A program made the position numbers and the translations under genes. A stretch of DNA of 64,000 nucleotides, taken from a bacterium (GTDB lineage Bacteria > SAR324 > NAC60-12). Each line of letters starts with the position of its first letter. Within the stretch, counting starts at the first letter, position 1. The stretch is taken from contig CBDDTI010000746.1 of assembly GCA_965233585.1 (NCBI GenBank), forward strand, positions 448,001-512,000, given 5' to 3'. This document shows positions 1 to 64,000 of this stretch, in pieces. The notes beneath the pieces were generated by a model that saw only the letters and a program-made list of their open reading frames with translations, ran no database searches and had not been told where the DNA came from.

Positions 1-214
1 TGGTGAGTTTGCAAAAATTCAAATGTTCTACCAAGAAGCCATAGGTAGCTACTATCAACAAAATTTTAAGTATGCTCTGGATTCCTTCCAAAACATGCAG
101 CAACTCTCACCCAATGACCAAGTCTTGAATGTCTTCATTCAAAGATGCCAACACTTCTTGCAATACCCCCCAGAGTCAAATTGGGACGGTGTGTTTTACT
201 TAAAGTCTAAATAG
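1..214 (+). CDS. 3' end of a class III adenylate cyclase paralog (truncated by window edge)
   Basis: C-terminal 63 aa near-identical to the C-termini of the two downstream cyclases (QQLSPNDQVLNVFIQRCQHFLQ..WDGVFYL). Confidence 0.9.
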   Translation, partial: GEFAKIQMFYQEAIGSYYQQNFKYALDSFQNMQQLSPNDQVLNVFIQRCQHFLQYPPESNWDGVFYLKSK

Positions 215-256
215 CTTCTTAATCAGTCCAAAGCTCAAAGGGTTTAATACCAAACC

Positions 257-2359
257 ATGAAACTCAATTCTTATTTTTTCTCAATCTTTTTTCTAACAAG
301 TTTCGTTTTGAATGGCTTCAGCTTAGCCTTTGGTCAAAGACTGTTGTTGAACGAAGACAAAAAATATCCGATTGAAAAACAGTATTTAAAGTTTTTGAAA
401 GACCCCAACAATCAGCTCAGTATCATAGATGTTTTAAAGAAGTCAGCAGATTTTCAAGATGCCACTTCTGCACCCTTAAACTTTGGCTTGAGCAAATCCA
501 CTTATTGGCTTCAAATAAACCTTCAAAACTTCGTAGGAATCTCTGATAACATGAAATGGGCTTTGGTGATTCAAAACCCTTTTTTGAAACAGGCATCAGT
601 TCACTTAAAGCAGGGAGAGCGACTATGGAGTTCAGTTGATTTGATCAAATTCTATGGGCTAGAACATCACCTCCCCAGCTACCGCTTCCCTACTGTCATC
701 TTGGATATTGAATTAGCTGAAGAAACGACAATTTATATCCAACTCCAATCACACCTTGAGGCTTATTACCCTATCTATCTAATCCCTCATCATCAGCTGA
801 TGGACGTCTCACGCACCGAAAACACCTCCTTTGGTATCACCATAGGTGCCATTTTTATAGTGGTTGTCTCCTCGCTTTTTTTGTTCTTTTCTACTAAAAA
901 ATCTATATTTTTGTATATGATTTTATACTCATTGCTGAGCCCTACAGTAACTCATATACAAGTAGGATATGTTCAATTCTTCTTACCAGATTCTTGGTAT
1001 GGGAAAAGTGATGTGTTGTTTACTTTTATAGTCTCTGTTGCCATGTCAAGCGTTTACCTCTTTGCCATGGTCTTTATAGGGTTACCAGAGAGGTACCCTA
1101 AACTGACGTTTTTGTTCAAAGGTTGCCTCATCTTCTCTTTGGTGTGTAGTTTCATTGCGTTTGTTGATGTGCAGGTTTCAATGATAGTCACAACTGTGTC
1201 TGCAATCATCATGGTCACAAATTTGACGATTGCTTGTGTTCATGTTTACAGGTCAAAAGCCCCAAATCGTAAGGAAGCCATCTGTTATCTGATTGCTTGG
1301 TGTCCTGTCGTGATTGCAATTCTTGCCAAAACTATAGTGCTTGCAGGAGTTCCTGTACCAAAGATGATTGTAGATCACAGCATGTCTGTTGGAATCTTGG
1401 TGCATGTGTATTTGGTGATGTTACTGCTTTTGATGTGTGTCAGAGCGATTGAGCAAGATAGACTCAGAGCAAATGCAGAATTGGCTACACTCTTAGATGC
1501 CTTCAAAGTCTTTGTCCCTGCCAAAATTCTGGACACTGCAGAACATAGCTCTACCTCTATCAACATTAATCAATCTTACGAGGAGTTCATCACTTTGTTT
1601 TTTGCTGACATGCGGGGCTTTACCAAAATCTCAGAGTCTATGTCTCCGGGAAGTCTGATGAAATTTCTTAACCTTTACTTTGAAAGGTTTCACAGAGTGA
1701 CTGCCAAACATGGAGGAGTGATTGACAAATACATTGGGGACGCTGCCATGGTGATTTATAGCTTACACAATGCACGACCTGCAGAGTCTGCCAGTGCTGC
1801 TTTAGCATCTGCTGTGGGATTGCAAGACAAGCTCCAACGTTACTCAGCAAAATGGGGGTCAAAGCATCTGATTCCCCAAATGGGCATCGGGATTCACAGC
1901 GGTCAAGTCACCATGGGAACAGTTGGCTCAACAAATAGAAAAGATTTCACAGTCATTGGGGACGCTGTCAATGTTGCCGCAAGACTAGAATCCCTCACTA
2001 AGTACTATGGGATTAAGTTGTTACTCACTGAAACAACTTATCAACTTTTGAATGACAAAAATTATATTCGTTTTGTAGATCACATTGCTGTTTACGGAAA
2101 AACCGAACCCACCAAGATTTATCAACGACTCATTCACCAAGAAATAGATGAGTTTGAAAAAATTCAAATGTTCTACCAAGAAGCGATAGATGCCTACTAT
2201 CAACAAAACTTCAAGGAGGCTTTAGATTCATTCCAAAACATGCAACAGCTCTCGCCAAATGACCAAGTCTTGAATGTCTTCATTCAAAGATGCCAGCACT
2301 TCCTCCAATCACCCCCAGAAGCAGATTGGGACGGAGTGTTTTATTTAGACACTAAATAA
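257..2359 (+). CDS. Membrane class III adenylate cyclase with 7TM-DISM-like extracellular sensor and 7TM domains
   Basis: Signal peptide, NFGL..STYWL periplasmic domain, ~7 TM helices, cyclase motifs FADMRGFT, DKYIGDA, GIGIHSG, VIGDAVNVAARLE. Confidence 0.9.
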   Translation: MKLNSYFFSIFFLTSFVLNGFSLAFGQRLLLNEDKKYPIEKQYLKFLKDPNNQLSIIDVLKKSADFQDATSAPLNFGLSKSTYWLQINLQNFVGISDNMKWALVIQNPFLKQASVHLKQGERLWSSVDLIKFYGLEHHLPSYRFPTVILDIELAEETTIYIQLQSHLEAYYPIYLIPHHQLMDVSRTENTSFGITIGAIFIVVVSSLFLFFSTKKSIFLYMILYSLLSPTVTHIQVGYVQFFLPDSWYGKSDVLFTFIVSVAMSSVYLFAMVFIGLPERYPKLTFLFKGCLIFSLVCSFIAFVDVQVSMIVTTVSAIIMVTNLTIACVHVYRSKAPNRKEAICYLIAWCPVVIAILAKTIVLAGVPVPKMIVDHSMSVGILVHVYLVMLLLLMCVRAIEQDRLRANAELATLLDAFKVFVPAKILDTAEHSSTSININQSYEEFITLFFADMRGFTKISESMSPGSLMKFLNLYFERFHRVTAKHGGVIDKYIGDAAMVIYSLHNARPAESASAALASAVGLQDKLQRYSAKWGSKHLIPQMGIGIHSGQVTMGTVGSTNRKDFTVIGDAVNVAARLESLTKYYGIKLLLTETTYQLLNDKNYIRFVDHIAVYGKTEPTKIYQRLIHQEIDEFEKIQMFYQEAIDAYYQQNFKEALDSFQNMQQLSPNDQVLNVFIQRCQHFLQSPPEADWDGVFYLDTK

Positions 2360-2619
2360 TTTCTGAATCCGCTTATCAATTTGGTGACAAAAAGCAACCA
2401 GCAATTTTTTAGGGAAGCTCCAAAAGACTCACAAGGTCTCAAAGACTCATTCCTTCTCAGGCTCATCTTTAAATCCACTTGCTCTTTTTATCTGAGTCGT
2501 GGTAAGCTCCCTAGCCTAAGACCATGAGATTTCTGATGAGGTCAACAAATTGCGGGACACCTACGTTCTATTTTGATGGGAACGGTTCTACTAAAGCTCA
2601 AAAGGTTTAACACTGACTT

Positions 2620-4740
2620 ATGAAACTAAATCATCATCTGTTTTTTATGTTTTTTTTGACAAGTGTCATTTTAGATGGCTTCAGCTTAGCCTTTGGTCAA
2701 AGACTGTTGTTGAACGAAGACAAAAAATATCCGATTGAAAAACAGTATTTAAAGTTTTTGAAAGACTCTAGCAATCAGCTGAGTATCATAGATGTTTTAC
2801 AGAGGTCGGAAGATTTCCAACAAGTCTCTGTTACACCTGTCAACTTTGGTCTGAATCGTTCTACTTATTGGTTTAAAATAGACCTGCTCAATTTGTCATA
2901 CTTTGAAAGACAAGAATGGGTTCTAATTGTTCGCAATCCTTTTTTAAAAACGGTGTCTGTTTACATAGAGAATGGAGAACAACTATGGAGTTCAGGTCAT
3001 GTGCTAGAGTCTCATGGTCTGCAAGCTCAGCCTTTTGACTACCGCTTCCCCAATGTGTCTTTAGCCCTTCACATGGCTGAAGAATTGACAGTGTACGTCA
3101 AAGTGCAGTCCAATGTTGAGGCTTATTATCCCATCGTTTTGCTACCTGCGCACGAGATGGCTAACTCAATCCAAATGGAAAACATTGTGCTTGGTACTAC
3201 GGTGGGGGCATTGTTTTTATTGACGATTGCCACCATCGCTCTCTTTCTTTCTACCAGAAGTCCTGTCTTTTTATACATGGTTTTATATACCATTTTGGCA
3301 TCCATGGCTGCTCAGATGCAACTTGGTCATGTTCAGTTTTTCTTGCCCAGTCATTGGTACCCCTACAATCACGTTTTGTTTTCATTCATCATCTGTATTG
3401 CAGTGGCATCAAGTTATTTGTTCTCTATGACATTTCTGCAACTCTCAAGTTCTTACCCTAAGCTCACACTTCTTTTTAGGGGCAATCTGTTAGTTGCTTT
3501 ATTAGGGAGTCTGTCCCCATTTTATGATGGACATTGGGGAATGATCACAGCCAATGTGGTCTCGTTCATAATGATTGTCAATCTGTTGACAGCTTGTTAC
3601 ACCATTTGTCGCTCAGAGAGCAAAGTCCGTTGGGAGGCAGTTTACTATCTCTTGACTTGGGTTCCTCCAATCATTGCCATTTTGACCAAATTTTTCTTGT
3701 CTGCAGGGGTACGTTTTTCAGAATTTTTTGTAGAAAGCAGTATGTCTTTTGCATTTTTATTACATACTTATTTGATCATGTTCCTTCTGTTCATGCGGGT
3801 CAAAAAGATAGAACAAGACAGAATCAAAGCCGACAAAAAATCGCTAGAGATTGCCGAAAAACAACTGAAGTTATTGGACACCTTCCAAATTTTTGTCCCT
3901 GCCAAAATTCTGGACACTGCAGAACATAGCTCTACCTCTATCAACATCAATCAATCTTACGAGGAGTTCATCACTTTGTTTTTTGCTGACATGCGGGGCT
4001 TTACCAAAATCTCAGAGTCCATGACACCGGGAAGTTTGATGAAATTTCTCAATCTTTACTTTGAAAGGTTTCACAGAGTGACTGCCAAATATGGAGGAGT
4101 GATTGATAAGTACATTGGCGATGCTGCCATGGTGATTTACAGCTTACACAATGCACGACCTGCAGAGTCTGCCAGTGCTGCTTTAGCATCTGCTGTGGGA
4201 TTGCAAGACAAGCTCCAACGTTACCAAGCAAAATGGGGTGCCAACTATCCTATTCCCCAAATGGGCATTGGGATTCACAGCGGTCAGGTCATCATGGGAA
4301 CAGTTGGCTCAAAAAATAGAAAAGATTTCACAGTCATTGGGGACGCTGTCAATGTTGCCGCAAGGCTAGAATCCCTCACTAAATACTATGGAATTAAGTT
4401 GTTACTCACTGAAACAACTTACCAACTTTTGAATGACAAAAATTATATTCGTTTTATAGATCACATTGCCGTTTATGGAAAAACCGAACCCACCAAGATT
4501 TATCAAAGGCTTATTTATCAAGAAATAGATGAGTTTGAAAAAATTCAAATGTTCTACCAAGATGCGATAGATGACTACTATCAACAAAACTTCAAGGAGG
4601 CTTTGACCTTACTCCAAAGCATGCAGCAACTCTCACCCAATGACCAAGTCTTGAACGTCTTCATTCAAAGATGCCAGCACTTCCTCCAATCACCTCCGAA
4701 AAAGAATTGGGACGGCGTGTTCTATTTAAACTCTAAGTAG
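2620..4740 (+). CDS. Membrane class III adenylate cyclase with 7TM-DISM-like sensor (paralog)
   Basis: Same architecture and motifs; catalytic domain nearly identical to 257..2359. Confidence 0.9.
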   Translation: MKLNHHLFFMFFLTSVILDGFSLAFGQRLLLNEDKKYPIEKQYLKFLKDSSNQLSIIDVLQRSEDFQQVSVTPVNFGLNRSTYWFKIDLLNLSYFERQEWVLIVRNPFLKTVSVYIENGEQLWSSGHVLESHGLQAQPFDYRFPNVSLALHMAEELTVYVKVQSNVEAYYPIVLLPAHEMANSIQMENIVLGTTVGALFLLTIATIALFLSTRSPVFLYMVLYTILASMAAQMQLGHVQFFLPSHWYPYNHVLFSFIICIAVASSYLFSMTFLQLSSSYPKLTLLFRGNLLVALLGSLSPFYDGHWGMITANVVSFIMIVNLLTACYTICRSESKVRWEAVYYLLTWVPPIIAILTKFFLSAGVRFSEFFVESSMSFAFLLHTYLIMFLLFMRVKKIEQDRIKADKKSLEIAEKQLKLLDTFQIFVPAKILDTAEHSSTSININQSYEEFITLFFADMRGFTKISESMTPGSLMKFLNLYFERFHRVTAKYGGVIDKYIGDAAMVIYSLHNARPAESASAALASAVGLQDKLQRYQAKWGANYPIPQMGIGIHSGQVIMGTVGSKNRKDFTVIGDAVNVAARLESLTKYYGIKLLLTETTYQLLNDKNYIRFIDHIAVYGKTEPTKIYQRLIYQEIDEFEKIQMFYQDAIDDYYQQNFKEALTLLQSMQQLSPNDQVLNVFIQRCQHFLQSPPKKNWDGVFYLNSK

Positions 4741-4818
4741 TTTCTTAATCCATCACCAATTTGATGACAAGAAGCAACCAGCAATTTTTAGGGAAGGTTC
4801 AAAAATCCACAGTCTGCC

Positions 4819-6126
4819 TCAACACGATGAAAGTTGAGTAAGGCTTGGGGTTTGGAAGAAATGAGAAAAGACTTGCTGAGTGGCATGTAAATCATGGACT
4901 CCGCAAATTTCGCGAACAGAGTGCATAGAAAGCATGGCAGCCCCAACATCAATGGTCGTGATTCCAAGATGAGATGCCAAATAAGGTGCAATGGTACTGC
5001 CACAACCCATGTCATTTCTGCTGGCAAAATTTTGCACAGGTTGGTTGATGGATTGGCAAAGATTTTCAAAAATTGCCACAGATTCACCTGAAGTCATGTA
5101 CCTGCCATTGACATTGGATTTGACCACCAAACCCGCATTCATTTTGGGGTGCAAGTGTTCGTCATGGCGATCTACATAATTGGGGTGAAGGGCATGAGCC
5201 ATGTCAGCAGAGATCAAAAACGACTTGGCAAAGGCACGAGCGACGTCTTCAGTCTGAAGTTTTGGACAGTAGGACTCACAAATCCGATTCAAGACACAAG
5301 CCGCAAATGACGATTTAGCCCCCGCTCCTGTTTCGCTCCCAATTTCTTCATGGTCAAAGCCCAGACTGACGCACGTCCCATCAAATCCTTCTCCTGCTTT
5401 GATCAAGGCTTGGGTTGCACAAAATCCTGAAAACAAATTGTCTAGTCTTGGTGCGGCAATCCATTCATCATGTAACCCCAGCAATGTGGAGGGCTGTGTG
5501 TCGCACAAAGCCAAATCATAACTTAAAATTCGTTCTGCTTCTGCTTCCTTTGCCAAAAACTGCAAAAGAGAGTCTTCTGATTCTTCAAGCGAATAGATGG
5601 GCTTCAGATGCCTTTGGGGATTCAGCTTTAAACCTTCGCGGTTGACATCACGATTTAAATGAATGGCAAGCAAAGGAATCCGCAATAATGGCTTTTTGAC
5701 ATGAATGAGCTTATCAGAAATTTTGCCTTCTTCTTCCACCAGCAAACGTCCTGCAAGGGACAAATCACGGTCTAACCAACTTGACAGCAACACGCCTCCG
5801 TACACCTCCACGTTCAGCTGACGGTAGCCTTGTTGACAAAATGTTGCTTCAGGCTTCAGCCGTAAATTTGGGGAATCCGTATGCCACCCGATTAAACGAA
5901 ACCCTGTTGCCGTTGGGGACTGCCTTCCCATCGTCCAAGCAATGATGGCACCACCTGCACGTGTGGTGTAATACTTTTGACCTTGCTCCAAATTCCATGC
6001 TTCTGACTCATCAAGTGCCTGAAAGCCGTGAGCGTCTAGCTGCTGCCTGACGTTTTGTGTGGCATGAAAAGGAGTGGGTGAATTGTCAATGAATGTCAGC
6101 AGTTGTTGGGTCAGTGGTTTCATCAA
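4819..6126 (-). CDS. apeB: M18 family (aspartyl) aminopeptidase
   Basis: SPTPFHA, HTDSP, RLDNL, FDHEEIGS, SADMAHALHPNY, GSTI, SMHSVRE motifs. Confidence 0.92.
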   Translation of the reverse strand: MMKPLTQQLLTFIDNSPTPFHATQNVRQQLDAHGFQALDESEAWNLEQGQKYYTTRAGGAIIAWTMGRQSPTATGFRLIGWHTDSPNLRLKPEATFCQQGYRQLNVEVYGGVLLSSWLDRDLSLAGRLLVEEEGKISDKLIHVKKPLLRIPLLAIHLNRDVNREGLKLNPQRHLKPIYSLEESEDSLLQFLAKEAEAERILSYDLALCDTQPSTLLGLHDEWIAAPRLDNLFSGFCATQALIKAGEGFDGTCVSLGFDHEEIGSETGAGAKSSFAACVLNRICESYCPKLQTEDVARAFAKSFLISADMAHALHPNYVDRHDEHLHPKMNAGLVVKSNVNGRYMTSGESVAIFENLCQSINQPVQNFASRNDMGCGSTIAPYLASHLGITTIDVGAAMLSMHSVREICGVHDLHATQQVFSHFFQTPSLTQLSSC

Positions 6127-6137
6127 AAAAATTTCTG

Positions 6138-6186
6138 TTGAATTGATTGAGTTGATTGAGTTGATTAAATGAATTGAATTGATTGA
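6138..6186. repeat. Degenerate (TTGATTGAG/TTGAATTGA)n short tandem repeat
   Basis: ttgaattgattgagttgattgagttgattaaatgaattgaattgattgaa seen directly. Confidence 0.6.
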
Positions 6187-6195
6187 AAGAAGAGT

Positions 6196-6951
6196 TTACT
6201 GAAGTTTAAATTTGGTGACTTTAATCAGCTCAATCAAAGCATTGCGGGTTTGCCTTTGACTTTGGAATCGTTCAATGTTGGCAAAGGCGATGCGCTGCAC
6301 GGCAACGACAAGCTGGGGAGATTGCGATGCTGTAACCAGTTGAGCAAGAAAGTCAATTAATTTCTGGCTTTCTTGTGGAACAGTAGAACTTTGCAAAAAG
6401 GTTTGAAGAGTGCCAAGTAGCTCCATAGAATACTTGTTGTCTGGCAGTTGAAGCAGAATGGGCATCATTTGGCTGATGATGTCAAGCCTTGCCTGCATGA
6501 GTGGGGTTTGCATGAGTTGGTCTTTTAAGACACGAAATTGGATTTGCAATTTAAGCAAGTCTGCTTGTTTTTTGTTGTGAAAATAGTCTGCCACTTCTCC
6601 AAGCTCAATCATCGCCTGCTGATAATTCCCTGAAGCCAAAGCATCTTTGGCACGTTCCACAGGGATTCGCTCAATCATTTTCAAAGAGTTTTGATATTCT
6701 TCAGAAGTGGGGGGAACTTTACGAAAAAAAACAACCGAATTGGCATAATTCTTTTTTTCAAACGAGGCAACCCCTGCTTGATAAAAACAATTTGCCACAC
6801 CTTCAAAACCGACAGGGCATTCAGGTTCAAAAGTCAACAATGAACAACCTGCCACCACCAAAACAAGTCCCAGCTTAAAACGTCTTACCATGTTCTTAAT
6901 CCAAATCAAAGCATGTAGCAAACTTTGCACCAAATGACTCACTTTTTTCAC
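6196..6951 (-). CDS. Hypothetical lipoprotein with TPR-like helices
   Basis: Lipobox-like VVAGC after a hydrophobic stretch; helical FYQAG..F..K.Y..S..FF pattern; true start may be the internal Met (MVRRFK). Confidence 0.6.
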   Translation of the reverse strand: MKKVSHLVQSLLHALIWIKNMVRRFKLGLVLVVAGCSLLTFEPECPVGFEGVANCFYQAGVASFEKKNYANSVVFFRKVPPTSEEYQNSLKMIERIPVERAKDALASGNYQQAMIELGEVADYFHNKKQADLLKLQIQFRVLKDQLMQTPLMQARLDIISQMMPILLQLPDNKYSMELLGTLQTFLQSSTVPQESQKLIDFLAQLVTASQSPQLVVAVQRIAFANIERFQSQRQTRNALIELIKVTKFKLQ

Positions 6952-7026
6952 TTTTATTCTTCCTTCTTGATGTGCTAGAATGTTTGGTTTTTATTTTTGC
7001 TGATTATTTTTATTGAAAGGGGAATC

Positions 7027-7167
7027 ATGTCTAAAACACAAAAAACGCGTCTTCGTCGCCTTCGTCATCACCGAGCCAATCGTTGCAACCTGCAAAAATC
7101 CCAAAAACGCATGGCAAGCAATGTCAATGTCATCCGCCAGCTGGAGGCGATTCTGACTTCTAAGTGA
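7027..7167 (+). CDS. Small basic protein, 46 aa (MSKTQKTRLRRLRHHRANRCNLQKSQKRMASNVNVIRQLEAILTSK)
   Basis: Not in ORF track; purine-rich RBS (GAAAGGGGA) upstream; its TGA overlaps the GTG start of xth (GTGA). Confidence 0.65.
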   Translation: MSKTQKTRLRRLRHHRANRCNLQKSQKRMASNVNVIRQLEAILTSK

Positions 7168-8159
7168 GTCAGTCTTTTGAGTCTCTTTTGACTCAACCCA
7201 TTTGCCTTGATGACCTTCGTCATGCGGTTGATTCTGACTTTCAGCAAGTGGTTGAAAGTCTTTACCAGTGGTTAAGAGAAGATCGTCTTGTGGTCACAAG
7301 GCATTCAAAGGCTCTTTCCTATTCTTCTTTTTTCTTTTTCCTGCCCACTGACATTGTTCAGCTGAAAACCTCTCAAACTCTACGAATTGCCACATGGAAT
7401 GTCAACTCCATTCGCAAACGTTTAGAGTTGTTATGCGACTTTTTAAAAGCGCAACGACCAACCCTTGTAGTGTTGCAAGAGACCAAAACGCCAGATGCGT
7501 CCTTCCCTCATGGTGAGTTGCTACTTCATGGCTACAGCTGTGTTTTTCATGGTCAGCGAACGTACAATGGGGTTGCTGTGCTGGCAAACTGTGCGATTGA
7601 TGACGTCCGCTATGGTTTTACAAATGGCTGGGATAGTTCAAACAAACGATTGATTGCCGCACTGGTTCAAGGTGTGTGGGTCATCAACGTCTATGCGCCG
7701 CAGGGTGAAAGTGTGGAGTCTGACAAATTTGAGTACAAACTTTCATTTTATGAACAGCTACACCAAGAGTTGCAAGCTCATTACTCTGCCTCGCAACCTG
7801 TCGTTTTGCTTGGAGATTTGAACATTGCACCAGAGGCAAGAGATTTGTCGTGTCCTGAAGCAATGGCAGGACACGTGAGTTTTCACCCCAAAGAACTTGA
7901 GGCATTGCAAAAGCTAAAAGACTGGGGCTTGCATGACGTCTTCCGTAACTTTCAGGAATCAAACGGACATTACAGCTGGTGGGATTACAGAGGCAATGCC
8001 TTTGCAAAAGATGAAGGCATGAGGATTGACCATATTTGGGTCACCAAGCCTTTGTTAGAACAAGCAGACTCTTGTTGGATAGACAAAGCTATGCGCACCT
8101 TGCCTTCTCCTTCTGACCACGTGCCTGTCATTGCTGATTTCAATCACTTGAGTCTTTAA
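7164..8159 (+). CDS. xth: Exodeoxyribonuclease III with ~70-aa N-terminal extension
   Basis: IATWNVNS, LQETK, YNGVA, GDLNIA, YSWWDYR, RIDH, SDHVPV motifs. Confidence 0.93.
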   Translation: MSQSFESLLTQPICLDDLRHAVDSDFQQVVESLYQWLREDRLVVTRHSKALSYSSFFFFLPTDIVQLKTSQTLRIATWNVNSIRKRLELLCDFLKAQRPTLVVLQETKTPDASFPHGELLLHGYSCVFHGQRTYNGVAVLANCAIDDVRYGFTNGWDSSNKRLIAALVQGVWVINVYAPQGESVESDKFEYKLSFYEQLHQELQAHYSASQPVVLLGDLNIAPEARDLSCPEAMAGHVSFHPKELEALQKLKDWGLHDVFRNFQESNGHYSWWDYRGNAFAKDEGMRIDHIWVTKPLLEQADSCWIDKAMRTLPSPSDHVPVIADFNHLSL

Positions 8160-8838
8160 AGACACGCCTTGCCAAAGTCAAAGAACACACCGTTTTTGCC
8201 CCTTGCATCTTCAAAACTTTGGCAGCCTCATTGAGTGTCTCGCCTGAAGTCATCACATCATCTATTAGCAGGATTGAGCAATCTTTGACATGTTTTTCGC
8301 AATGTTTTTGGACAGCAAAGGCGTTTTGTATGTTTTCAATCCGTCCTTTGCGTGAAAGTTTCGCTTGTTCTTGAGTGTAACGTGTTCTGATAAGTAAATT
8401 TTCAATACGTTGCTGATTCCAAATGGGAGTCCGTACTAACTCTAAGGATTGATTGAAGCCTCTTTGCCTGAATCGTTTTTTGTGCAATGGAATGGGTGTG
8501 ATATAATCAAATGTTTTCAGACTGGGCAATGTTTGGTACATCAAACGGCTCAGCATGGGAATCAAACGTTCTTGCTGATGAAATTTTAAACCAAGCACCC
8601 ACTGCCTAACTTGTGCATGATAAAAGAACGTAGAATAGCAGTGGTCTAAATAAGTTGGGGTTTGCAAAGCCTGTTTGGGATTGTACCACGGCAGGCTTTG
8701 ACTGCATTTGAAGCAAAGGAAAGGAGAGGCTGAAAGCTCCTTGCTTTTTAAATGAGCTTGGCAAACCAAGCATTGTGGCAATAACAAATAGGTTGTGATG
8801 ACATCTATACTTTTTTTAAAAAACATGAAGATTTTCAA
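8140..8838 (-). CDS. comF: ComF family protein (Zn ribbon + phosphoribosyltransferase fold)
   Basis: CxxC..CxxC, PIPLH..R..RGFNQS, LLIDDVMTSGETL. Confidence 0.9.
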   Translation of the reverse strand: MKIFMFFKKSIDVITTYLLLPQCLVCQAHLKSKELSASPFLCFKCSQSLPWYNPKQALQTPTYLDHCYSTFFYHAQVRQWVLGLKFHQQERLIPMLSRLMYQTLPSLKTFDYITPIPLHKKRFRQRGFNQSLELVRTPIWNQQRIENLLIRTRYTQEQAKLSRKGRIENIQNAFAVQKHCEKHVKDCSILLIDDVMTSGETLNEAAKVLKMQGAKTVCSLTLARRVFKDSSD

Positions 8839-9379
8839 GTTTGGCGTCTCTTGTCAGATGATGCTTTTGTTCTTGTTTGGCTGTTCTACCAATTTTTATC
8901 CTCCTAACATGGATTATGAAGTTGGTTTTTTTACTGACAGAATTGCAGGGTTGGTGACTGATGAAGAAGGGCGGTTTATAGAGGGGTCGTTTGTCATTGT
9001 CAGAAAGTATTACTCACACGTGGTGTCTTTGGAAGAAAAAATTTACACCCCTGAAGCCTCATTGGTTTTTCCCAATGAATATGGTGATTTTTCAGTGACG
9101 ATGGAGTCCAGTGTTGCCAAATTAGATTTAATTTTTATTGCATCAGGTTATGTGATGCAAAGTTTTTCATTTCAAAGGCAGATTGGGATTGGCAACCTGT
9201 CTTACTATGCTCAGTTGAAACCAACAGAAGCATGGCGGGAACATTTCTTGGTGAATATCCAACCACTCTTGCAACATCTCATTTTAGAGGAACGTTATCT
9301 TTTGCCAGCCATTCACCTTGCCTTTTTAGATGAATGGCAAGACAAGGAAAAGGCAGGATTTACAGACCTTCAAAATTGA
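8795..9379 (+). CDS. Hypothetical lipoprotein (start likely ~8859)
   Basis: LLFLFGC lipobox; co-directional with and 6 bp upstream of engB. Confidence 0.6.
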   Translation: MMTSILFLKNMKIFKFGVSCQMMLLFLFGCSTNFYPPNMDYEVGFFTDRIAGLVTDEEGRFIEGSFVIVRKYYSHVVSLEEKIYTPEASLVFPNEYGDFSVTMESSVAKLDLIFIASGYVMQSFSFQRQIGIGNLSYYAQLKPTEAWREHFLVNIQPLLQHLILEERYLLPAIHLAFLDEWQDKEKAGFTDLQN

Positions 9380-9385
9380 CCAGAC

Positions 9386-9991
9386 ATGAAGATTCAATCT
9401 GCAGAGTTTGTTTTAAGCGCTGCCAAAACATCGCAATTTCCCCAAACAAACTTCCCTGAAATTGCTTTTTGTGGCAAATCTAATGTTGGCAAGTCCACTT
9501 TGATTAATTCATTATTGAGGCGGAAAAGCCTTGTCAAAACCAGCTCTGTCCCCGGCAAAACACAACTCATCAACTTCTTTTGTATCAATCAATCTTTTCA
9601 TTTGGTAGATTTACCGGGATATGGCTTTGCCCGTGTGCCTGTTCATGTTAGGCAAAGTTGGAAGGTATTGATTGAATCTTACTTGAAAGAAAGGCAGGCT
9701 TTAAAAGCCGCCGTTTTGATTGTTGACAGCAGGCATGGCGCCACACCGCAAGACCTTGCCTTGTACGAATGGTTTCAACACGAAGCTAAACCTGTCATTG
9801 TCATTGCCAACAAAATTGACAAGCTCAAATCTAGTCAAATCAAAAAGCAATTACAAAGCATTCAAACAGCCTTTGCACTGACTTCAGAACCTTTGCCTCA
9901 TTCTTCTTCAAAAAAAATAGGACAGCCCCAGATTTGGCAAGCACTGCAAGAACATCTTCAATCCTCCCCCCTCAAAGACACCACGCCTTAA
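9386..9991 (+). CDS. engB: Ribosome biogenesis GTPase YihA/YsxC
   Basis: GKSNVGKS, PGKTQ, DLPGYG, NKID motifs. Confidence 0.95.
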   Translation: MKIQSAEFVLSAAKTSQFPQTNFPEIAFCGKSNVGKSTLINSLLRRKSLVKTSSVPGKTQLINFFCINQSFHLVDLPGYGFARVPVHVRQSWKVLIESYLKERQALKAAVLIVDSRHGATPQDLALYEWFQHEAKPVIVIANKIDKLKSSQIKKQLQSIQTAFALTSEPLPHSSSKKIGQPQIWQALQEHLQSSPLKDTTP

Positions 9992-10076
9992 AAACCTTAA
10001 TCCTTCCTTAAATTCTTTCAAAGCCTGCACTTTTTGACTGACGTTATTTTGGTTTGTCTGTTGCATACATTTTGAG

Positions 10077-10400
10077 ATGCAAAATAAACTTCTTTTCTTC
10101 ACTTCCTTGCTGATGGTGCTATGGCTTTCAGCATGTCGCTCGTCTGAAACTCAGAACGTCTTCCGTACGCAGTATCTGGAATCTACAAGTTTGGGATACA
10201 AGCCTCCTAAGCAAATTAAAATGATGGCTGTCGGCTGTGGACTCACTTTGCTTGATGCCCAAAAAACTGCCAAACAAAATGCACAATTCAACCTCCGTTC
10301 TGTCATGGGCAACCAACGTTATTTGGAGTCGTTCCGTGAAAAACGTAGGTTTATGAAAGGCAATCAAATTTGTGTGCAAATCAATGCAATCGCTAGATAG
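10077..10400 (+). CDS. Hypothetical lipoprotein
   Basis: Signal peptide ending LSAC. Confidence 0.6.
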   Translation: MQNKLLFFTSLLMVLWLSACRSSETQNVFRTQYLESTSLGYKPPKQIKMMAVGCGLTLLDAQKTAKQNAQFNLRSVMGNQRYLESFREKRRFMKGNQICVQINAIAR

Positions 10401-10424
10401 TCCAGTCAAAGCGACGTTGGTGTG

Positions 10425-11456
10425 TTAATCCCTTTTGACGTCATTGAGTCGTTGTTTGGCAAGCTGATTGGCAACGTCGTGTGTAGATTGCTGTTGTCCT
10501 GCTTGCTGGAAGATGGTGTCTAGTTGCGAACCTATCTGTTCTATACGTTCTTTGCAGACTGCCTCACCTTCACCGCTGATGTGGGAGGAAATACTGATGA
10601 CACCACCAGCATTGATGACATAATCGGGTGCATAGAGAATACTACGTTGTGCAAGTAATTGGGCAATATCGGGACTTTGAAGCTGGTTATTTGCAGCACC
10701 TGCGACGATGCTCACCTGTAATTGTTCCACAGACTGTAAGTTGAGCGTCCCGCCAAAGGCACAAGGTGCATAAACATCAGCTTCTACATGCACATCTTCA
10801 ATCACACGAGCATCAAAATCTTCTTGAACACGTTTTAATGCTGACTCTGAAACATCTTTGACGAGTAATTCAGCACCTTCTTGATGCAGATGCTTTGCCA
10901 GTCCGTAGCCCACGCTACCAATGCCTTCAATAATGACTCTGACACCTTTCAAGTCATCAGACTGTAGCCGATGACGTGCGGCACTTTTGATGCCAAGAAA
11001 CACACCATAAGCGGTGTAAGGGGACGGAGAACCCCCGCCATCTTTGCCAGCATACACGACATGCTTGCTGAACTGACTCATACATTTGAGGTCATCAACG
11101 GTGATACCAGAGTCTTGAGTTGTGACGTAGAGACCATTCAAACGATTGACAAAGCCACTCAACGCCTTGAGTAACTCCGTTTTATCCGTACGATGAGGGT
11201 CTGCAATGACAACACATTTACCCCCACCAAAAGGCAGATTAGCCATCGCTGATTTGTAACTCATGCCCTCTGACAATCGCAAGACATCGGTCAACGCATC
11301 GTCATCGCTGGCATAGGGGAACATACGGCAGCCACCCAAAGCAGGACCTAAATTGGTGTTATGAATGCCGATGATGGCTTTGAGACCACTCTTGCGGTCT
11401 TGACAAAAAACAACTTGTTCATGGTCATTGAACTCTAAATGAGAAAAGGTACTCAT
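10425..11456 (-). CDS. Leu/Phe/Val dehydrogenase
   Basis: HEQVVFCQD, LGPALGGCRM, GGGKCVI, G.GSVG, AGAANNQL, YAPDYVINAGG. Confidence 0.92.
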   Translation of the reverse strand: MSTFSHLEFNDHEQVVFCQDRKSGLKAIIGIHNTNLGPALGGCRMFPYASDDDALTDVLRLSEGMSYKSAMANLPFGGGKCVVIADPHRTDKTELLKALSGFVNRLNGLYVTTQDSGITVDDLKCMSQFSKHVVYAGKDGGGSPSPYTAYGVFLGIKSAARHRLQSDDLKGVRVIIEGIGSVGYGLAKHLHQEGAELLVKDVSESALKRVQEDFDARVIEDVHVEADVYAPCAFGGTLNLQSVEQLQVSIVAGAANNQLQSPDIAQLLAQRSILYAPDYVINAGGVISISSHISGEGEAVCKERIEQIGSQLDTIFQQAGQQQSTHDVANQLAKQRLNDVKRD

Positions 11457-11778
11457 GTATTGACTCCTGTTAGTAAAGTTAGTTAAAAGCTAGTGAAACG
11501 TGTCTTTGGCTCATCATCTGTTTGTTCTCTCTTGAGACGTATTATTCTGCTGAACAGCAAAAAAACTTGATGACAAAACCACATATTGAGAATCATCACA
11601 AAACTAACCAAGAATTGTAGCATCATCATCATTTTTTACAACTCTACACTGTCATCTACTATGATGCCTCATCATCACAAGCATTCATTCACACTAGCAA
11701 ACAATGCCAACAAGCTAGGTTTGACAATGACCTCTTGACTCCCTCCCTCTTCAATTTCAAATTATTTTAAGCAAGGGC

Positions 11779-11807
11779 TTGCGTTTTTTTTTGTACATGT
11801 ATATTAT
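11779..11807 (+). promoter_or_regulatory. Putative sigma70 promoter TTGCGT-N17-TATTAT with T9 tract
   Basis: Hexamers and 17-bp spacing read directly; 131 bp upstream of lipoprotein ATG. Confidence 0.5.
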
Positions 11808-11938
11808 ATCGCTAATTATTCTTTAACTCTCATTTAAAAAAGTTTCAGGCAAAGAAAAGTCTTTGAAACCTGCAAGCATGCAGACTTCAAAGACCTTTTG
11901 CAAATCATTTTTCTAACTCCAACATCAAAGGAATCATC

Positions 11939-12517
11939 ATGCAACATCTCATCTTCAACACAAAAAAACTCATCAAACTCACAACAGCAGGTGTTATAGG
12001 TTTAAGTAGTATTACAGGTTGTGGAAGTGGAGATTCAGGTTCTCCCGGAAGTAATAATAATAATAAAGATGGTGAAAAAGTAGAAGAAGAAAAAGTAGAA
12101 ATGTGTAATAATATTTATTCTAAAAGTGATAAAGAAGCTTTTAAAAAAGAATTCAATAAAATAAATAATTCCAGAGTCAATTATATGACTCATTTAGATA
12201 GAAATGGAAATATTTGTGTAGTAGGAGGAGGAGATGTAGAAGTTTTTACTTTTTTGAAAGAATTTAGAGATGCCCCTGAAGAGATTCGTTATGTAGATAA
12301 TATGGGATGTGGCCATCTTCCATTTTCTCCTATCAAGTATTCCAAAAATATTAGGTATTTACTTGATACTAATAGTAGTTCTATAAAAGAAGGAATTAAA
12401 CGATTAAGAGAGGGAATGCATTATTTAAAATTGGAAGATAAGATACAAGAAGATCCAGGATTTGATATTAATTCAACTCAAAAATATATTAAGGTTAGAA
12501 TTTCAAAAGAGTGTTAA
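11939..12517 (+). CDS. Hypothetical lipoprotein, markedly AT-rich
   Basis: Lipobox ITGC followed by Gly/Ser/Asn linker; composition visibly more AT-rich than neighbours. Confidence 0.75.
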   Translation: MQHLIFNTKKLIKLTTAGVIGLSSITGCGSGDSGSPGSNNNNKDGEKVEEEKVEMCNNIYSKSDKEAFKKEFNKINNSRVNYMTHLDRNGNICVVGGGDVEVFTFLKEFRDAPEEIRYVDNMGCGHLPFSPIKYSKNIRYLLDTNSSSIKEGIKRLREGMHYLKLEDKIQEDPGFDINSTQKYIKVRISKEC

Positions 12518-12522
12518 ATGAT

Positions 12523-13896
12523 TCAAAAACGAATCTGTAGTTTTTTGATGTGTTGAATGAATCTTTGGTTAATGGTGGATTCTTGGGCATGTTGGTTGTC
12601 TTTGATAACCCAACGTCCTTTGACAAGCGTCCCGTAAAAATGGGGGTGCGTGTAAAGCATGGTCGCAGTTAAGTTTTGGGTGCTAGTGCAAGCCAGCAGT
12701 GGAGTCTTGGCATCAATGATGAGCGCATTCAAAGGGAATCCTTCTTTGAAAAAACGAGGTTCTGCATGCCCCATCGCCTTTCTGCCTGTAATGGTGCATC
12801 GCTGCAATGCCATCAATGCTGCGTCTCCTTGAAAAGTATCCCGTTGGTGAGAAACAAGACGTTGTCCGTAATCTAGCCATCGCAATTCCTCCAATGGATT
12901 CAATCCGATGTGGCTATCTGTGCCAATGCTGAAAGACCCACCAGAGTTGATGAAAGTTTGCACATCAAACAACCCATCGCCTAAATTCCCCTCCGTGCTA
13001 GGACACAACACAACATTTGCTTGACTTTTCACAATCATTTGCAACTCATCTTGGCTTAAATGTGTGGCATGGACAAGGTGGTAATTTTCATTGACAGGCA
13101 GATGCTGACAAAGCCACTGGACAGGTCGTTGTCCCAGATGAGCAAGACAATCGTCCACTTCTTGCAACTGTTCGCTGATGTGTATGTGTAACGGCACGTC
13201 ATCGGGTTTGTCTAGGGCAACCTGTTTCATCTCTTCTGTGCCAACTCCACGCATGGAGTGTAGCCCATAAGCAACGTTGGCATCTTCATACAAGCTGGCA
13301 CTTTTGATGCTGGCTTCTAACAGCTTGTAGTATTCATCAACATTTTTAGAGATAAAGCGAATTTGACGGGGATTAGGAGGCTGACCAAATCCCCCTTTTT
13401 GATAGAAAATTGGGATTAAAGTCAGCCCGATTCCTACTTCTTTTGCGGCACAAATCAAACGTTCTCCCATTTCAGCAAGATGACGATAAGCATTGCCAGA
13501 TGACTCGTGATGCAAATAATGAAATTCGGCAACATGCGTGTAGCCATGCTTCAACATCTCTTTATACAACATGGAGGCAATGGCTTCTAAATCCTCTGGT
13601 TCTAAGGTCAAAGCGATTTGATACATCGCCTCTCTCCAGCTCCAAAAACTGTCTTGCAAACCATTGGTTGCGTGGTTTTCTGCCAAGCCTGCCATCGCAT
13701 ATTGAAAAGCGTGAGAATGAGCATTTTGAAACCCGGGTAACGCATACCCATCAACAGACTCTACTAAGGCTTGGTCGTCATCTTGGATTGTTGATGCAAT
13801 AGAAACGATGTTGCCTGCATCATTGACTTTGACAAAGGCGTCTTGCAACCAACCTTCATTTTGTAAAATCCCTTTGAAATAATAGACTTTTTCCAT
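12523..13896 (-). CDS. hutF: Formimidoylglutamate deiminase
   Basis: NAHSHAFQ, DSFWSWRE.MY, VAEFHYLHH, HIHISEQ, CPSTEGNLGDG, IGTDSH; hut context. Confidence 0.93.
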   Translation of the reverse strand: MEKVYYFKGILQNEGWLQDAFVKVNDAGNIVSIASTIQDDDQALVESVDGYALPGFQNAHSHAFQYAMAGLAENHATNGLQDSFWSWREAMYQIALTLEPEDLEAIASMLYKEMLKHGYTHVAEFHYLHHESSGNAYRHLAEMGERLICAAKEVGIGLTLIPIFYQKGGFGQPPNPRQIRFISKNVDEYYKLLEASIKSASLYEDANVAYGLHSMRGVGTEEMKQVALDKPDDVPLHIHISEQLQEVDDCLAHLGQRPVQWLCQHLPVNENYHLVHATHLSQDELQMIVKSQANVVLCPSTEGNLGDGLFDVQTFINSGGSFSIGTDSHIGLNPLEELRWLDYGQRLVSHQRDTFQGDAALMALQRCTITGRKAMGHAEPRFFKEGFPLNALIIDAKTPLLACTSTQNLTATMLYTHPHFYGTLVKGRWVIKDNQHAQESTINQRFIQHIKKLQIRF

Positions 13897-13930
13897 TTTT
13901 TAATTCTCTTAAATCTTTTTTCAAGTCTTT

Positions 13931-14737
13931 TTAAATCTTTTCTAACGTTTGAATGAGATTGACAAACATGTCTTTTAAAATGCCTCTGATGTGTTGTGCT
14001 TTGCTTTCATTGTAATGACGTTCGGTCTCGTCCATGTAATTTGTCTTTGCCATCTCCAGTTGGAGTGCATGAATCTTTTGTTTAGGATTGCCGAAGTTTC
14101 TGGTGATATAGCCCCCTTTGAATGGGTGATTGTGTGAAAACTCATATTGAGAGTCATTGAGGCTTTGCAAAGCCGTTTCTATGAGTTCTTGGCTGGCACT
14201 TTGTAAATCATTATCCCCCAAAATCAAATCAGGGAAAGGAGTGTTTTGAATGGTGGGGACAGATTTTTTGATAGAGTGTGCATCAAACAACAACACGTGT
14301 CCAAATGTTCTTTGGTGTTGTTCCAGCAATTCTTTGACCTTGTTGTGATAGGGCATGTAATAAGCGTCAAGTCGTCTTTGAATCTCTTTTTGTGTTGGAA
14401 TGTTGCTTGGCTGTCTGTAAATCTGATGCCCAAGAAAATCACAATGAGGCACTAAAGAAGTCGTGACTCTCCCATCATTATAAAGTGGTTGGTCGTGTAA
14501 AGAACGATTGAGGTCAATCACATATCTACTATACTTTGCACGAATCATGGTGATTCCCAAATCCCCTACAAAATCATAAAGCCTGTCAACAAACCAATCT
14601 GTGTCATCAGGATTTTGCAAGACTTGGGGCATGTAATCAGCAGCAATATCTTGCGGAAAGAGTTCGCCACAATGGGGGACGCTCACAACGATTGGCACAG
14701 AAGGCGTTGTCGGTTCAATCACATCATAAGGTAACAT
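13931..14737 (-). CDS. hutG: N-formylglutamate deformylase/amidohydrolase
   Basis: SVPH.G, DTDWFVD.LY, SRYVIDLNR, DAHSI, PFKGGYITR, HALQLE. Confidence 0.92.
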   Translation of the reverse strand: MLPYDVIEPTTPSVPIVVSVPHCGELFPQDIAADYMPQVLQNPDDTDWFVDRLYDFVGDLGITMIRAKYSRYVIDLNRSLHDQPLYNDGRVTTSLVPHCDFLGHQIYRQPSNIPTQKEIQRRLDAYYMPYHNKVKELLEQHQRTFGHVLLFDAHSIKKSVPTIQNTPFPDLILGDNDLQSASQELIETALQSLNDSQYEFSHNHPFKGGYITRNFGNPKQKIHALQLEMAKTNYMDETERHYNESKAQHIRGILKDMFVNLIQTLEKI

Positions 14738-14749
14738 ATCAATTTTTGA

Positions 14750-15457
14750 CTAAAGGACGGGTTCTGACACAGAGTAAAGTTTATATCTGGAAGAGGGGTA
14801 ATAAAGTTTGGAATAACTGGCAACTTTGTGATTGCAAAAGACCACTCTTGAGACAGCCAGACAAGGTTCAGATTCTCCTATTTCCAAAGCATGACAGGTT
14901 TCAGGCTGGCTTTTAACTGCTTCTATCGTATTTTCTACTTTTTGTGCAGGACAACGTTTTTGTAAGTATTCATTGGGGGTCATTTTTTTAAAATCTTGCT
15001 GCAGATAGTCAGGGCATAACGCTGGGTTGATATAGCGAACGTCAAAGCGGACTGGAACGTCATTTTCTTGATGTATGATTTGGGAAGTAAAGATTTTCTG
15101 GTCTGTGACAACTCCCATGACTGCAGCAACTTCTACACTGGCTTTGATTTCTTCTAATTTGTTAATTTTGTTGCTGTAACAATTCCCTCGTTGCTGAATC
15201 TCATCAACAATGTTTCTCAGCTCCAAAATGGAGGTCTGCGGCTTTTGAAAGCAAACAAAACTTCCACTCCTTGGAAACCTCCGAATCCAACCTTCTATGG
15301 CTAATTGACTCAATGCTTTATTGACAGTCTGCCTTGTTGTCTTGAATTGAATAGATAACTCACTCTCTGTGGGAATCTTGTCGTTGAACACAAATGTCTT
15401 GTCCAATATCTGTTGCTTAATAAAGTTCTTAATCTGCTTAAAAATCGCTTCACTCAT
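14750..15457 (-). CDS. hutC: Histidine utilisation repressor (GntR HTH + UTRA)
   Basis: IPTESEL..F..TRQTVNKAL..GSGSFV; C-terminal UTRA; hut context. Confidence 0.88.
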   Translation of the reverse strand: MSEAIFKQIKNFIKQQILDKTFVFNDKIPTESELSIQFKTTRQTVNKALSQLAIEGWIRRFPRSGSFVCFQKPQTSILELRNIVDEIQQRGNCYSNKINKLEEIKASVEVAAVMGVVTDQKIFTSQIIHQENDVPVRFDVRYINPALCPDYLQQDFKKMTPNEYLQKRCPAQKVENTIEAVKSQPETCHALEIGESEPCLAVSRVVFCNHKVASYSKLYYPSSRYKLYSVSEPVL

Positions 15458-15522
15458 AAATTTTTTAAATCATAGACAGAATGCAAAGGTTTGTTGTTCG
15501 GTTTTAAAAGTCTTAAATAGAA

Positions 15523-16287
15523 TTAAATAGAATTGACAAATCCACCATCTATGTAGAGAATCTGCCCCGTGATGTAAGATGCTGAGTCAGAACATAAAAA
15601 GACACTTGCCCCCATGAGGTCTTCTAAATTCCCAAAACGTTGCATTGGAATCTTGCTAAGCATTTGGTCTTGCCATGCTTGGTTTTCGTAAAATCCTGCT
15701 GTCATGTCCGTATAAAAATAACCTGGGGCAATGCCATTGACCCGAATCCCAACGCTTGCCCACTCGCTAGACAAGGCTTTGGTCATGCCTGCTAATCCTG
15801 ATTTGGAGGAGGTATAAGGAACGGCAGTAGGTATGCCAACGGCACTGGTCAAGGAACAGACGTTTAAAATGCTTCTCTTGTTGTGTTGGCAAGGCAAATT
15901 GGCAAAGGCACGTGAACAAAAAAATGCCCCTTTTAAATTGGTGTCAAGAATCATATCCCAAAGGCTTTCATCAACGTCTTGACTGGCTTGAACTTGTTCT
16001 ATTCCTGCATTGTTGACCAAGATGTCTATTGCACCAAACTTTTGATGAATCTCTTCAAAAAACTGATCAATCGCTTGTTTGTTTTTGACGTCTAACTCAT
16101 AAGCAGATGCTTTGATGCCCAGTGCCTCAAGCTCTTGCTTCTTCTGTGATAGTTGTTCTAGCTTTCTTCCTGTGATGATGATGTTTGCCCCTGCTTGGGC
16201 AAATGCCGTAGCGATTGCCCCCCCAATGCCTTTTCTGCTACCTGTCATCACAGCGGTTTTTTCTGTTAAATCAATCGTAAAACTCAT
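15523..16287 (-). CDS. SDR family NAD(P)-dependent oxidoreductase
   Basis: TGSRKGIG, NNAG, YTSSK, VNGIAPGYF. Confidence 0.9.
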   Translation of the reverse strand: MSFTIDLTEKTAVMTGSRKGIGGAIATAFAQAGANIIITGRKLEQLSQKKQELEALGIKASAYELDVKNKQAIDQFFEEIHQKFGAIDILVNNAGIEQVQASQDVDESLWDMILDTNLKGAFFCSRAFANLPCQHNKRSILNVCSLTSAVGIPTAVPYTSSKSGLAGMTKALSSEWASVGIRVNGIAPGYFYTDMTAGFYENQAWQDQMLSKIPMQRFGNLEDLMGASVFLCSDSASYITGQILYIDGGFVNSI

Positions 16288-16290
16288 TTG

Positions 16291-17445
16291 TTATAGTTGG
16301 ATTAAATGTTGGTTCAAGTCTTCAAGCCTTTGGCATCGGATCTGTTCCAAGACTTGCTTCAGTTGAACTTTTAAAATGTTGATGGTGTGTGTTCCCCCTT
16401 TTTTCCCAAGGGTTGCAACGCCATACATCAAAGGACGTCCCACTAACACAGCTTTTGCTCCCACTGCCAGTGCTTTGGCAATGTCCACACCAGAGCGAAT
16501 GCCACTGTCAAAAAGAATCGTCATTTGATGTCCATAAGTCTGGCTAATCTCTCCAAGCACTTCCAAAGGGGACAATCCTGCATCAAACTGCCTTGCTCCA
16601 TGGTTGGAAACCACAATGCCATCTGCCCCAATTTCATAAGCACGTTGAGCATCTTGCAGACTCATCACTCCTTTTAAAATCAAAACACCCTTCCATTCAT
16701 CACGGAAACGTTTGAGCAATTCAAAGGTCACCTGTTGTTTGTCTAAAAGGGTTTGAGTGATTTGTAAGTGAGTTGGGTTTTTGGGCAAGTAAGGGGTAAA
16801 GTTTTCAAAGGTAGGCAAGCCATGTTTGAGTGTTTCCAGACACCAATAAGGTTTTTTGATGGCTTGGGCAAACATTTTTGGTCCGACTCTGGGGGGAATG
16901 CCTAAACCATTTTTGATGTCATCAGGGCGAAAAGTGACGCTTGGAATGTCAATGGTATAAACCAACACTTGGTAACCAGCCCTGTGAATCCGTTGCATCA
17001 AGTCTTTTTGAACATCAGGATTTTTGGGTTGGTAAAGTTGAAACCATGCCTTGCCTTCACTCAAACTCGCCGCTTTTTCTAAACTGATGGTCGTCACCGT
17101 GCTAGTAACCACAGGGACATTTGCTTGGACTGCCGCTTGAATGAGGATTTTGGGAGATTGAGGCCACATCATGTCCTGAAATCCGATGGGGGCAACACCC
17201 ATAGGTGCATCATAAACCCTGCCAAAAAGGTCAACTTTGGTCTCTACTGACTCACAAGTTTTAATATAGTGAGGTTCTAACTTGATTTTTTTAAACGCCT
17301 GTTGATTATGCGCTAAACCTTCATCTTCATTGGCGCCTCCTTCCAAATAATCCCAAGCAAATTGAGGCAGTCGCCGATGGGCAACCTTTCTTAAATCTCT
17401 GACGCTAGGGTAGCGGTAATCATACCAAAGTTGGTCATTCATCAA
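16291..17445 (-). CDS. FMN-dependent alpha-hydroxy acid dehydrogenase/oxidase
   Basis: DYLEGGA, WFQLY, LKGV, VSNHGARQ, DSGIRSG, GRP motifs. Confidence 0.92.
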   Translation of the reverse strand: MMNDQLWYDYRYPSVRDLRKVAHRRLPQFAWDYLEGGANEDEGLAHNQQAFKKIKLEPHYIKTCESVETKVDLFGRVYDAPMGVAPIGFQDMMWPQSPKILIQAAVQANVPVVTSTVTTISLEKAASLSEGKAWFQLYQPKNPDVQKDLMQRIHRAGYQVLVYTIDIPSVTFRPDDIKNGLGIPPRVGPKMFAQAIKKPYWCLETLKHGLPTFENFTPYLPKNPTHLQITQTLLDKQQVTFELLKRFRDEWKGVLILKGVMSLQDAQRAYEIGADGIVVSNHGARQFDAGLSPLEVLGEISQTYGHQMTILFDSGIRSGVDIAKALAVGAKAVLVGRPLMYGVATLGKKGGTHTINILKVQLKQVLEQIRCQRLEDLNQHLIQL

Positions 17446-18578
17446 TGTTGCTTGGCTTGGAATTGTTGCGCATATTGACTTGCTAAGTGGATATTGTCAA
17501 TGATGAGCTGGTTCGTCACGTCTGGCAAAGAAGCGTGAATGCCTGTGGAATCTTGATTGATTACAGAAGCAACCTCTTCCCATCTTTCTGATGAAAGGTG
17601 TGCAAGACCCAGCTCTTCCAAAGTGGTAGGCAACCCTAGCTGGGTCAGTAATTCCAACAATTCATCAATTTCTTCATCAGGATAGTTTTCTATCATCATC
17701 AAAACAATCACCCCAAAAGCCACGAGTTCCCCATGATAGAATTGATGAGCCTCTTCAAGTGTAGAAATTCCAATGTAAACTGCATGAGCAGCAGACACAC
17801 CGCAGTTTTCAAAACCCAAGCCACTAAGTAAAGTATTGGCTTCAATGACCTTCTCCAAAGATTCAGTACAAAGATGATGTTCTGCACTCATTTTTGCCTT
17901 GACTCCATGTTGTTTGATGGTGTCATAGCAACTTTGGGCAATCGCCATGGAGGCAAGAGTCGGCTGGTATCCTGTCTGATATGCAGTAGAAACAAAATTG
18001 AATCCTTGCGTTTGATGGTTAGAAAGTGCCTCAAAAGAAGTCGCAATGCAATCGCCCATGCCTGCCACTAAAAACCTAACAGGTGCTTGGGCAATCAATG
18101 CACTATCTACCAACACTAAAGACGGACTTTGACGGCATTGATGGATAGAGTCAAATTGTCCGCAAGCTGAATTGACCACTGCAATCGCACTGGTTGGTGC
18201 ATCGTTAGCAACGATCGTAGGAACAGAGACCATGATGGCTTGGGACTGGTCTGCAACTACTTTGGCACAATCAATGGCTTTTCCACCGCCTATGCCAACG
18301 ATGACACGACTCTTGAAATCATGTGCTTTCTGTCTCAAACGTTCTATCTCCTCCGGACAACACTCCCCACCAAAAACACATCGCTCTGCCTCCATTTTTT
18401 CAGAATGGAATAATTTCTGAATCATGCCTCCCATTTTTTGTTCTATCAACGCATCAATGATGATGAAGATAGGCATGTTCTCACCCAAAAAATCCTTAAG
18501 ATGCTTGGCTAAGGTTTGAATTGCATCTTGACCTTGTATGTATCTGCTAGGACTACCAAATCCTCTATAACTCATCAT
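17442..18578 (-). CDS. Glycerol dehydrogenase-like metal-dependent polyol dehydrogenase
   Basis: SPSRYIQG, GIGGGK.ID.AK, PT....DAP.S, GMGD, AAHA, HGE.VAFG; start placed at MMSYR overlapping the hisD-like stop. Confidence 0.88.
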   Translation of the reverse strand: MMSYRGFGSPSRYIQGQDAIQTLAKHLKDFLGENMPIFIIIDALIEQKMGGMIQKLFHSEKMEAERCVFGGECCPEEIERLRQKAHDFKSRVIVGIGGGKAIDCAKVVADQSQAIMVSVPTIVANDAPTSAIAVVNSACGQFDSIHQCRQSPSLVLVDSALIAQAPVRFLVAGMGDCIATSFEALSNHQTQGFNFVSTAYQTGYQPTLASMAIAQSCYDTIKQHGVKAKMSAEHHLCTESLEKVIEANTLLSGLGFENCGVSAAHAVYIGISTLEEAHQFYHGELVAFGVIVLMMIENYPDEEIDELLELLTQLGLPTTLEELGLAHLSSERWEEVASVINQDSTGIHASLPDVTNQLIIDNIHLASQYAQQFQAKQH

Positions 18579-19893
18579 TAAATGCCTTTTTTCTGAGGTG
18601 AGAGACAGCGTTGGCATGTCCGTCAAATCCTTCATATTTGGCAAAATCATGCACATAAGAAGACACAGAGTCGTATCCTTTTTGAGTCACGTAACCAATG
18701 GAGATGGTTTTGAAGTAATCATACACCCCTAATGCTGATTTGGTACGTGCGGCAAAATGAGTTGGCAACACGGCATTAGGTCCCAAAGTAAAGTTTCCAA
18801 TACAACAAGGAAGATGCTCACCAAGCAAGATTTCCCCAGCATTTTGAATGGCATCTAAATAGTCATAGGGAGTTTTGCTGTGAATTTGCAAATGTTCAGG
18901 TGCGAAGTCATTGACAAAGTTGATGGCATCTTGCATCGTTTTTGTCAGAATGACTCCGCCACTTTGGGAAAGCACTGTCTGGGAATACCCCGCACGTTCT
19001 TCTCCCATCTTCTGCCAAAACTTTGGAATCGCACCTAAGGCTTCTTTGGCAACCCTTTCACAATCGGTCACCAAATAAGCAGAACTATCAGGACCATGTT
19101 CTGACTCTACTAACATATCCAACGCTGCCACTTGTCCATTGGCAGTGTCATCAGCCAAAACAATCGCTTCACTCGGACCTGCCTCAATTCCTGGGTCCAA
19201 AAACTCACTTAACAAGACTTTAGCAGCCAAGACAAAAGGGCTTCCCGGTCCAATGATTTTTTGGCATTTGGGAACGGTTTTTGTGCCATAAGCCACCGCT
19301 GCAACACCAACAGCCCCACCGCATTTATAAACTTTTTCTATGCCTGCTAATTTTGCAGCAACCAACGTAGCAGTGTCTATTTGCCCATCAGGTCCCGGGG
19401 GGGTGATGATGATTGGATTCTTCACACCTGCCACAACTGCTGGGACAGCAGTCATCATCACAACGCTAGGAAACGAACCTTTTCCACGGGGGACGTAACA
19501 TGCCACAGACTCTAGGGAGACAATTTTTTCTCCTGCAAAGACGCCTGGGTGCATCTCTTTAAGCCACATAGATTGGGGCATTTGTGCTTGGTGAAACCGC
19601 TTGACATTGTCAATGGAAAATTTCAAAACCTCCAGCATTCTTGGACTGATTTTTTGGAAAGCTTCGTCAAAGTCTGATTCACTTGCGGCGATGGTTTGTG
19701 TCGTGATTTCAGCGTGGTCTAAATCTTTTGCAAAGCGAACGATGGCATCATCACCTTCTGCTTGAACTGCCTGAATAATCGGTTTCACCTTGTCTTGAAA
19801 ACTTGCTAAATCAAGACTAGAACGTTGTAAAAGTTTGTGTCTATCTGATTCATTTAAATCGGATAATTGATAGTAGTTGATTGTATGAGTCAT
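18565..19893 (-). CDS. Histidinol dehydrogenase homolog (non-canonical subfamily)
   Basis: HisD fold motifs (AGPSE, APEHL, GHANAV) but YVPRGKGSFPS, ESEH, GNF, GPNAVLPT differ from biosynthetic HisD. Confidence 0.85.
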   Translation of the reverse strand: MTHTINYYQLSDLNESDRHKLLQRSSLDLASFQDKVKPIIQAVQAEGDDAIVRFAKDLDHAEITTQTIAASESDFDEAFQKISPRMLEVLKFSIDNVKRFHQAQMPQSMWLKEMHPGVFAGEKIVSLESVACYVPRGKGSFPSVVMMTAVPAVVAGVKNPIIITPPGPDGQIDTATLVAAKLAGIEKVYKCGGAVGVAAVAYGTKTVPKCQKIIGPGSPFVLAAKVLLSEFLDPGIEAGPSEAIVLADDTANGQVAALDMLVESEHGPDSSAYLVTDCERVAKEALGAIPKFWQKMGEERAGYSQTVLSQSGGVILTKTMQDAINFVNDFAPEHLQIHSKTPYDYLDAIQNAGEILLGEHLPCCIGNFTLGPNAVLPTHFAARTKSALGVYDYFKTISIGYVTQKGYDSVSSYVHDFAKYEGFDGHANAVSHLRKKAFNDEL

Positions 19894-20019
19894 ATTGATT
19901 TTTGATGAAATAGAATGAGATATTTAGCAAATTTTTAGCAATAATTAGTCATGTTTGGAAGTGTTTAGTCATTTAACCGTATTGTCAACAATGCCTGCTT
20001 TGTTACCTCCTTTGTAAAA

Positions 20020-20077
20020 ACATAACGTTTAAGTTTATCCACCGAGGAACGACGTCGGCTGGGGCGATTTGTTATAC
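20020..20077 (-). mobile_element. attC-like integron cassette recombination site (58 bp)
   Basis: Minus strand GTATAAC-AAATCGCCCCAGCCGACGTCGTTCCTCGGTGGATAAACTTAAAC-GTTATGT; R'' box overlaps the methylase TAA stop; resembles aadA-type attC. Confidence 0.7.
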
Positions 20078-20983
20078 ACTATAGACTACTCCTTGTTCAA
20101 ACAATGCCAACTGAACTGGATTTTCTTGCTCTACACTTTTAGGTGTTGGAATATCGTAGTTAGTAATAAGAGCTTCAATCATTGGGTTTCTATTTTTTTC
20201 ACTTCCACCAATATGATAAAAATGTTCTCTTGTTAAAACATTAAACTGCCTCCATATTAAATCAATATGCTTATTTTCACGGAAATCATTGTGGTGCCAT
20301 GTTGATAGAATGAATTTACTTTTACTTTTGGATAAAGCATCAAAAAGCAATCTTTCCATGTCTACATTCCACCCATTGAAATAGTCTGTGTGTCTATCTA
20401 TGTAGGGTGGGTCGCAATAAATAATGTCAGAATTTTGTGCTTCTGCAATCGTTTTTTCAAATGATTGACATATCAATTCAATTTTTTTTGAGGACATTAT
20501 ATGGCTAATATGGTCAATCTGATTGGTAATTTTGGTAATGTAAGCTTGCGCAAATCGTTGTGGCTTTCTGCAAAAAGGCGTATTAAAATCACCTTTTCGG
20601 TTAAACCGAATCATTCCATTAAAACTTGCTCTATTCAAAAACAAAAAATCCAGTGGACAATGTTTATTATTAAATCTATCTCTCACTTTATAATAATGAG
20701 AATTACCTTCTTCAAGCAGTAAAGACCCCTCTTTAATAAGATATGATTTAACTCTGCTAGGAGTAATTTCACCATTTGCTATTGCTTGATAAAATTCTAT
20801 TAAGTGTGGGTTAGTGTCACTTAATAAAGCATCATTTGGAATAAGATTAAATCCAACAACGCCTGTTCCCATGAACGGTTCTATCCATCTTCCTCTGAAA
20901 TTTGAAGGAATAATTGAATTTATCCAGGGGACTAATTTGGTTTTTATCCCTTGGGATTTTATGGGAGGAACATGAACTTTCAT
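20072..20983 (-). CDS. Dam-family N6-adenine methyltransferase, M.EcoRV-like
   Basis: [16 protein letters not shown]-terminus as in M.EcoRV; EPFMGTG, DPPY motifs. Confidence 0.92.
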
Positions 20984-21816
20984 TCTATGTTATGACGCTT
21001 TTTAATGATTTTAGTGACATCTCCTTTTCGGTACAATACGAAATCCTCAAGAGAGGTGATTTTCTTGGTCTTGCCATTGCTCTCAAATACAGTGATTTTA
21101 TTGTAATTCATCCAATAATCATCAAACCATTTCTCTCCCAGTTTAGCAAACATTCCATTGCCATTAATAATATCATCAATGTTGTTAACACTCCCAATGT
21201 TAGCTGTATTTCCACTGCCACTCTTATCACTGGCAATACGCCATTTTTCTGCAACAAAAAATTGGAAGTCTTTTATCACTGAAGCTATGGACTGTAAATC
21301 ACTTACCCTATGCGCTTTTGTTTCATCAATAGTTGAGTTATCAACTCTGCTGTAAATAATTCCTAAACAAAAGTGTCCTGAGTATTGACCATAAGGAAAT
21401 TGAATATTCTTAGTACTTGCACGATCTTCAAAATACTTACCATGCGAACCCAAAGTAAAGCCATTGCACAGAAAAGGTTTATTAGGATTTTTATAGGTCG
21501 TTTTAAAGTCCACAGCAAATTTGATTTTTTCATTACCCATTTTCACAAATGAAATATCAGGATAATAGTTTTGGTGATCTGCCAAGACAATCTTGTATTT
21601 ATGCTTCTTGGCAAATTCTATGATTTTGGGAAATAAATGAATTTCCAAAATTTTTGATATGATTTTTGTGTCTGAAGAGATGGTATAAATATTTTGGAAT
21701 ACATCAATAAAGCCCTTGATTGTCCATTGACCATTTGGTGTGCTTATATATTCTTGTAAACCATCAACGAACTCTTTTAATTGCATTTCAAATTCTGTTT
21801 TAATCTTTTGATTCAT
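20980..21816 (-). CDS. EcoRV-family type II restriction endonuclease
   Basis: [40 protein letters not shown] motifs; start at MNQK just inside the attC-defined cassette; 4-nt overlap with the methylase. Confidence 0.92.
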
Positions 21817-21831
21817 GGTAATGATTTCACC

Positions 21832-21889
21832 GCATAACGACAAAATCTAGCAAGCGGGCTAAAGCCCATCTGCTGGAGTCATGTTCTGG
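21832..21889 (-). mobile_element. attC-like site (58 bp) upstream of the R-M cassette
   Basis: Minus strand CCAGAAC-ATGACTCCAGCAGATGGGCTTTAGCCCGCTTGCTAGATTTTGTC-GTTATGC with central inverted repeat. Confidence 0.6.
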
Positions 21890-21946
21890 GCTTGAGTTGA
21901 GATTGACAAAAATTAGATAAATATCGTTATTATTTTATATTTACTT

Positions 21947-22744
21947 TCAATCCTTCTTACCTTGTAAAAAGATTTCCAACCCAACCAGTTTGTCTAAAAT
22001 ATAGATGGTGATGAGTGCCATCACAACATACACGACAGACACAGCCGCTAAATCTGGAGTAATGATAGAACGTATAGAATTATAAATTTGGACAGGAAGC
22101 GTCACAATTCTAGCGTCTGTCAAAAAGAGGCTGACCAAAAATTCATTAAAAGCCAGAATAAACATCAACAATGCCCCCGTGATGATGCCCGGTGCCAATG
22201 CTGGTATGGTGATGGTGAAAAAAACTTGCACGGGATTGGCTCCGCAATTTGCCCCAGCTTCTTCTAACTGCGTGTCTAATTTGTTGACTGTTGCACTGAC
22301 TGTCCAGATCATAAAAGGTAGATTGATGATGCAAAGCCCTAATCCCACAGGAAAGAGGCTGCCCAATATTCTGATTTCACCAAAAAACAACATCATTCCA
22401 ATCCCAGAGACCACCAAAGGAATTGTGAAGGGTAGCAATAAATAGACTTGTAAGGCTTTTTCAAACCTCACTTTGTAACGCATCAATGCTAAGGCACACA
22501 AAGTGCCTGAAGGAATGCTGATGATTGTGCAGATGACAGAGACGTATAAAGTCCGCCAAAAAGCGTCAATAAATTCCTCCAGCTCAAACAGCTTGGCATA
22601 CCATTGAAGGGACAAGCCACGGGGAGGAAACTCCAAAATCTCTCCTGCAGTCAAAGACGCCCCAATGATAATGACAGTAGGCAGGCTTAACATGATGACA
22701 ATGCCAATCACAATGGGATAAAGCACTTTGTTTTGATGACTCAT
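21947..22744 (-). CDS. ABC transporter permease (PotC-like)
   Basis: FPP.GLSLQWY, EAA-like loop LEEAGANCGA, TLPVQIY. Confidence 0.9.
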   Translation of the reverse strand: MSHQNKVLYPIVIGIVIMLSLPTVIIIGASLTAGEILEFPPRGLSLQWYAKLFELEEFIDAFWRTLYVSVICTIISIPSGTLCALALMRYKVRFEKALQVYLLLPFTIPLVVSGIGMMLFFGEIRILGSLFPVGLGLCIINLPFMIWTVSATVNKLDTQLEEAGANCGANPVQVFFTITIPALAPGIITGALLMFILAFNEFLVSLFLTDARIVTLPVQIYNSIRSIITPDLAAVSVVYVVMALITIYILDKLVGLEIFLQGKKD

Positions 22745-23634
22745 GTTCGTTCTCCAAGTAAGGTGCTATGAGTGCCAAAGATTCTGAATAAAATCACGAC
22801 TAAAAGACTCCCAATGGTGACTAATATCATGGAAATTGCTGACCCCAAACCTGCATTAGAAAGTTGGAAAAAGCTGTCATAGACACTGCTTGCTATAAAA
22901 TCATTCTGACCACCTCCTAAAATTTCTGGCATGGCAAAATCTGTTAAGGTGAGTGTAAACACGACAACACAAGCCCCGACGATTCCCGGTTTGGCAAGAG
23001 GAATGATGACTTGGAATAAGGTTTCACCCCAACTAGCCCCTAAACTTTCTGACGCCCATTCTAAGTCTTCACTGATGGCTGTCATTGCTGGAATCAGTAG
23101 CAACACCGCAAAAGGTAGCATGTATTGAATTAAACCAAAAATGACTGCAGGGTAGTTATAAATCAAAGTCAAAGATTCCACCCCAAGAACATTCAAGATT
23201 TGGTTCAAAATGCCTTCTTGACCAAGAATGATAAGCCACCCATAAGCCCTGACGACTTGACCAATAAAAAAAGGCAAAAAAAGTGTGATGAGTAAAAACT
23301 TTCTCATCATTGCAGAACGGCATCTGACCAAGACGTAAGCATAAGGGAATGCAAGAATGAGTGTAAAAAAGGTCACCAACACTGCACCCAAAAAGGTACG
23401 CCAAAGGACTTTTAGATTGGTTGGCTCAAAGAATTCTAAGTAATTGGACAAAGTGTAGGCTTCCTTCAGCCGATAAGTCGCAAGGTCTAGTTCATGTAAA
23501 CTTGCCTCCAAAATATAACCAAGCCCTATGACTAAAACGCCCACTAAAGCAATAGCAGGCAATAAAAAGCCAAAGGGAATCCAAAATTTTTGGTAAGGTG
23601 ATTTAGCAAACATGAACTTTGACCTAACTCCCAA
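22741..23634 (-). CDS. ABC transporter permease (PotB-like)
   Basis: VRAYGW..IL..EG.LN, LEWASESLGAS, P.ILGG. Confidence 0.9.
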   Translation of the reverse strand: MGVRSKFMFAKSPYQKFWIPFGFLLPAIALVGVLVIGLGYILEASLHELDLATYRLKEAYTLSNYLEFFEPTNLKVLWRTFLGAVLVTFFTLILAFPYAYVLVRCRSAMMRKFLLITLFLPFFIGQVVRAYGWLIILGQEGILNQILNVLGVESLTLIYNYPAVIFGLIQYMLPFAVLLLIPAMTAISEDLEWASESLGASWGETLFQVIIPLAKPGIVGACVVVFTLTLTDFAMPEILGGGQNDFIASSVYDSFFQLSNAGLGSAISMILVTIGSLLVVILFRIFGTHSTLLGERT

Positions 23635-23644
23635 TCAGTTGACT

Positions 23645-24766
23645 TTATCCTTTGAAGATTTTGTTAAATTCTCTAAACCAAATCGGCTGATTTTCAACAA
23701 GGACAGGGGAAGGCACGCTGACCAACTTTGCAAAATCTTCAGGCTTGGTTGGATAAGAGGGGTCTCCCACTAAGTCAGCAGGGGGTTCAATTCCCGGATA
23801 AACAGGAGGTAAGCCCAGCAAAGAACACCATTTTTGTTGAGCATTTTTGCTGATTGCAAAGTTGACTAACTCCTTTGCCCAATATTCTTCATTTTCAGGC
23901 AGTCCTTTTGGAATCCAAAGCCCATCAGTATCTACTTTGCAACCCTCCTGTGGAATTGTCCACTGGACGTCAATCCCTTTTTGTTTGGCGGCTCTAGCAT
24001 TGACTGAAATGGTGCAAGCCACGTCAATCTCACCTTTCTGAAACCACGTGGTAAAGTCAGGGTCTTCACCAAGCAAGGGTTCATTTTGCTTGAGCAAGCG
24101 ATAAAAGTTGTAGCCTGCCTCCATATTTTTAGGAATGTCTTCAAAAGTTCCACCGCCTGCAATCACAGCAATCGGGTTAAAGCCGATACCGTCATCGTAG
24201 AGAGCAGAACGTCTTTTGAATTTGGGATTTAATAAAACATTCCAAAATTTAGGAGGACCATAAGGAAAGGCTTCTGTTCGGTAAGCACAAACATAGACAT
24301 AGGCATAAGTATTGACCAATGGGTAGCCTGTTAAGCCCTTAGGCTTTGCCAATGGGAGTAAATTTTTAAGATTGGATAAACCGCTTAAATCCACAGTCGC
24401 ACCCCTTAATGCTGAAATAGTGGCATTCGTGGTGGTATCCCAGTTGACATGAATAGGGGGAACTCGTCCCTGGTCCACAGCCGCCCAAATCTTAGGCTTA
24501 ATTTCATTGTCTTCTGTAAAATCTAAGCGGACTTTAACTCCTGTTTGCTCAGTGAACGGGTCAGTCACTCCTGCCTTCAGAGCTTCTCCCCACGAGCCAC
24601 CCCATGCACGAATGATCAACTCCTTAGGTTTTCTAGGTGCTGCGCTTAAAATAGAGGGCATGACCATTGCCCCAGCGGCAGTCACGGCGACACCTTTGAC
24701 AAAATCCCTTCGGTCTATTTCATTAGTTGTAGCTTCTTTTTGATTTGACAAATTAGATGTTTTCAT
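23645..24766 (-). CDS. Polyamine/PotD-type solute-binding protein with Tat signal
   Basis: DRRDFVK twin-arginine signal; WGGSW..A....V..PF...TGV; PQEG. Confidence 0.88.
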   Translation of the reverse strand: MKTSNLSNQKEATTNEIDRRDFVKGVAVTAAGAMVMPSILSAAPRKPKELIIRAWGGSWGEALKAGVTDPFTEQTGVKVRLDFTEDNEIKPKIWAAVDQGRVPPIHVNWDTTTNATISALRGATVDLSGLSNLKNLLPLAKPKGLTGYPLVNTYAYVYVCAYRTEAFPYGPPKFWNVLLNPKFKRRSALYDDGIGFNPIAVIAGGGTFEDIPKNMEAGYNFYRLLKQNEPLLGEDPDFTTWFQKGEIDVACTISVNARAAKQKGIDVQWTIPQEGCKVDTDGLWIPKGLPENEEYWAKELVNFAISKNAQQKWCSLLGLPPVYPGIEPPADLVGDPSYPTKPEDFAKLVSVPSPVLVENQPIWFREFNKIFKG

Positions 24767-24830
24767 AATCTTTTCTCTTGTTAGGATAAATAAAAATACA
24801 ATTAAAAATGGGTTAAAAAAATCAATATTG

Positions 24831-25940
24831 TTATGTCACAGCACCCTCCTTTGACAATAGTGGAAAGAGATGAATGTCTTTTGCATGACAACCTAACTGC
24901 ACACTCGCCCCAATTTCTAAAAGTGTATGCTGGTGATGTAGCAAAACCGACAAAGATTGACCGCAAGCAGAGATTTTATAGACGATTCTGTCCCCTTCAA
25001 AAATCATCTGTTCTACAAGACCTTGCCAGACATTGTCAAATGGCTGATTCTGTGTGGAATCCTCCCCTGTGACGATGTGCAAATTTTCTGCTTTGATGTT
25101 GCAAAACAAGGGGTCTCCTGCCTGAACGTTTTTAAGCAGATTTGTAGATTTCATTTCAGTCTGGAAAGCATTGAATCTGATACATGTTTGGTCAATAGAC
25201 TGAATGTGAGCTTGAAAGGTATTGCTTAACCCTATAAAATTTGCCACAAAAAGCGTTTGAGGTTTTTGATAGACCGCAGTAGGTTTGTCATGCTGTTCTA
25301 CTTGAGCCTCATTCATTACCACGATATGGTCTGACATGACCAGAGCTTCTTTTTGATTGTGTGTCACATTGATTGTCGTGATTCCTAATTCCTGTTGAAT
25401 GCGTCTAAATTCCAGTTGCATCTCTTCTTGGAGTTTTTTGTCTAGTGCTGACAAAGGTTCGTCTAACAACAACACATCTGGACTAAAGGACAAGGCTCTT
25501 GCAATGGCAATACGTTGTTGTTGACCCCCAGAGAGTTCATGGATTCTTCGGTCTCCTAAGCCTTCCAGACGGACTAACTTCAAATAATGTTGAACAATTT
25601 CAGGAATGTCCTGTTTGGGAAATTTCCGCATTTTCAAAGGATACGCAATATTTTGTGAAGCGTTCATGTGTGGAAACAAAGCCAATTTTTGAAACACCAT
25701 GCCGATAGAACGACGATGCGGAGGAAGGTTTTCACTAGACTGTCCATCAATCAGAATATGCCCCTCATCAGGAGAATCAAACCCTGCAATAATTTTGAGC
25801 AGTGTCGTTTTACCACAGCCACTAGGTCCAACAATCGTCAAGAACGTACCTTGGTCAACTACAATACTGACGTTTTTTAAGGCTTGCAACGTCCCAAAAG
25901 ATTTAGAGATGTTTTGAATTTCAATCATTTTACATTTCAA
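24831..25940 (-). CDS. ABC transporter ATP-binding subunit (PotA-like)
   Basis: GPSGCGKT, LSGGQQQR, LLLDEPLSALD, C-terminal TOBE-like region. Confidence 0.93.
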   Translation of the reverse strand: MKCKMIEIQNISKSFGTLQALKNVSIVVDQGTFLTIVGPSGCGKTTLLKIIAGFDSPDEGHILIDGQSSENLPPHRRSIGMVFQKLALFPHMNASQNIAYPLKMRKFPKQDIPEIVQHYLKLVRLEGLGDRRIHELSGGQQQRIAIARALSFSPDVLLLDEPLSALDKKLQEEMQLEFRRIQQELGITTINVTHNQKEALVMSDHIVVMNEAQVEQHDKPTAVYQKPQTLFVANFIGLSNTFQAHIQSIDQTCIRFNAFQTEMKSTNLLKNVQAGDPLFCNIKAENLHIVTGEDSTQNQPFDNVWQGLVEQMIFEGDRIVYKISACGQSLSVLLHHQHTLLEIGASVQLGCHAKDIHLFPLLSKEGAVT

Positions 25941-27265
25941 CCATGATGAGCGTTTTCAGATTTAATATATTCAAAAAACTTGACAAAGTCATCACTTCCT
26001 TTGAGGGGTTTTTGTGCCGCTTTTATAGCTTGGCAGAATCCGATGAGGGAGCTTGTTGGATTGTGTGATGAATCAGGAGTAACCAATAAATTCATCACTA
26101 AGATAGGACAGGTAAAAAGTGCCAAACGGACGGTTCTTTCAAATGTCTCAAACGGAATGTCTTCTTTCAAAGCCTTGTACAATGGCTTCCAAAAATTCAC
26201 TGCTTTAGAAGTCAAAAATCCTTCTCTAATGTCGCTTAGAATATAGTTTGTTTCCACACAAATTTTATCTTGTTCTACACAAGCCTTGACGTCATAGTGC
26301 TGACTAAAAAAGTCGGGTTCGTAAAGCCAAAAAGGGTGTGCAAAGATGTTATGAAAAGTCGCTTTCACTTCTGCTAATAAGGCAGGAATTTGGGCATTGG
26401 CAAAAGCTGGGTCAAATAGACTAAAGGTCTGGTCTTCATGCAGCCAGACGTTCGCATGGTGGGCATCGCCATGTGAGTTAAAAGCAAAACCGGGCAACAG
26501 TGCCTGAGGGGTCAAATCAACAAGGCAGGCTTCTAAACAACTTTTTAAAGTTTCAGGATAATCTATTTGGTTAATAGACCACTTCAAATCAATCAACTCC
26601 TCAAAAGGAAGACGAAGGACTTCTCCATTGAAACCTTGAAAGACAGCCGTTTGATTTTTGTAAAATGACTGAATCCGCCCTCCGATTTCTTCATAACAAG
26701 TAGGAGGTTTTGACAAATCATTGACTAAACGGTGATAAAAAAGTTGGAAAATAGGTTGATGGATTCCTTCAATCCCTTGAGTTTGATGTAATGTCTTCAA
26801 AGCAATTTTGGAAAAGTATTGGTCTATTTTTTCTTCAATCGCAATCAATTCATTTGCATTGAAAGAGCGATTTTCTTTTGAGGACTTACCTTTTTCATAG
26901 TCTGAACAAACATCAGCAAATCTGGAGTCTTGAATACGTTTGTAAATGACAATTTGTTGGTTTGGTGTCGTGTTTGAAAATAAAGGTTCTTGGACTGGAT
27001 AGCCTGCCTCTTTGAGAACCTTGGCTTGATAATACTCGCTGACTTGTTCCTTTTCATTTTCTTCTGTATGGAACTTAAAAAAATACTCGTTAGCATGGTG
27101 GTCGCTCATCAAACCATTGACAGAATTGAGGCTATACTGATCCTGATTGATACAGAGATTTTGCACTACAAGAGGTGTGGTGTCCTGAATCAAATGTTTC
27201 AAAGCTGAAGTTGCACCTGAAAGGTCTTGGTTTTTAATCAACTGATGAATGCTTTGCGTATCCAT
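25937..27265 (-). CDS. APH/choline-kinase-like phosphotransferase fold protein
   Basis: YFFK (VAIK-like), HGDAHHANV catalytic loop, downstream LFDP. Confidence 0.65.
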   Translation of the reverse strand: MDTQSIHQLIKNQDLSGATSALKHLIQDTTPLVVQNLCINQDQYSLNSVNGLMSDHHANEYFFKFHTEENEKEQVSEYYQAKVLKEAGYPVQEPLFSNTTPNQQIVIYKRIQDSRFADVCSDYEKGKSSKENRSFNANELIAIEEKIDQYFSKIALKTLHQTQGIEGIHQPIFQLFYHRLVNDLSKPPTCYEEIGGRIQSFYKNQTAVFQGFNGEVLRLPFEELIDLKWSINQIDYPETLKSCLEACLVDLTPQALLPGFAFNSHGDAHHANVWLHEDQTFSLFDPAFANAQIPALLAEVKATFHNIFAHPFWLYEPDFFSQHYDVKACVEQDKICVETNYILSDIREGFLTSKAVNFWKPLYKALKEDIPFETFERTVRLALFTCPILVMNLLVTPDSSHNPTSSLIGFCQAIKAAQKPLKGSDDFVKFFEYIKSENAHHG

Positions 27266-27289
27266 GTTTATTTGGTTTTTTTAGAAACT

Positions 27290-28812
27290 CTAAAGAATCC
27301 CATAATCGTTTAATTTTCCAGACATCAGCAATTCATAGATGGCAGAAATATCATCAGCAAAGTAGCGGTCTTTCTGATATGAAGGTACTTTTGCACGAAT
27401 GATTGCTTTTTTTTCTTCCAACACCGCACTAGTTTTGAGGGGTGTTAGAAAATCTAATCCTTGGGTTGAGGCTAATGCTTCAATCGCTAAAATATGAGCC
27501 ACATTTTCATTGATGCTTTGCAGACGCCTTGCGGCATAAGTCGCCATACTGACATGGTCTTCTTGATTGGCTGAGGTCGGAATGCTGTCCACGGTGCTTG
27601 GATGCGCCAGTGATTTGTTCTCACTTGCCAATGCGGCGGCGCTGACTTGAGCAATCATAAACCCAGAGTTTAACCCAGAGTTTTGCACTAAGAAGGGAGG
27701 ATGTCCGCTTAAATGTTGGTCAATCAACATCGCAACTCTCCTTTCTGACATACTGCCAATTTCAGAAAGTGCAATCGCCATCAAATCAGCTACCATGCCA
27801 ACAGGTTCTGCATGAAAGTTGCCCCCAGAGATAATTTCTTGAGTCTCATCAAAAACAAGAGGATTGTCAGACACTCCGTTTGCTTCTCTCATCAAGATTT
27901 GACCCGCATGCCTTAAATTATCCAACACTGCACCCATGACTTGAGGTTGACACCTCAGACAGTAGGGGTCTTGTACCCGCTGGCATACTTCTCCTTGATG
28001 GCTTGACCAAATAGGGCTGTCTTTCAACAAATGACGCAAATAAGCAGCAACTTCTTTTTGCCCCTCTTGATTTCTGACATGGTTGATGTTCTCACTAAAA
28101 GGAGCATGCGAGCCTTTGATAGATTCCAAAGTCAACGCCCCTACGACCAATGCAGAACCAAAAAGTCGCTCTGCAGTCAAAAAAGCTGAGAGGGCTAGGG
28201 CATTAGAAACTTGAGTTCCGTTGATCATGCCCAGACCTTCTTTGGCACTGAGAGTCAAAGGAGAAAGCCCAACTTGTGCTAATACTTCTTGAGAGTCTCT
28301 TGTTTGACCTTGATAGCAAACTTTGCCAATTCCTATCAAGGCACAAGTCAAATGTGCAAGAGGGGCTAAGTCGCCAGATGCTCCAACAGACCCTTTTTCA
28401 GGAATGATTGGATAAATTTTTTGATTGTAAAACTCAATCAATAAATCTATCAACTCCTTTCTGACCCCAGAATAACCAGCAGCTAAGCTGCAGGCTTTGA
28501 GTACCAAAATCAATCCAACAACTCTGTCATCTAGCGGCTGACCCACACCTGCAGAATGAGAAAGAATTAAATTTTTTGTAAAATACTTAAATCTTGCTTG
28601 GCAATTTTGGTGTTAGCCAATAATCCAAAACCCGTATTGATTCCATACACTGCCTTGTCAGATTCTGCTTTTTGTTGCACCAGCTCATAAGCTGCTTGGA
28701 TTTTGCCGTCATTTTCATCAGACAGCTTCACTGGTGTTTGATGAAAGTAAATGGCTTTCAGTTGTTCTATGGTAACGTCTTGAGGTTTGAGGGTGAGTTT
28801 AGCTGTGTTCAT
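27290..28812 (-). pseudogene. hutH: Histidine ammonia-lyase split by a 1-nt frameshift
   Basis: N-part VYGINTGFG (28567..28812) and C-part GSVGASGDLAPLAH, QDPY.LRC, GGNFH, ANQEDHVSM (27290..28546); adding one A to the A6 run (T6 at 28572-28577) restores LQKNLILSHSAGVG. Confidence 0.88.
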
Positions 28813-28906
28813 TTGAAATTAGAAAAAGAATTGAGGTAGAAAAGTAGTGATGTTTGGCATGAACTAAAAGCGATATTTGGTCTAATTCAAGACCCAAAAT
28901 ATAGGA

Positions 28907-30487
28907 TTAAACCGATAGACATAAACCTTTGAGAAAATGACTAGTTTTTGAAATATCATCAGACATGAATCTATCACTATCAAAAAAGGGAACAATCTTT
29001 CTAAACATTTTCAGCAAAGATTTGGTTTTCTTACCAATCTTTAGATTAGCCGATTTCTGCTGACGAAGATCAATTGCCTGAGCTGCATGGAATAGTTCTA
29101 TGGCAAGAACAATGAAACTATTGTCAATTTGGTTCTGAACATTGGTCGCTACCATAACGGAATTAGTTCCTATGTCTTCAAGACCTCTTGCAAGTGGCAA
29201 ATAATCAAATGACGAAGGCATTGCCAAAGAACGAATTTCAGCAGAAACTGCCAACATTGGAATTTCCAGAGCAACCAACGAATGCTGAGTTTCATCATGG
29301 CTCAAATAACGTGGCAGTCCTGTGAAATAAGGGTCAACCAATTTAGTAACCCTTTGTGCTGAGGCACTCGCCATGTGAGCAATAAGGATGGATAATTCTT
29401 CAAGAGCTACGACCCAAAAGACTGGGCAAAAATTCCCCGTAGGTAGAACTGCACCACCATCTGTATAGAACTTCTTGGCAATTTGCAATTCAGAGGTTGG
29501 TTGTGACCCAACAATAACAGTTGGATTATCATCAGAAGAATTAATTTGTAGGCTAAGTAAACCCTCCAATCTATCCAAATTAGACCGCATAGCTGCCAAT
29601 AAATGAGGTCCATTGCGAAAACTCAGTGCATCTTGAAAGGGACGACTGGTGTCTTCGTCCCACAAATAGCTACCTTTCAATATGTCTAATAGCTCACGAG
29701 ACGTTTCCTTCAAGCCTGGGAATGCTCTTTGTCCAACCACATCAGGTAAAATTGGTGTTATATTGCCATTTACGGCTTCTAAGCTAGTGGCAAAAACTAA
29801 ATGACCAATGCTACAAAGTTGCTTTGCTTCAAACAATAGAAGGACTGCTTTGGCTGCCGCATATGAATTATTACTGAGAATAGCTAATCCGTCTTTAGCA
29901 AAGGGTTTGAGTGGTTCTTTTTTTGTGAGTTTAAGTGCCTCATAGGCAGTCATTTTGACTCCCTTGTAATACACTTTGCCATCGCCAATCATAGCAAGTC
30001 CCACATGACTCATCAAGACGACATCACCAACACCAACAGACCCCTTACTAGGAATAACAGGGCAAATATCATGATTAATAAAGTGGATAAACATATCCGC
30101 AACAGCAGGACTAACGCCGGGACCACCAGTTAAAATGGTATTCAGCCGAATTGCCATAGCTGCCCGCACTAGCTTCGTGTCGCTATCTGGTCCAACTGCC
30201 ACTGCATGAGAACGCAAAAGTCCAATATTGTATCTAACAGAGGCTTGAAATACTTCTGGGGATATTTCACCTTTGGCATTGACCATTTTACGATCTTTAT
30301 TAAGACCTACCCCAACAGTCAAACCATAAATGTCATGCCCAGCCATGGTGGCATTCAGTAAAACCTGATGCGCCTTTTCAACACATTCCAAGGCATCAGC
30401 TGATACCAACACTTGTTTCCCATTAGCGATTTTCACAATATCTTCAATACTTGCTATCGCTTTTGTCAGTTTGACACACTTATCCAT
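28907..30487 (-). CDS. HAL/PAL-family lyase lacking the MIO tripeptide (ergothionase/trimethylhistidine TMA-lyase-like)
   Basis: IYGLTVGVGLNKD loop, GSVGVGD instead of GSVGASGD, KDGLAILSNN, QDALSFR, NSSDDNP, GNF. Confidence 0.8.
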   Translation of the reverse strand: MDKCVKLTKAIASIEDIVKIANGKQVLVSADALECVEKAHQVLLNATMAGHDIYGLTVGVGLNKDRKMVNAKGEISPEVFQASVRYNIGLLRSHAVAVGPDSDTKLVRAAMAIRLNTILTGGPGVSPAVADMFIHFINHDICPVIPSKGSVGVGDVVLMSHVGLAMIGDGKVYYKGVKMTAYEALKLTKKEPLKPFAKDGLAILSNNSYAAAKAVLLLFEAKQLCSIGHLVFATSLEAVNGNITPILPDVVGQRAFPGLKETSRELLDILKGSYLWDEDTSRPFQDALSFRNGPHLLAAMRSNLDRLEGLLSLQINSSDDNPTVIVGSQPTSELQIAKKFYTDGGAVLPTGNFCPVFWVVALEELSILIAHMASASAQRVTKLVDPYFTGLPRYLSHDETQHSLVALEIPMLAVSAEIRSLAMPSSFDYLPLARGLEDIGTNSVMVATNVQNQIDNSFIVLAIELFHAAQAIDLRQQKSANLKIGKKTKSLLKMFRKIVPFFDSDRFMSDDISKTSHFLKGLCLSV

Positions 30488-30499
30488 AGTATTTATATG

Positions 30500-31519
30500 T
30501 TAGTTTGAGGTCACCATAGCCTCAACAGTGTCGTGTAGATTGATGTATCCCACAGATTCGCCAGAATCATTGACAACTTGGGCTTGGCTTTTTTTTGAAC
30601 GCACCATGGTACTCACTGCTTTTTCAATGAAGGTATCTTCCGTTACTGTGACCGCATCTGAAAGATTAATATTTTTTTTGAACATGATAGATTTCACAGT
30701 GACCACTTGACCTCGGTTCACATCCTTTACAAAATTACGAATATAGTCATCAGCTGGGTTAAGAATAATATTCTCTGCTGTCCCCTTTTGAATCACAGAG
30801 CCATCTCTGAGAATAGCGATATTATCACCTAATTTGATGGCTTCATCTAAGTCGTGGGTAATAAAGATGATTGTTTTTTTCAACTCCGCCTGAAGGTTTA
30901 GTAATGCCTTCTGCATATCAATACGAATCAACGGATCAAGTGCAGAAAATGCCTCGTCCATCAATAGAATCTCAGCATCATTAGTCAATGCACGAGCTAA
31001 TCCGACCCGTTGTTGCATACCTCCTGATAGTTGCTTGGGATAATGGTCTTCAAAACCTTCTAAGCCTACCCTTACAATCCATTTTTCAGCTTGTTTAAGG
31101 GCTTCTTTTTTAGGAAGACCTTGAATCGTCAAGCCGTACGCTGCATTTTCAATGACTTTGCGATGGGGAAGTAGTGCAAATTTTTGGAACACCATTGCTG
31201 TTTTGTAACGTCGGAAGTGACGTAATTCAGAAACTGACATGTTACAGATGTCAACGTCCTGATACAGAATTTGACCAACAGTGGGTTCCACCAAACGGTT
31301 AATATGACGAACGAGGGTAGATTTTCCAGAACCAGACAATCCCATGACCACCTGAATTTTTCCAGATTTGATGGTCAAATTAATATCTTTCAACCCTAAA
31401 ACGTGACCGTGTTTTTCGTTCAACTCTACTTTAGATAGTCCGTTTTTGACATCATCAATATAACGTGTGCCGTATGGTCCAAAAATTTTGTATAAATTTT
31501 CAATCCTAATATCATTCAT
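30500..31519 (-). CDS. Betaine/proline/histidine ABC transporter ATPase (ProV/HutV-like)
   Basis: MGLSGSGKS, LSGGMQQRVGLARAL, DEAFSALDPLIR, C-terminal CBS-like region. Confidence 0.92.
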   Translation of the reverse strand: MNDIRIENLYKIFGPYGTRYIDDVKNGLSKVELNEKHGHVLGLKDINLTIKSGKIQVVMGLSGSGKSTLVRHINRLVEPTVGQILYQDVDICNMSVSELRHFRRYKTAMVFQKFALLPHRKVIENAAYGLTIQGLPKKEALKQAEKWIVRVGLEGFEDHYPKQLSGGMQQRVGLARALTNDAEILLMDEAFSALDPLIRIDMQKALLNLQAELKKTIIFITHDLDEAIKLGDNIAILRDGSVIQKGTAENIILNPADDYIRNFVKDVNRGQVVTVKSIMFKKNINLSDAVTVTEDTFIEKAVSTMVRSKKSQAQVVNDSGESVGYINLHDTVEAMVTSN

Positions 31520-32396
31520 CTTTGATTCCTAGGTGCTTTTGCAATCTTTTCCCGTATGCTTGAGTTGAGCGATCCAACAAGATGGCAATGGCAACAATAG
31601 CCAAACCATTCACTAAACCCATGGTAAAGTATTGGTTGCTAATAGCTTGTAATACAGGTTGCCCAAGTCCTTTGACACCAATCATAGAAGCGATAACAAC
31701 CATTGCCAAAGACATCATAATACATTGATTGATGCCTGCCATAATTGTTGGAAGAGCGAGTGGCAACTGCACATCTCTGAGTTTCTGCCAATCAGACGAA
31801 CCGAAGGCATCAGCAGCTTCAATCATATCTTTATCCACCAAACGAATACCAAGGTTAGTCAAACGTATCATTGGGGGCAAGGCATAAACGACAACTGCGA
31901 TCATTCCTGGAATTTTGCCCAGACCAAAAATCATGACTACTGGGATTAAATAGACAAATGGAGGCATGGTCTGCATCATATCAAGCAATGGATTTACAAA
32001 TGATTGAACACGATCTGACTTAGCACAAGCAATTCCGAAAGGAATACCGATGCTGATCGCCAGCAAAGCACAGACTGTAATCATTGCAATCGTACGCATT
32101 GTGTCGTCCCACATACCCAAATAACCAATCAAGCACATAGAAATAAGGGTGCCGATTGCGATACGAACACTTCGGCTCATACCATAAACGATGGCTACTA
32201 TAACAGCTAATACAACAAACCACGGCAACGAAATGAGTAATTTCTCAAACCAAATCAAAAACATTTTAAGAGGTATGAAAACCTCCTCAATAGATGCACC
32301 ATATTCACGTGCAAAATCCTTAAAATAGGAATCTAAAGTCACTCTCAATCTTCGTAAATCAGAGCGACCAAGAGAAGGGAAATCAATCCAATCCAT
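31512..32396 (-). CDS. Betaine-type ABC permease (ProW/HutW-like)
   Basis: LDMMQTMP.FVYLIP, RLTNLGIR, EAADAFG, IMAGINQ. Confidence 0.92.
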   Translation of the reverse strand: MDWIDFPSLGRSDLRRLRVTLDSYFKDFAREYGASIEEVFIPLKMFLIWFEKLLISLPWFVVLAVIVAIVYGMSRSVRIAIGTLISMCLIGYLGMWDDTMRTIAMITVCALLAISIGIPFGIACAKSDRVQSFVNPLLDMMQTMPPFVYLIPVVMIFGLGKIPGMIAVVVYALPPMIRLTNLGIRLVDKDMIEAADAFGSSDWQKLRDVQLPLALPTIMAGINQCIMMSLAMVVIASMIGVKGLGQPVLQAISNQYFTMGLVNGLAIVAIAILLDRSTQAYGKRLQKHLGIKDE

Positions 32397-32415
32397 GTTA
32401 TTTTCTATCCTGCAA

Positions 32416-32442
32416 CGTGGTACAGGCTAAGCCTGTACCACG
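32416..32442. terminator. Perfect 12-bp stem hairpin between SBP and permease (terminator/mRNA stabiliser)
   Basis: CGTGGTACAGGC-TAA-GCCTGTACCACG. Confidence 0.6.
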
Positions 32443-32449
32443 ATTGATG

Positions 32450-33460
32450 TTATAAAGCCGCTTTTATTTTCTTTGCTACATCCACTGGAACCCACTTTTC
32501 CCAAACTTCTGAATAGTTCTCTAGGAAGTAATACGCTCCATCTTCGTTATTAGCCTGATTGTCAGTCATCCAAGCCATCAAAGAACTGGCAGTCGCACTA
32601 GTCCAGCTACGTTTTTTGAAGTATTCCAATGCAGTTTTTTCTTTTTTGGCAAAACGAGCAGAAACCAGTGTGTCAATTTCTGAAGGACCCCAGCCATTTA
32701 TTTTAGGATTTGGACAATTCACAACAGAAGAACAATTTTTATATTCTTCTTCAGAAAATGGTACATTGCCATCTAACAGAGTCATTTTGTATTTGCCTAG
32801 CATTGCTGTTGGTGACCAATAATATCCAAGCCAACCTTCTTTTCTCTCAAAGGCTCGTGCGATTGAGCCGTCTAAACCAGCCCCAGAGCCTGAATCTACT
32901 AATTCAAACCCCTTAGAACCTGCATCATAGGCACGGAAGTAATTTTCTGTGATGATCTGACAATTCCAACCTGCTGGGCAGTTAAACAATGCACCTTTGC
33001 TAGAATCTTCAGCGCCCGGGAATAGGTCTGGACGTGCTAAAGCATCTTCTACGGACTGGATATTATGTTGTTCTGCAATATAATGAGGAACCCACCACCC
33101 TTCTTGGGCACCATCTTTTAGAGGATGCCCTGCGATCATAATCCTTCCTGCTGCAACAGCTTCATCTAGCTTTCTTTTAACGCTGTGTACCCAAATTTCC
33201 GGTGCAATGTCTGGTTGCCCTTTTTCTGACATGGAGGCAAATGTCGGTCCTGTGTCTCCTGGTACTAGTTCTACACTACAACCATATCCACTTTCTAGGA
33301 TCACACGGTCAATTTGTGCCAACACGCCGGCAGATGTCCAGTTCATTTCAGCAACGGTCACATCACCACAGCCCTCAGATGCCAGTGCTGGTATATGACT
33401 GAACACAGACGCACAACCCAGCACAAGTGTTGTGGTCACAGTTTTTTTTAATAATTTCAT
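32450..33460 (-). CDS. Glycine betaine-family solute-binding protein (ProX/HutX-like)
   Basis: Signal peptide; CG.V..AEMNW.S, GYGC, PEIW, EGWWVP, CPAGW.C, GYYWSPT. Confidence 0.9.
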   Translation of the reverse strand: MKLLKKTVTTTLVLGCASVFSHIPALASEGCGDVTVAEMNWTSAGVLAQIDRVILESGYGCSVELVPGDTGPTFASMSEKGQPDIAPEIWVHSVKRKLDEAVAAGRIMIAGHPLKDGAQEGWWVPHYIAEQHNIQSVEDALARPDLFPGAEDSSKGALFNCPAGWNCQIITENYFRAYDAGSKGFELVDSGSGAGLDGSIARAFERKEGWLGYYWSPTAMLGKYKMTLLDGNVPFSEEEYKNCSSVVNCPNPKINGWGPSEIDTLVSARFAKKEKTALEYFKKRSWTSATASSLMAWMTDNQANNEDGAYYFLENYSEVWEKWVPVDVAKKIKAAL

Positions 33461-33731
33461 TTTGTAACCTATTTTAAATTTTAAACATTTGATATTTGAT
33501 TTATCTATACATTTAGCAATGCGTCATGAGTTTAGTACGCTTGCCAAATGTCATTTTATTTAGCAAAAAGAACAACAATCTCTGAAAGAGGTGGTGAATT
33601 ACAAGCTGGCAACGTAAGCAAGCTAAAATAATAAGCTCTCAATATGATTGGTAATTGTATGTTGCACATAATTCATACTATTTAAGTGAGTTTAAAACTA
33701 ACTCAAGTTTAAAGGGAGTTTATTATTCTGG

Positions 33732-35384
33732 CTACTTCACCATTGGCAAGTCAAGATGTTGCTCCTTAGCTTTTTGAATGGCAATGTCATAGCCTGCATC
33801 GGCATGCCGCATGACTCCTGTTGCAGGGTCATTAGTGAGGACGTTTTGGAGTCTTTGTTTGGCGTCATCAGTGCCATCTGCCACAATCACCACTCCTGAA
33901 TGTTGTGAAAACCCCATTCCCACACCTCCGCCATGGTGCAAACTGACCCAAGTTGCACCTCCTGCTGTATTTAATAATGCGTTGAGCAATGCCCAGTCAG
34001 ACACAACATCGCTGCCATCTTTCATGGCTTCTGTCTCTCGGTTTGGGCTACACACTGACCCTGAGTCTAAATGGTCTCTACCAATCACGATGGGTGCTTT
34101 GAGTTCACCAGTTTTGACCATTTCATTAAAGGCAACTCCTGCTTTGGCACGTTCTCCTGCACCAATCCAGCAAATTCTTGCAGGCAGTCCTTGAAAGTGG
34201 ATTTTGGACTTGGCTTGGTCTAGCCAACGGTGTAGTGCTTCATTTTCAGGAAAAAGCGATTTGACTTTCTCATCAGTTTTGTAAATATCTTCTGCGTCCC
34301 CTGACAATGCAACCCATCTGAAAGGACCGATGCCCTGACAAAATAAATCTCTGATATACAAGGGGACAAATCCCTTGAAGTCAAAAGCATTTGTGATGCC
34401 TTCTTCGTATGCCATCTGCCTAATGTTGTTGCCATAGTCAAAAGTAGGAATGCCTTTTTGTTGAAAGCCCAACATGGCTTGCACTTGAATTGCCATAGAG
34501 GCTTTGGCTTCTTTGATGAATGCTTCTGATGCGTTTTGTCTTTGTCTCTTGGCTTTTTCTAAATTGTAACCCAAAGGTAGGTAACCATTGAGGGGGTCAT
34601 GGGCGCTTGTTTGGTCTGTGACTGCATCAGGTAAGAAGTCACTTTGTAGAATTTGGGGATAAATTTCTGCGGCATTACCAAGTAATCCGACAGACAGAAC
34701 TTGGTTGTTCTCTTTGGCATTTTGAATTTTTGCGATGGCTTCTTCCAAAGAATAGGCTTTTTCATCGCAGTAGCCTGTCTCAATTCTTTTGTCTATGCGG
34801 CTTTCATCGCATTCAATGGCAATCATAGAAAACCCTGCAATGGTTGCGGCTAGAGGTTGAGCGCCTCCCATGCCTCCAAGCCCTGCTGTTAGGATCCATT
34901 TTCCTTGAACGTCTCCCCCAAAATGCTTTTTCCCCATCGCAACAAAGGTTTCATAAGTCCCTTGAACAATGCCTTGTGAGCCGATGTAAATCCAAGACCC
35001 TGCAGTCATTTGTCCATACATCATCAAGCCTTTTTTGTCTAATTCATGGAACGTCTCCCAGTTGGCTTTGTAGGGGACAATGTTAGAATTGGCTATCAGA
35101 ACTCTTGGAGCGTGAGTGTGTGTTTTAAAGACGCCAACAGGTTTGCCTGACTGCACAAGCAGTGTTTCATTTTCTTCTAAACGTTGCAGGACTTCTACGA
35201 TTTTGTGGTAGCATTCCCAGTTTCTTGCCGCCTTGCCAATTCCTCCATAAACGATTAAGTTTTCTGGAGCTTCTGCCACTTCTGGGTCTAAATTGTTCAT
35301 CAGCATTCTCATTGCCGCTTCGCAAACCCATGATTTGGCTGTTTTTGTTGTCCCTCTTGGAGCTTTAATTACTGTATTCATCAT
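33732..35384 (-). CDS. hutU: Urocanate hydratase
   Basis: [56 protein letters not shown]; start moved to MMNTV. Confidence 0.96.
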
Positions 35385-35403
35385 TTTTTTAAAGAAAGAA
35401 TCA

Positions 35404-35428
35404 TTTATCATTGACAATCAATGATAAA
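35404..35428. promoter_or_regulatory. Perfect 11-bp inverted repeat in the hutU/hutI divergent promoter; candidate operator
   Basis: TTTATCATTGA-CAA-TCAATGATAAA, containing a TTGACA hexamer. Confidence 0.55.
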
Positions 35429-35478
35429 CATCATTAAAATAATTGTCAATACCAATTTACAAAGTTTTAGGATTTTTT

Positions 35479-36705
35479 ATGACTAATCAAGTATTTATCA
35501 ATGCAAACATTGCTTTTTTAGATGATGCAAACCGTCTCCAGATTCTCAAAAACCATTTTTTAATTGTTCAAAATGGACAGATTGCTCAAATAGACACGAT
35601 GGCTCACTTCAATCATCAAAGTCAGGAAAATGTCTATGACGTCAACCACCAACTGTTGACGGCTGGTTTGATTGATTGTCATACACATTTAGTCTATGGA
35701 GGGGATCGGACTTTGGAGTTTGAGGAAAGATTAAATGGAGTCTCTTATGCAGACATTGCCAAACGAGGCGGGGGCATCAATGCCACAATTCAAAGTACTA
35801 GAGGAGAGAGTTTTGAAAAGATTTATCAGGACTCATGCCGTCGTTTACAAGGGTTGATGAACGAAGGAGTGACGACTATTGAAATCAAAAGCGGTTATGG
35901 TTTGAACACACAAAGTGAAATCAAAATGCTACAAATTGCAGACTTGCTTGCAAAAAATCATGCCGTACACATTGAAAAAACTTTTTTAGGTGCGCATACC
36001 ACTCCGCCAGAATATCAAAATCGCTCGCAACAATACATGGACTACGTTTGCAATGACATGCTGGAAGAGGTTCACCGCTTAGGGTTGTGTAGCAGTGTTG
36101 ATGCTTATTGCGAGCATTTAGCATTTAATGTGAAAGAAGTCAGGCAGTTGTTTGAAAAAGCAAAAGCACTGGGTTTACCTGTCAAGTTACACGCAGACCA
36201 GTTTTCTCAAATAGGCGCTGTGGAGCTGGCTTGTGAATTTGAAGCATTGTCAGTAGATCATCTGGAATATACCGATGTCAGAGGCGTCCAGTCCATAGCA
36301 GCCAGCAAGACAGTTGCAGTTTTGTTGCCCGGGGCGTATTACATGTTAAAAGAAACGCAAAAGCCTCCTGTCCAAATTTTAAGAGATTTTGACATTCCTA
36401 TTGCCGTAGCGACTGATTTGAACCCTGGCACCTCTCCTTTGTGTTCTTTACATTTAGCAATGAACATGGCTAGTGTGATTTTTGGATTAACAGTAGATGA
36501 GGTTTTTTGTGGAGTGACTCAAAATGCCGCTTTGGCATTGGGATTGTCAAACAAGAAAGGAAACATCAAAGTAGGGTATGATGCTGACTTTGCCATCTGG
36601 AATGTCAAGCACCCTAGAGAATTGATAGCCTCTTACATACCCAATCGGCTGTCTGCTCGCGTGGTCAATGGAGAAGTCTTACAAACCAAAAGTAGTGTCG
36701 CTTAA
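35479..36705 (+). CDS. hutI: Imidazolonepropionase
   Basis: GLIDCHTH, GGGI, E.KSGYGL, TFLGAH, KLHADQ, DHLE, ATD.NPGTS; start moved to MTNQV. Confidence 0.95.
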   Translation: MTNQVFINANIAFLDDANRLQILKNHFLIVQNGQIAQIDTMAHFNHQSQENVYDVNHQLLTAGLIDCHTHLVYGGDRTLEFEERLNGVSYADIAKRGGGINATIQSTRGESFEKIYQDSCRRLQGLMNEGVTTIEIKSGYGLNTQSEIKMLQIADLLAKNHAVHIEKTFLGAHTTPPEYQNRSQQYMDYVCNDMLEEVHRLGLCSSVDAYCEHLAFNVKEVRQLFEKAKALGLPVKLHADQFSQIGAVELACEFEALSVDHLEYTDVRGVQSIAASKTVAVLLPGAYYMLKETQKPPVQILRDFDIPIAVATDLNPGTSPLCSLHLAMNMASVIFGLTVDEVFCGVTQNAALALGLSNKKGNIKVGYDADFAIWNVKHPRELIASYIPNRLSARVVNGEVLQTKSSVA

Positions 36706-36819
36706 TTTCAAAAATCCAATCAATTCCTAATGGCTTCTTTGAAAAGGGAAGTGGAGTTTGAAAACCAAGAGGGAAGAAAAGGGAGCAGAACGCCCCCTTT
36801 GCATGAAAAAAAAGAGAAG

Positions 36820-37750
36820 ATTCAGATTGCGGGGTCAAGATGAGCAAAATCCTCCCGTCATTCTATGCCTCTCTTTGTCATTCCGTGCTTGACACGGAAT
36901 TTCAAAAAACGGAGCGATTCAGAAAAGAAGAGATTGCGGGTCAAGGTCGGCAAAATCCTCACGTCATTTGAGTGCTTGACACGGAATCTCAAACTCCTTT
37001 CGTCATTCCGTGCTTGACACGGAATCCATCAGCAGTCAGAGGATAGATTCCTGCCCCTGTTTTCACAGGGGTGACGTTCTTTCGCTCCGAATGACAATAG
37101 TTGTCATTCCGTGCTTCTTTCCGTCATTCCGCATTTGATGCGAAATCCATAGTCAATCATATCGTCTATCATTCCGCACTTGATGCAGAATTTCAAACGC
37201 CCTCCCGTCATTGCGGGACCTGACCCGCAATCTCAAACGCCCTCCGTCATTCCGCACTTGATGCGGAATCTCAAAAAACAAGAGTGAGATTGTGGGGCAA
37301 GTCCACAGATGACAGCGTAGGGACAAACCCAAGTGTTTGTCCTGTGTTTTAAGAAGAATGAGATAACTCACTCAAGATGAACCATGACGATTCTGTCATT
37401 GAGTGCCTGACACGGAATCCATCAGCAGTGAGAGCATAGATTCCCGCCTTCGCAGGAATGACAATAGTTGTCATTCCGCACTTGATGCGGAATCTCAAAA
37501 ATAAAATGAGATTACGGGTCAAACCCGCAATGACGAAAGACAAGCCAGCAGGTCAACGTAAGGACAAACCCGTGTGTTTGTCCTGTGTTTTAAGAAGAGT
37601 GAGATTGCGGGTCAAGGTGAGCAATGACAGAGTAGGGACAAACCCGTGTGTTTGTCCTGTGTTTTAAGAAGAATGAGATTGCGGGTCAAGGTCAGCCATG
37701 ACTAAGGACAAGGTGAGCCATGACCAAGACACGTCCACAATGACAGTGTT
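36820..37750. repeat. Cluster of mixed REP-like palindromes (BIME-like)
   Basis: Many copies of GTCATTCCG(C/T)(A/G)CTTGA(T/C)(G/A)CGGAATC, GAGATTGCGGGTCAAG..CAATGAC, GATTCC.GCCTTCGCAGGAATGAC and AGGGACAAACCCGTGTGTTTGTCCT. Confidence 0.85.
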
Positions 37751-37811
37751 CAAGGTCAACAATGGCAAGGGAATAAGAAGTGGTCAACAAGCGGGGGTGT
37801 TTTGACAAGCG

Positions 37812-40151
37812 TCAAGGACCAAATGCCCAAACATCGTTTTTGCAAATTCCATCCCATTCGTCCTCTCCTCCCAGCACCCAGAGTTTGCCATTGAACACGA
37901 CACTGCTGTGAGAACCCCTTTCTGACCAGTCTGCATTGCCAGTGACTTTTGTCCAATTCGCTCCATCAGAAGAACTCCAAACATCGTTTTTTCCAACTAA
38001 ATTTCTGTCAAATCCTCCCAGCACCCAGAGTTTGCCATTGAACACGACACTGCTGTGATCATCCCTTGCTGACCAGCCTGCATTGCTAGTGACTTTTGTC
38101 CAATTCGCTCCATCAGAAGAACTCCAAACATCGTTTTTGTAACTTCCGCCCTCTCCTCCCAGCACCCAGAGTTTGCTATTGAACACGACACTGGTGTGAA
38201 CCCACCTTTCTGACCAGCCTGCATCGCTAGTGACTTTTGTCCAATTCGCTCCATCAGAAGAACTCCAAACATCGTTTTTGTAACTTCCATCCCCTCCTCC
38301 CAGCACCCAGAGTTTGCCATTGAACACGACACTGCTGTGACCAGACCTTGCTGACCAGCCTGCATTGCTAGTGACTTTTGTCCAATTCGCTCCATCAGAA
38401 GAACTCCAAACATCGTTTTTGCGACTTCCGTCATATCCTCCCAGCACCCAGAGTTTGCCATTGAACACGACACTGGTGTGATCATTCCTTGCTGACCAGC
38501 CTGCATTGCTAGTGACTTTTGTCCAATTCGCTCCATCAGAAGAACTCCAAACATCGTTTTTGCGACTTCCGTCATATCCTCCCAGCACCCAGAGTTTGCC
38601 ATTGAACACGACACTGCTGTGATCATTCCTTGCTGACCAGCCTGCATTGCCAGTGACTTTTGTCCAATTCGCTCCATCAGAAGAACTCCAAACATCGTTT
38701 TTGTTACTTCCGTCATCTCCTCCCAGCACCCAGAGTTTGCCATTGAACACGACACTGCTGTGATTCCACCTTGCTGACCAGTCTGCATTGCCAGTGACTT
38801 TTGTCCAATTCGCTCCATCAGAAGAACTCCAAACATCGTTTTTGCGACCTCCGCCATATCCTCCCAGCACCCAGAGTTTGCCATTGAACACGACACTGCT
38901 GTGATCATCCCTTGCTGACCAGCCTGCATTGCTAGTGACTTTTGTCCAATTCGCTCCATCAGAAGAACTCCAAACATCGTTTTTGTTACTTCCATCCCAT
39001 CCTCCCAGCACCCAGAGTTTGCCATTGAACACGACACTGCTGTGATCATTCCTTGCTGACCAGCCTGCATTGCTAGTGACTTTTGTCCAATTCGCTCCAT
39101 CAGAAGAACTCCAAACATCGTTTTTGTAACTTCCATCCCATCCTCCCAGCACCCAGAGTTTGCCATTGAACACGACACTGGTGTGATCATTCCTTGCTGA
39201 CCAGCCTGCATTGTTAGTGACTTTTGTCCAATTCGCTCCATCAGAAGAACTCCAAACATCGTTTTTGTCATCTCCGTCATCTCCTCCCAGCACCCAGAGT
39301 TTGCCATTGAACACGACACTGGTGTGCTCATTCCTTGCTGACCAGCCTGCATTGCTAGTGACTTTTGTCCAATTCGCTCCATCAGAAGAACTCCAAACAT
39401 CGTTTTTGTTACTTCCGTCATATCCTCCCAGCACCCAGAGTTTGCCATTGAACACGACACTGCTGTGATCATTCCTTGCTGACCAGCTTTCTTCGATTGG
39501 CTTCCAAGAGTATTTGGAGATGTCAATGCTTGGAGGTTTTAGTTTGGCAGCAATGGCTTGGTCATAGCAAGCCCAGCCTGATGCAGGCGTGTTGCCTGAT
39601 GCTTTGACACGGACGCACAACTTGCCTGACGCAATGGCATCGTCTCCAAAACTAAAAGGGCTGGTGCAGTCTGTGATTTGTCCAGAGGTGGCACTTGTGC
39701 CATGAGTGGTGCATTCGTAACTCTTGCCTGAATCAGTAGCAAACGTTAAGGTTCTGCCTGAAATAGACAAGCTGGAAGGTTTGGCTAGTTTTTGAGGTGT
39801 TGGGGTCGTAGCAGCAATCGCTTGGTCATAGCAACTCCAATCAGAAGCAGGCGTGTTGCCTGATGCTTTGACACGGACGCACAACTTGCCTGACGCAATG
39901 GCGTTGTCTCCAAAACTAAAAGGGCTGGTGCAGTCTGTGATTTGTTCAGAAGTGGCACTTGTGCCATGAGTGGTGCATTCGTAACTCTTGTCTGAATCAG
40001 TGGCAAAGGTGAGCGTTCTGCCTGAAATAGACAAGCTGGAAGGTTTGGCTAGTTTTTGAGGTGTTTCTTTTTTGTTTTCTTTGTTGTTGCCAGAAGAACT
40101 CCCACCACTACTAGACGAACTTCCATCATCTTCTGCACAAGCAGAAATCAC
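37812..40151 (-). CDS. Surface lipoprotein: two Cys-rich stalk domains + 12 Kelch-like repeats; 5' end out of frame with its probable ATG (40486)
   Basis: Lipobox VISAC with in-frame upstream hydrophobic stretch; 47-aa repeat WSAR..H.SVVFNGKLWVLGG....KNDVWSSSDGANWTKVT. Confidence 0.85.
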   Translation of the reverse strand: MISACAEDDGSSSSSGGSSSGNNKENKKETPQKLAKPSSLSISGRTLTFATDSDKSYECTTHGTSATSEQITDCTSPFSFGDNAIASGKLCVRVKASGNTPASDWSCYDQAIAATTPTPQKLAKPSSLSISGRTLTFATDSGKSYECTTHGTSATSGQITDCTSPFSFGDDAIASGKLCVRVKASGNTPASGWACYDQAIAAKLKPPSIDISKYSWKPIEESWSARNDHSSVVFNGKLWVLGGYDGSNKNDVWSSSDGANWTKVTSNAGWSARNEHTSVVFNGKLWVLGGDDGDDKNDVWSSSDGANWTKVTNNAGWSARNDHTSVVFNGKLWVLGGWDGSYKNDVWSSSDGANWTKVTSNAGWSARNDHSSVVFNGKLWVLGGWDGSNKNDVWSSSDGANWTKVTSNAGWSARDDHSSVVFNGKLWVLGGYGGGRKNDVWSSSDGANWTKVTGNADWSARWNHSSVVFNGKLWVLGGDDGSNKNDVWSSSDGANWTKVTGNAGWSARNDHSSVVFNGKLWVLGGYDGSRKNDVWSSSDGANWTKVTSNAGWSARNDHTSVVFNGKLWVLGGYDGSRKNDVWSSSDGANWTKVTSNAGWSARSGHSSVVFNGKLWVLGGGDGSYKNDVWSSSDGANWTKVTSDAGWSERWVHTSVVFNSKLWVLGGEGGSYKNDVWSSSDGANWTKVTSNAGWSARDDHSSVVFNGKLWVLGGFDRNLVGKNDVWSSSDGANWTKVTGNADWSERGSHSSVVFNGKLWVLGGEDEWDGICKNDVWAFGP
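37815..39486 (-). repeat. 12 near-identical 141-bp coding tandem repeats
   Basis: Read directly in DNA and protein. Confidence 0.95.
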
Positions 40152-40282
40152 AAAAATCGTGAGCGGAATGAGAAAAAGTTTGAAGAAGTGGGATTTGAGT
40201 AGGTGAGAGAATTTTTTGACGAAAACGCAGAGAATTTGGCATTTTTGTCTTGACTTTTGAAAAAGCTGATTTAGCCTATATA

Positions 40283-40450
40283 GATTGCGGATTGCGGATT
40301 GCGGATTGCGGATTGCGGATTGCGGATTGCGGATTGCGGATTGCGGATTGCGGATTGCGGATTGCGGATTGCGGATTGCGGATTGCGGATTGCGGATTGC
40401 GGATTGCGGATTGCGGATTGCGGATTGCGGATTGCGGATTGCGGATTGCG
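40283..40450. repeat. Perfect heptanucleotide tract (GATTGCG)24
   Basis: 168 bp = 24 perfect units. Confidence 0.97.
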
Positions 40451-40536
40451 GATAAATTTTGCATATCGTGATTTTTTTGAGTTCATAAAAATATGATTTA
40501 AATCATCATCTTAAAAAGCAAGGAAAAAAGAGGCTT

Positions 40537-40565
40537 ATTGTAAATGAGTGAAAAACGAAATGCAA
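40537..40565 (-). promoter_or_regulatory. sigma70 promoter TTGCAT-N17-TACAAT directed into the heptamer tract and Kelch gene
   Basis: Near-consensus hexamers with exact 17-bp spacer on the minus strand, ~50 bp upstream of ATG 40486. Confidence 0.65.
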
Positions 40566-40614
40566 GCACTTTTTTACAAAATTCATAAAAAATGGAGTGA
40601 TTGGGAAGAAAAAA

Positions 40615-41085
40615 AGAGATTGCGGGGCAAGGTGAGCCATGACTAAGTTCAAGTTGAGCGATGACGAAAAAACACGCTTGCAAAGTTTCTCAGTCATTCC
40701 GTGCTTTTCTTAGTCATTCCGCACTTGATGCGGAATCTCAAAAACAAAAGAAGATTGCGGGTCAAGCCCGCAATGACAAAAAGATAAGACTGCAACACTC
40801 ACGTCATTCTGTGCTTGATGCGGAATCTATCAGCAAACCAAGCACAGATTCCTACATGACTAGATTCCTGCCCCTGTTTTCACAGGGGTGACGTTCTTTC
40901 GCTCCGAATGACAATAGTTGCCATTCTGTGCTTGACACGGAATCTCAAAACGAGGAGCCGTTTAGGAAAAAAGTGAGATTGCGGGTCAAGCCCGCAATGA
41001 CAGGTTAGTTGCCATTCCGCACTTGATGCGGAATCTCAAAAAAAGTGAACGAAGAAAAAAAGAGATTGAGGGTCAAGGTGAGCAA
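40615..41085. repeat. REP-like palindrome cluster
   Basis: Same palindrome families as 36820..37750. Confidence 0.85.
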
Positions 41086-41105
41086 ACATTTTTCAAAACG
41101 AGTGT

Positions 41106-41726
41106 TCAAGATTCTACTGCCTCCAGTTGGAGCTGCAACGAAGCAGGCGTGATGACCTGTAGTTCTCCTGCCTGTTCTTGAAAAAGATAAATGTCTTGCT
41201 CTTCTGCCTCACTAATGAGTTCGTCATAAAAGACTTCTCCCGCCAAACCGCAATGGATCTCATAATCTTGATACCTTGGAAACAATTTAGGAAAGGTCTC
41301 TTTCTGCCGAAGCACTTGTTGGAAATCTTTGACATGAGGTTTGCGTTTGACTTCTATCAAAAGCAAATGTTTTGTTTTGCTGAACAACACAAGATCGTAT
41401 TGAGCCGTGATGCCATTTTTCCCTTTGAGGTTTTGTTCCACTTCGTCGTAGCGAATGCCTCCAATTTCAATGAAACCATTTTTTTCTATAACCTGTTCAG
41501 CAGAACGAAACAGACGATTTTCTAAAATTTCTGACGTATTGCTGATGAAGTTTTCCATCTGCTTCACACCTCGCATCATGCTGGCAACTGCTGGTCCGAG
41601 TTCCTGAAATTGCAAAGTGGTTTCTTCTTGGCGTTTTTTCAACTCCTGCATACCTTTGGCATTTTCTTCTTGCTGCTTTGCAACTCTATCTAAAGTTGCC
41701 CAAATTTCATCAAATTGTTCACTCAT
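41106..41726 (-). CDS. Coiled-coil + PD-(D/E)XK nuclease-fold hypothetical protein
   Basis: N-terminal heptad-rich QQEE..MQELKKRQEE; E..YDLVL....LLIEVK motif. Confidence 0.7.
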   Translation of the reverse strand: MSEQFDEIWATLDRVAKQQEENAKGMQELKKRQEETTLQFQELGPAVASMMRGVKQMENFISNTSEILENRLFRSAEQVIEKNGFIEIGGIRYDEVEQNLKGKNGITAQYDLVLFSKTKHLLLIEVKRKPHVKDFQQVLRQKETFPKLFPRYQDYEIHCGLAGEVFYDELISEAEEQDIYLFQEQAGELQVITPASLQLQLEAVES

Positions 41727-41844
41727 CTTGCTCTTCTAAAAATTCAAAGTTATAAAATCAAAACGTCTAGTCTAGCAGACTTTTGAAAAAAGAAGGGAAG
41801 GCAAAGCATAGAAAAAAACAAAAGAAGGACAAGATGAAAAAAGA

Positions 41845-42665
41845 CAGATTGCGGAACAAGGTGAGCAATGACCAAATGCAACCCAGCAAAATCCTCTCGT
41901 CATTCTGCACTTGATGCGGAATCTTAAATTCCCTCCGTCATTCCGTGCTTGACACGGAATCTATCACCAAACCAAGCACAGATTCCTACATGACTGGATT
42001 CCTGCCCCTGTTTTCACAGGGGGGACGTTCTTTCGCTCCGAATGACAGCTATTGTCATTCCGCATTTGATGCGGAATCTCTTTTTTTTCTAAACTACCCC
42101 GTCAAATCTTAACGGATTTGCCACCCCTTCACTGAAGGGGAATTGAAATTGAGAAAAGTGAAGAAAGAAAGTTGAGATTGCGGGTCAAGCCCGCAATGAC
42201 GAAAAGATAAGACTGCAACACTCCCGTCATTCCGCACTTGATGCGGAATCTCAAAAACAAAAGGAGATTCCTGCTTCCGCTCCGAATGACAAAGAAGGAG
42301 GCAAGACCGCAACACTCACGTCATTTCGTGCCTCTCTTTGCCATTCCGCACTTGATGCGGAATCTCAAAAACAAAAGGAGATTGCGGGTCAAGCCCGCAA
42401 TGACGGCTTTCAAGGTGAGCAATGACAGGGAAGTGAGAAAAAGACAAGAGAGATTGCGGGTCAAGGTGAGCAATGACTAAGTTCAAGGTCAGCAATGACG
42501 AAAAGACAAGTCTGCCAACTCTCTTCGTCATTCCGTGCTTGATGCGGAATCTCAAAAAAAGTGGTTGTTGGCAAAAAGACAAGGGGGGTTGCTGGCAAGC
42601 GAAGCCTGACGGGGTCGTTTGGAAAAAAAGAGATGGCGGGTCAAGCCAGCGGTAGGTCTTTCAAT
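41845..42665. repeat. REP-like palindrome cluster, includes a distinct CCCC-type hairpin (42091-42143)
   Basis: Same families plus ACTACCCCGTCAAATC..GATTTGCCACCCCTTCACTGAAGGGGAAT. Confidence 0.85.
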
Positions 42666-42698
42666 GACACTAAAAGGGCATTGAAAGAGGCTACCGAG

Positions 42699-42833
42699 CT
42701 ACGGCTCTACCATGTCTTCTTGATGTTGAGAAGACAGGCGGTATCCTGCATTTTTTCCCATCTGATAGGCGATATTTGCAGTGACAGCAATCAAAACGGC
42801 GATTGCCACAATATGAAGGGCAAGAAGCATCAT
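42699..42833 (-). CDS. Small single-TM protein, 44 aa (MMLLALHIVAIAVLIAVTANIAYQMGKNAGYRLSSQHQEDMVEP)
   Basis: Not in ORF track; 30 bp downstream of terB, same strand; clean N-terminal TM; TTTTATG start context like other genes here. Confidence 0.55.
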   Translation of the reverse strand: MMLLALHIVAIAVLIAVTANIAYQMGKNAGYRLSSQHQEDMVEP

Positions 42834-42863
42834 AAAATACTTTTTGATGGAAAGATGAAAAGT

Positions 42864-43277
42864 TTAAGTAACACTTTGTTGGAGACGTTGAAGCATTTCA
42901 TTGACCTTGCTTTTAATAAATGACGCATCAACAACTTGGTCTTTAAAATAGGGGTGTGTGTCAGGGTCAATAGACAAATGTTTCATGATTTTTTTGATAA
43001 ATTGTTGTTCTACCTCACAAAGTTCCCCATCTGCACAGGCAGTGAACACGAGGACATCAACCAAAAGTTGTTTACTTTCTTTGGACTTTAAGCCTTCCAA
43101 AGCATGAGACAAAGAAATTTTTTGCTGGATTTGCTGTAATTCATCTTGACTCACTTGAAGTGCTTTTAGCATAGCTTTCAATGCGTCAACTTCTGGTTGA
43201 TCCAACTTCCCATCTGTCTTTGCAACATGACGGGCAATGAAAATGATACTTAAAAATTGTTCTCTAGTGATACTCAT
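42864..43277 (-). CDS. TerB-family (tellurite resistance/DjlA N-terminal-like) protein
   Basis: Two A..DG.L...E motifs (AKTDGKLDQPE, ACADGELCEVE). Confidence 0.85.
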   Translation of the reverse strand: MSITREQFLSIIFIARHVAKTDGKLDQPEVDALKAMLKALQVSQDELQQIQQKISLSHALEGLKSKESKQLLVDVLVFTACADGELCEVEQQFIKKIMKHLSIDPDTHPYFKDQVVDASFIKSKVNEMLQRLQQSVT

Positions 43278-43289
43278 TTCAAGATATAA

Positions 43290-45692
43290 TTGATTTTTTA
43301 CTTAACACCTGATGTAAACTTCGTTATCATCTTCTGGCACAGAGTTTTTTTGCCTTCACAATCCATGAGTCACCCAGTTTACCCTATTTTACTAATCGGT
43401 CAAGATGCCCAGACACAAAATTGGGTAGAGCGTCTTGCTAAGGAGCAATTTAGTATCTCTAAAAGTAAAACGGCAATTGGGGGCTTGCAAAAAGCCATCA
43501 ACACACCAATCAGCCTGATTCTCTTTGACAGCGACCGCCAAGAATTGAGTGCAAATGAATTTTTGCAACAAATGCAAGACATCAATCTTTCTATCCCTGT
43601 CATTACTCTCACCTCCAGTTCAGACGTCGCAAAGTCCAATAGCACCAACGGTGTGTTACACAAACCTTTTTCCCAGACAGATCTTTACAACCATCTCAGC
43701 AATTTTTTTAAGAAACAAGAGGAGACGATTCGCAAAGAAGTTCAGAAAGGGAAACCCTTACCTGATATCAAAGAATCTGAAATCATGGTCGGTTTTCGCA
43801 AGCCTGCAAACATTTACAAGATTAGCAAGCAAGGAATGGTCTTGTCTTTACCTACTGAAATTCGTCCAGACTCCAGACTTCTTTTCAAAGGCGCCCCTCT
43901 TTATGAGCAGATGGGGATTGACAACATTAAGTCTAACCGTATTGAAATGCTTGTCACAGAATGCGCACCCACCATTCAAAATCGCTTCAAAGTCGTCTCA
44001 AAATTCACCGATACAGGCTTCACCGATTCAGAAAAGAAAATACTTGATGAATACATTGAACGATACGCCAGTAAGGTTGCTCTCGCCTCAAAAAATCATG
44101 GCAGTATTTTAATTTTTGGCACAGGAGAAGGCTATTACGATTCTTACCGCTTTTATTTTGAAGGAAGTCCGTATAAATTTCAATTTGCAGGCACTCCTGA
44201 AAAGGTTTTAAGTGAGATTCAATCCTCCACCATTGATGTTTTGATCATTGACTCTGACAATTTAGATGCCCGCATTACATCACTTCTTGATTCGTTTCAA
44301 AAACAAAAAAGGAGGCTTCCTATCATTTTGGTCACAGGGGATCAAAATCAAAATGCCATCGCTCAGGTGGCAACTTTAGTCCAAGACCTCATTATCAAGC
44401 CAATCAACGGAAAAATGTTGCTCCAACGTCTGGCAAAAGTTCGGAAACGTTGGGAGTTTGAAGAGCAGGTGCAAAAAAAAATTGGAGCAAGTGTTGGGGT
44501 GAGTATTGAGACCAAAATCTTGGTGGTTTTTAAGGATCAAGCAGTCATTCAAAGAATCAGAAATAATGGATTATTGCTTTACAAAGAACAAGCCATTATT
44601 CCAACAACAACTATCTACTTTCGTGCGAATGAGTTTTTTCAGCTGCTCAGCGTTCAGTCCAAAAATATGACGCATATTGAGTTAGAAGTTGTCAGCTGCC
44701 AATATGATTTAGAAAAAAAACTTTATCGCGTCATTGCAAATTTTAAAGAAATTAGCGACCACTTGGTGCAAGCAGTCCAAGACTTTTTAAGTGGAAAACT
44801 GATGCCCGGTGCAACGCTTGCTGAACCTGAAACGACTACGCAAGAAGACATGCTTGATGCCATTCCTGATGCACCAGATACACCAGACGAAAAAGCAAAA
44901 GAGGAAGACTCTGGAGGGTGGCTGTTCTTGAAAGAACCAGAAGAAGAAGAGGAAGACTCTGGAGGTTGGCTGTTCTTGAAAGAACCAGAAGAAGAGGAGG
45001 AAGAAGATGACCCTATACTTCCACCACCGCCCCAAGAACAGGAAGCATCAAATTTAGAGACGATACAACATGAACAGCCAGAAGGCGTGAAATGGGACGT
45101 CAGCCAAAAAGAAGAGTCAGAACCTGAAGAAGCCCCCTTTATCATTCCCCCAAAACCCAAAATACAACAATACTCTCTTTCAGACCTTGTCAGGGAGCTT
45201 CCTCAATGCCAAGTGCAAAGTCTTAAAAGTCTTCATTTTAGCGATGAGTTTTTCTCAGAAGATGAAGACTCTTACACTTCACAGCTCAAGATGCAGCGTG
45301 GACAAATTCATGCTCACAAAGCTAAACTGCAACAAGTTGCCCAAAAATACCTTGGCTCCAATCCAGATTTTTACAAACAGCGGTTCAATACCAAATTAGT
45401 AACACAAGAACGTGCGGCAGTGCTTCATGTGTTTAGTGAGCAACTGGAATGTTTCATGTTGATTGGTGCAACACTCAAAACTGTCCCAAAAGGCATGGGA
45501 ATTTCTGCAAGTTTGGCTGAAGACTCTTATGAATACACTCCTTATTACTTGATTGGAGTCCCCAAACCGCAACATGTGGACTTTGGAGTTGCTTTTGAAA
45601 CGAGGTCGTTCATGGACCGTGAAGTCGCCATCTGCTCACCAACCAACAAAGACGTTGGTCAAATTTTACCAGACCTCTTGAAATTGCTATGA
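43290..45692 (+). CDS. Multi-domain signalling protein: REC, PilZ-like, REC, PilZ-like, acidic linker, C-terminal unknown domain (start likely 43365)
   Basis: LILFD...IPVITLT...KPF and VLIID...PIILVT...IKP receiver patterns; ISKQGM beta-barrel-like segment. Confidence 0.65.
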   Translation: MIFYLTPDVNFVIIFWHRVFLPSQSMSHPVYPILLIGQDAQTQNWVERLAKEQFSISKSKTAIGGLQKAINTPISLILFDSDRQELSANEFLQQMQDINLSIPVITLTSSSDVAKSNSTNGVLHKPFSQTDLYNHLSNFFKKQEETIRKEVQKGKPLPDIKESEIMVGFRKPANIYKISKQGMVLSLPTEIRPDSRLLFKGAPLYEQMGIDNIKSNRIEMLVTECAPTIQNRFKVVSKFTDTGFTDSEKKILDEYIERYASKVALASKNHGSILIFGTGEGYYDSYRFYFEGSPYKFQFAGTPEKVLSEIQSSTIDVLIIDSDNLDARITSLLDSFQKQKRRLPIILVTGDQNQNAIAQVATLVQDLIIKPINGKMLLQRLAKVRKRWEFEEQVQKKIGASVGVSIETKILVVFKDQAVIQRIRNNGLLLYKEQAIIPTTTIYFRANEFFQLLSVQSKNMTHIELEVVSCQYDLEKKLYRVIANFKEISDHLVQAVQDFLSGKLMPGATLAEPETTTQEDMLDAIPDAPDTPDEKAKEEDSGGWLFLKEPEEEEEDSGGWLFLKEPEEEEEEDDPILPPPPQEQEASNLETIQHEQPEGVKWDVSQKEESEPEEAPFIIPPKPKIQQYSLSDLVRELPQCQVQSLKSLHFSDEFFSEDEDSYTSQLKMQRGQIHAHKAKLQQVAQKYLGSNPDFYKQRFNTKLVTQERAAVLHVFSEQLECFMLIGATLKTVPKGMGISASLAEDSYEYTPYYLIGVPKPQHVDFGVAFETRSFMDREVAICSPTNKDVGQILPDLLKLL
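44901..44996 (+). repeat. 48-bp in-frame tandem duplication (EEDSGGWLFLKEPEEE x2)
   Basis: Read directly. Confidence 0.9.
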
Positions 45693-47569
45693 CAGAGGAA
45701 GAACCACTTCCACTGCAAAGAAAGCTCCAAAGCCTGCCTGACCTGCCGGGCGTTTACCTTTACAAAAACAAAGAAGGTGAAGACCTTTACATTGGCAAAG
45801 CCAAGTCTCTCAAAAAACGGGTCAAGTCTTATTTTTATTCTGCCCAAAGTTTGCGGATTCGTATCATGCTAGCTTTAGCTTATGATTTAGAAGTCATTGT
45901 GACCCACTCTGAAGCTGAAGCATTGGCATTGGAAGCCAAATTGATTCAAACCCACCAACCACGTTACAACATTGCACTCAAAGATGACAAAAGTTATCCC
46001 TACTTCAAATTGACAACCAACGAACTCTTTCCACGACTGCTCATCGTCCGCGAAAAGTTTGAGAAAGGTGCAGAGTATTACGGTCCTTTCACTTCTGTTG
46101 ATGATGCTCGCTTCCTTTGGCAAATCATTCAAAAAAACTTCATGCTCCGTCATAAAAAGCTGAAACTAGATGGCACAAAAACCTACCGTCCTTGCATCAA
46201 TTTTCAACTAGAACGATGCCTTGCCCCTTGCCGTGGACAGGTTTCTACTGAAACCTACTTGCAAGAAGTGCGAAAAGTCAAAATGTTTCTTCAGGGCAAA
46301 CATCAGCCATTGATCCAGCTCTTAGAGTCTCAAATGTATGCGGCATCAAAAAAGCTAAAATTTGAACATGCTGCCAAACTACGCAATCAAATCAGAATCA
46401 TTCAAAAGACTTTAAAGTCAGACATCATCAAAGCATCAGACCATCAATGTAGTGATGTGTTGGGGTTTCATCGTCAACTAGGCAGTGCCTGCGTGACTGT
46501 GTTGTTTCTGCGTTATGGCAAGCTGTTGTCTCTTGATGCCATCTACTTTGATGCTGTGGAACAGGTCAGCGATGCGAATTTACTGGGTCAAGCACTCAAC
46601 CGTTTATATACGGCAGACCATTCCTTCGTTCCCCAAAAAATCTTATTACCTATGACATACACCGATGCCATACCTCTAGCCCAAGAACTGAGCCAACACA
46701 AAGTCAAAATTCTCACTCCCAAACGGGGCGTCAACATGGACTTTGTGAAAATGGCAAATGCCAATGCTGTGCAAAAGCTCAATGAACATCACAATCAACA
46801 GCATCAAATTGAATCGCTTTTGCAAAAAACGCAAACGGAGTTGCGTCTTAAACGACTGCCCCGCATTGTGGAGGCATTTGACATTTCTAACACATCAGGC
46901 ATGGATTCTGTTGGGTGTATGGTGCGTTGGGAAGATAACAAGGCATGTAAAAAACAATATCGCACCTTTCAAATCCGCACAGTGACAGGACCAGATGACT
47001 TTGCCTCTATGTATGAGGTCATCAAAAGACGTTATGCAAGATTGTTGAGTGAACAAACCCCAACATTTCCTGATTTGATTTTGATAGATGGCGGACGTGG
47101 ACAACTCCATTCATCGGTGAAAGCCCTGAAAGATTTGGGTCTCAAGATAGAAACATTGGACGTTCTTGGTCTGGCAAAAGGACGCACAGAACGCAAGAGA
47201 AAAAGGCATCAACCAACAGAATATGACTTTGAATACTTGCTGAAACCTTCACAAAAAGATCAAATCAAATTAACCAAATCTTCTGTTGCCATGTCTTACT
47301 TCAAAGCCATTCGCGATGAAGTGCATCGTTTTTCAGTTAAAAACCATCGTCAATTAAGGCAAAAAAAAGGCTTTTCCTCGCCATTAGAACATGTGCCTCA
47401 TATTGGGAAGAAACGACGTCAACTCCTTCTTAAACACTTTGGCAGTATCAAAGCCGTTCAAAAAGCGTCGCTGGAACAACTACAAACCATCTTACCTAAA
47501 CATGCGGCAGAAAATCTGATTCATTATTTTAAAATGTGTGATAAGGTGTCTGGTGCATCACACTTTTGA
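45689..47569 (+). CDS. uvrC: Excinuclease ABC subunit C
   Basis: PGVY..YIGKAKSLKKRV.SYF, PRYNI.LKDDKSYPY, FE.AA.LRNQI, FDISN, DDFASM, LIDGGRGQ, HhH C-terminus. Confidence 0.96.
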   Translation: MTEEEPLPLQRKLQSLPDLPGVYLYKNKEGEDLYIGKAKSLKKRVKSYFYSAQSLRIRIMLALAYDLEVIVTHSEAEALALEAKLIQTHQPRYNIALKDDKSYPYFKLTTNELFPRLLIVREKFEKGAEYYGPFTSVDDARFLWQIIQKNFMLRHKKLKLDGTKTYRPCINFQLERCLAPCRGQVSTETYLQEVRKVKMFLQGKHQPLIQLLESQMYAASKKLKFEHAAKLRNQIRIIQKTLKSDIIKASDHQCSDVLGFHRQLGSACVTVLFLRYGKLLSLDAIYFDAVEQVSDANLLGQALNRLYTADHSFVPQKILLPMTYTDAIPLAQELSQHKVKILTPKRGVNMDFVKMANANAVQKLNEHHNQQHQIESLLQKTQTELRLKRLPRIVEAFDISNTSGMDSVGCMVRWEDNKACKKQYRTFQIRTVTGPDDFASMYEVIKRRYARLLSEQTPTFPDLILIDGGRGQLHSSVKALKDLGLKIETLDVLGLAKGRTERKRKRHQPTEYDFEYLLKPSQKDQIKLTKSSVAMSYFKAIRDEVHRFSVKNHRQLRQKKGFSSPLEHVPHIGKKRRQLLLKHFGSIKAVQKASLEQLQTILPKHAAENLIHYFKMCDKVSGASHF

Positions 47570-47636
47570 AAAAATTTGAAAAATCAAAATGATTTTCATC
47601 TCCTTGCTTTTTTAACCTCATTTTTAATGGAATTTT

Positions 47637-48764
47637 ATGAATGCACAAATTTTAACAACACATGTTGGGAGCTTGCCACGTTCTGAAGAAGTCACAAAAC
47701 TCATCTTTGCCAAAGAAAAGTCAGAACACGTTGATGAAAATCAGTTTCATCAAATCATTGAACAGGCTGTTGATGAGGTCATTGCCAAGCAAGTCCAAGC
47801 AGGGATTGACATTGTCAGCGATGGTGAGATGAGCAAAATCAGTTATGCCACTTACATCAAAGACCGCATCACAGGATTTGCAGGAGACAGCCCCAGAGTC
47901 CCCCCAAAAGATTTAGAAGACTTCCCTAAATTTCTTGAAAAACAAGCCAAGTCTGGAGGCACGCCAACTTATTCCAAACCTTGTTGTGTGGACAAGATTC
48001 AAATCAAAGATGCTGAACCTGTGAAGCAAGACTTGAGTCGTTTTCAAAAAGCGATTGATAAACACCAGCCTCAAGGTGCATTTATGAACGCCGCCTCCCC
48101 AGGTGTCATTGCTCTCTTTTTGCCAAATCAATATTATTCCTCACAAGATGACTATTTGGAGGCATTGGCAGAATCCATGCGTTTTGAATATGAAGCTATT
48201 GTCAATGCAGGGATTCTTTTGCAACTAGACTGCCCAGACATTGGTCTTGGACGGCACATGATGTTCAAAGATGAATCAGAGGCAAGCTATATTAAATTGG
48301 TTGAAAAACACATTGAAGTTTTAAATCATGCCTTAAGAAACATTCCTGCTGACCAAGTCAGATTTCACATCTGTTTTGGAAATTATGAAGGACCTCATCA
48401 TCACGATATTGCGATGGAGACGATGCTACCACTGGCTATGAAAATTGATGCAAGATATTTTTTGTTTGAATCTGCAAATCCACGACATGGACATGAATGG
48501 CAGGTGTTCCAAAAGGCAAGCCTCCCTGATGACAAAGTGCTAGTTCCCGGGGTCATTGATTCTACAACCAACTTTATTGAACACCCTCAACTTGTTGCAC
48601 AAAGACTGCAAAACTTCATTCAGGCGGTGGGAAAAGAGCGAGTGATGGCAGGAACAGATTGCGGATTTTCTACTTTTGCAGGATTTGGCAAGGTTGACCC
48701 AGACATCGTTTATGCCAAACTCCAAGCCTTGCGACAAGGTGCAGAACTCGCCAGCCAGCTTTAA
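47637..48764 (+). CDS. Cobalamin-independent methionine synthase II family (single-barrel MetE-like)
   Basis: TTHVGSLPR, SDGE, LQLDCP, HICFGN, FE.ANPRH, PGVID, GTDCGF. Confidence 0.9.
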   Translation: MNAQILTTHVGSLPRSEEVTKLIFAKEKSEHVDENQFHQIIEQAVDEVIAKQVQAGIDIVSDGEMSKISYATYIKDRITGFAGDSPRVPPKDLEDFPKFLEKQAKSGGTPTYSKPCCVDKIQIKDAEPVKQDLSRFQKAIDKHQPQGAFMNAASPGVIALFLPNQYYSSQDDYLEALAESMRFEYEAIVNAGILLQLDCPDIGLGRHMMFKDESEASYIKLVEKHIEVLNHALRNIPADQVRFHICFGNYEGPHHHDIAMETMLPLAMKIDARYFLFESANPRHGHEWQVFQKASLPDDKVLVPGVIDSTTNFIEHPQLVAQRLQNFIQAVGKERVMAGTDCGFSTFAGFGKVDPDIVYAKLQALRQGAELASQL

Positions 48765-48828
48765 AGGCAACATTCTGCGACACCCTGATTGTTTAACTTG
48801 TCTCTTCAGTTGACTGACTTGGTCAAGG

Positions 48829-51800
48829 TCAAGTAGATTTGACAGGTTCAATGATGAAAAGGAGGTCTCCACTTGTGACAGTCTGTGCATTTTCAGGGAA
48901 GATGCGGACAACCTTGTACTCTCCTTCAGGGTAAAGAATCTCAGTTTCAGTGTTGAACGAGGCAAGGGAGATTTCGCTGAACACCTTCATTGATTCCAGC
49001 AAACAAAGAGGGTCTTTGATTCCAACAACTTGGTCAGCTTCTACCAATGAGGGGTCTTCTGGATTGACAGAACGGTAAAAGGTTGCTGTCTGAGCAGCCA
49101 AGACCTTCAGCTCATTAGACTCATTAATCGTGATAGCAGAACGATTGATTTGTGAGCCACTTTCTCCTGCATCACGTTTGGTTTTTTTAATCAGCTTGGC
49201 AAAGTCAACACGTTTGAAAAAGCCATGAATGAAGTTGGTGTCATACGTTCCTGAATGAAAGACTTCATCAGCAAGCAAAGTTTTCATAAAAGCAAGGTTG
49301 GTAGAAATTCCAGTGATTTTGACATTTTTCAGGTATTTAGACAGCTTATCAATCGCCTCGGCTCTGGTCTGACCATGAGCAATGATTTGTGCAACCAAGC
49401 TGTCATAATAAGGAGGCACAAACGAATCGTCACCGATAGCGGCAAAGACTCTCACATCTTCTGACTTGGGAAATACTGCTTTTAAAACTTTGCCGGGGTC
49501 AGGGAGGAAGGCGACCGTTCCGTCAGACTTCAGGTCAATCCTTTCTGCAGTCATACGAAGTTCTATGGCGTGACCTTCATTTTTCGTTTTTAACGACGCA
49601 AGGCTTTTGCCTTCTGAAACTTCAATCTGTTTCTGGACCAAATCAATTCCTGCCGTCGCTTCTGTGACAGGGTGTTCTACTTGCAAACGTGTGTTCATCT
49701 CCATGAAATACACTTGCTCGTCAGTGAGGTCATAGATAAACTCCACCGTACCAACCCCAATGTAATTGATATGATTGGCAATTTTTGTGGAATAGCTTGC
49801 CAGTTCTTCTTGCAATGCTTTGTGGAGATTTGCAGATTCTTCAACAAGTTTCTGGTAATTGCGTTGAATGGAACAATCACGTATGCCGACAATATGACAA
49901 CTTTTTGAAGTATTTTTGCTATCACGAAGGATTTGCACCTCAATATGCCTCATGGAGGCAATGTATTTTTCAAGATACAAATCACCATTGCCAAAAGCAT
50001 TATAGGCTTCTTGGCTCATCTGCCTGAAGATAGAGACAAAAGATTCTTCTTTTTCAACAACTTGAATCCCTTTGCCTCCCCCTCCATGAGCGGCTTTGAT
50101 TAACACAGGGAAGCCGATGTTTTTTGCCACTTCTAATGCTTGTTGTGGGTCAGTCAACGCCCCATCGCTTCCCGGGACAACAGGAATCCCCAGCTCTTTT
50201 GCAGTAGAAATCGCATTGGTTTTGTTCCCCATACGTTCCATGTTCAATGCAGTTGGTCCAATGAAGCTGAGTTCATACTTACGGCAGATGGCGGCAAAAC
50301 GTGCAGACTCTGAAAGGAAGCCAATTCCTGGGTGCAAGGCATCTACTCCGTGTTTTTCTGCGATACGTATGACACTCATGGCATTAAGGTAGCTTTCTTG
50401 CGGCGTGTTGCCCCCAAGGCAAACCAGCTGGTCGTTCTCTTTCAAAAGCCGTGTGGGGTAGCTGTCCATGTCTGCATCAGACTGTACCAGCACAATCTCC
50501 TTGCCTGCATCATGGGCGGCATGAATCAAACGCGTTGCCGTGCAACCTCTGGCATGAATCAAAATGCGTTGAATGGGTCTAAAAAAGATGTTCTCTTCAA
50601 ACACTTGGTCTTTGGGTTCGTTCACTTCAAGACGTTGATATTGCCCTTGCAAAATTCTGCTGATGACCTCGTGAATGGTAAGTTTCGCAAGAGGAATTTC
50701 AGGGTCAATGGCAGACAGCTTGTCTCCAATGTTCTCATCAAAGGGATTTTGAACAAGACCCTCCATGCTTTCATGGTTGTCAGAAAGATAATCTGCAAGA
50801 ATGGAGTTCATCGGCAGGTGACTTTCTACCACCAACTGCCCTGCAAATGAAATCAACGCACCTGAAAGATAATACGTTTTTGCCAGACGATGCGTGACAA
50901 AACTGGCTTGCGCACCTCCCATGCAATCACGGAAGCCAAAGCAGATGACAGGCAAGTCATTGGTTTTGATGAAACGTGTCAGCCTGTCATTCATAATTGC
51001 CATGGAAAAGAGTGACCCCGGACCCTCTTTGGTTTGCATACCTCCTGAAGAAATAAAAAAGATGACAGGCAGTCTCTTTTGCGTACATTCTGCCAGCAAC
51101 ATGCAAACTTTTTCACAGCTTGCCATGTCAAAAGCACCTACTTGAAACAAGGTGTTACTCACAACCACACCGACCTCTTTTTCAAAGCCGTCGTCATGGT
51201 ATGTTGCAATGCCTGTCAAGACACCAGAGGGGGGAATGTTGTTTTTAATACTTTTGTCAATGGAATCCCTAAACCCCGGGAACTGCACAGGGTCAGCAGT
51301 CATTAAATTTTCATTCAATTCTTTAAAATCTTTGAAAGCATAGTCAATGATTTGCTGGGGGCTAATGGTTTGTTTTTTGTAGCTATTTAAGAGTTCTTGG
51401 ATTTGCAAATCTTTGTAAGCACGGTCTAGTTGCTGCCAAAAATTGTTGATGCCAATGTTGCGTGGGGCAATCGTTCCGTCAAATGTCCCCCCTCCTTCTG
51501 CAACAGACCAAGAAGGCAGCAGAGAAGAAAAATAATACCTTGCTAATCCAAACAAAGCAGGGTTCACACGTGGCAATGCCAGTTGCTTCCAACCGCTAAT
51601 CGTTTGCATGATGGCATCACAATTCTTGCGTGACACAAAGTTGGCAAGCCAGATGAAGAAATCTTCTCGCGACGTCTTTAAATCTACGGGGATAGAATGT
51701 TGCTCATACTTCTGCATCGCTTTTTGCAACGCAAGGTCAAACAGCTTGCCTACTGACTCTTGTGAGATAGAATTAGACTTGCAAAGTTCTGCGGCAATCA

Positions 51801-53349
51801 TGTGAAAGTTTTCAATCAAGGCATCATGCAGCAGGTCAAATAAAATCATGTTCGGAAAGACATGCAAAAATTCTTGCAAAATGTTGGGGTCTTTCACGGT
51901 TTCTAACAAGGTGGGGTTTGAGATTCGTTTGACCTCAATCTTGTCAGAATGCTTTAAATGTGAATAAAGCAAGATCAAATTTTCAACAGCATACTGCTTC
52001 CAATAATTGTAAAGGTATAAAACAATTTCAGAGGTCAGTGTATTGAGTGCAAGGCTGTAATTCTTTTTGGGATTGCCTATAAAAAACTCTGCAAATTTAC
52101 TACGTTGCGAGTCCCGTTGTTCTTCTGTTTCCAGATACTTTTTCAGCTTCTTTTGCAAACTTTCTTCATATTTCATCTCCAAAGGGGCTTGCAACCATTT
52201 TTCAAACGCATCAATTCGGCTTTGATTTAGACGTTCCTTTAAGTTGCCAGAAGGCACAGAGATATTGCTTAACTGAGAATAGCTGTGACTAGACCCACTT
52301 GTGATGCGAAGACGCATATTCACGTAACGTAAAAAACGATAGCCTTCCCCAAAAATATTGAGTAATCCTGTGGGTGTTTTGTCTGTCACGACATTGTCTT
52401 CTTCCCAGATTTTTGACGGATTCAAATAATGGTTGATGCTGTCTCGGTAGTGGTCAAAAAAGAAGTCATGCGTTCTCAAAAGTTTTTTCGCCCCTTCTTC
52501 TATGGATTCTATGGCACTTAAAATAGCAAGCCTTAAGTTTTGAGAGTTGCCAGACTGCCCCGGTGAATAGTCAATCACTCCATCACAATAACCATTGGCA
52601 TATAGTTCATAAGCAGAAGATCCAATGTACTTCGCACATTCTTCCCATGATAAATTGTATTTTTTAGAAATGTTACTTAACCCCTTAGGGTGAATGGTAG
52701 CAAAGACGCCATCACGCACTGAAAGCAAAAGATTACTTGCCGCAAAGGGAATCGCACCCCCACTGTATCCTTGACCCCAAATCACCCCAACTGTCGGCAC
52801 TTGTAAATTTGCCATCTCTGCGATTAAAAAGGAGATGCTATGCGACTGATTTTGCTGATTTGCCAGCTCATCAGCCATGGCACCGGGGGTATCTATGAAC
52901 GACACGACAGGCATACCATGCGAGGCAAAAAAACGTGCCTTCTCTGCCGCCTTCCAGTGTTGCCTTGGTGTCCATGCTCCATTTTGAAACGCACGATTTT
53001 GTGCAATGAAGCCAATCCGTCTGACTTGCGTACCAATCACAAACTCTGTTTCTGCAAAATAAAGCTGTCCATCGCTTTCTTCTTGAATCATCTTGCCTCC
53101 AAGCGAACAAATCGCCTCTTTGGCATTCAGACGATTCGCATGTTCTGACGGGGCAATCGTCGCTTGAATGTAGGCATCTATGTCCAACTTTCTGATTTGG
53201 TCTATTTTCTCTTGCACTTCTTCGTCAGAAATGACGCCTTTGAGCAAGTTTTGTGTCAGGTAGTCAGGTCTCTTTGCCGCATTGACTGCAAGGTTATGAC
53301 AGATGAGTTCGGTTTGGACAAATAAAGGTCGTGGGGTGTGCTGCGCCAT
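48829..53349 (-). CDS. Single-chain biotin-dependent acyl-CoA carboxylase: CT-alpha, CT-beta, biotin carboxylase, BCCP
   Basis: FIDTPGA/GYSGGA (AccA-like), SSGGMQTKEG/GGAQASF (AccD-like), HPG.GFLSE/GGGGKG/RDCSIQR/EMNTRLQVEHPVTE/YYDS (BC), ESMKV biotinyl-lysine; start at MAQHTP. Confidence 0.88.
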   Translation of the reverse strand: MAQHTPRPLFVQTELICHNLAVNAAKRPDYLTQNLLKGVISDEEVQEKIDQIRKLDIDAYIQATIAPSEHANRLNAKEAICSLGGKMIQEESDGQLYFAETEFVIGTQVRRIGFIAQNRAFQNGAWTPRQHWKAAEKARFFASHGMPVVSFIDTPGAMADELANQQNQSHSISFLIAEMANLQVPTVGVIWGQGYSGGAIPFAASNLLLSVRDGVFATIHPKGLSNISKKYNLSWEECAKYIGSSAYELYANGYCDGVIDYSPGQSGNSQNLRLAILSAIESIEEGAKKLLRTHDFFFDHYRDSINHYLNPSKIWEEDNVVTDKTPTGLLNIFGEGYRFLRYVNMRLRITSGSSHSYSQLSNISVPSGNLKERLNQSRIDAFEKWLQAPLEMKYEESLQKKLKKYLETEEQRDSQRSKFAEFFIGNPKKNYSLALNTLTSEIVLYLYNYWKQYAVENLILLYSHLKHSDKIEVKRISNPTLLETVKDPNILQEFLHVFPNMILFDLLHDALIENFHMIAAELCKSNSISQESVGKLFDLALQKAMQKYEQHSIPVDLKTSREDFFIWLANFVSRKNCDAIMQTISGWKQLALPRVNPALFGLARYYFSSLLPSWSVAEGGGTFDGTIAPRNIGINNFWQQLDRAYKDLQIQELLNSYKKQTISPQQIIDYAFKDFKELNENLMTADPVQFPGFRDSIDKSIKNNIPPSGVLTGIATYHDDGFEKEVGVVVSNTLFQVGAFDMASCEKVCMLLAECTQKRLPVIFFISSGGMQTKEGPGSLFSMAIMNDRLTRFIKTNDLPVICFGFRDCMGGAQASFVTHRLAKTYYLSGALISFAGQLVVESHLPMNSILADYLSDNHESMEGLVQNPFDENIGDKLSAIDPEIPLAKLTIHEVISRILQGQYQRLEVNEPKDQVFEENIFFRPIQRILIHARGCTATRLIHAAHDAGKEIVLVQSDADMDSYPTRLLKENDQLVCLGGNTPQESYLNAMSVIRIAEKHGVDALHPGIGFLSESARFAAICRKYELSFIGPTALNMERMGNKTNAISTAKELGIPVVPGSDGALTDPQQALEVAKNIGFPVLIKAAHGGGGKGIQVVEKEESFVSIFRQMSQEAYNAFGNGDLYLEKYIASMRHIEVQILRDSKNTSKSCHIVGIRDCSIQRNYQKLVEESANLHKALQEELASYSTKIANHINYIGVGTVEFIYDLTDEQVYFMEMNTRLQVEHPVTEATAGIDLVQKQIEVSEGKSLASLKTKNEGHAIELRMTAERIDLKSDGTVAFLPDPGKVLKAVFPKSEDVRVFAAIGDDSFVPPYYDSLVAQIIAHGQTRAEAIDKLSKYLKNVKITGISTNLAFMKTLLADEVFHSGTYDTNFIHGFFKRVDFAKLIKKTKRDAGESGSQINRSAITINESNELKVLAAQTATFYRSVNPEDPSLVEADQVVGIKDPLCLLESMKVFSEISLASFNTETEILYPEGEYKVVRIFPENAQTVTSGDLLFIIEPVKST

Positions 53350-53394
53350 AGTGTGTTTTTCTTTAGAATCTTTTGAATGTTGTTGACTCGCCTT

Positions 53395-54265
53395 TTGGTC
53401 ATTGCGGGCTTGACCCGCAATCTTCCTTTTCGTCATTTTGGACTTGTTCTTCTTTTGTCATTGCGGGACCTGACCCGCAATCTCTCTTTTTTAAATGAAC
53501 AAATCAATGTCAAGAGCATGAACAAAAAGATAGCGTCAGATTATAACGAATCTCTTAGCACTTCACAACACTTGACTCCATTCAATCAAACCTTCCTACG
53601 AAGGCAGAAACCCAGTCATGTAGGAATCTGTGCTTGGTTTAAGATAGATTCCGCATCAAGTGCGGAATGACTACGACCGTCATTCCTGCGAAAGCAGGAA
53701 TCCATGCGATGTTGACGATGGATTCCGCATCAAGTGCGGAATGACTGAGAGGTTTTGTAGGCGTGTCTTTTCGTCATTGCTCACCTTGCCCCGCAATCTC
53801 CCTTGTCTTTTTCTCAACAACTCCTTTTTTTGAGATTCCGCATCAAGTGCGGAATGACGGAGAGGTTTTGTAGGCGTGTCTTTTCGTCATTGCTTACCTT
53901 GACCCGCAATCTCCATTTTTTTGAGATTCTGCATCAAGTGCGGAATGACTACGACCGTCATTCCTGCGAAGGCAGGAATCTATCCTCCAACTGCTGATAG
54001 ATTCCGCATCAAGCACTACAATGACGGAAGGAGTTTGCTCACTTTGAAAACCGTCATTGCGGGACCTGACCCGCAATCTCATTCTTCTTAAAACACAGGA
54101 CAAACTTGGGTTTGTCCCTACGTTGTCATTGCGTGCTTGACCCGCAATCTCTCTTGTTTTCTATCCGCGTCATCGCTCACTTTGAAAACTGTCATTGCTG
54201 ACCTTGACCCGCAATCTCATTCTTCTTAAAATACATGACAAACACTTGGGTTTGTCCCTACTCTG
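53395..54265. repeat. REP-like palindrome cluster
   Basis: Same families, mostly in opposite orientation. Confidence 0.85.
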
Positions 54266-54483
54266 CCACCTGCTTGCTTTTCATCATTTTTCTGTTTTTT
54301 GACTTCCCAATCTGCTTACTTTTCAGATTTTTTTGAAAAATCTTAAAAAATCTTCAAAATTCCTTAATTTTTTTCAAACTACCTTCACACCTTCATCTTT
54401 CCTGACTTCCCAAACGCATTCTTTCTTCAAAACAGCCAAAAAAATTCCTTAAAAACCAAAAAAATTCCCTCAAGTCCTGAGTC

Positions 54484-54520
54484 TTGACTTGGTTTTTTTT
54501 TGTACGTGCATAATGCACGT
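54484..54520 (+). promoter_or_regulatory. Putative promoter TTGACT-N19(T9 tract)-CATAAT with palindrome ACGTGCA-TAA-TGCACGT over the -10
   Basis: Read directly; ~160 bp upstream of SBBP lipoprotein ATG. Confidence 0.5.
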
Positions 54521-54592
54521 TTTGGTTTTTCGCAAAACTCCCATCTTGAAAATAAATGAAGGTTTCATTTCAAGAGGAGAGTTTTTCGTGTG

Positions 54593-54614
54593 ACAGCACC
54601 CTAAAGGGTGCTGT
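54593..54614 (+). terminator. GC-rich hairpin followed by T-rich tract in the 5' leader of the SBBP gene
   Basis: ACAGCACCC-TAAA-GGGTGCTGT then tgtgttgttggttttt. Confidence 0.45.
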
Positions 54615-54676
54615 TGTGTTGTTGGTTTTTAATTTTTTCTCAATCTTGTTCAATTTTGTTTAATAGGTAGGTTTTT

Positions 54677-56554
54677 ATGCAAAAGTTCATCAATCGTTGT
54701 TTTGTTCATTTGGCATCTGTTGTCAAACCTTCTGTTGTCCAGACAGGTGTTTGCCTGCTGTGCATCACGACTCTCTTTGCCTGCAGTAGTGACGATGGTG
54801 GTGTGTCCACGGTGACCGTCACAGAAAAAGTAGTGCCACCAAGCACTCCGAGTGAAGTGAAAACGAGCGAGGTCAAAGCCAGCAGTGTCAAGGTCAGCTG
54901 GTTGCCTTCAGCAGATTCAGATGGTCAAGTGGAAGGTTATGAAGTCTCTTACAAGACAAGTAGCGGGTCATGGACTGGCACACAAACCACCACGCAAACC
55001 AGTCTGATTGTGTCAGGATTACAGCCTGAAACCAGCTACACTTTTCGTGTTCGTGCCAAAGATGATGAGGGAGACTGGAGTCCTTACCAACAAAGCTCTG
55101 CTGTCAAGACTGCACCCAACGCACCAACTTCTCTTGCTATTTCAGGCAGAACGCTCACCTTTGCCACCACTTCAGGCAAGAGTTACGAATGCACCACGCA
55201 TGGCACAAGTGCCACTGCCGCACAAATCACAAACTGCACCAGCCCTTTTCGCTTTGGAGATGATGCCATTGCTAAAGACAACCTTTGCGTTCGTGTCAAA
55301 GCATCTGGCACTCCTGCTTCTGATTGGGCTTGTTACGCACAAGCGATTTTTAAGAAAGTCTTGACTAAACAATGGTCCAAACTGCTTGGCAGTAGCAATT
55401 CAGATTATGGAAGAGGAGTGAGTGTGGATTCAGCAGGCAATGTGTATGTGACAGGAAACTCTCATGGAAATTTTGATGGACATACCAATTCAGGAGGTTA
55501 TGACATGTTTTTAGTGAAGTATGACAGTTCAGGTAATAAGAAGTGGTCTAAACTGCTTGGCAGTAGCGATTCTGATTATGGATATGGAGTGAGTGTGGAT
55601 TCAGCAGGCAATGTTTATGTGACAGGATACTCTTGGGGAAATTTTGATGGACACAGCAGTTCAGGAGGTTATGACATGTTTTTAGTCAAGTATGACAGTT
55701 CAGGTAATAAGAAGTGGTCTAAACTGCTTGGCGGTAGCAATTCAGATTATGGAGAAGGAGTGAGTGTGGATTCTTCAGGCAATGTTTACGTGACAGGAGA
55801 ATCTTTGGGAAATTTTGATGGACACAGCAATTCGGGAAGTTTTGACATGTTTTTAGTGAAGTATGACAGTTCAGGTAATAAGAAGTGGTCTAAATTGCTT
55901 GGTACTAGCAGTTGGGATTTAGGAGAAGGAGTGGTTGTGGATTCTGCAGGCAATGTGTATGTGACAGGATACTCTGGGGGAAATTTTGATGGACACAGCA
56001 ATTCAGGAGGTTGGGACATGTTTTTAGTGAAATATGACCCTTCAGGTAATAAGAAGTGGTCTAAATTGCTTGGCAGTAGCAGAAATGATGAAGGAAGAGG
56101 AGTGAGTGTGGATTCTGCAGGAAATGTTTATGTCACAGGAAGATCTGAAGGAAACTTTGATGGACACAGCAATTCAGGAAGTGATATGTTTTTAGTGAAG
56201 TATGACAGTTCAGGAGTGAAGAAGTGGTCTAAACTGTTTGGCAGTAGCAGTTGGGATTCAGGAAGAGGAGTGAGTGTGGATTCAGCAGGCAATGTGTATG
56301 TGACAGGAATATCTGAAGGAAATTTTGATGGACACAGCTATTCAGGAAGTGATGATATGTTTTTAGTGAAGTATGACAGTTCAGGTAATAAGAAGTGGTC
56401 TAAACTGCTTGGCACTACAGATTATGATAGAGGATATGGAGTGAGTGTGGATTCAGCAGGCAATGTTTACGTCACAGGAAGCTCTTGGGGAAATTTTGAT
56501 GGACATGTCAATTCAGGAGATAGGGACATGTTTTTAATCAAGTTTGGGAGGTAG
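54677..56554 (+). CDS. Surface lipoprotein: FN3 domain + Cys-rich stalk domain + 7 SBBP beta-propeller repeats
   Basis: Lipobox LFAC; FN3 (VSW..S.D.DG.VEGY, GLQPETSYTFRVRAKD); 57-aa repeat KWSKLLG...D.G.GVSVDSAGNVYVTG.S.GNFDGH..SG..DMFLVKYDSSG. Confidence 0.9.
   Translation: MQKFINRCFVHLASVVKPSVVQTGVCLLCITTLFACSSDDGGVSTVTVTEKVVPPSTPSEVKTSEVKASSVKVSWLPSADSDGQVEGYEVSYKTSSGSWTGTQTTTQTSLIVSGLQPETSYTFRVRAKDDEGDWSPYQQSSAVKTAPNAPTSLAISGRTLTFATTSGKSYECTTHGTSATAAQITNCTSPFRFGDDAIAKDNLCVRVKASGTPASDWACYAQAIFKKVLTKQWSKLLGSSNSDYGRGVSVDSAGNVYVTGNSHGNFDGHTNSGGYDMFLVKYDSSGNKKWSKLLGSSDSDYGYGVSVDSAGNVYVTGYSWGNFDGHSSSGGYDMFLVKYDSSGNKKWSKLLGGSNSDYGEGVSVDSSGNVYVTGESLGNFDGHSNSGSFDMFLVKYDSSGNKKWSKLLGTSSWDLGEGVVVDSAGNVYVTGYSGGNFDGHSNSGGWDMFLVKYDPSGNKKWSKLLGSSRNDEGRGVSVDSAGNVYVTGRSEGNFDGHSNSGSDMFLVKYDSSGVKKWSKLFGSSSWDSGRGVSVDSAGNVYVTGISEGNFDGHSYSGSDDMFLVKYDSSGNKKWSKLLGTTDYDRGYGVSVDSAGNVYVTGSSWGNFDGHVNSGDRDMFLIKFGR
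55370..56551 (+). repeat. 7 near-identical ~171-bp coding tandem repeats
   Basis: Read directly. Confidence 0.93.
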
Positions 56555-56651
56555 GTTGCCAAGAGAAAGGTTGTAGTGGAGTTGGAAGGAGTGTTTGGAG
56601 TAGTATTTTGTCTTCCAGCAAGTGTTGTCATACTTGCTGTGAAAAGTCATC

Positions 56652-57095
56652 AGTCATTGCGGGACCTGACCCGCAATCTCATTCTTCTTAAAACGCAGGA
56701 CAAACACACGGGTTTGTCCCTACATTGACCTGCGGGACCTAACCCGCAATCTCCTTTTTTTTGAGATTCCGCATCAAGTGCGGAATGACGGTTTGCTCTT
56801 TTTCCTATTCCCTCTTCATTGCTCACTTTAAAAAACCGCCATTGCGGGCGTGTCTTGGTCATTGCTCACCTTGACCCGCAATCTCCTTTTTTTCATTGTG
56901 TTTGCATTCTTTTTTTTGAGATTCAGCGTCAAGCACTCAAGTGAAGTGAGGGTTTGGCTGGGTTGCCTTTGATCATTCTTGCCTCTTTCTTTGTCATTCC
57001 TGCGAAAGCAGGAATCTATCCTCTAAATGCTGATGGATTCCGCATCAAGTGCGGAATGACGGGAGCATTATTGCTCACCTTGAAAAATGTCATTG
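56652..57095. repeat. REP-like palindrome cluster
   Basis: Same families. Confidence 0.85.
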
Positions 57096-57209
57096 CTAAT
57101 AGGATTAGCCAGTGAGTCTTTTAGCAAAGATTTAATTTCAGAAGCAAAAGCCAACCAAATTTATTTGGTACAAGAAAGAGCAGGAGTGATTCAAATCATC
57201 GCTTCTTGA
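57087..57209 (+). pseudogene. 3' remnant of a paralog of the PD-(D/E)XK protein at 41106..41726
   Basis: IGLASESFSKDLISEAKANQIYLVQERAGVIQII aligns with CGLAGEVFYDELISEAEEQDIYLFQEQAGELQVI. Confidence 0.75.
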
Positions 57210-57290
57210 ATTTCACTATTAGACTCTCCTTTTACTCACACTATCTTTCTGTGTAAAAACCGCCTCTCCTGTTTTTATTTTTTGACAAGA

Positions 57291-57575
57291 TTAAAGATGC
57301 TGTTCGGCAAGGCTGTACCTGTCTTCAGTTTTGACAACAACGTCATCAAGCTCTAGCATCATTAGCTCACTATTTAGTGTTGCAATACAAAGTCCTGTCT
57401 CTTCGCAAATCTCATCAACTTGGGTACTTCCATTTTTTGCAAGGTATTCACAAATGATTTTTTGGTCTTCACTTAAATTTTTATTTTGGAAAGAGTTTTG
57501 GAAGGAACGTTGAGTTCCAGCCGAATGATGAGACTGTTCTTGTGCTTCTAACTCTGCCTTTGCTTCTCTGATTTC
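57291..57575 (-). pseudogene. In-frame continuation of the HNH gene past one TAA; encodes a DprA-type winged-helix domain
   Basis: 94 codons: EIREAKAELEAQ...LSEDQKIICEYLAKNGSTQVDEICEETGLCIATLNSELMMLELDDVV...; no own start codon upstream of the winged-helix motif. Confidence 0.7.
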
Positions 57576-58454
57576 TTAAATTGCTTGACGTTTTCTTTCT
57601 GTTTCAAAATTTGTTCTTTGGTGGTTTTCAGTGGTGCGAATCACGCCTTGTTGCAGTTGAATTTTTCTGACTGTTTCAATTTGCTGACGAGTTTGGGGGT
57701 TGCCCTTCATATGATGATGATTTGGCTCGTTACTGTGGCATCTGACACAAAGCACATTCAGGTTTTCAGGTCTATTGTCTCCTTTCACTCCGTTTTTATG
57801 ATTGACATGCAATAAATTTTGATGATCCTGTAAATTCACTTTGCACTTTTCACATGTCCAGTTTTTACGTTCCCTCAAATTTTTTGAAATCTCGTTCCAA
57901 TCTTCTGTGTATCCATCCTTAGGCATTTCACGCACTGACTGATAACGTGGCTTGGGTTCGGTAGAAAGTGGTGAACGATCTCCATAATATTCAAAAAACT
58001 TGGGTAAATTCAAATAGTCAATATAGTTATTTTTACGGATTCCTAGCTTTTCTTTTTGATCGTATGGCAACATGTTGATACAGTGCTGACAACACATTAA
58101 TTCCTCAAAATCTCCATCTTTCATCTCAAATCGTCCATCTGTTCTATCTGTGATGGTGTAGCGGTCATAGCGTCCCCCATTTTTCATTACTTTAATCGTT
58201 TGACACCGATACACATGATATTTAGCATTGGAATTGTAGGGGATATAAAGAATGCAAGGCTTGCCATCTTTGGTCAATAATCGTGTTTCTGGATCAACTT
58301 GAATGTCGTCAAGTGATTGGATTTCAATCGTTCCACCTTGCCATTCAATGCTATCTCTTGGTTTGATTTGTGTTTCAATCTTCCAATGAACCTCGGGGGC
58401 ATTGATGGCACGCACTTGTGCTTCAAGAGCAGAAAAATCAACGTTTAGTTTCAT
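57576..58454 (-). CDS. zorE: HNH endonuclease, ZorE-like
   Basis: Y..DW..IS...R....W.CEKC, LHVNHKNGVKGDNRPENL.VLCVRCH; follows zorAB. Confidence 0.75.
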   Translation of the reverse strand: MKLNVDFSALEAQVRAINAPEVHWKIETQIKPRDSIEWQGGTIEIQSLDDIQVDPETRLLTKDGKPCILYIPYNSNAKYHVYRCQTIKVMKNGGRYDRYTITDRTDGRFEMKDGDFEELMCCQHCINMLPYDQKEKLGIRKNNYIDYLNLPKFFEYYGDRSPLSTEPKPRYQSVREMPKDGYTEDWNEISKNLRERKNWTCEKCKVNLQDHQNLLHVNHKNGVKGDNRPENLNVLCVRCHSNEPNHHHMKGNPQTRQQIETVRKIQLQQGVIRTTENHQRTNFETERKRQAI

Positions 58455-58463
58455 GGCTTTGCT

Positions 58464-59147
58464 TCATCTGATGGTTTGGAGAATATTGACGATTTGTTTT
58501 TTAGTGTGGGTCATCACACGGAACTCCACACGTCTGGATTTTTCTCGGTCTTCTTGTCCTTGAGTGTTTTGAATGATTCGTGAAGAAGACAGCCCACTGG
58601 CAGTGATTTTCTGTTTAATCGGGTGTTTGTAAAGATTGACCTGTTGTTGAGACATGACATATTCCCAGACTGCTTGTGTGCGGTCTTGGGAAAGGTTCAT
58701 GTTTTTAAAGTAGGCTTCTTCTGTCTGGCTTCCTTTCCATTCGCTAGAAGTATGCCCTTCTATTCTGACTTCCTCAATGTTTTCAATAAAAGGAGCCAGT
58801 GTTTTGAGGTATCTGGGAAAGAAGTCATTGAGAATCATTTGAAATTGGGGTTTGAGTTCAGCAGACATGGGAGCAAATAAAATCTCTGGAGATTTAAACC
58901 GAAAAATTAAATTGGTCTGGTCAATTTCTGCTTTCCACACAGGCAGGTCTTTTTCAAACTCTTCTTGCAATGCGTGGTAAATTTGATTTTCTGTTTCTTT
59001 CCATGCCACTACAATTTGCTTGATCTGTGATTTTTCTTTGGCAATATTTTGCATGTAAATCACAGCAATAAACAAAAACACCAACATTAAACCAGACATC
59101 AGGTCTGATATGGAAATCCAAGAGTTCTCTTCTTTTTTCTCGAACAT
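58464..59147 (-). CDS. zorB: Zorya protein B (MotB/OmpA-like)
   Basis: WISISDLMSGLM.VFLFIAV TM with conserved Asp; IEGHTS, NM.LSQ.R, SRRVEF OmpA domain. Confidence 0.88.
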   Translation of the reverse strand: MFEKKEENSWISISDLMSGLMLVFLFIAVIYMQNIAKEKSQIKQIVVAWKETENQIYHALQEEFEKDLPVWKAEIDQTNLIFRFKSPEILFAPMSAELKPQFQMILNDFFPRYLKTLAPFIENIEEVRIEGHTSSEWKGSQTEEAYFKNMNLSQDRTQAVWEYVMSQQQVNLYKHPIKQKITASGLSSSRIIQNTQGQEDREKSRRVEFRVMTHTKKQIVNILQTIR

Positions 59148-59250
59148 ACTGAATGAATAGATTGAATTGATTTGGTAGATTGATTTAGCCCAAGTTGCTG
59201 GTCATTATTTTAAGGTAAAACGCATGTGTCAATTCAATACTCGGCTTCTT

Positions 59251-59319
59251 GTCACTCGGAGCGTAGGCAGGAATCCATACCCTGACTGACGTTGGATTCC
59301 GCATCAAGTGCGGAATGAC
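59251..59319. repeat. REP doublet between zorA and zorB
   Basis: GTCACTCGGAGCGTAGGCAGGAATCC and GGATTCCGCATCAAGTGCGGAATGAC. Confidence 0.8.
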
Positions 59320-59414
59320 TAGGGGGGTATAAAGAATGACAGGAGAGTTTGAGATAGTCGAATGTGTCCTTTTGATGACTAGCAACTTAGGTTTATTTAG
59401 TGACTGGAATAGAC

Positions 59415-61064
59415 TCACTGCCTCAAGCGATAGAGGACATCATTGAGCCTTTGAGAGAAATTTTCTGCATTGCGTATAAACTCTTGATGGTCACTGATAA
59501 TTTTTGCATTGAGCCTTGCTAGATTATTTCCCATTGTTTGAATGACGTTTTGAACTTCTTTTTGCATTTCTTGGTCTAGTGTCTGGATCGTAACTTCTAT
59601 TTTTTGATTGGTCTGTCTGACAATTTCTGTCATAGTTCGTTCCATCTGATTTAAATTTTGCTCATTGTGCCTTGAAATAGCTTGCATTGCTTGGTCAATC
59701 GTCTCTTTGACGCCTGCATTGATGGTTTCGCCAAGATTTGCAATTTGTTCAACATTCTTTGCAACAGAGTCTTTCAGTTCTCGGTTCATCGTTTGTTGAC
59801 TGGTCAAAGTGTCTTTCATCTCACTTGTGGTCATTTCAACAATGTTTGTCATCTCTTGTTTGAGCAGTTCTATATTTTGTTCATTGCGTTTTGAAATGTC
59901 TTGCATGGCTTCGCTAATCGTGTCTTTGACGCCTGCATTGATGGTTTTGCCAAGCGTTGCAATTTGTTCAACATTCTTTGCAACAGAGTCTTTCAGTTGT
60001 TGGTTCATAGTTTGTTGTTGTGCAATCGTCTCTCCTAGTTTTGTGTTTTGCTCCTTTTGTAGTGTCATACTTTCTGAGGTTATTTTTGAAAAGTCATCAA
60101 AAGCGGTTTCAACTTTGCTTTGCCAGCCTTCAATCGTTTGCTGTAATTCATCACGAATGACAGGGATTGCCTCCACTGCATTTTGTTTGAGTTCTTCAAA
60201 AGCCTTGAGGTGTTGATTCAGCTCATCAGTTTGTGATTTAGCAATGTTTAACACGTCATTGAGTTTTTCCATAGATTCAGGGATTGCCTCACTACTTTTT
60301 TGAATGTCTTGGATTGCATTTTTAGTCGTTTCAATGCCTGTTTGTGCGTGTTCAAATTGTTGTGTCAAGACTTCCACATGTTCACGATACTTGTCTTGCC
60401 AAGCGACCAGTTCTTTGACTGCGGCATTGAGTTGTTTAAAATTCTCTCCAAACTGTTCATTGATTTTTTCATTGAAGTCTCTGATGACTTTTTCCAGTGC
60501 TTCTACAATCGCATCAACACTGTTTTTGCTGACTTCTTCTGCAAAGTTTTGAAATTCTCTGATGAGTGCTTTGTGATTGTCGTTAAAATCTGTTCTCAAC
60601 TTGGTCATTTCGGTTGTGAGAGATTTTTCACCATCTCCAATCAAGGCGGTTTGAAGTTCTTGAATTTGTTGGGTCAAGGTTTTGTCAGAGTTTCCTTGAA
60701 TGGCATGTAAAATTTTGTTGAGAGTTTGGTTTAAAAGTTCTGCAGGGGCTGCATCGTCAGTTTTTCTGGTGAAGACAAAAATCATTTTCAGCAACAACTT
60801 CAGAATCAGGCTGGCTGCCATTCCAGTGACGCTGGTTAAAAACGCTGTTTTCATTCCTGCCAGTAATTGAGGAACGCTGGTGTCAATGTCTTCTACATTA
60901 AAATTCCATAACCCATAAGCAATCCCTACAAACGTTCCCAAAATCCCAAGACTAATGAGAACAGCAGAGTTGTCTTTTCTTGAAACCAATGAAGTCAACC
61001 AGACTCCCAAAATCAGAATGCCAAAACCACCAGCAATCAACCATTCAGTACCACTTTCTAACAT
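59415..61064 (-). CDS. zorA: Zorya protein A (MotA-like TM + long coiled-coil tail)
   Basis: LGILGTFVGI.YGL, LL.GMKTAF.TSV.G, FGENFKQLN.AV..L..WQ..Y, long helical tail. Confidence 0.88.
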   Translation of the reverse strand: MLESGTEWLIAGGFGILILGVWLTSLVSRKDNSAVLISLGILGTFVGIAYGLWNFNVEDIDTSVPQLLAGMKTAFLTSVTGMAASLILKLLLKMIFVFTRKTDDAAPAELLNQTLNKILHAIQGNSDKTLTQQIQELQTALIGDGEKSLTTEMTKLRTDFNDNHKALIREFQNFAEEVSKNSVDAIVEALEKVIRDFNEKINEQFGENFKQLNAAVKELVAWQDKYREHVEVLTQQFEHAQTGIETTKNAIQDIQKSSEAIPESMEKLNDVLNIAKSQTDELNQHLKAFEELKQNAVEAIPVIRDELQQTIEGWQSKVETAFDDFSKITSESMTLQKEQNTKLGETIAQQQTMNQQLKDSVAKNVEQIATLGKTINAGVKDTISEAMQDISKRNEQNIELLKQEMTNIVEMTTSEMKDTLTSQQTMNRELKDSVAKNVEQIANLGETINAGVKETIDQAMQAISRHNEQNLNQMERTMTEIVRQTNQKIEVTIQTLDQEMQKEVQNVIQTMGNNLARLNAKIISDHQEFIRNAENFSQRLNDVLYRLRQ

Positions 61065-61217
61065 AGTATTGACCTAAATCTAAAAGTTTAAAAATAAAAA
61101 TAAGAAAAATTAACAAAGTTGATCATGAAGTTCTTCAATAGACAAAATGAGAGTGAAGGTCTAGCTCTTTGGCTAGACTTCAAGTTCCAAAACAAAAGTA
61201 AAAGTAAAGTCCAAGCA

Positions 61218-62306
61218 TCACCACAGCAACTGACTGATGCCAAGAGTTGTGGCAATGAGCAGTCCGTAAATGACCCACTGGAAGTAGCGTTGAAAGGATT
61301 GACTAGGAGGCAAGAGCAGTTTGGCAGGGATTGCAAAGGATTTTGTCCAGTGTTCTACTTCATCAGCGAGTAAGCTGATGAATTGAGGGTGTGTTTCAAT
61401 CGGGGCAGTTCTGAACGGGTTGATGCCTTGTTCACGTGCCATTTCAAAATAAGTTTCGTCAAGTTCTACTAGGGTTTCTAAATGGTCATTAACAAAGCTG
61501 ATGGGAATGACCAAGACATTTGGAATGCCTTCTTTGGCAAGGTCAGAGATGGCGTCGTCAGTAGCAGGAGTCAGCCATTGGGCAGGTCCAACTTTGCTTT
61601 GAAAGGACAGCTCAAAACGCCATGCAGGAAGCCGAAGCTGCAACTGTTTGATGGTTGCCAAAAGCTCCACTTGATAAGGGTCTCCATCGTCAACATAACT
61701 TTGGGGCAGACCATGGGCAGAACACAAAATCACCGTGTCTGAAGGGTCTAGTTTGTTCTGCTGAATGGATTGTTCCACCAAGTCTTGCAGAGTTTGCACA
61801 TATTTGGGGCTTTCAGGGTAAGAACGGACACATGACACCTCCCCTTGATAATTGAATTTTTTGAGTTCTTGTAGCATCTGCTCTACTGATGATCCTGTGG
61901 TGGCATAGCAAAAATGGGGATACATGGGTAGCAACAGCAGTTTTTCAATTCCGTCCTCCAAAATTTGCTGGGCTGTTTGTGCCGCATGACCTCTGACGTA
62001 GCGATAGGCATCGTAAACCTTGATAGAGAAATTGCGTTGTTGGAGTTCCTGTTGCAATGCTGCATTTTGTTTGGCAGAGGATTCAAGAATGGGAGACTTC
62101 CCGCCCATGTTTTGATATTCAGGGGCAACTTTTTTGGCACGAAGGCGTCCAATCGTTCCCATTAAAAGATTTTGTGCAACATGAGGGACAGGCAGTTGAA
62201 TGGCATTAGGGTCTGTCAAGATTTCTTGTAAGAAAGGAGACACTTCTTGCAAAGAAGCAGGACCTCCAAAATTGAGCATGACCACTCCAAGAGTTTGTGA
62301 AGACAT
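61218..62306 (-). CDS. hemH: Ferrochelatase with C-terminal hydrophobic extension
   Basis: LNFGGP, GGKSP, PMYP, TTGSS, SAHGLP, GDPY, FQSKVGP..WL.P, FV.DHLETL.ELD. Confidence 0.95.
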   Translation of the reverse strand: MSSQTLGVVMLNFGGPASLQEVSPFLQEILTDPNAIQLPVPHVAQNLLMGTIGRLRAKKVAPEYQNMGGKSPILESSAKQNAALQQELQQRNFSIKVYDAYRYVRGHAAQTAQQILEDGIEKLLLLPMYPHFCYATTGSSVEQMLQELKKFNYQGEVSCVRSYPESPKYVQTLQDLVEQSIQQNKLDPSDTVILCSAHGLPQSYVDDGDPYQVELLATIKQLQLRLPAWRFELSFQSKVGPAQWLTPATDDAISDLAKEGIPNVLVIPISFVNDHLETLVELDETYFEMAREQGINPFRTAPIETHPQFISLLADEVEHWTKSFAIPAKLLLPPSQSFQRYFQWVIYGLLIATTLGISQLLW

Positions 62307-62349
62307 TTTGAGTAATTTTGCTAAAAAATTATGAAAGAAAGTTTATTTT

Positions 62350-64000
62350 CTAAGAGACTTTTTGAATCTGTATTTGACATGTCAAGTCATTAATTTGAAT
62401 TTCATGGACTTGGATTTCATGGCTTTGAGATTTTTGATTGGTATCAAGAAAACTTTCAACAGACAAGGCAAGCGTTTCTTGTTGAATGAAGTCTTGATGA
62501 TTTTGGATTGCCTCGGTCAAGGTGTGAGCTGTTTGGTAGAAGAGATGAATGCGGTCTGCAATCTCTAAGTTCTGCTCTTTCCTGACATTTTGGACAGCAT
62601 GGACAAACTCACGGGCAAGACCTTCTTGGACTAAACTTTGGTCAAGATGTGTTTCAAGAGCGACAGTCAGGTTGTTTTCTGTCAAGACGACGACCCCCTC
62701 TTTTTCGTTCCGTTGAATGATGGCATCATCAGCCGTGATTTGATAAGGTTCGCCTTCCAAATCAAGTGTGATGGCATGCCCTTCATAGAGTTGCAACACC
62801 ATGTCATCAGGCAATGACTTCATTTGATTGCTAATCAATCCCATCTTTTTTCCCACCTTAGGTCCGAGTTTTTTAAAATCGGGTTTGGCTGTTAAGTTCA
62901 CCAGTCCAAACTCATCACGTGAAAGCTCAACTTGTTTGACATTGAGTTCTTGGGCAATGGTGTCTTTCATCTTTTCAAGCGATTCTTTCGCCTGACTTTG
63001 ACGTGTGATGAGTGTGATTTTGGCAAGGGGTTGTCTGACTTTCAACTGATGTTTAGCTCTTAACGACCGCCCTAAACGGACAGCCAAAAGCGTCCATTCC
63101 ATACGTTCTTCTAACTCCAGATTGACATATTTTGCTTGAGCTACAGGAAATGCGTCTAAATGCACACTTTCAGGAGACGCCTCAAGCCTCAAAGATTGAT
63201 AGATGCCTTCTGCCATAAATGGAGCAAATGGAGCAATCAACTTGGAAAACTCAAACAAGACGTGATGCAACGTTTGATAGGCTTGTTGCTTGTCTTGACC
63301 TTGGTCGCTTTTCCAAAAACGTCTTCTGGAACGTCTGATATACCAGTTTGTTAACAGGTCAATAAATGCCACAAGAGGCGTGATAGATTCAGATAACTTG
63401 TATTGTTCCATGTGCAAATGGACATGTTGAATCAAGCCTTGTAATTTGGAAAGAATCCAGCAATCTAAAAGATTGTCTGACAATGGATTGGATTCAATCG
63501 CTTCAGGTTGCCAGTTGTCAATTTCAGCATAAGTTGTCAAGAAAGACACAGCATTCCACAAGGGAATCAAAATTCCCCGCATGGTGTCTATCAACCCTCG
63601 TTCTGAAAATCGCAGTTCTTCAGCTTGCACTGCTGCAGAATTGAGAAGATATAAACGCACAGCATCAGCACCATATTTTTCAATCATTAAATCTGGATTG
63701 GGGTAATTTTTCAGCTGCTTACTCATCTTCTTACCATCTTCGGCAAGCAGCATTCCGCTGACAATGACATTTTTAAAAGCATGTTTGTCAAATAAACCTG
63801 TGGCAATGACGATGAGAGTATAAAACCAACCGCGGGTCTGGTCTAATCCTTCTGAAATAAAATCGGCAGGGAAGTTTGAGTCAAATTTGTCTTTGTTTTC
63901 AAAAGGATAATGTTCTTGTGCATAAGGCATGGCTCCTGATTCAAACCAACAGTCCAAGACTTCAGGGATTCTTTTGTATGTTTTGCCGTCTCTTTCAAAA
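62350..64000 (-). CDS. ileS: Isoleucine-tRNA ligase, type 2 (5' part outside window)
   Basis: DCWFESG.MPYAQ.HYPFEN, EGLDQTRGWFYTL, KMSK, NWYIRRSRRRFW. Confidence 0.95.
   Translation of the reverse strand, partial: FERDGKTYKRIPEVLDCWFESGAMPYAQEHYPFENKDKFDSNFPADFISEGLDQTRGWFYTLIVIATGLFDKHAFKNVIVSGMLLAEDGKKMSKQLKNYPNPDLMIEKYGADAVRLYLLNSAAVQAEELRFSERGLIDTMRGILIPLWNAVSFLTTYAEIDNWQPEAIESNPLSDNLLDCWILSKLQGLIQHVHLHMEQYKLSESITPLVAFIDLLTNWYIRRSRRRFWKSDQGQDKQQAYQTLHHVLFEFSKLIAPFAPFMAEGIYQSLRLEASPESVHLDAFPVAQAKYVNLELEERMEWTLLAVRLGRSLRAKHQLKVRQPLAKITLITRQSQAKESLEKMKDTIAQELNVKQVELSRDEFGLVNLTAKPDFKKLGPKVGKKMGLISNQMKSLPDDMVLQLYEGHAITLDLEGEPYQITADDAIIQRNEKEGVVVLTENNLTVALETHLDQSLVQEGLAREFVHAVQNVRKEQNLEIADRIHLFYQTAHTLTEAIQNHQDFIQQETLALSVESFLDTNQKSQSHEIQVHEIQINDLTCQIQIQKVS

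Follow-up and report, generated by a model that had tools for sequence, protein, structure and literature searches.

Do two genes for propeller-headed proteins in a bacterial genome belong to a single system for generating surface diversity, as a first-pass annotation of positions 37812-56554 had proposed? The window analysed here is a stretch of 64,000 nucleotides of one contig, and the two genes are laid out in it as follows.

37812..40151, minus strand: Kelch-head gene, listed ORF of 779 aa counted from GTG
37859..39487, minus strand: array of Kelch blades in 141-nt units (TRF; AF2 plus DSSP; Foldseek)
39828..40043, minus strand: stalk copy 1, a four-Cys FN3-like module (HMM envelope)
39564..39779, minus strand: stalk copy 2 (HMM envelope)
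54677..56554, plus strand: SBBP-head lipoprotein gene, 625 aa, with ATG start, signal peptide and lipobox LFAC
55124..55336, plus strand: stalk copy of the SBBP gene (HMM envelope)
55373..56543, plus strand: array of SBBP blades in 171-nt units

The Kelch head consists of 12 blades (Pfam Kelch_1, E = 6e-71); ten measure exactly 47 aa and the last two 49 and about 50 aa, and we read the head as two six-bladed propellers. The SBBP protein is ordered as signal peptide and lipobox, an fn3 domain at aa 56-136, the stalk, and then seven blades of 56-57 aa (Pfam SBBP, E = 2e-77). These blade counts are those annotated earlier, and the HMM envelopes reproduce exactly the boundaries that the first-pass annotation gave to a shared four-Cys stalk. 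The stalk is roughly 70 aa long with four conserved Cys; the three copies in the window have a mean DNA column identity of 91%, and copy 2 lies within a 264-nt tandem duplication with 93% matches. The suggestion that no family is known for this stalk is correct insofar as it has no match in Pfam, but its predicted fold is a confident small FN3-like sandwich, and the Ig-like domains Big_13, CHB_HEX_C and Y_Y_Y are distant relatives of it.

An HMM search for the stalk found 32 domains spread over 22 ORFs of the genome, so it is not confined to these two genes; it was found in none of 44 family relatives and occurs once elsewhere. A lipobox follows a hydrophobic stretch in 16 of the 22 stalk ORFs. 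Kelch, SBBP, RCC1, Lcl_C, DUF5122 and LamG heads accompany the stalk, mostly behind fn3, and a promoter, leader and signal-peptide module of roughly 300 nt is common to genes with unlike heads. The proposed domain shuffling is thus borne out by at least six head types behind one stalk and by a 5' module that crosses head types. Counted by HMMs, the family comprises 44 ORFs, 22 of them stalk-bearing, with 182 Kelch blades in 25 ORFs and 93 SBBP blades in 14 ORFs. Both genes belong to this dispersed, lineage-specific family, whose modular products are exported and mostly bear a lipobox. The stretch between them is not part of one system, since the genes there are of the housekeeping type and encode UvrC, a carboxylase, a response regulator and the like. 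Alleles from other strains were not found, the best outside identity for the Kelch protein being 60-63%; heads of the Kelch and SBBP types are common in extracellular proteins of many phyla, together with T9SS, cadherin, Big and CBM domains. There are also fragments and frameshifted neighbours (C746:58025-58621 and C747:1045622-1046044).

We compared the codons of the Kelch blades column by column. The 10 regular blades agree at every nucleotide in 35 of their 47 codon columns; the other 12 columns vary in amino acid, and none of the 47 shows synonymous variation only. Seven codons (columns 4, 5, 21, 22, 24, 25 and 43; 21 of 141 nt) hold 17 of the 22 variable nucleotide sites (hypergeometric P = 4e-14), which confirms that change is concentrated in a few codons. 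In the 40 scaffold codons pS = 0, and several blade pairs have scaffolds that are 100% identical, while many of the hypervariable codons differ by 2-3 nt. For the seven codons pN = 0.35 and pS = 0.20, an excess that is partly circular because it is measured in a few codons picked for their variability. Of roughly 25 changes inferred in these blades, no more than about 1 is synonymous, when 24% would be expected (binomial P = 0.009).

The SBBP blades follow the same logic of variation but are older. Their hypervariable columns are 8, 9, 11, 13, 28, 30, 41 and 42, where pN/pS is 1.46 as against 0.21 in the scaffold. The claim that scaffolds are nearly identical even at synonymous sites therefore holds for the Kelch gene and fails for the SBBP gene, in which the scaffold has a pS of 0.19 and synonymous changes are the only variation in 14 of 57 columns. 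The reported preference for W/Y/D/R/S/G at variable sites was not confirmed in that form: the favoured residues are Y/N/S/R/D/G in Kelch blades and Y/E/S/D/R/F in SBBP blades, with W at only 5% in the latter.

Most paralogues have their highest entropy at the same columns, as do 25 Kelch proteins from other organisms. In an AF2 model of the Kelch protein (pLDDT 84) annotated with DSSP, columns 21 and 25 mark either end of the B-C hairpin, columns 4, 5 and 43-46 lie in the D-A loop, and there is essentially no variation in the A-B and C-D loops. The model thus places the variable Kelch columns in B-C and D-A loops, predicted to line a single face of the propeller; for SBBP blades, inferred strands likewise suggest one face. 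Together with pN/pS and column entropy, this favours the earlier proposal of few-codon diversification on one face.

Blades are also exchanged between genes, as had been proposed. An SBBP paralogue 37 kb away is a mosaic: identity is 100% in the first 630 nt at the 5' end and in blade 4, but only 83-87% in blades 1-3, which have been swapped and carry linked synonymous changes. For the Kelch gene, donor blades with the same scaffold were not found in other genes. Blade identity across paralogues is graded, from 55% to 94%.

Both genes had been said to carry candidate on/off tracts, and both tracts are present, among the following features.

54484..54514, plus strand: promoter-like module TTGACT-TGG-T9-GTACGTG-CATAAT, spacer 19
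54493-54501, plus strand: T9 tract in the promoter-like spacer of the SBBP gene
54504-54520 and 54588-54619, plus strand: two terminator-like hairpins in the conserved leader
40283..40453, minus strand: (CCGCAAT)x24 array (24.4 units), main frame open throughout
40462..40464, minus strand: conserved ATG, ATGCAAAATTTAT, 13 nt upstream of the array and out of frame at 24 units
40240..40242, minus strand: ATG 3' of the array, one base off the export-signal frame
40137..40235, minus strand: Kelch-gene export signal in the main frame, KKFSHLLKSHFFKLFLIPLTIFVISAC, lipobox ISAC

The promoter-like module, with a T8-T12 tract between its -35-like and -10-like hexamers, is common to 16 family genes; it is assigned as a promoter by hexamer resemblance only, and a promoter scan of the window did not call the copy at 54484..54514. 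Tract lengths over the 16 genes are 8 (three genes), 9 (two), 10 (five), 11 (one) and 12 (five), and near-identical SBBP duplicates have T9 and T8; these differences are among paralogues rather than within one locus, and homopolymer lengths can be assembly errors.

The heptamer belongs to a second 5' module. The genome has five (CCGCAAT)n arrays of 8-24 units, each preceded by a conserved ATG and followed by a homologous export signal. As assembled, none of the five offers a conventional start that would read into the export signal: at four arrays the upstream ATG lies out of frame, and at the fifth, on contig C295, it reads a different frame. In the paralogous module at C295:101.7k, the counterpart of the ATG at 40240..40242 is in frame, and that frame stops about 44 codons on. 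By coordinate arithmetic, 23 or 26 units would bring the ATG at 40462..40464 into frame. Translation of (CCGCAAT)23 would place about 100 residues ahead of the signal peptide, which is an unusual extension.

The frame of the Kelch gene is open, stop to stop, as far as 40502 and is unbroken across all 12 blades. However, both of its candidate ATGs are out of frame, and the assembly contains no in-frame ATG, GTG or TTG ahead of the export signal and lipobox. Its description as a lipoprotein therefore stands with respect to the lipobox and lacks a start codon to match. Since contigs from all four runs of one study match the assembly over 40036-40270, the Kelch gene may be decaying rather than switched off.

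Repeats of the REP type bracket both genes, as first noted.

36880..37500, unstranded: REP cluster downstream of the Kelch gene, also delimited as 36880-37473
40716..41040, unstranded: REP cluster upstream of the Kelch gene, also delimited as 40716-41014
41902-42530: further REP cluster
53401..54090, unstranded: REP cluster upstream of the SBBP gene, also delimited as 53401-54056
56656..57060, unstranded: REP cluster downstream of the SBBP gene, also delimited as 56656-57037

The window holds 31 REP matches, compared with about 1.7 expected at whole-assembly density. Overall, 136 of 322 matches lie within the 1.5-kb flanks of family ORFs, flanks that account for just 4.4% of the sequence in the four large contigs, so that clusters beside the family are about tenfold over expectation. 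The CCGCAAT unit itself contains the core of a local REP.

We favour, with a probability of about 0.55, a modular family of propeller lipoproteins with diversified loops and tract-set expression. A lipid anchor, a low-complexity linker and then fn3 and four-Cys FN3-like stalk spacers would hold the head outward at the cell surface. The head, in most cases a Kelch or SBBP propeller of six or seven blades, sometimes doubled, would be a putative ligand binder. Heads would come from recent amplification of single blades, blade exchange within and between genes would uphold scaffold likeness, and diversifying selection, perhaps by an antagonist or a variable ligand, would keep the codons of the B-C and D-A loops (the canonical binding face) different, so that each blade and each paralogue would show a distinct surface. 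Expression may be set gene by gene through slippage-prone tracts, namely T8-T12 in the promoter-like spacer of the common module and (CCGCAAT)n between start codon and export signal in the other, and these could act as real on/off switches. By analogy, the pattern is suggestive of a fast-evolving, switchable binding repertoire.

Neither an arms race nor switching would be needed if these were multivalent, lectin-like lipoproteins that bind nutrients or particles, expanded for substrate range through glycan or polymer binding, with blades tuning sugar specificity. Tyr-rich variable sites suit sugar binding, the family also has Lcl_C and LamG heads, and the wide distribution of Kelch and SBBP heads in extracellular proteins fits as well. 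However, substrate breadth alone leaves unexplained both the zero synonymous divergence beside multi-nucleotide changes in loop codons and the slippage-prone tracts on at least 16 genes, and no transporter or glycoside hydrolase was found among nine neighbouring ORFs scanned; we consider this account possible but rather unlikely. Neutral birth and death of young repeats, in which blades were amplified very recently, loops tolerate change and many copies (the Kelch gene included) are decaying, would dispense with selection as well as switching. The missing in-frame start, the fragments and frameshifted neighbours, and a published account of many highly repetitive propellers being disrupted (Pereira and Lupas 2022, PMC9218822) all agree with it. 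It is nevertheless improbable, given the scarcity of synonymous Kelch changes (P = 0.009), multi-nucleotide codon differences that adjoin 100% identical scaffolds, and variation at the same columns in old and young paralogues.

Seven codons show about 0.35 differences per nonsynonymous site, while the scaffold, with about 27 synonymous sites in each blade, shows no synonymous difference. This extreme contrast, along with linked dinucleotide haplotypes that recur (for example, TGG-GAT and GGG-GAT), could instead point to a dedicated mutator of loop codons, which would act by targeted hypermutation or templated micro-conversion in place of ordinary mutation and selection. Such a mutator is very unlikely: changes extend beyond the A sites of DGRs and the C-to-T or G-to-A changes of deaminases, the nine neighbouring ORFs scanned include no reverse transcriptase, other genes lack same-scaffold donor blades, and columns 7 and 21 occur in all four combinations, which fits ordinary short-tract exchange. 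Equally hard to credit is an assembler that collapsed or homogenised the tandem blades, creating perfect scaffolds and an unreal blade order. Twelve 141-nt repeats of 94% identity are indeed hard to assemble, and the public-run contigs are short and cover only the 5' end of the Kelch gene; yet the contig is 830 kb long, blade identity forms a gradient over many paralogues, the hypervariable codons were retained rather than averaged, and the frame is intact over 12 blades.

For the favoured reading of diversified, tract-controlled lipoproteins, the closest analogue is the high-internal-conservation repeats of fungal NLRs rather than variable lymphocyte receptors (VLRs). In the het-d/het-e NWD family these are WD40, ANK and TPR repeats (Paoletti 2007, PMC1805685; Dyrka 2014, PMC4986451). 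They share with the present genes tandem repeats that are almost identical, diversifying selection on a few codons of each repeat at the interaction surface, and an exchange of repeats both inside single genes and among the paralogues of a multigene family. The fungal proteins are cytoplasmic NOD/STAND receptors, whereas ours are exported bacterial lipoproteins with Kelch or SBBP repeats and slippage-prone tracts, and RIP is absent here. A pattern of near-identical blades with a few variable loop residues, best known from fungal immune receptors, is thus found in bacterial lipoproteins. The annotated analogy to lamprey VLRs can be kept only for protein logic, that of a stalked repeat protein with variable residues on one face: there are no LRRs, evidence for somatic assembly is lacking, and no promoter-less cassette bank was noticed among the family ORFs.

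In bacteria, highly repetitive beta-propellers amplified from one blade, with the Kelch superfamily among their lineages, have been surveyed, and a role in immunity or self-recognition was proposed (Pereira and Lupas 2022, PMC9218822, citing Dunin-Horkawicz 2014). Fresh single-blade amplification of Kelch repeats is common to that survey and our genes; the available text of the survey does not cover loop hypervariability, lipoprotein architecture or a shared stalk, and the term 'SBBP' occurs zero times in it.

The tracts resemble simple-sequence contingency loci in having a homopolymer between -35-like and -10-like hexamers and a heptamer array between start codon and export signal. In Neisseria, homopolymers occur in promoter spacers, and the signal-peptide region of opa carries CTCTT repeats. 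H. influenzae hmw1A and hmw2A reportedly have 7-bp repeats upstream (PMC8262952, PMC12721329). Here, unlike in those loci, the switches are candidates, the tracts are poly-T and CCGCAAT, and the bacterium is uncultured and environmental.

Leptospira LipL53 binds extracellular matrix. SBBP-propeller lipoproteins are an already named class, the Leptospira LipL53 family (NCBIfam NF047494). The SBBP head matches that family over aa 228-623 (E = 1e-83), at 281 bits, under the curated 400-bit cut-off. Both are lipoproteins bearing a seven-blade SBBP propeller; unlike in the LipL53 family, fn3 and the stalk separate anchor from head in the protein described here.

The first-pass annotation had treated the span from the Kelch gene to the SBBP gene as a single surface-lipoprotein system. 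The two genes, together with the HMM envelopes of the three copies of the four-Cys stalk that they carry, are located in the window as follows.

37812-40151, minus strand: ORF of the Kelch gene, encoding in order lipobox VISAC, a Ser/Gly/Asn/Lys linker, two stalk copies and 12 Kelch blades
54677-56554, plus strand: ORF of the SBBP gene, encoding a full signal peptide ending LFAC, an fn3 domain (aa 56-136), one stalk and seven SBBP blades of 56-57 aa
39828-40043, minus strand: stalk copy
39564-39779, minus strand: stalk copy
55124-55336, plus strand: stalk copy

All three envelopes agree exactly with the stalk coordinates that had been read from the sequence, and the mean DNA identity among the copies is 91%. 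Ten of the Kelch blades are exactly 47 aa long and are followed by blades of 49 and about 50 aa. The Kelch protein scores 233.9 bits against Pfam Kelch_1 (PF01344 and PF24681 tested; cut-off 20.1) over 11 stretches, and the SBBP protein scores 255.2 bits against Pfam SBBP (PF06739; cut-off 20.5) over seven. Inspected by eye, the SBBP gene has its start, n-region, h-region and lipobox (MQKF...CLLCITTLFAC), and the Kelch gene has an h-region and ISAC without an in-frame start. We also scanned nine ORFs between and beside the two genes, which encode amidohydrolase, TerB-domain, response-regulator, UvrC, methionine-synthase-like, large carboxylase and OmpA-family proteins, two having no Pfam match. 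Because ORFs of such unrelated function intervene or adjoin, the two genes are separate members of a family rather than one locus, and the span is not a single system. The Kelch protein (37812-40151) does not appear as a match of its own in the protein database search, while the SBBP protein does; this fits a failure of gene callers to call the ORF from GTG, its start being ambiguous. Inside the response-regulator ORF 43290-45692, positions 44899-45004 hold 2.2 copies of a 48-nt tandem repeat (96% matches).

The sequence-level observation is nevertheless sound and extends well beyond the window. An iterated stalk HMM run over the six-frame ORFs of the assembly detects 32 copies in 22 ORFs, a Kelch blade HMM detects 182 blades in 25 ORFs (mostly six or 12 per protein), and an SBBP blade HMM detects 93 blades in 14 ORFs (mostly seven or 14 per protein), for a combined 44 ORFs. 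The 19 other stalk ORFs carry varied Pfam heads, namely SBBP in nine, Kelch in five, and RCC1, Lcl_C and a DUF5122 propeller in one each; the remaining two have no Pfam head, one of them matching nothing whatever and the other fn3 only. This genome HMM search thus bears out the proposed modularity, in which one stalk is common to different heads. The stalk usually follows one to five fn3 domains, does not always adjoin the head, alternates with fn3 and occurs in up to six copies per protein. A lipobox stands behind a hydrophobic stretch in 16 of the 22 stalk ORFs, and a LamG domain ends one Kelch protein of the stalk family. Heads of the family type are widespread in extracellular proteins of many phyla, with 3113 Kelch and 5415 SBBP matches, each among 8000 scored candidates, the closest of which share 60-63% identity with the Kelch head and, outside the source assembly, 66% with the SBBP head. 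Against NCBIfam NF047494, the equivalog family of Leptospira LipL53 lipoproteins, the SBBP head scores 281.3 bits, below the curated cut-off of 400; its gene product is a relative of the LipL53 family and not an equivalog. An NCBIfam search with the Kelch protein returned no family.

The stalk could have been a described Pfam domain confined to these two genes, and it is neither: besides its presence in 22 ORFs, it has no Pfam match even at E = 10, fn3, Big and CHB_HEX_C included. A profile search of PDB sequences gave nothing below E = 1 (best E = 1). An AF2 model built from a 25-copy alignment is a small beta-sandwich (pLDDT 90.9) for which Foldseek found no PDB match at E <= 1e-3. When this model was compared with structure representatives by VIA-align, the top rows were mostly FN3-type, at a Z of only 6.6 (rmsd 2.7 over 63-66 residues), which is a level commonly reached. 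The stalk profile gave no match at E <= 1e-5 in 44 other genomes of the same taxonomic family, many of which are incomplete (51-100%), and a pattern scan of 185,579 species genomes gave 36 pattern matches, none of which was confirmed. Among 1.84 billion representative proteins there were 344 matches at E <= 1e-3 and 14 at E <= 1e-30. All four-Cys stalks among the compared proteins covering at least 55 of the 69 model positions come from the source assembly except one, in P0024, an 834-aa protein from another source whose stalk sits behind an M23 peptidase domain and is of the same subtype, 'TTHGTSATAAQITNC', as those of the window genes. The weaker matches are multi-repeat extracellular proteins whose matched stretches overlap two groups of Pfam domains, the first comprising Big_13, Big_3_2 and Y_Y_Y in a two-Cys form (FECSLDGG...C.SP...VRA.DAAGN) and the second CHB_HEX_C with a BNR Asp-box in a form without Cys (YEYSLDGG.TW). 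Stalk copy L035 of the source genome retains YEYSTDGGLTW. We conclude that the stalk is probably a lineage-restricted, predicted-disulfide offshoot of a widespread Ig/FN3-like spacer rather than a new fold. A truncated half-stalk (model positions 1-48, ending ...FGDDAIAELD) is identical in genes at three loci, L024:3085-3231 (minus strand), L038:1543-1689 (plus strand) and L026:40-186 (minus strand), and stands once at the extreme C-terminus; it may be a recombination joint.

The blades of the Kelch head are nearly identical to one another (mean identity 94% for DNA and 88% for protein over ten blades of 47 aa), and their differences fall at few codons. Of the 47 codon columns in the ten regular blades, 35 are invariant in DNA and the other 12 all differ in the encoded amino acid, so that no column shows synonymous change alone; seven codons hold 17 of the 22 variable nucleotide sites (P = 4e-14). 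Counted by the Nei-Gojobori method for all 45 pairs of blades, pS is 0 and pN 0.014 in the 40 scaffold codons, against pS 0.20 and pN 0.35 in the seven hypervariable codons. Several blade pairs have scaffolds that are 100% identical and hypervariable codons that differ, often by two or three bases, as in the sets AAT/TGG/TCT and TAT/TGG/GGG/GAG. The SBBP blades have a mean amino acid identity of 83%. Their 57 columns comprise 22 that are invariant, 21 that vary in amino acid and 14 that vary only synonymously, and in blades 1-6 the scaffold has pS 0.19 and pN/pS 0.21, against a pN/pS of 1.46 for eight hypervariable codons. Thus, the per-codon counts uphold the suggestion that each blade diversifies at a few loop codons, and the accompanying statement that scaffolds are identical even at synonymous sites is correct for the Kelch gene and fails for the SBBP gene, because of its scaffold pS. 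Judged by these substitutions, the SBBP array is older than the Kelch array. The variable sites, taken over all blades, are rich in Y, N, S, R, D and G for Kelch and in Y, E, S, D, R and F for SBBP. Ranked by entropy, the same columns are highest in most paralogues, and the same Kelch columns also lead in 25 proteins from other organisms, each having four or more blades without gaps; the blade identity of these proteins stays below 80% (maximum 70%).

The variable Kelch residues had been expected on one face of the propeller, and structure prediction places them there. An AF2 model of the head from six family sequences (pLDDT 84, pTM 0.58) is of low confidence at the junction of blades 6 and 7 (model residues 287-290). 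Foldseek matches it to the six-bladed Kelch domains of NS1-BP, LZTR1 and KLHL12 and to the designed protein SAKe6 (TMt 0.75-0.85), over about half of the model (approximately 280-300 columns), and from this the 12 blades are predicted to form two six-bladed propellers. DSSP assigns strands to columns 7-11, 14-21, 25-32 and 38-42 of each blade. Among the variable positions, columns 21 and 25 stand on either side of the B-C turn, 4 and 5 come before strand A, and 43-46 come after strand D. With its four antiparallel strands arranged as a meander, a blade has its B-C and D-A loops on one and the same face. A single G-to-S change is the only variation in the A-B and C-D loops. The face bearing the B-C and D-A loops is the partner-binding face of Kelch domains. 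In the SBBP blade, judged by the alternation of hydrophobic segments, loops 1 and 3 are variable and loops 2 and 4 invariant, so that its variable loops would also lie on one face.

Exchange of blades between genes is best seen in a second SBBP gene, C746:539726-541615, which lies 37 kb away and encodes a protein 94% identical. Counted from the ATG, the duplication reaches only from about -470 to +1920. Within these limits the first 630 nt and blade 4 are 100% identical, and identity falls to 83-87% in blades 1-3, where the differences include the synonymous variants that separate blades within a gene (TCA/TCT, GGC/GGA). Because these variants travel with the differences, whole blades have been swapped rather than mutated in place, as the idea of blade exchange requires. 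Across the family, the nearest scaffold neighbour of a blade is in the same gene for only 21 of 66 SBBP blades and for 42 of 64 Kelch blades, including all ten window Kelch blades. Within the window Kelch gene, columns 7 (S/T) and 21 (Y/W), 42 nt apart, occur in all four combinations of states, a pattern that would fit short-tract exchange or recurrent mutation. Two dedicated mutagenic routes were considered and set aside. The genes do not look like a DGR target, as substitutions include T-to-G and G-to-C classes and no RT was found in the nine neighbouring ORFs scanned; likewise, the substitution spectrum does not fit deaminase-type mutagenesis.

Upstream of the coding regions, four genes (two SBBP, one Lcl_C and one fn3-only) have approximately 300 nt and the signal peptide in common, and 16 family genes are preceded by the motif [TTGACT/TTAACT/TTGGCT/GTGGCT]-2 to 4 nt-T(n)-GTAC[GT]TG-CATA[AG]T. 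The tract length n is 8 in three genes, 9 in two, 10 in five, 11 in one and 12 in five, and in the first motif subtype the spacer is 18 for n = 8 and 21 for n = 12. The hexamers flanking the T tract form a putative promoter. The window SBBP gene has T9 between TTGACT and CATAAT (spacer 19), and its duplicate has T8 (spacer 18) within flanks that are 99-100% identical. Within -500 to +260 of family ORFs, 23 of 44 have a run of T8 or longer, against a genome-wide frequency of approximately 0.09 per 760 nt per strand. A strict promoter regex gave 117 matches genome-wide, only three of them upstream of family genes; because of variation in the -35 hexamer this pattern was too restrictive, and a listing of tract contexts replaced it. 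The conserved leader of the SBBP gene also contains two terminator-like hairpins with T runs (54504-54520 and 54588-54619, plus strand), the first being a perfect 7-bp palindrome, ACGTGCA-TAA-TGCACGT, that overlaps the -10-like hexamer and could be an operator or attenuator.

The Kelch gene has a different tract: its export signal is separated from a conserved ATG (40464, ATGCAAAATTTAT) by a (CCGCAAT)24 array, through which the main frame is open. Five such arrays, of 8, 9, 17, 18 and 24 units, occur in the genome, and those outside the window are as follows.

C295:101579-101697 (L043): array of 17 units
C745:167237-167299 (L044): array of 9 units
C746:71143-71268 (L045): array of 18 units
C747:156520-156575 (L046): array of 8 units

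These four precede ORFs without a Pfam head, one having a weak DUF7151 match. All five arrays have a similar ATG upstream, preceded in four cases by a purine-rich, Shine-Dalgarno-like stretch, and a homologous leader and signal region downstream. Both window tracts are placed as in a contingency locus, with T9 between the hexamers and (CCGCAAT)24 between ATG and export signal, and the tract-length differences observed are those between paralogues. By coordinate arithmetic, an array of 23 or 26 units, but not one of 24, would bring the upstream Kelch ATG into frame; in the assembly, four of the five arrays have an upstream ATG that is not in frame with the export signal, and C295 reads another frame. 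This layout is that of a candidate translational switch. It is equally simple to regard the Kelch gene as decaying, and the extension of approximately 100 residues that a start at the upstream ATG would place ahead of the signal peptide is odd. A second Kelch ATG (40242) misses the frame by one base; the C295 paralogue has the corresponding ATG in frame, and the frame difference between the two genes adjoins this ATG. Contigs of four public runs (one study, two samples; none of the runs listed as RNA), compared over window 39850-40300, match the assembly over 40036-40270; heptamer units are not countable from them. A variant contig from one of these runs, X3, with a 1-nt gap at 40239 and five substitutions, resembled an in-frame Kelch allele and was rejected as cross-mapping because its differences match the paralogous 5' module C295:101699-101844. 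The A6 run at 40212-40217 was likewise rejected as the frameshift site, the contigs of all four runs having the assembly length.

CCGCAAT is also the core of the first of two hairpin-type REPs, which we searched as ATTGCGG-n-CCGCAAT and ATTCCGCA-n-TGCGGAAT. The window has 31 matches, every one in a cluster that adjoins one of the two genes or stands at 41.9-42.5 kb or 59.3 kb. Genome-wide, 136 of 322 matches lie within 1.5 kb of one of the 44 family ORFs, in flanks that make up 4.4% of the four large contigs; a REP flanks 33 of these ORFs, and 14 are flanked on both sides. All 322 matches are in six contigs (C745, C746, C747, C295, C729 and C723), with 308 in the four largest, which amount to approximately 2.8 Mb of a 12-Mb, 747-contig assembly. 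The assembly may be a mixed bin and the bacterium itself much smaller.

Repeat families with comparable variation are known from other organisms. Dyrka 2014 (PMC4986451) defines HIC repeats, as found in fungal NLRs, as sharing more than 85% identity over a length of at least 100 aa; on that definition the Kelch blades, at 88%, are HIC repeats, and the SBBP blades lie just below the threshold. In those NLR/STAND proteins an NTPase domain is N-terminal to the repeats; in contrast, Pfam finds no NACHT or NB-ARC NTPase in P0001 and P0002 (the Kelch and SBBP proteins) or in the 19 other stalk ORFs. The blade exchange seen here is the process described for fungal het-d/het-e WD repeats, namely concerted evolution within and between paralogues with positive selection on four surface residues (PMC1805685). 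Pereira and Lupas count Kelch as one of the lineages whose propellers are highly repetitive, recently amplified and often disrupted, and suggest that innate immunity or self-recognition may lie behind this (PMC9218822). The likeness to VLRs drawn in the first-pass annotation does not hold: VLRs take LRR modules from silent cassettes, whereas Pfam finds no LRR domain in the window proteins, and the family ORFs inspected have 5' modules of their own or are fragments.

We rate the finding as HIC-type hypervariable repeats in predicted exported Kelch/SBBP lipoproteins with contingency-type tracts. The literature searched yielded no account of such a combination, which does not prove that none exists. 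Repeats that are almost identical but have hypervariable codons at their surface typify fungal self/non-self receptors and cytoplasmic NLR-like proteins of filamentous bacteria, and the same signature here suggests that bacteria also use repeat-based binding diversity outside the cell. The distinguishing features are predicted export with a lipid anchor, unrelated Kelch and SBBP folds with common spacers and 5' modules, and a slippage-prone tract per gene. With a probability of roughly 0.2, these proteins of an uncultured bacterium form an extracytoplasmic recognition repertoire of approximately forty lipid-anchored propeller receptors that are individually switchable, with faces kept diverse and scaffolds homogenised. 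Switching would proceed gene by gene through poly-T or heptamer tracts, and the scaffolds would be homogenised by short-tract blade exchange seeded at REP-flanked loci or by a targeted process. Such a repertoire, if real, would discriminate prey, phage, kin or particles; prokaryotes would then have, at the cell surface, an equivalent of the receptor repertoires that fungal and animal immunity build from repeats. The analysis also yields a lineage-restricted spacer domain, predicted to be FN3-like and disulfide-bearing, for annotation, a family-wide T-tract promoter-like module and a strong REP association.

Two further observations concern tracts in other genes. G7 runs occur within the coding regions of three family genes, in C745:228241-230130 and C746:377616-380729 at approximately +190 nt relative to the ORF start and in C747:469395 at +27, and are further candidate frameshift tracts. 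At C747:983643-993907 (minus strand), four tandem genes of 445-458 aa each encode a six-bladed Kelch propeller without a stalk, and each has a T8 run upstream of the opening of its stop-to-stop frame, at -32 in three and at -102 in one.
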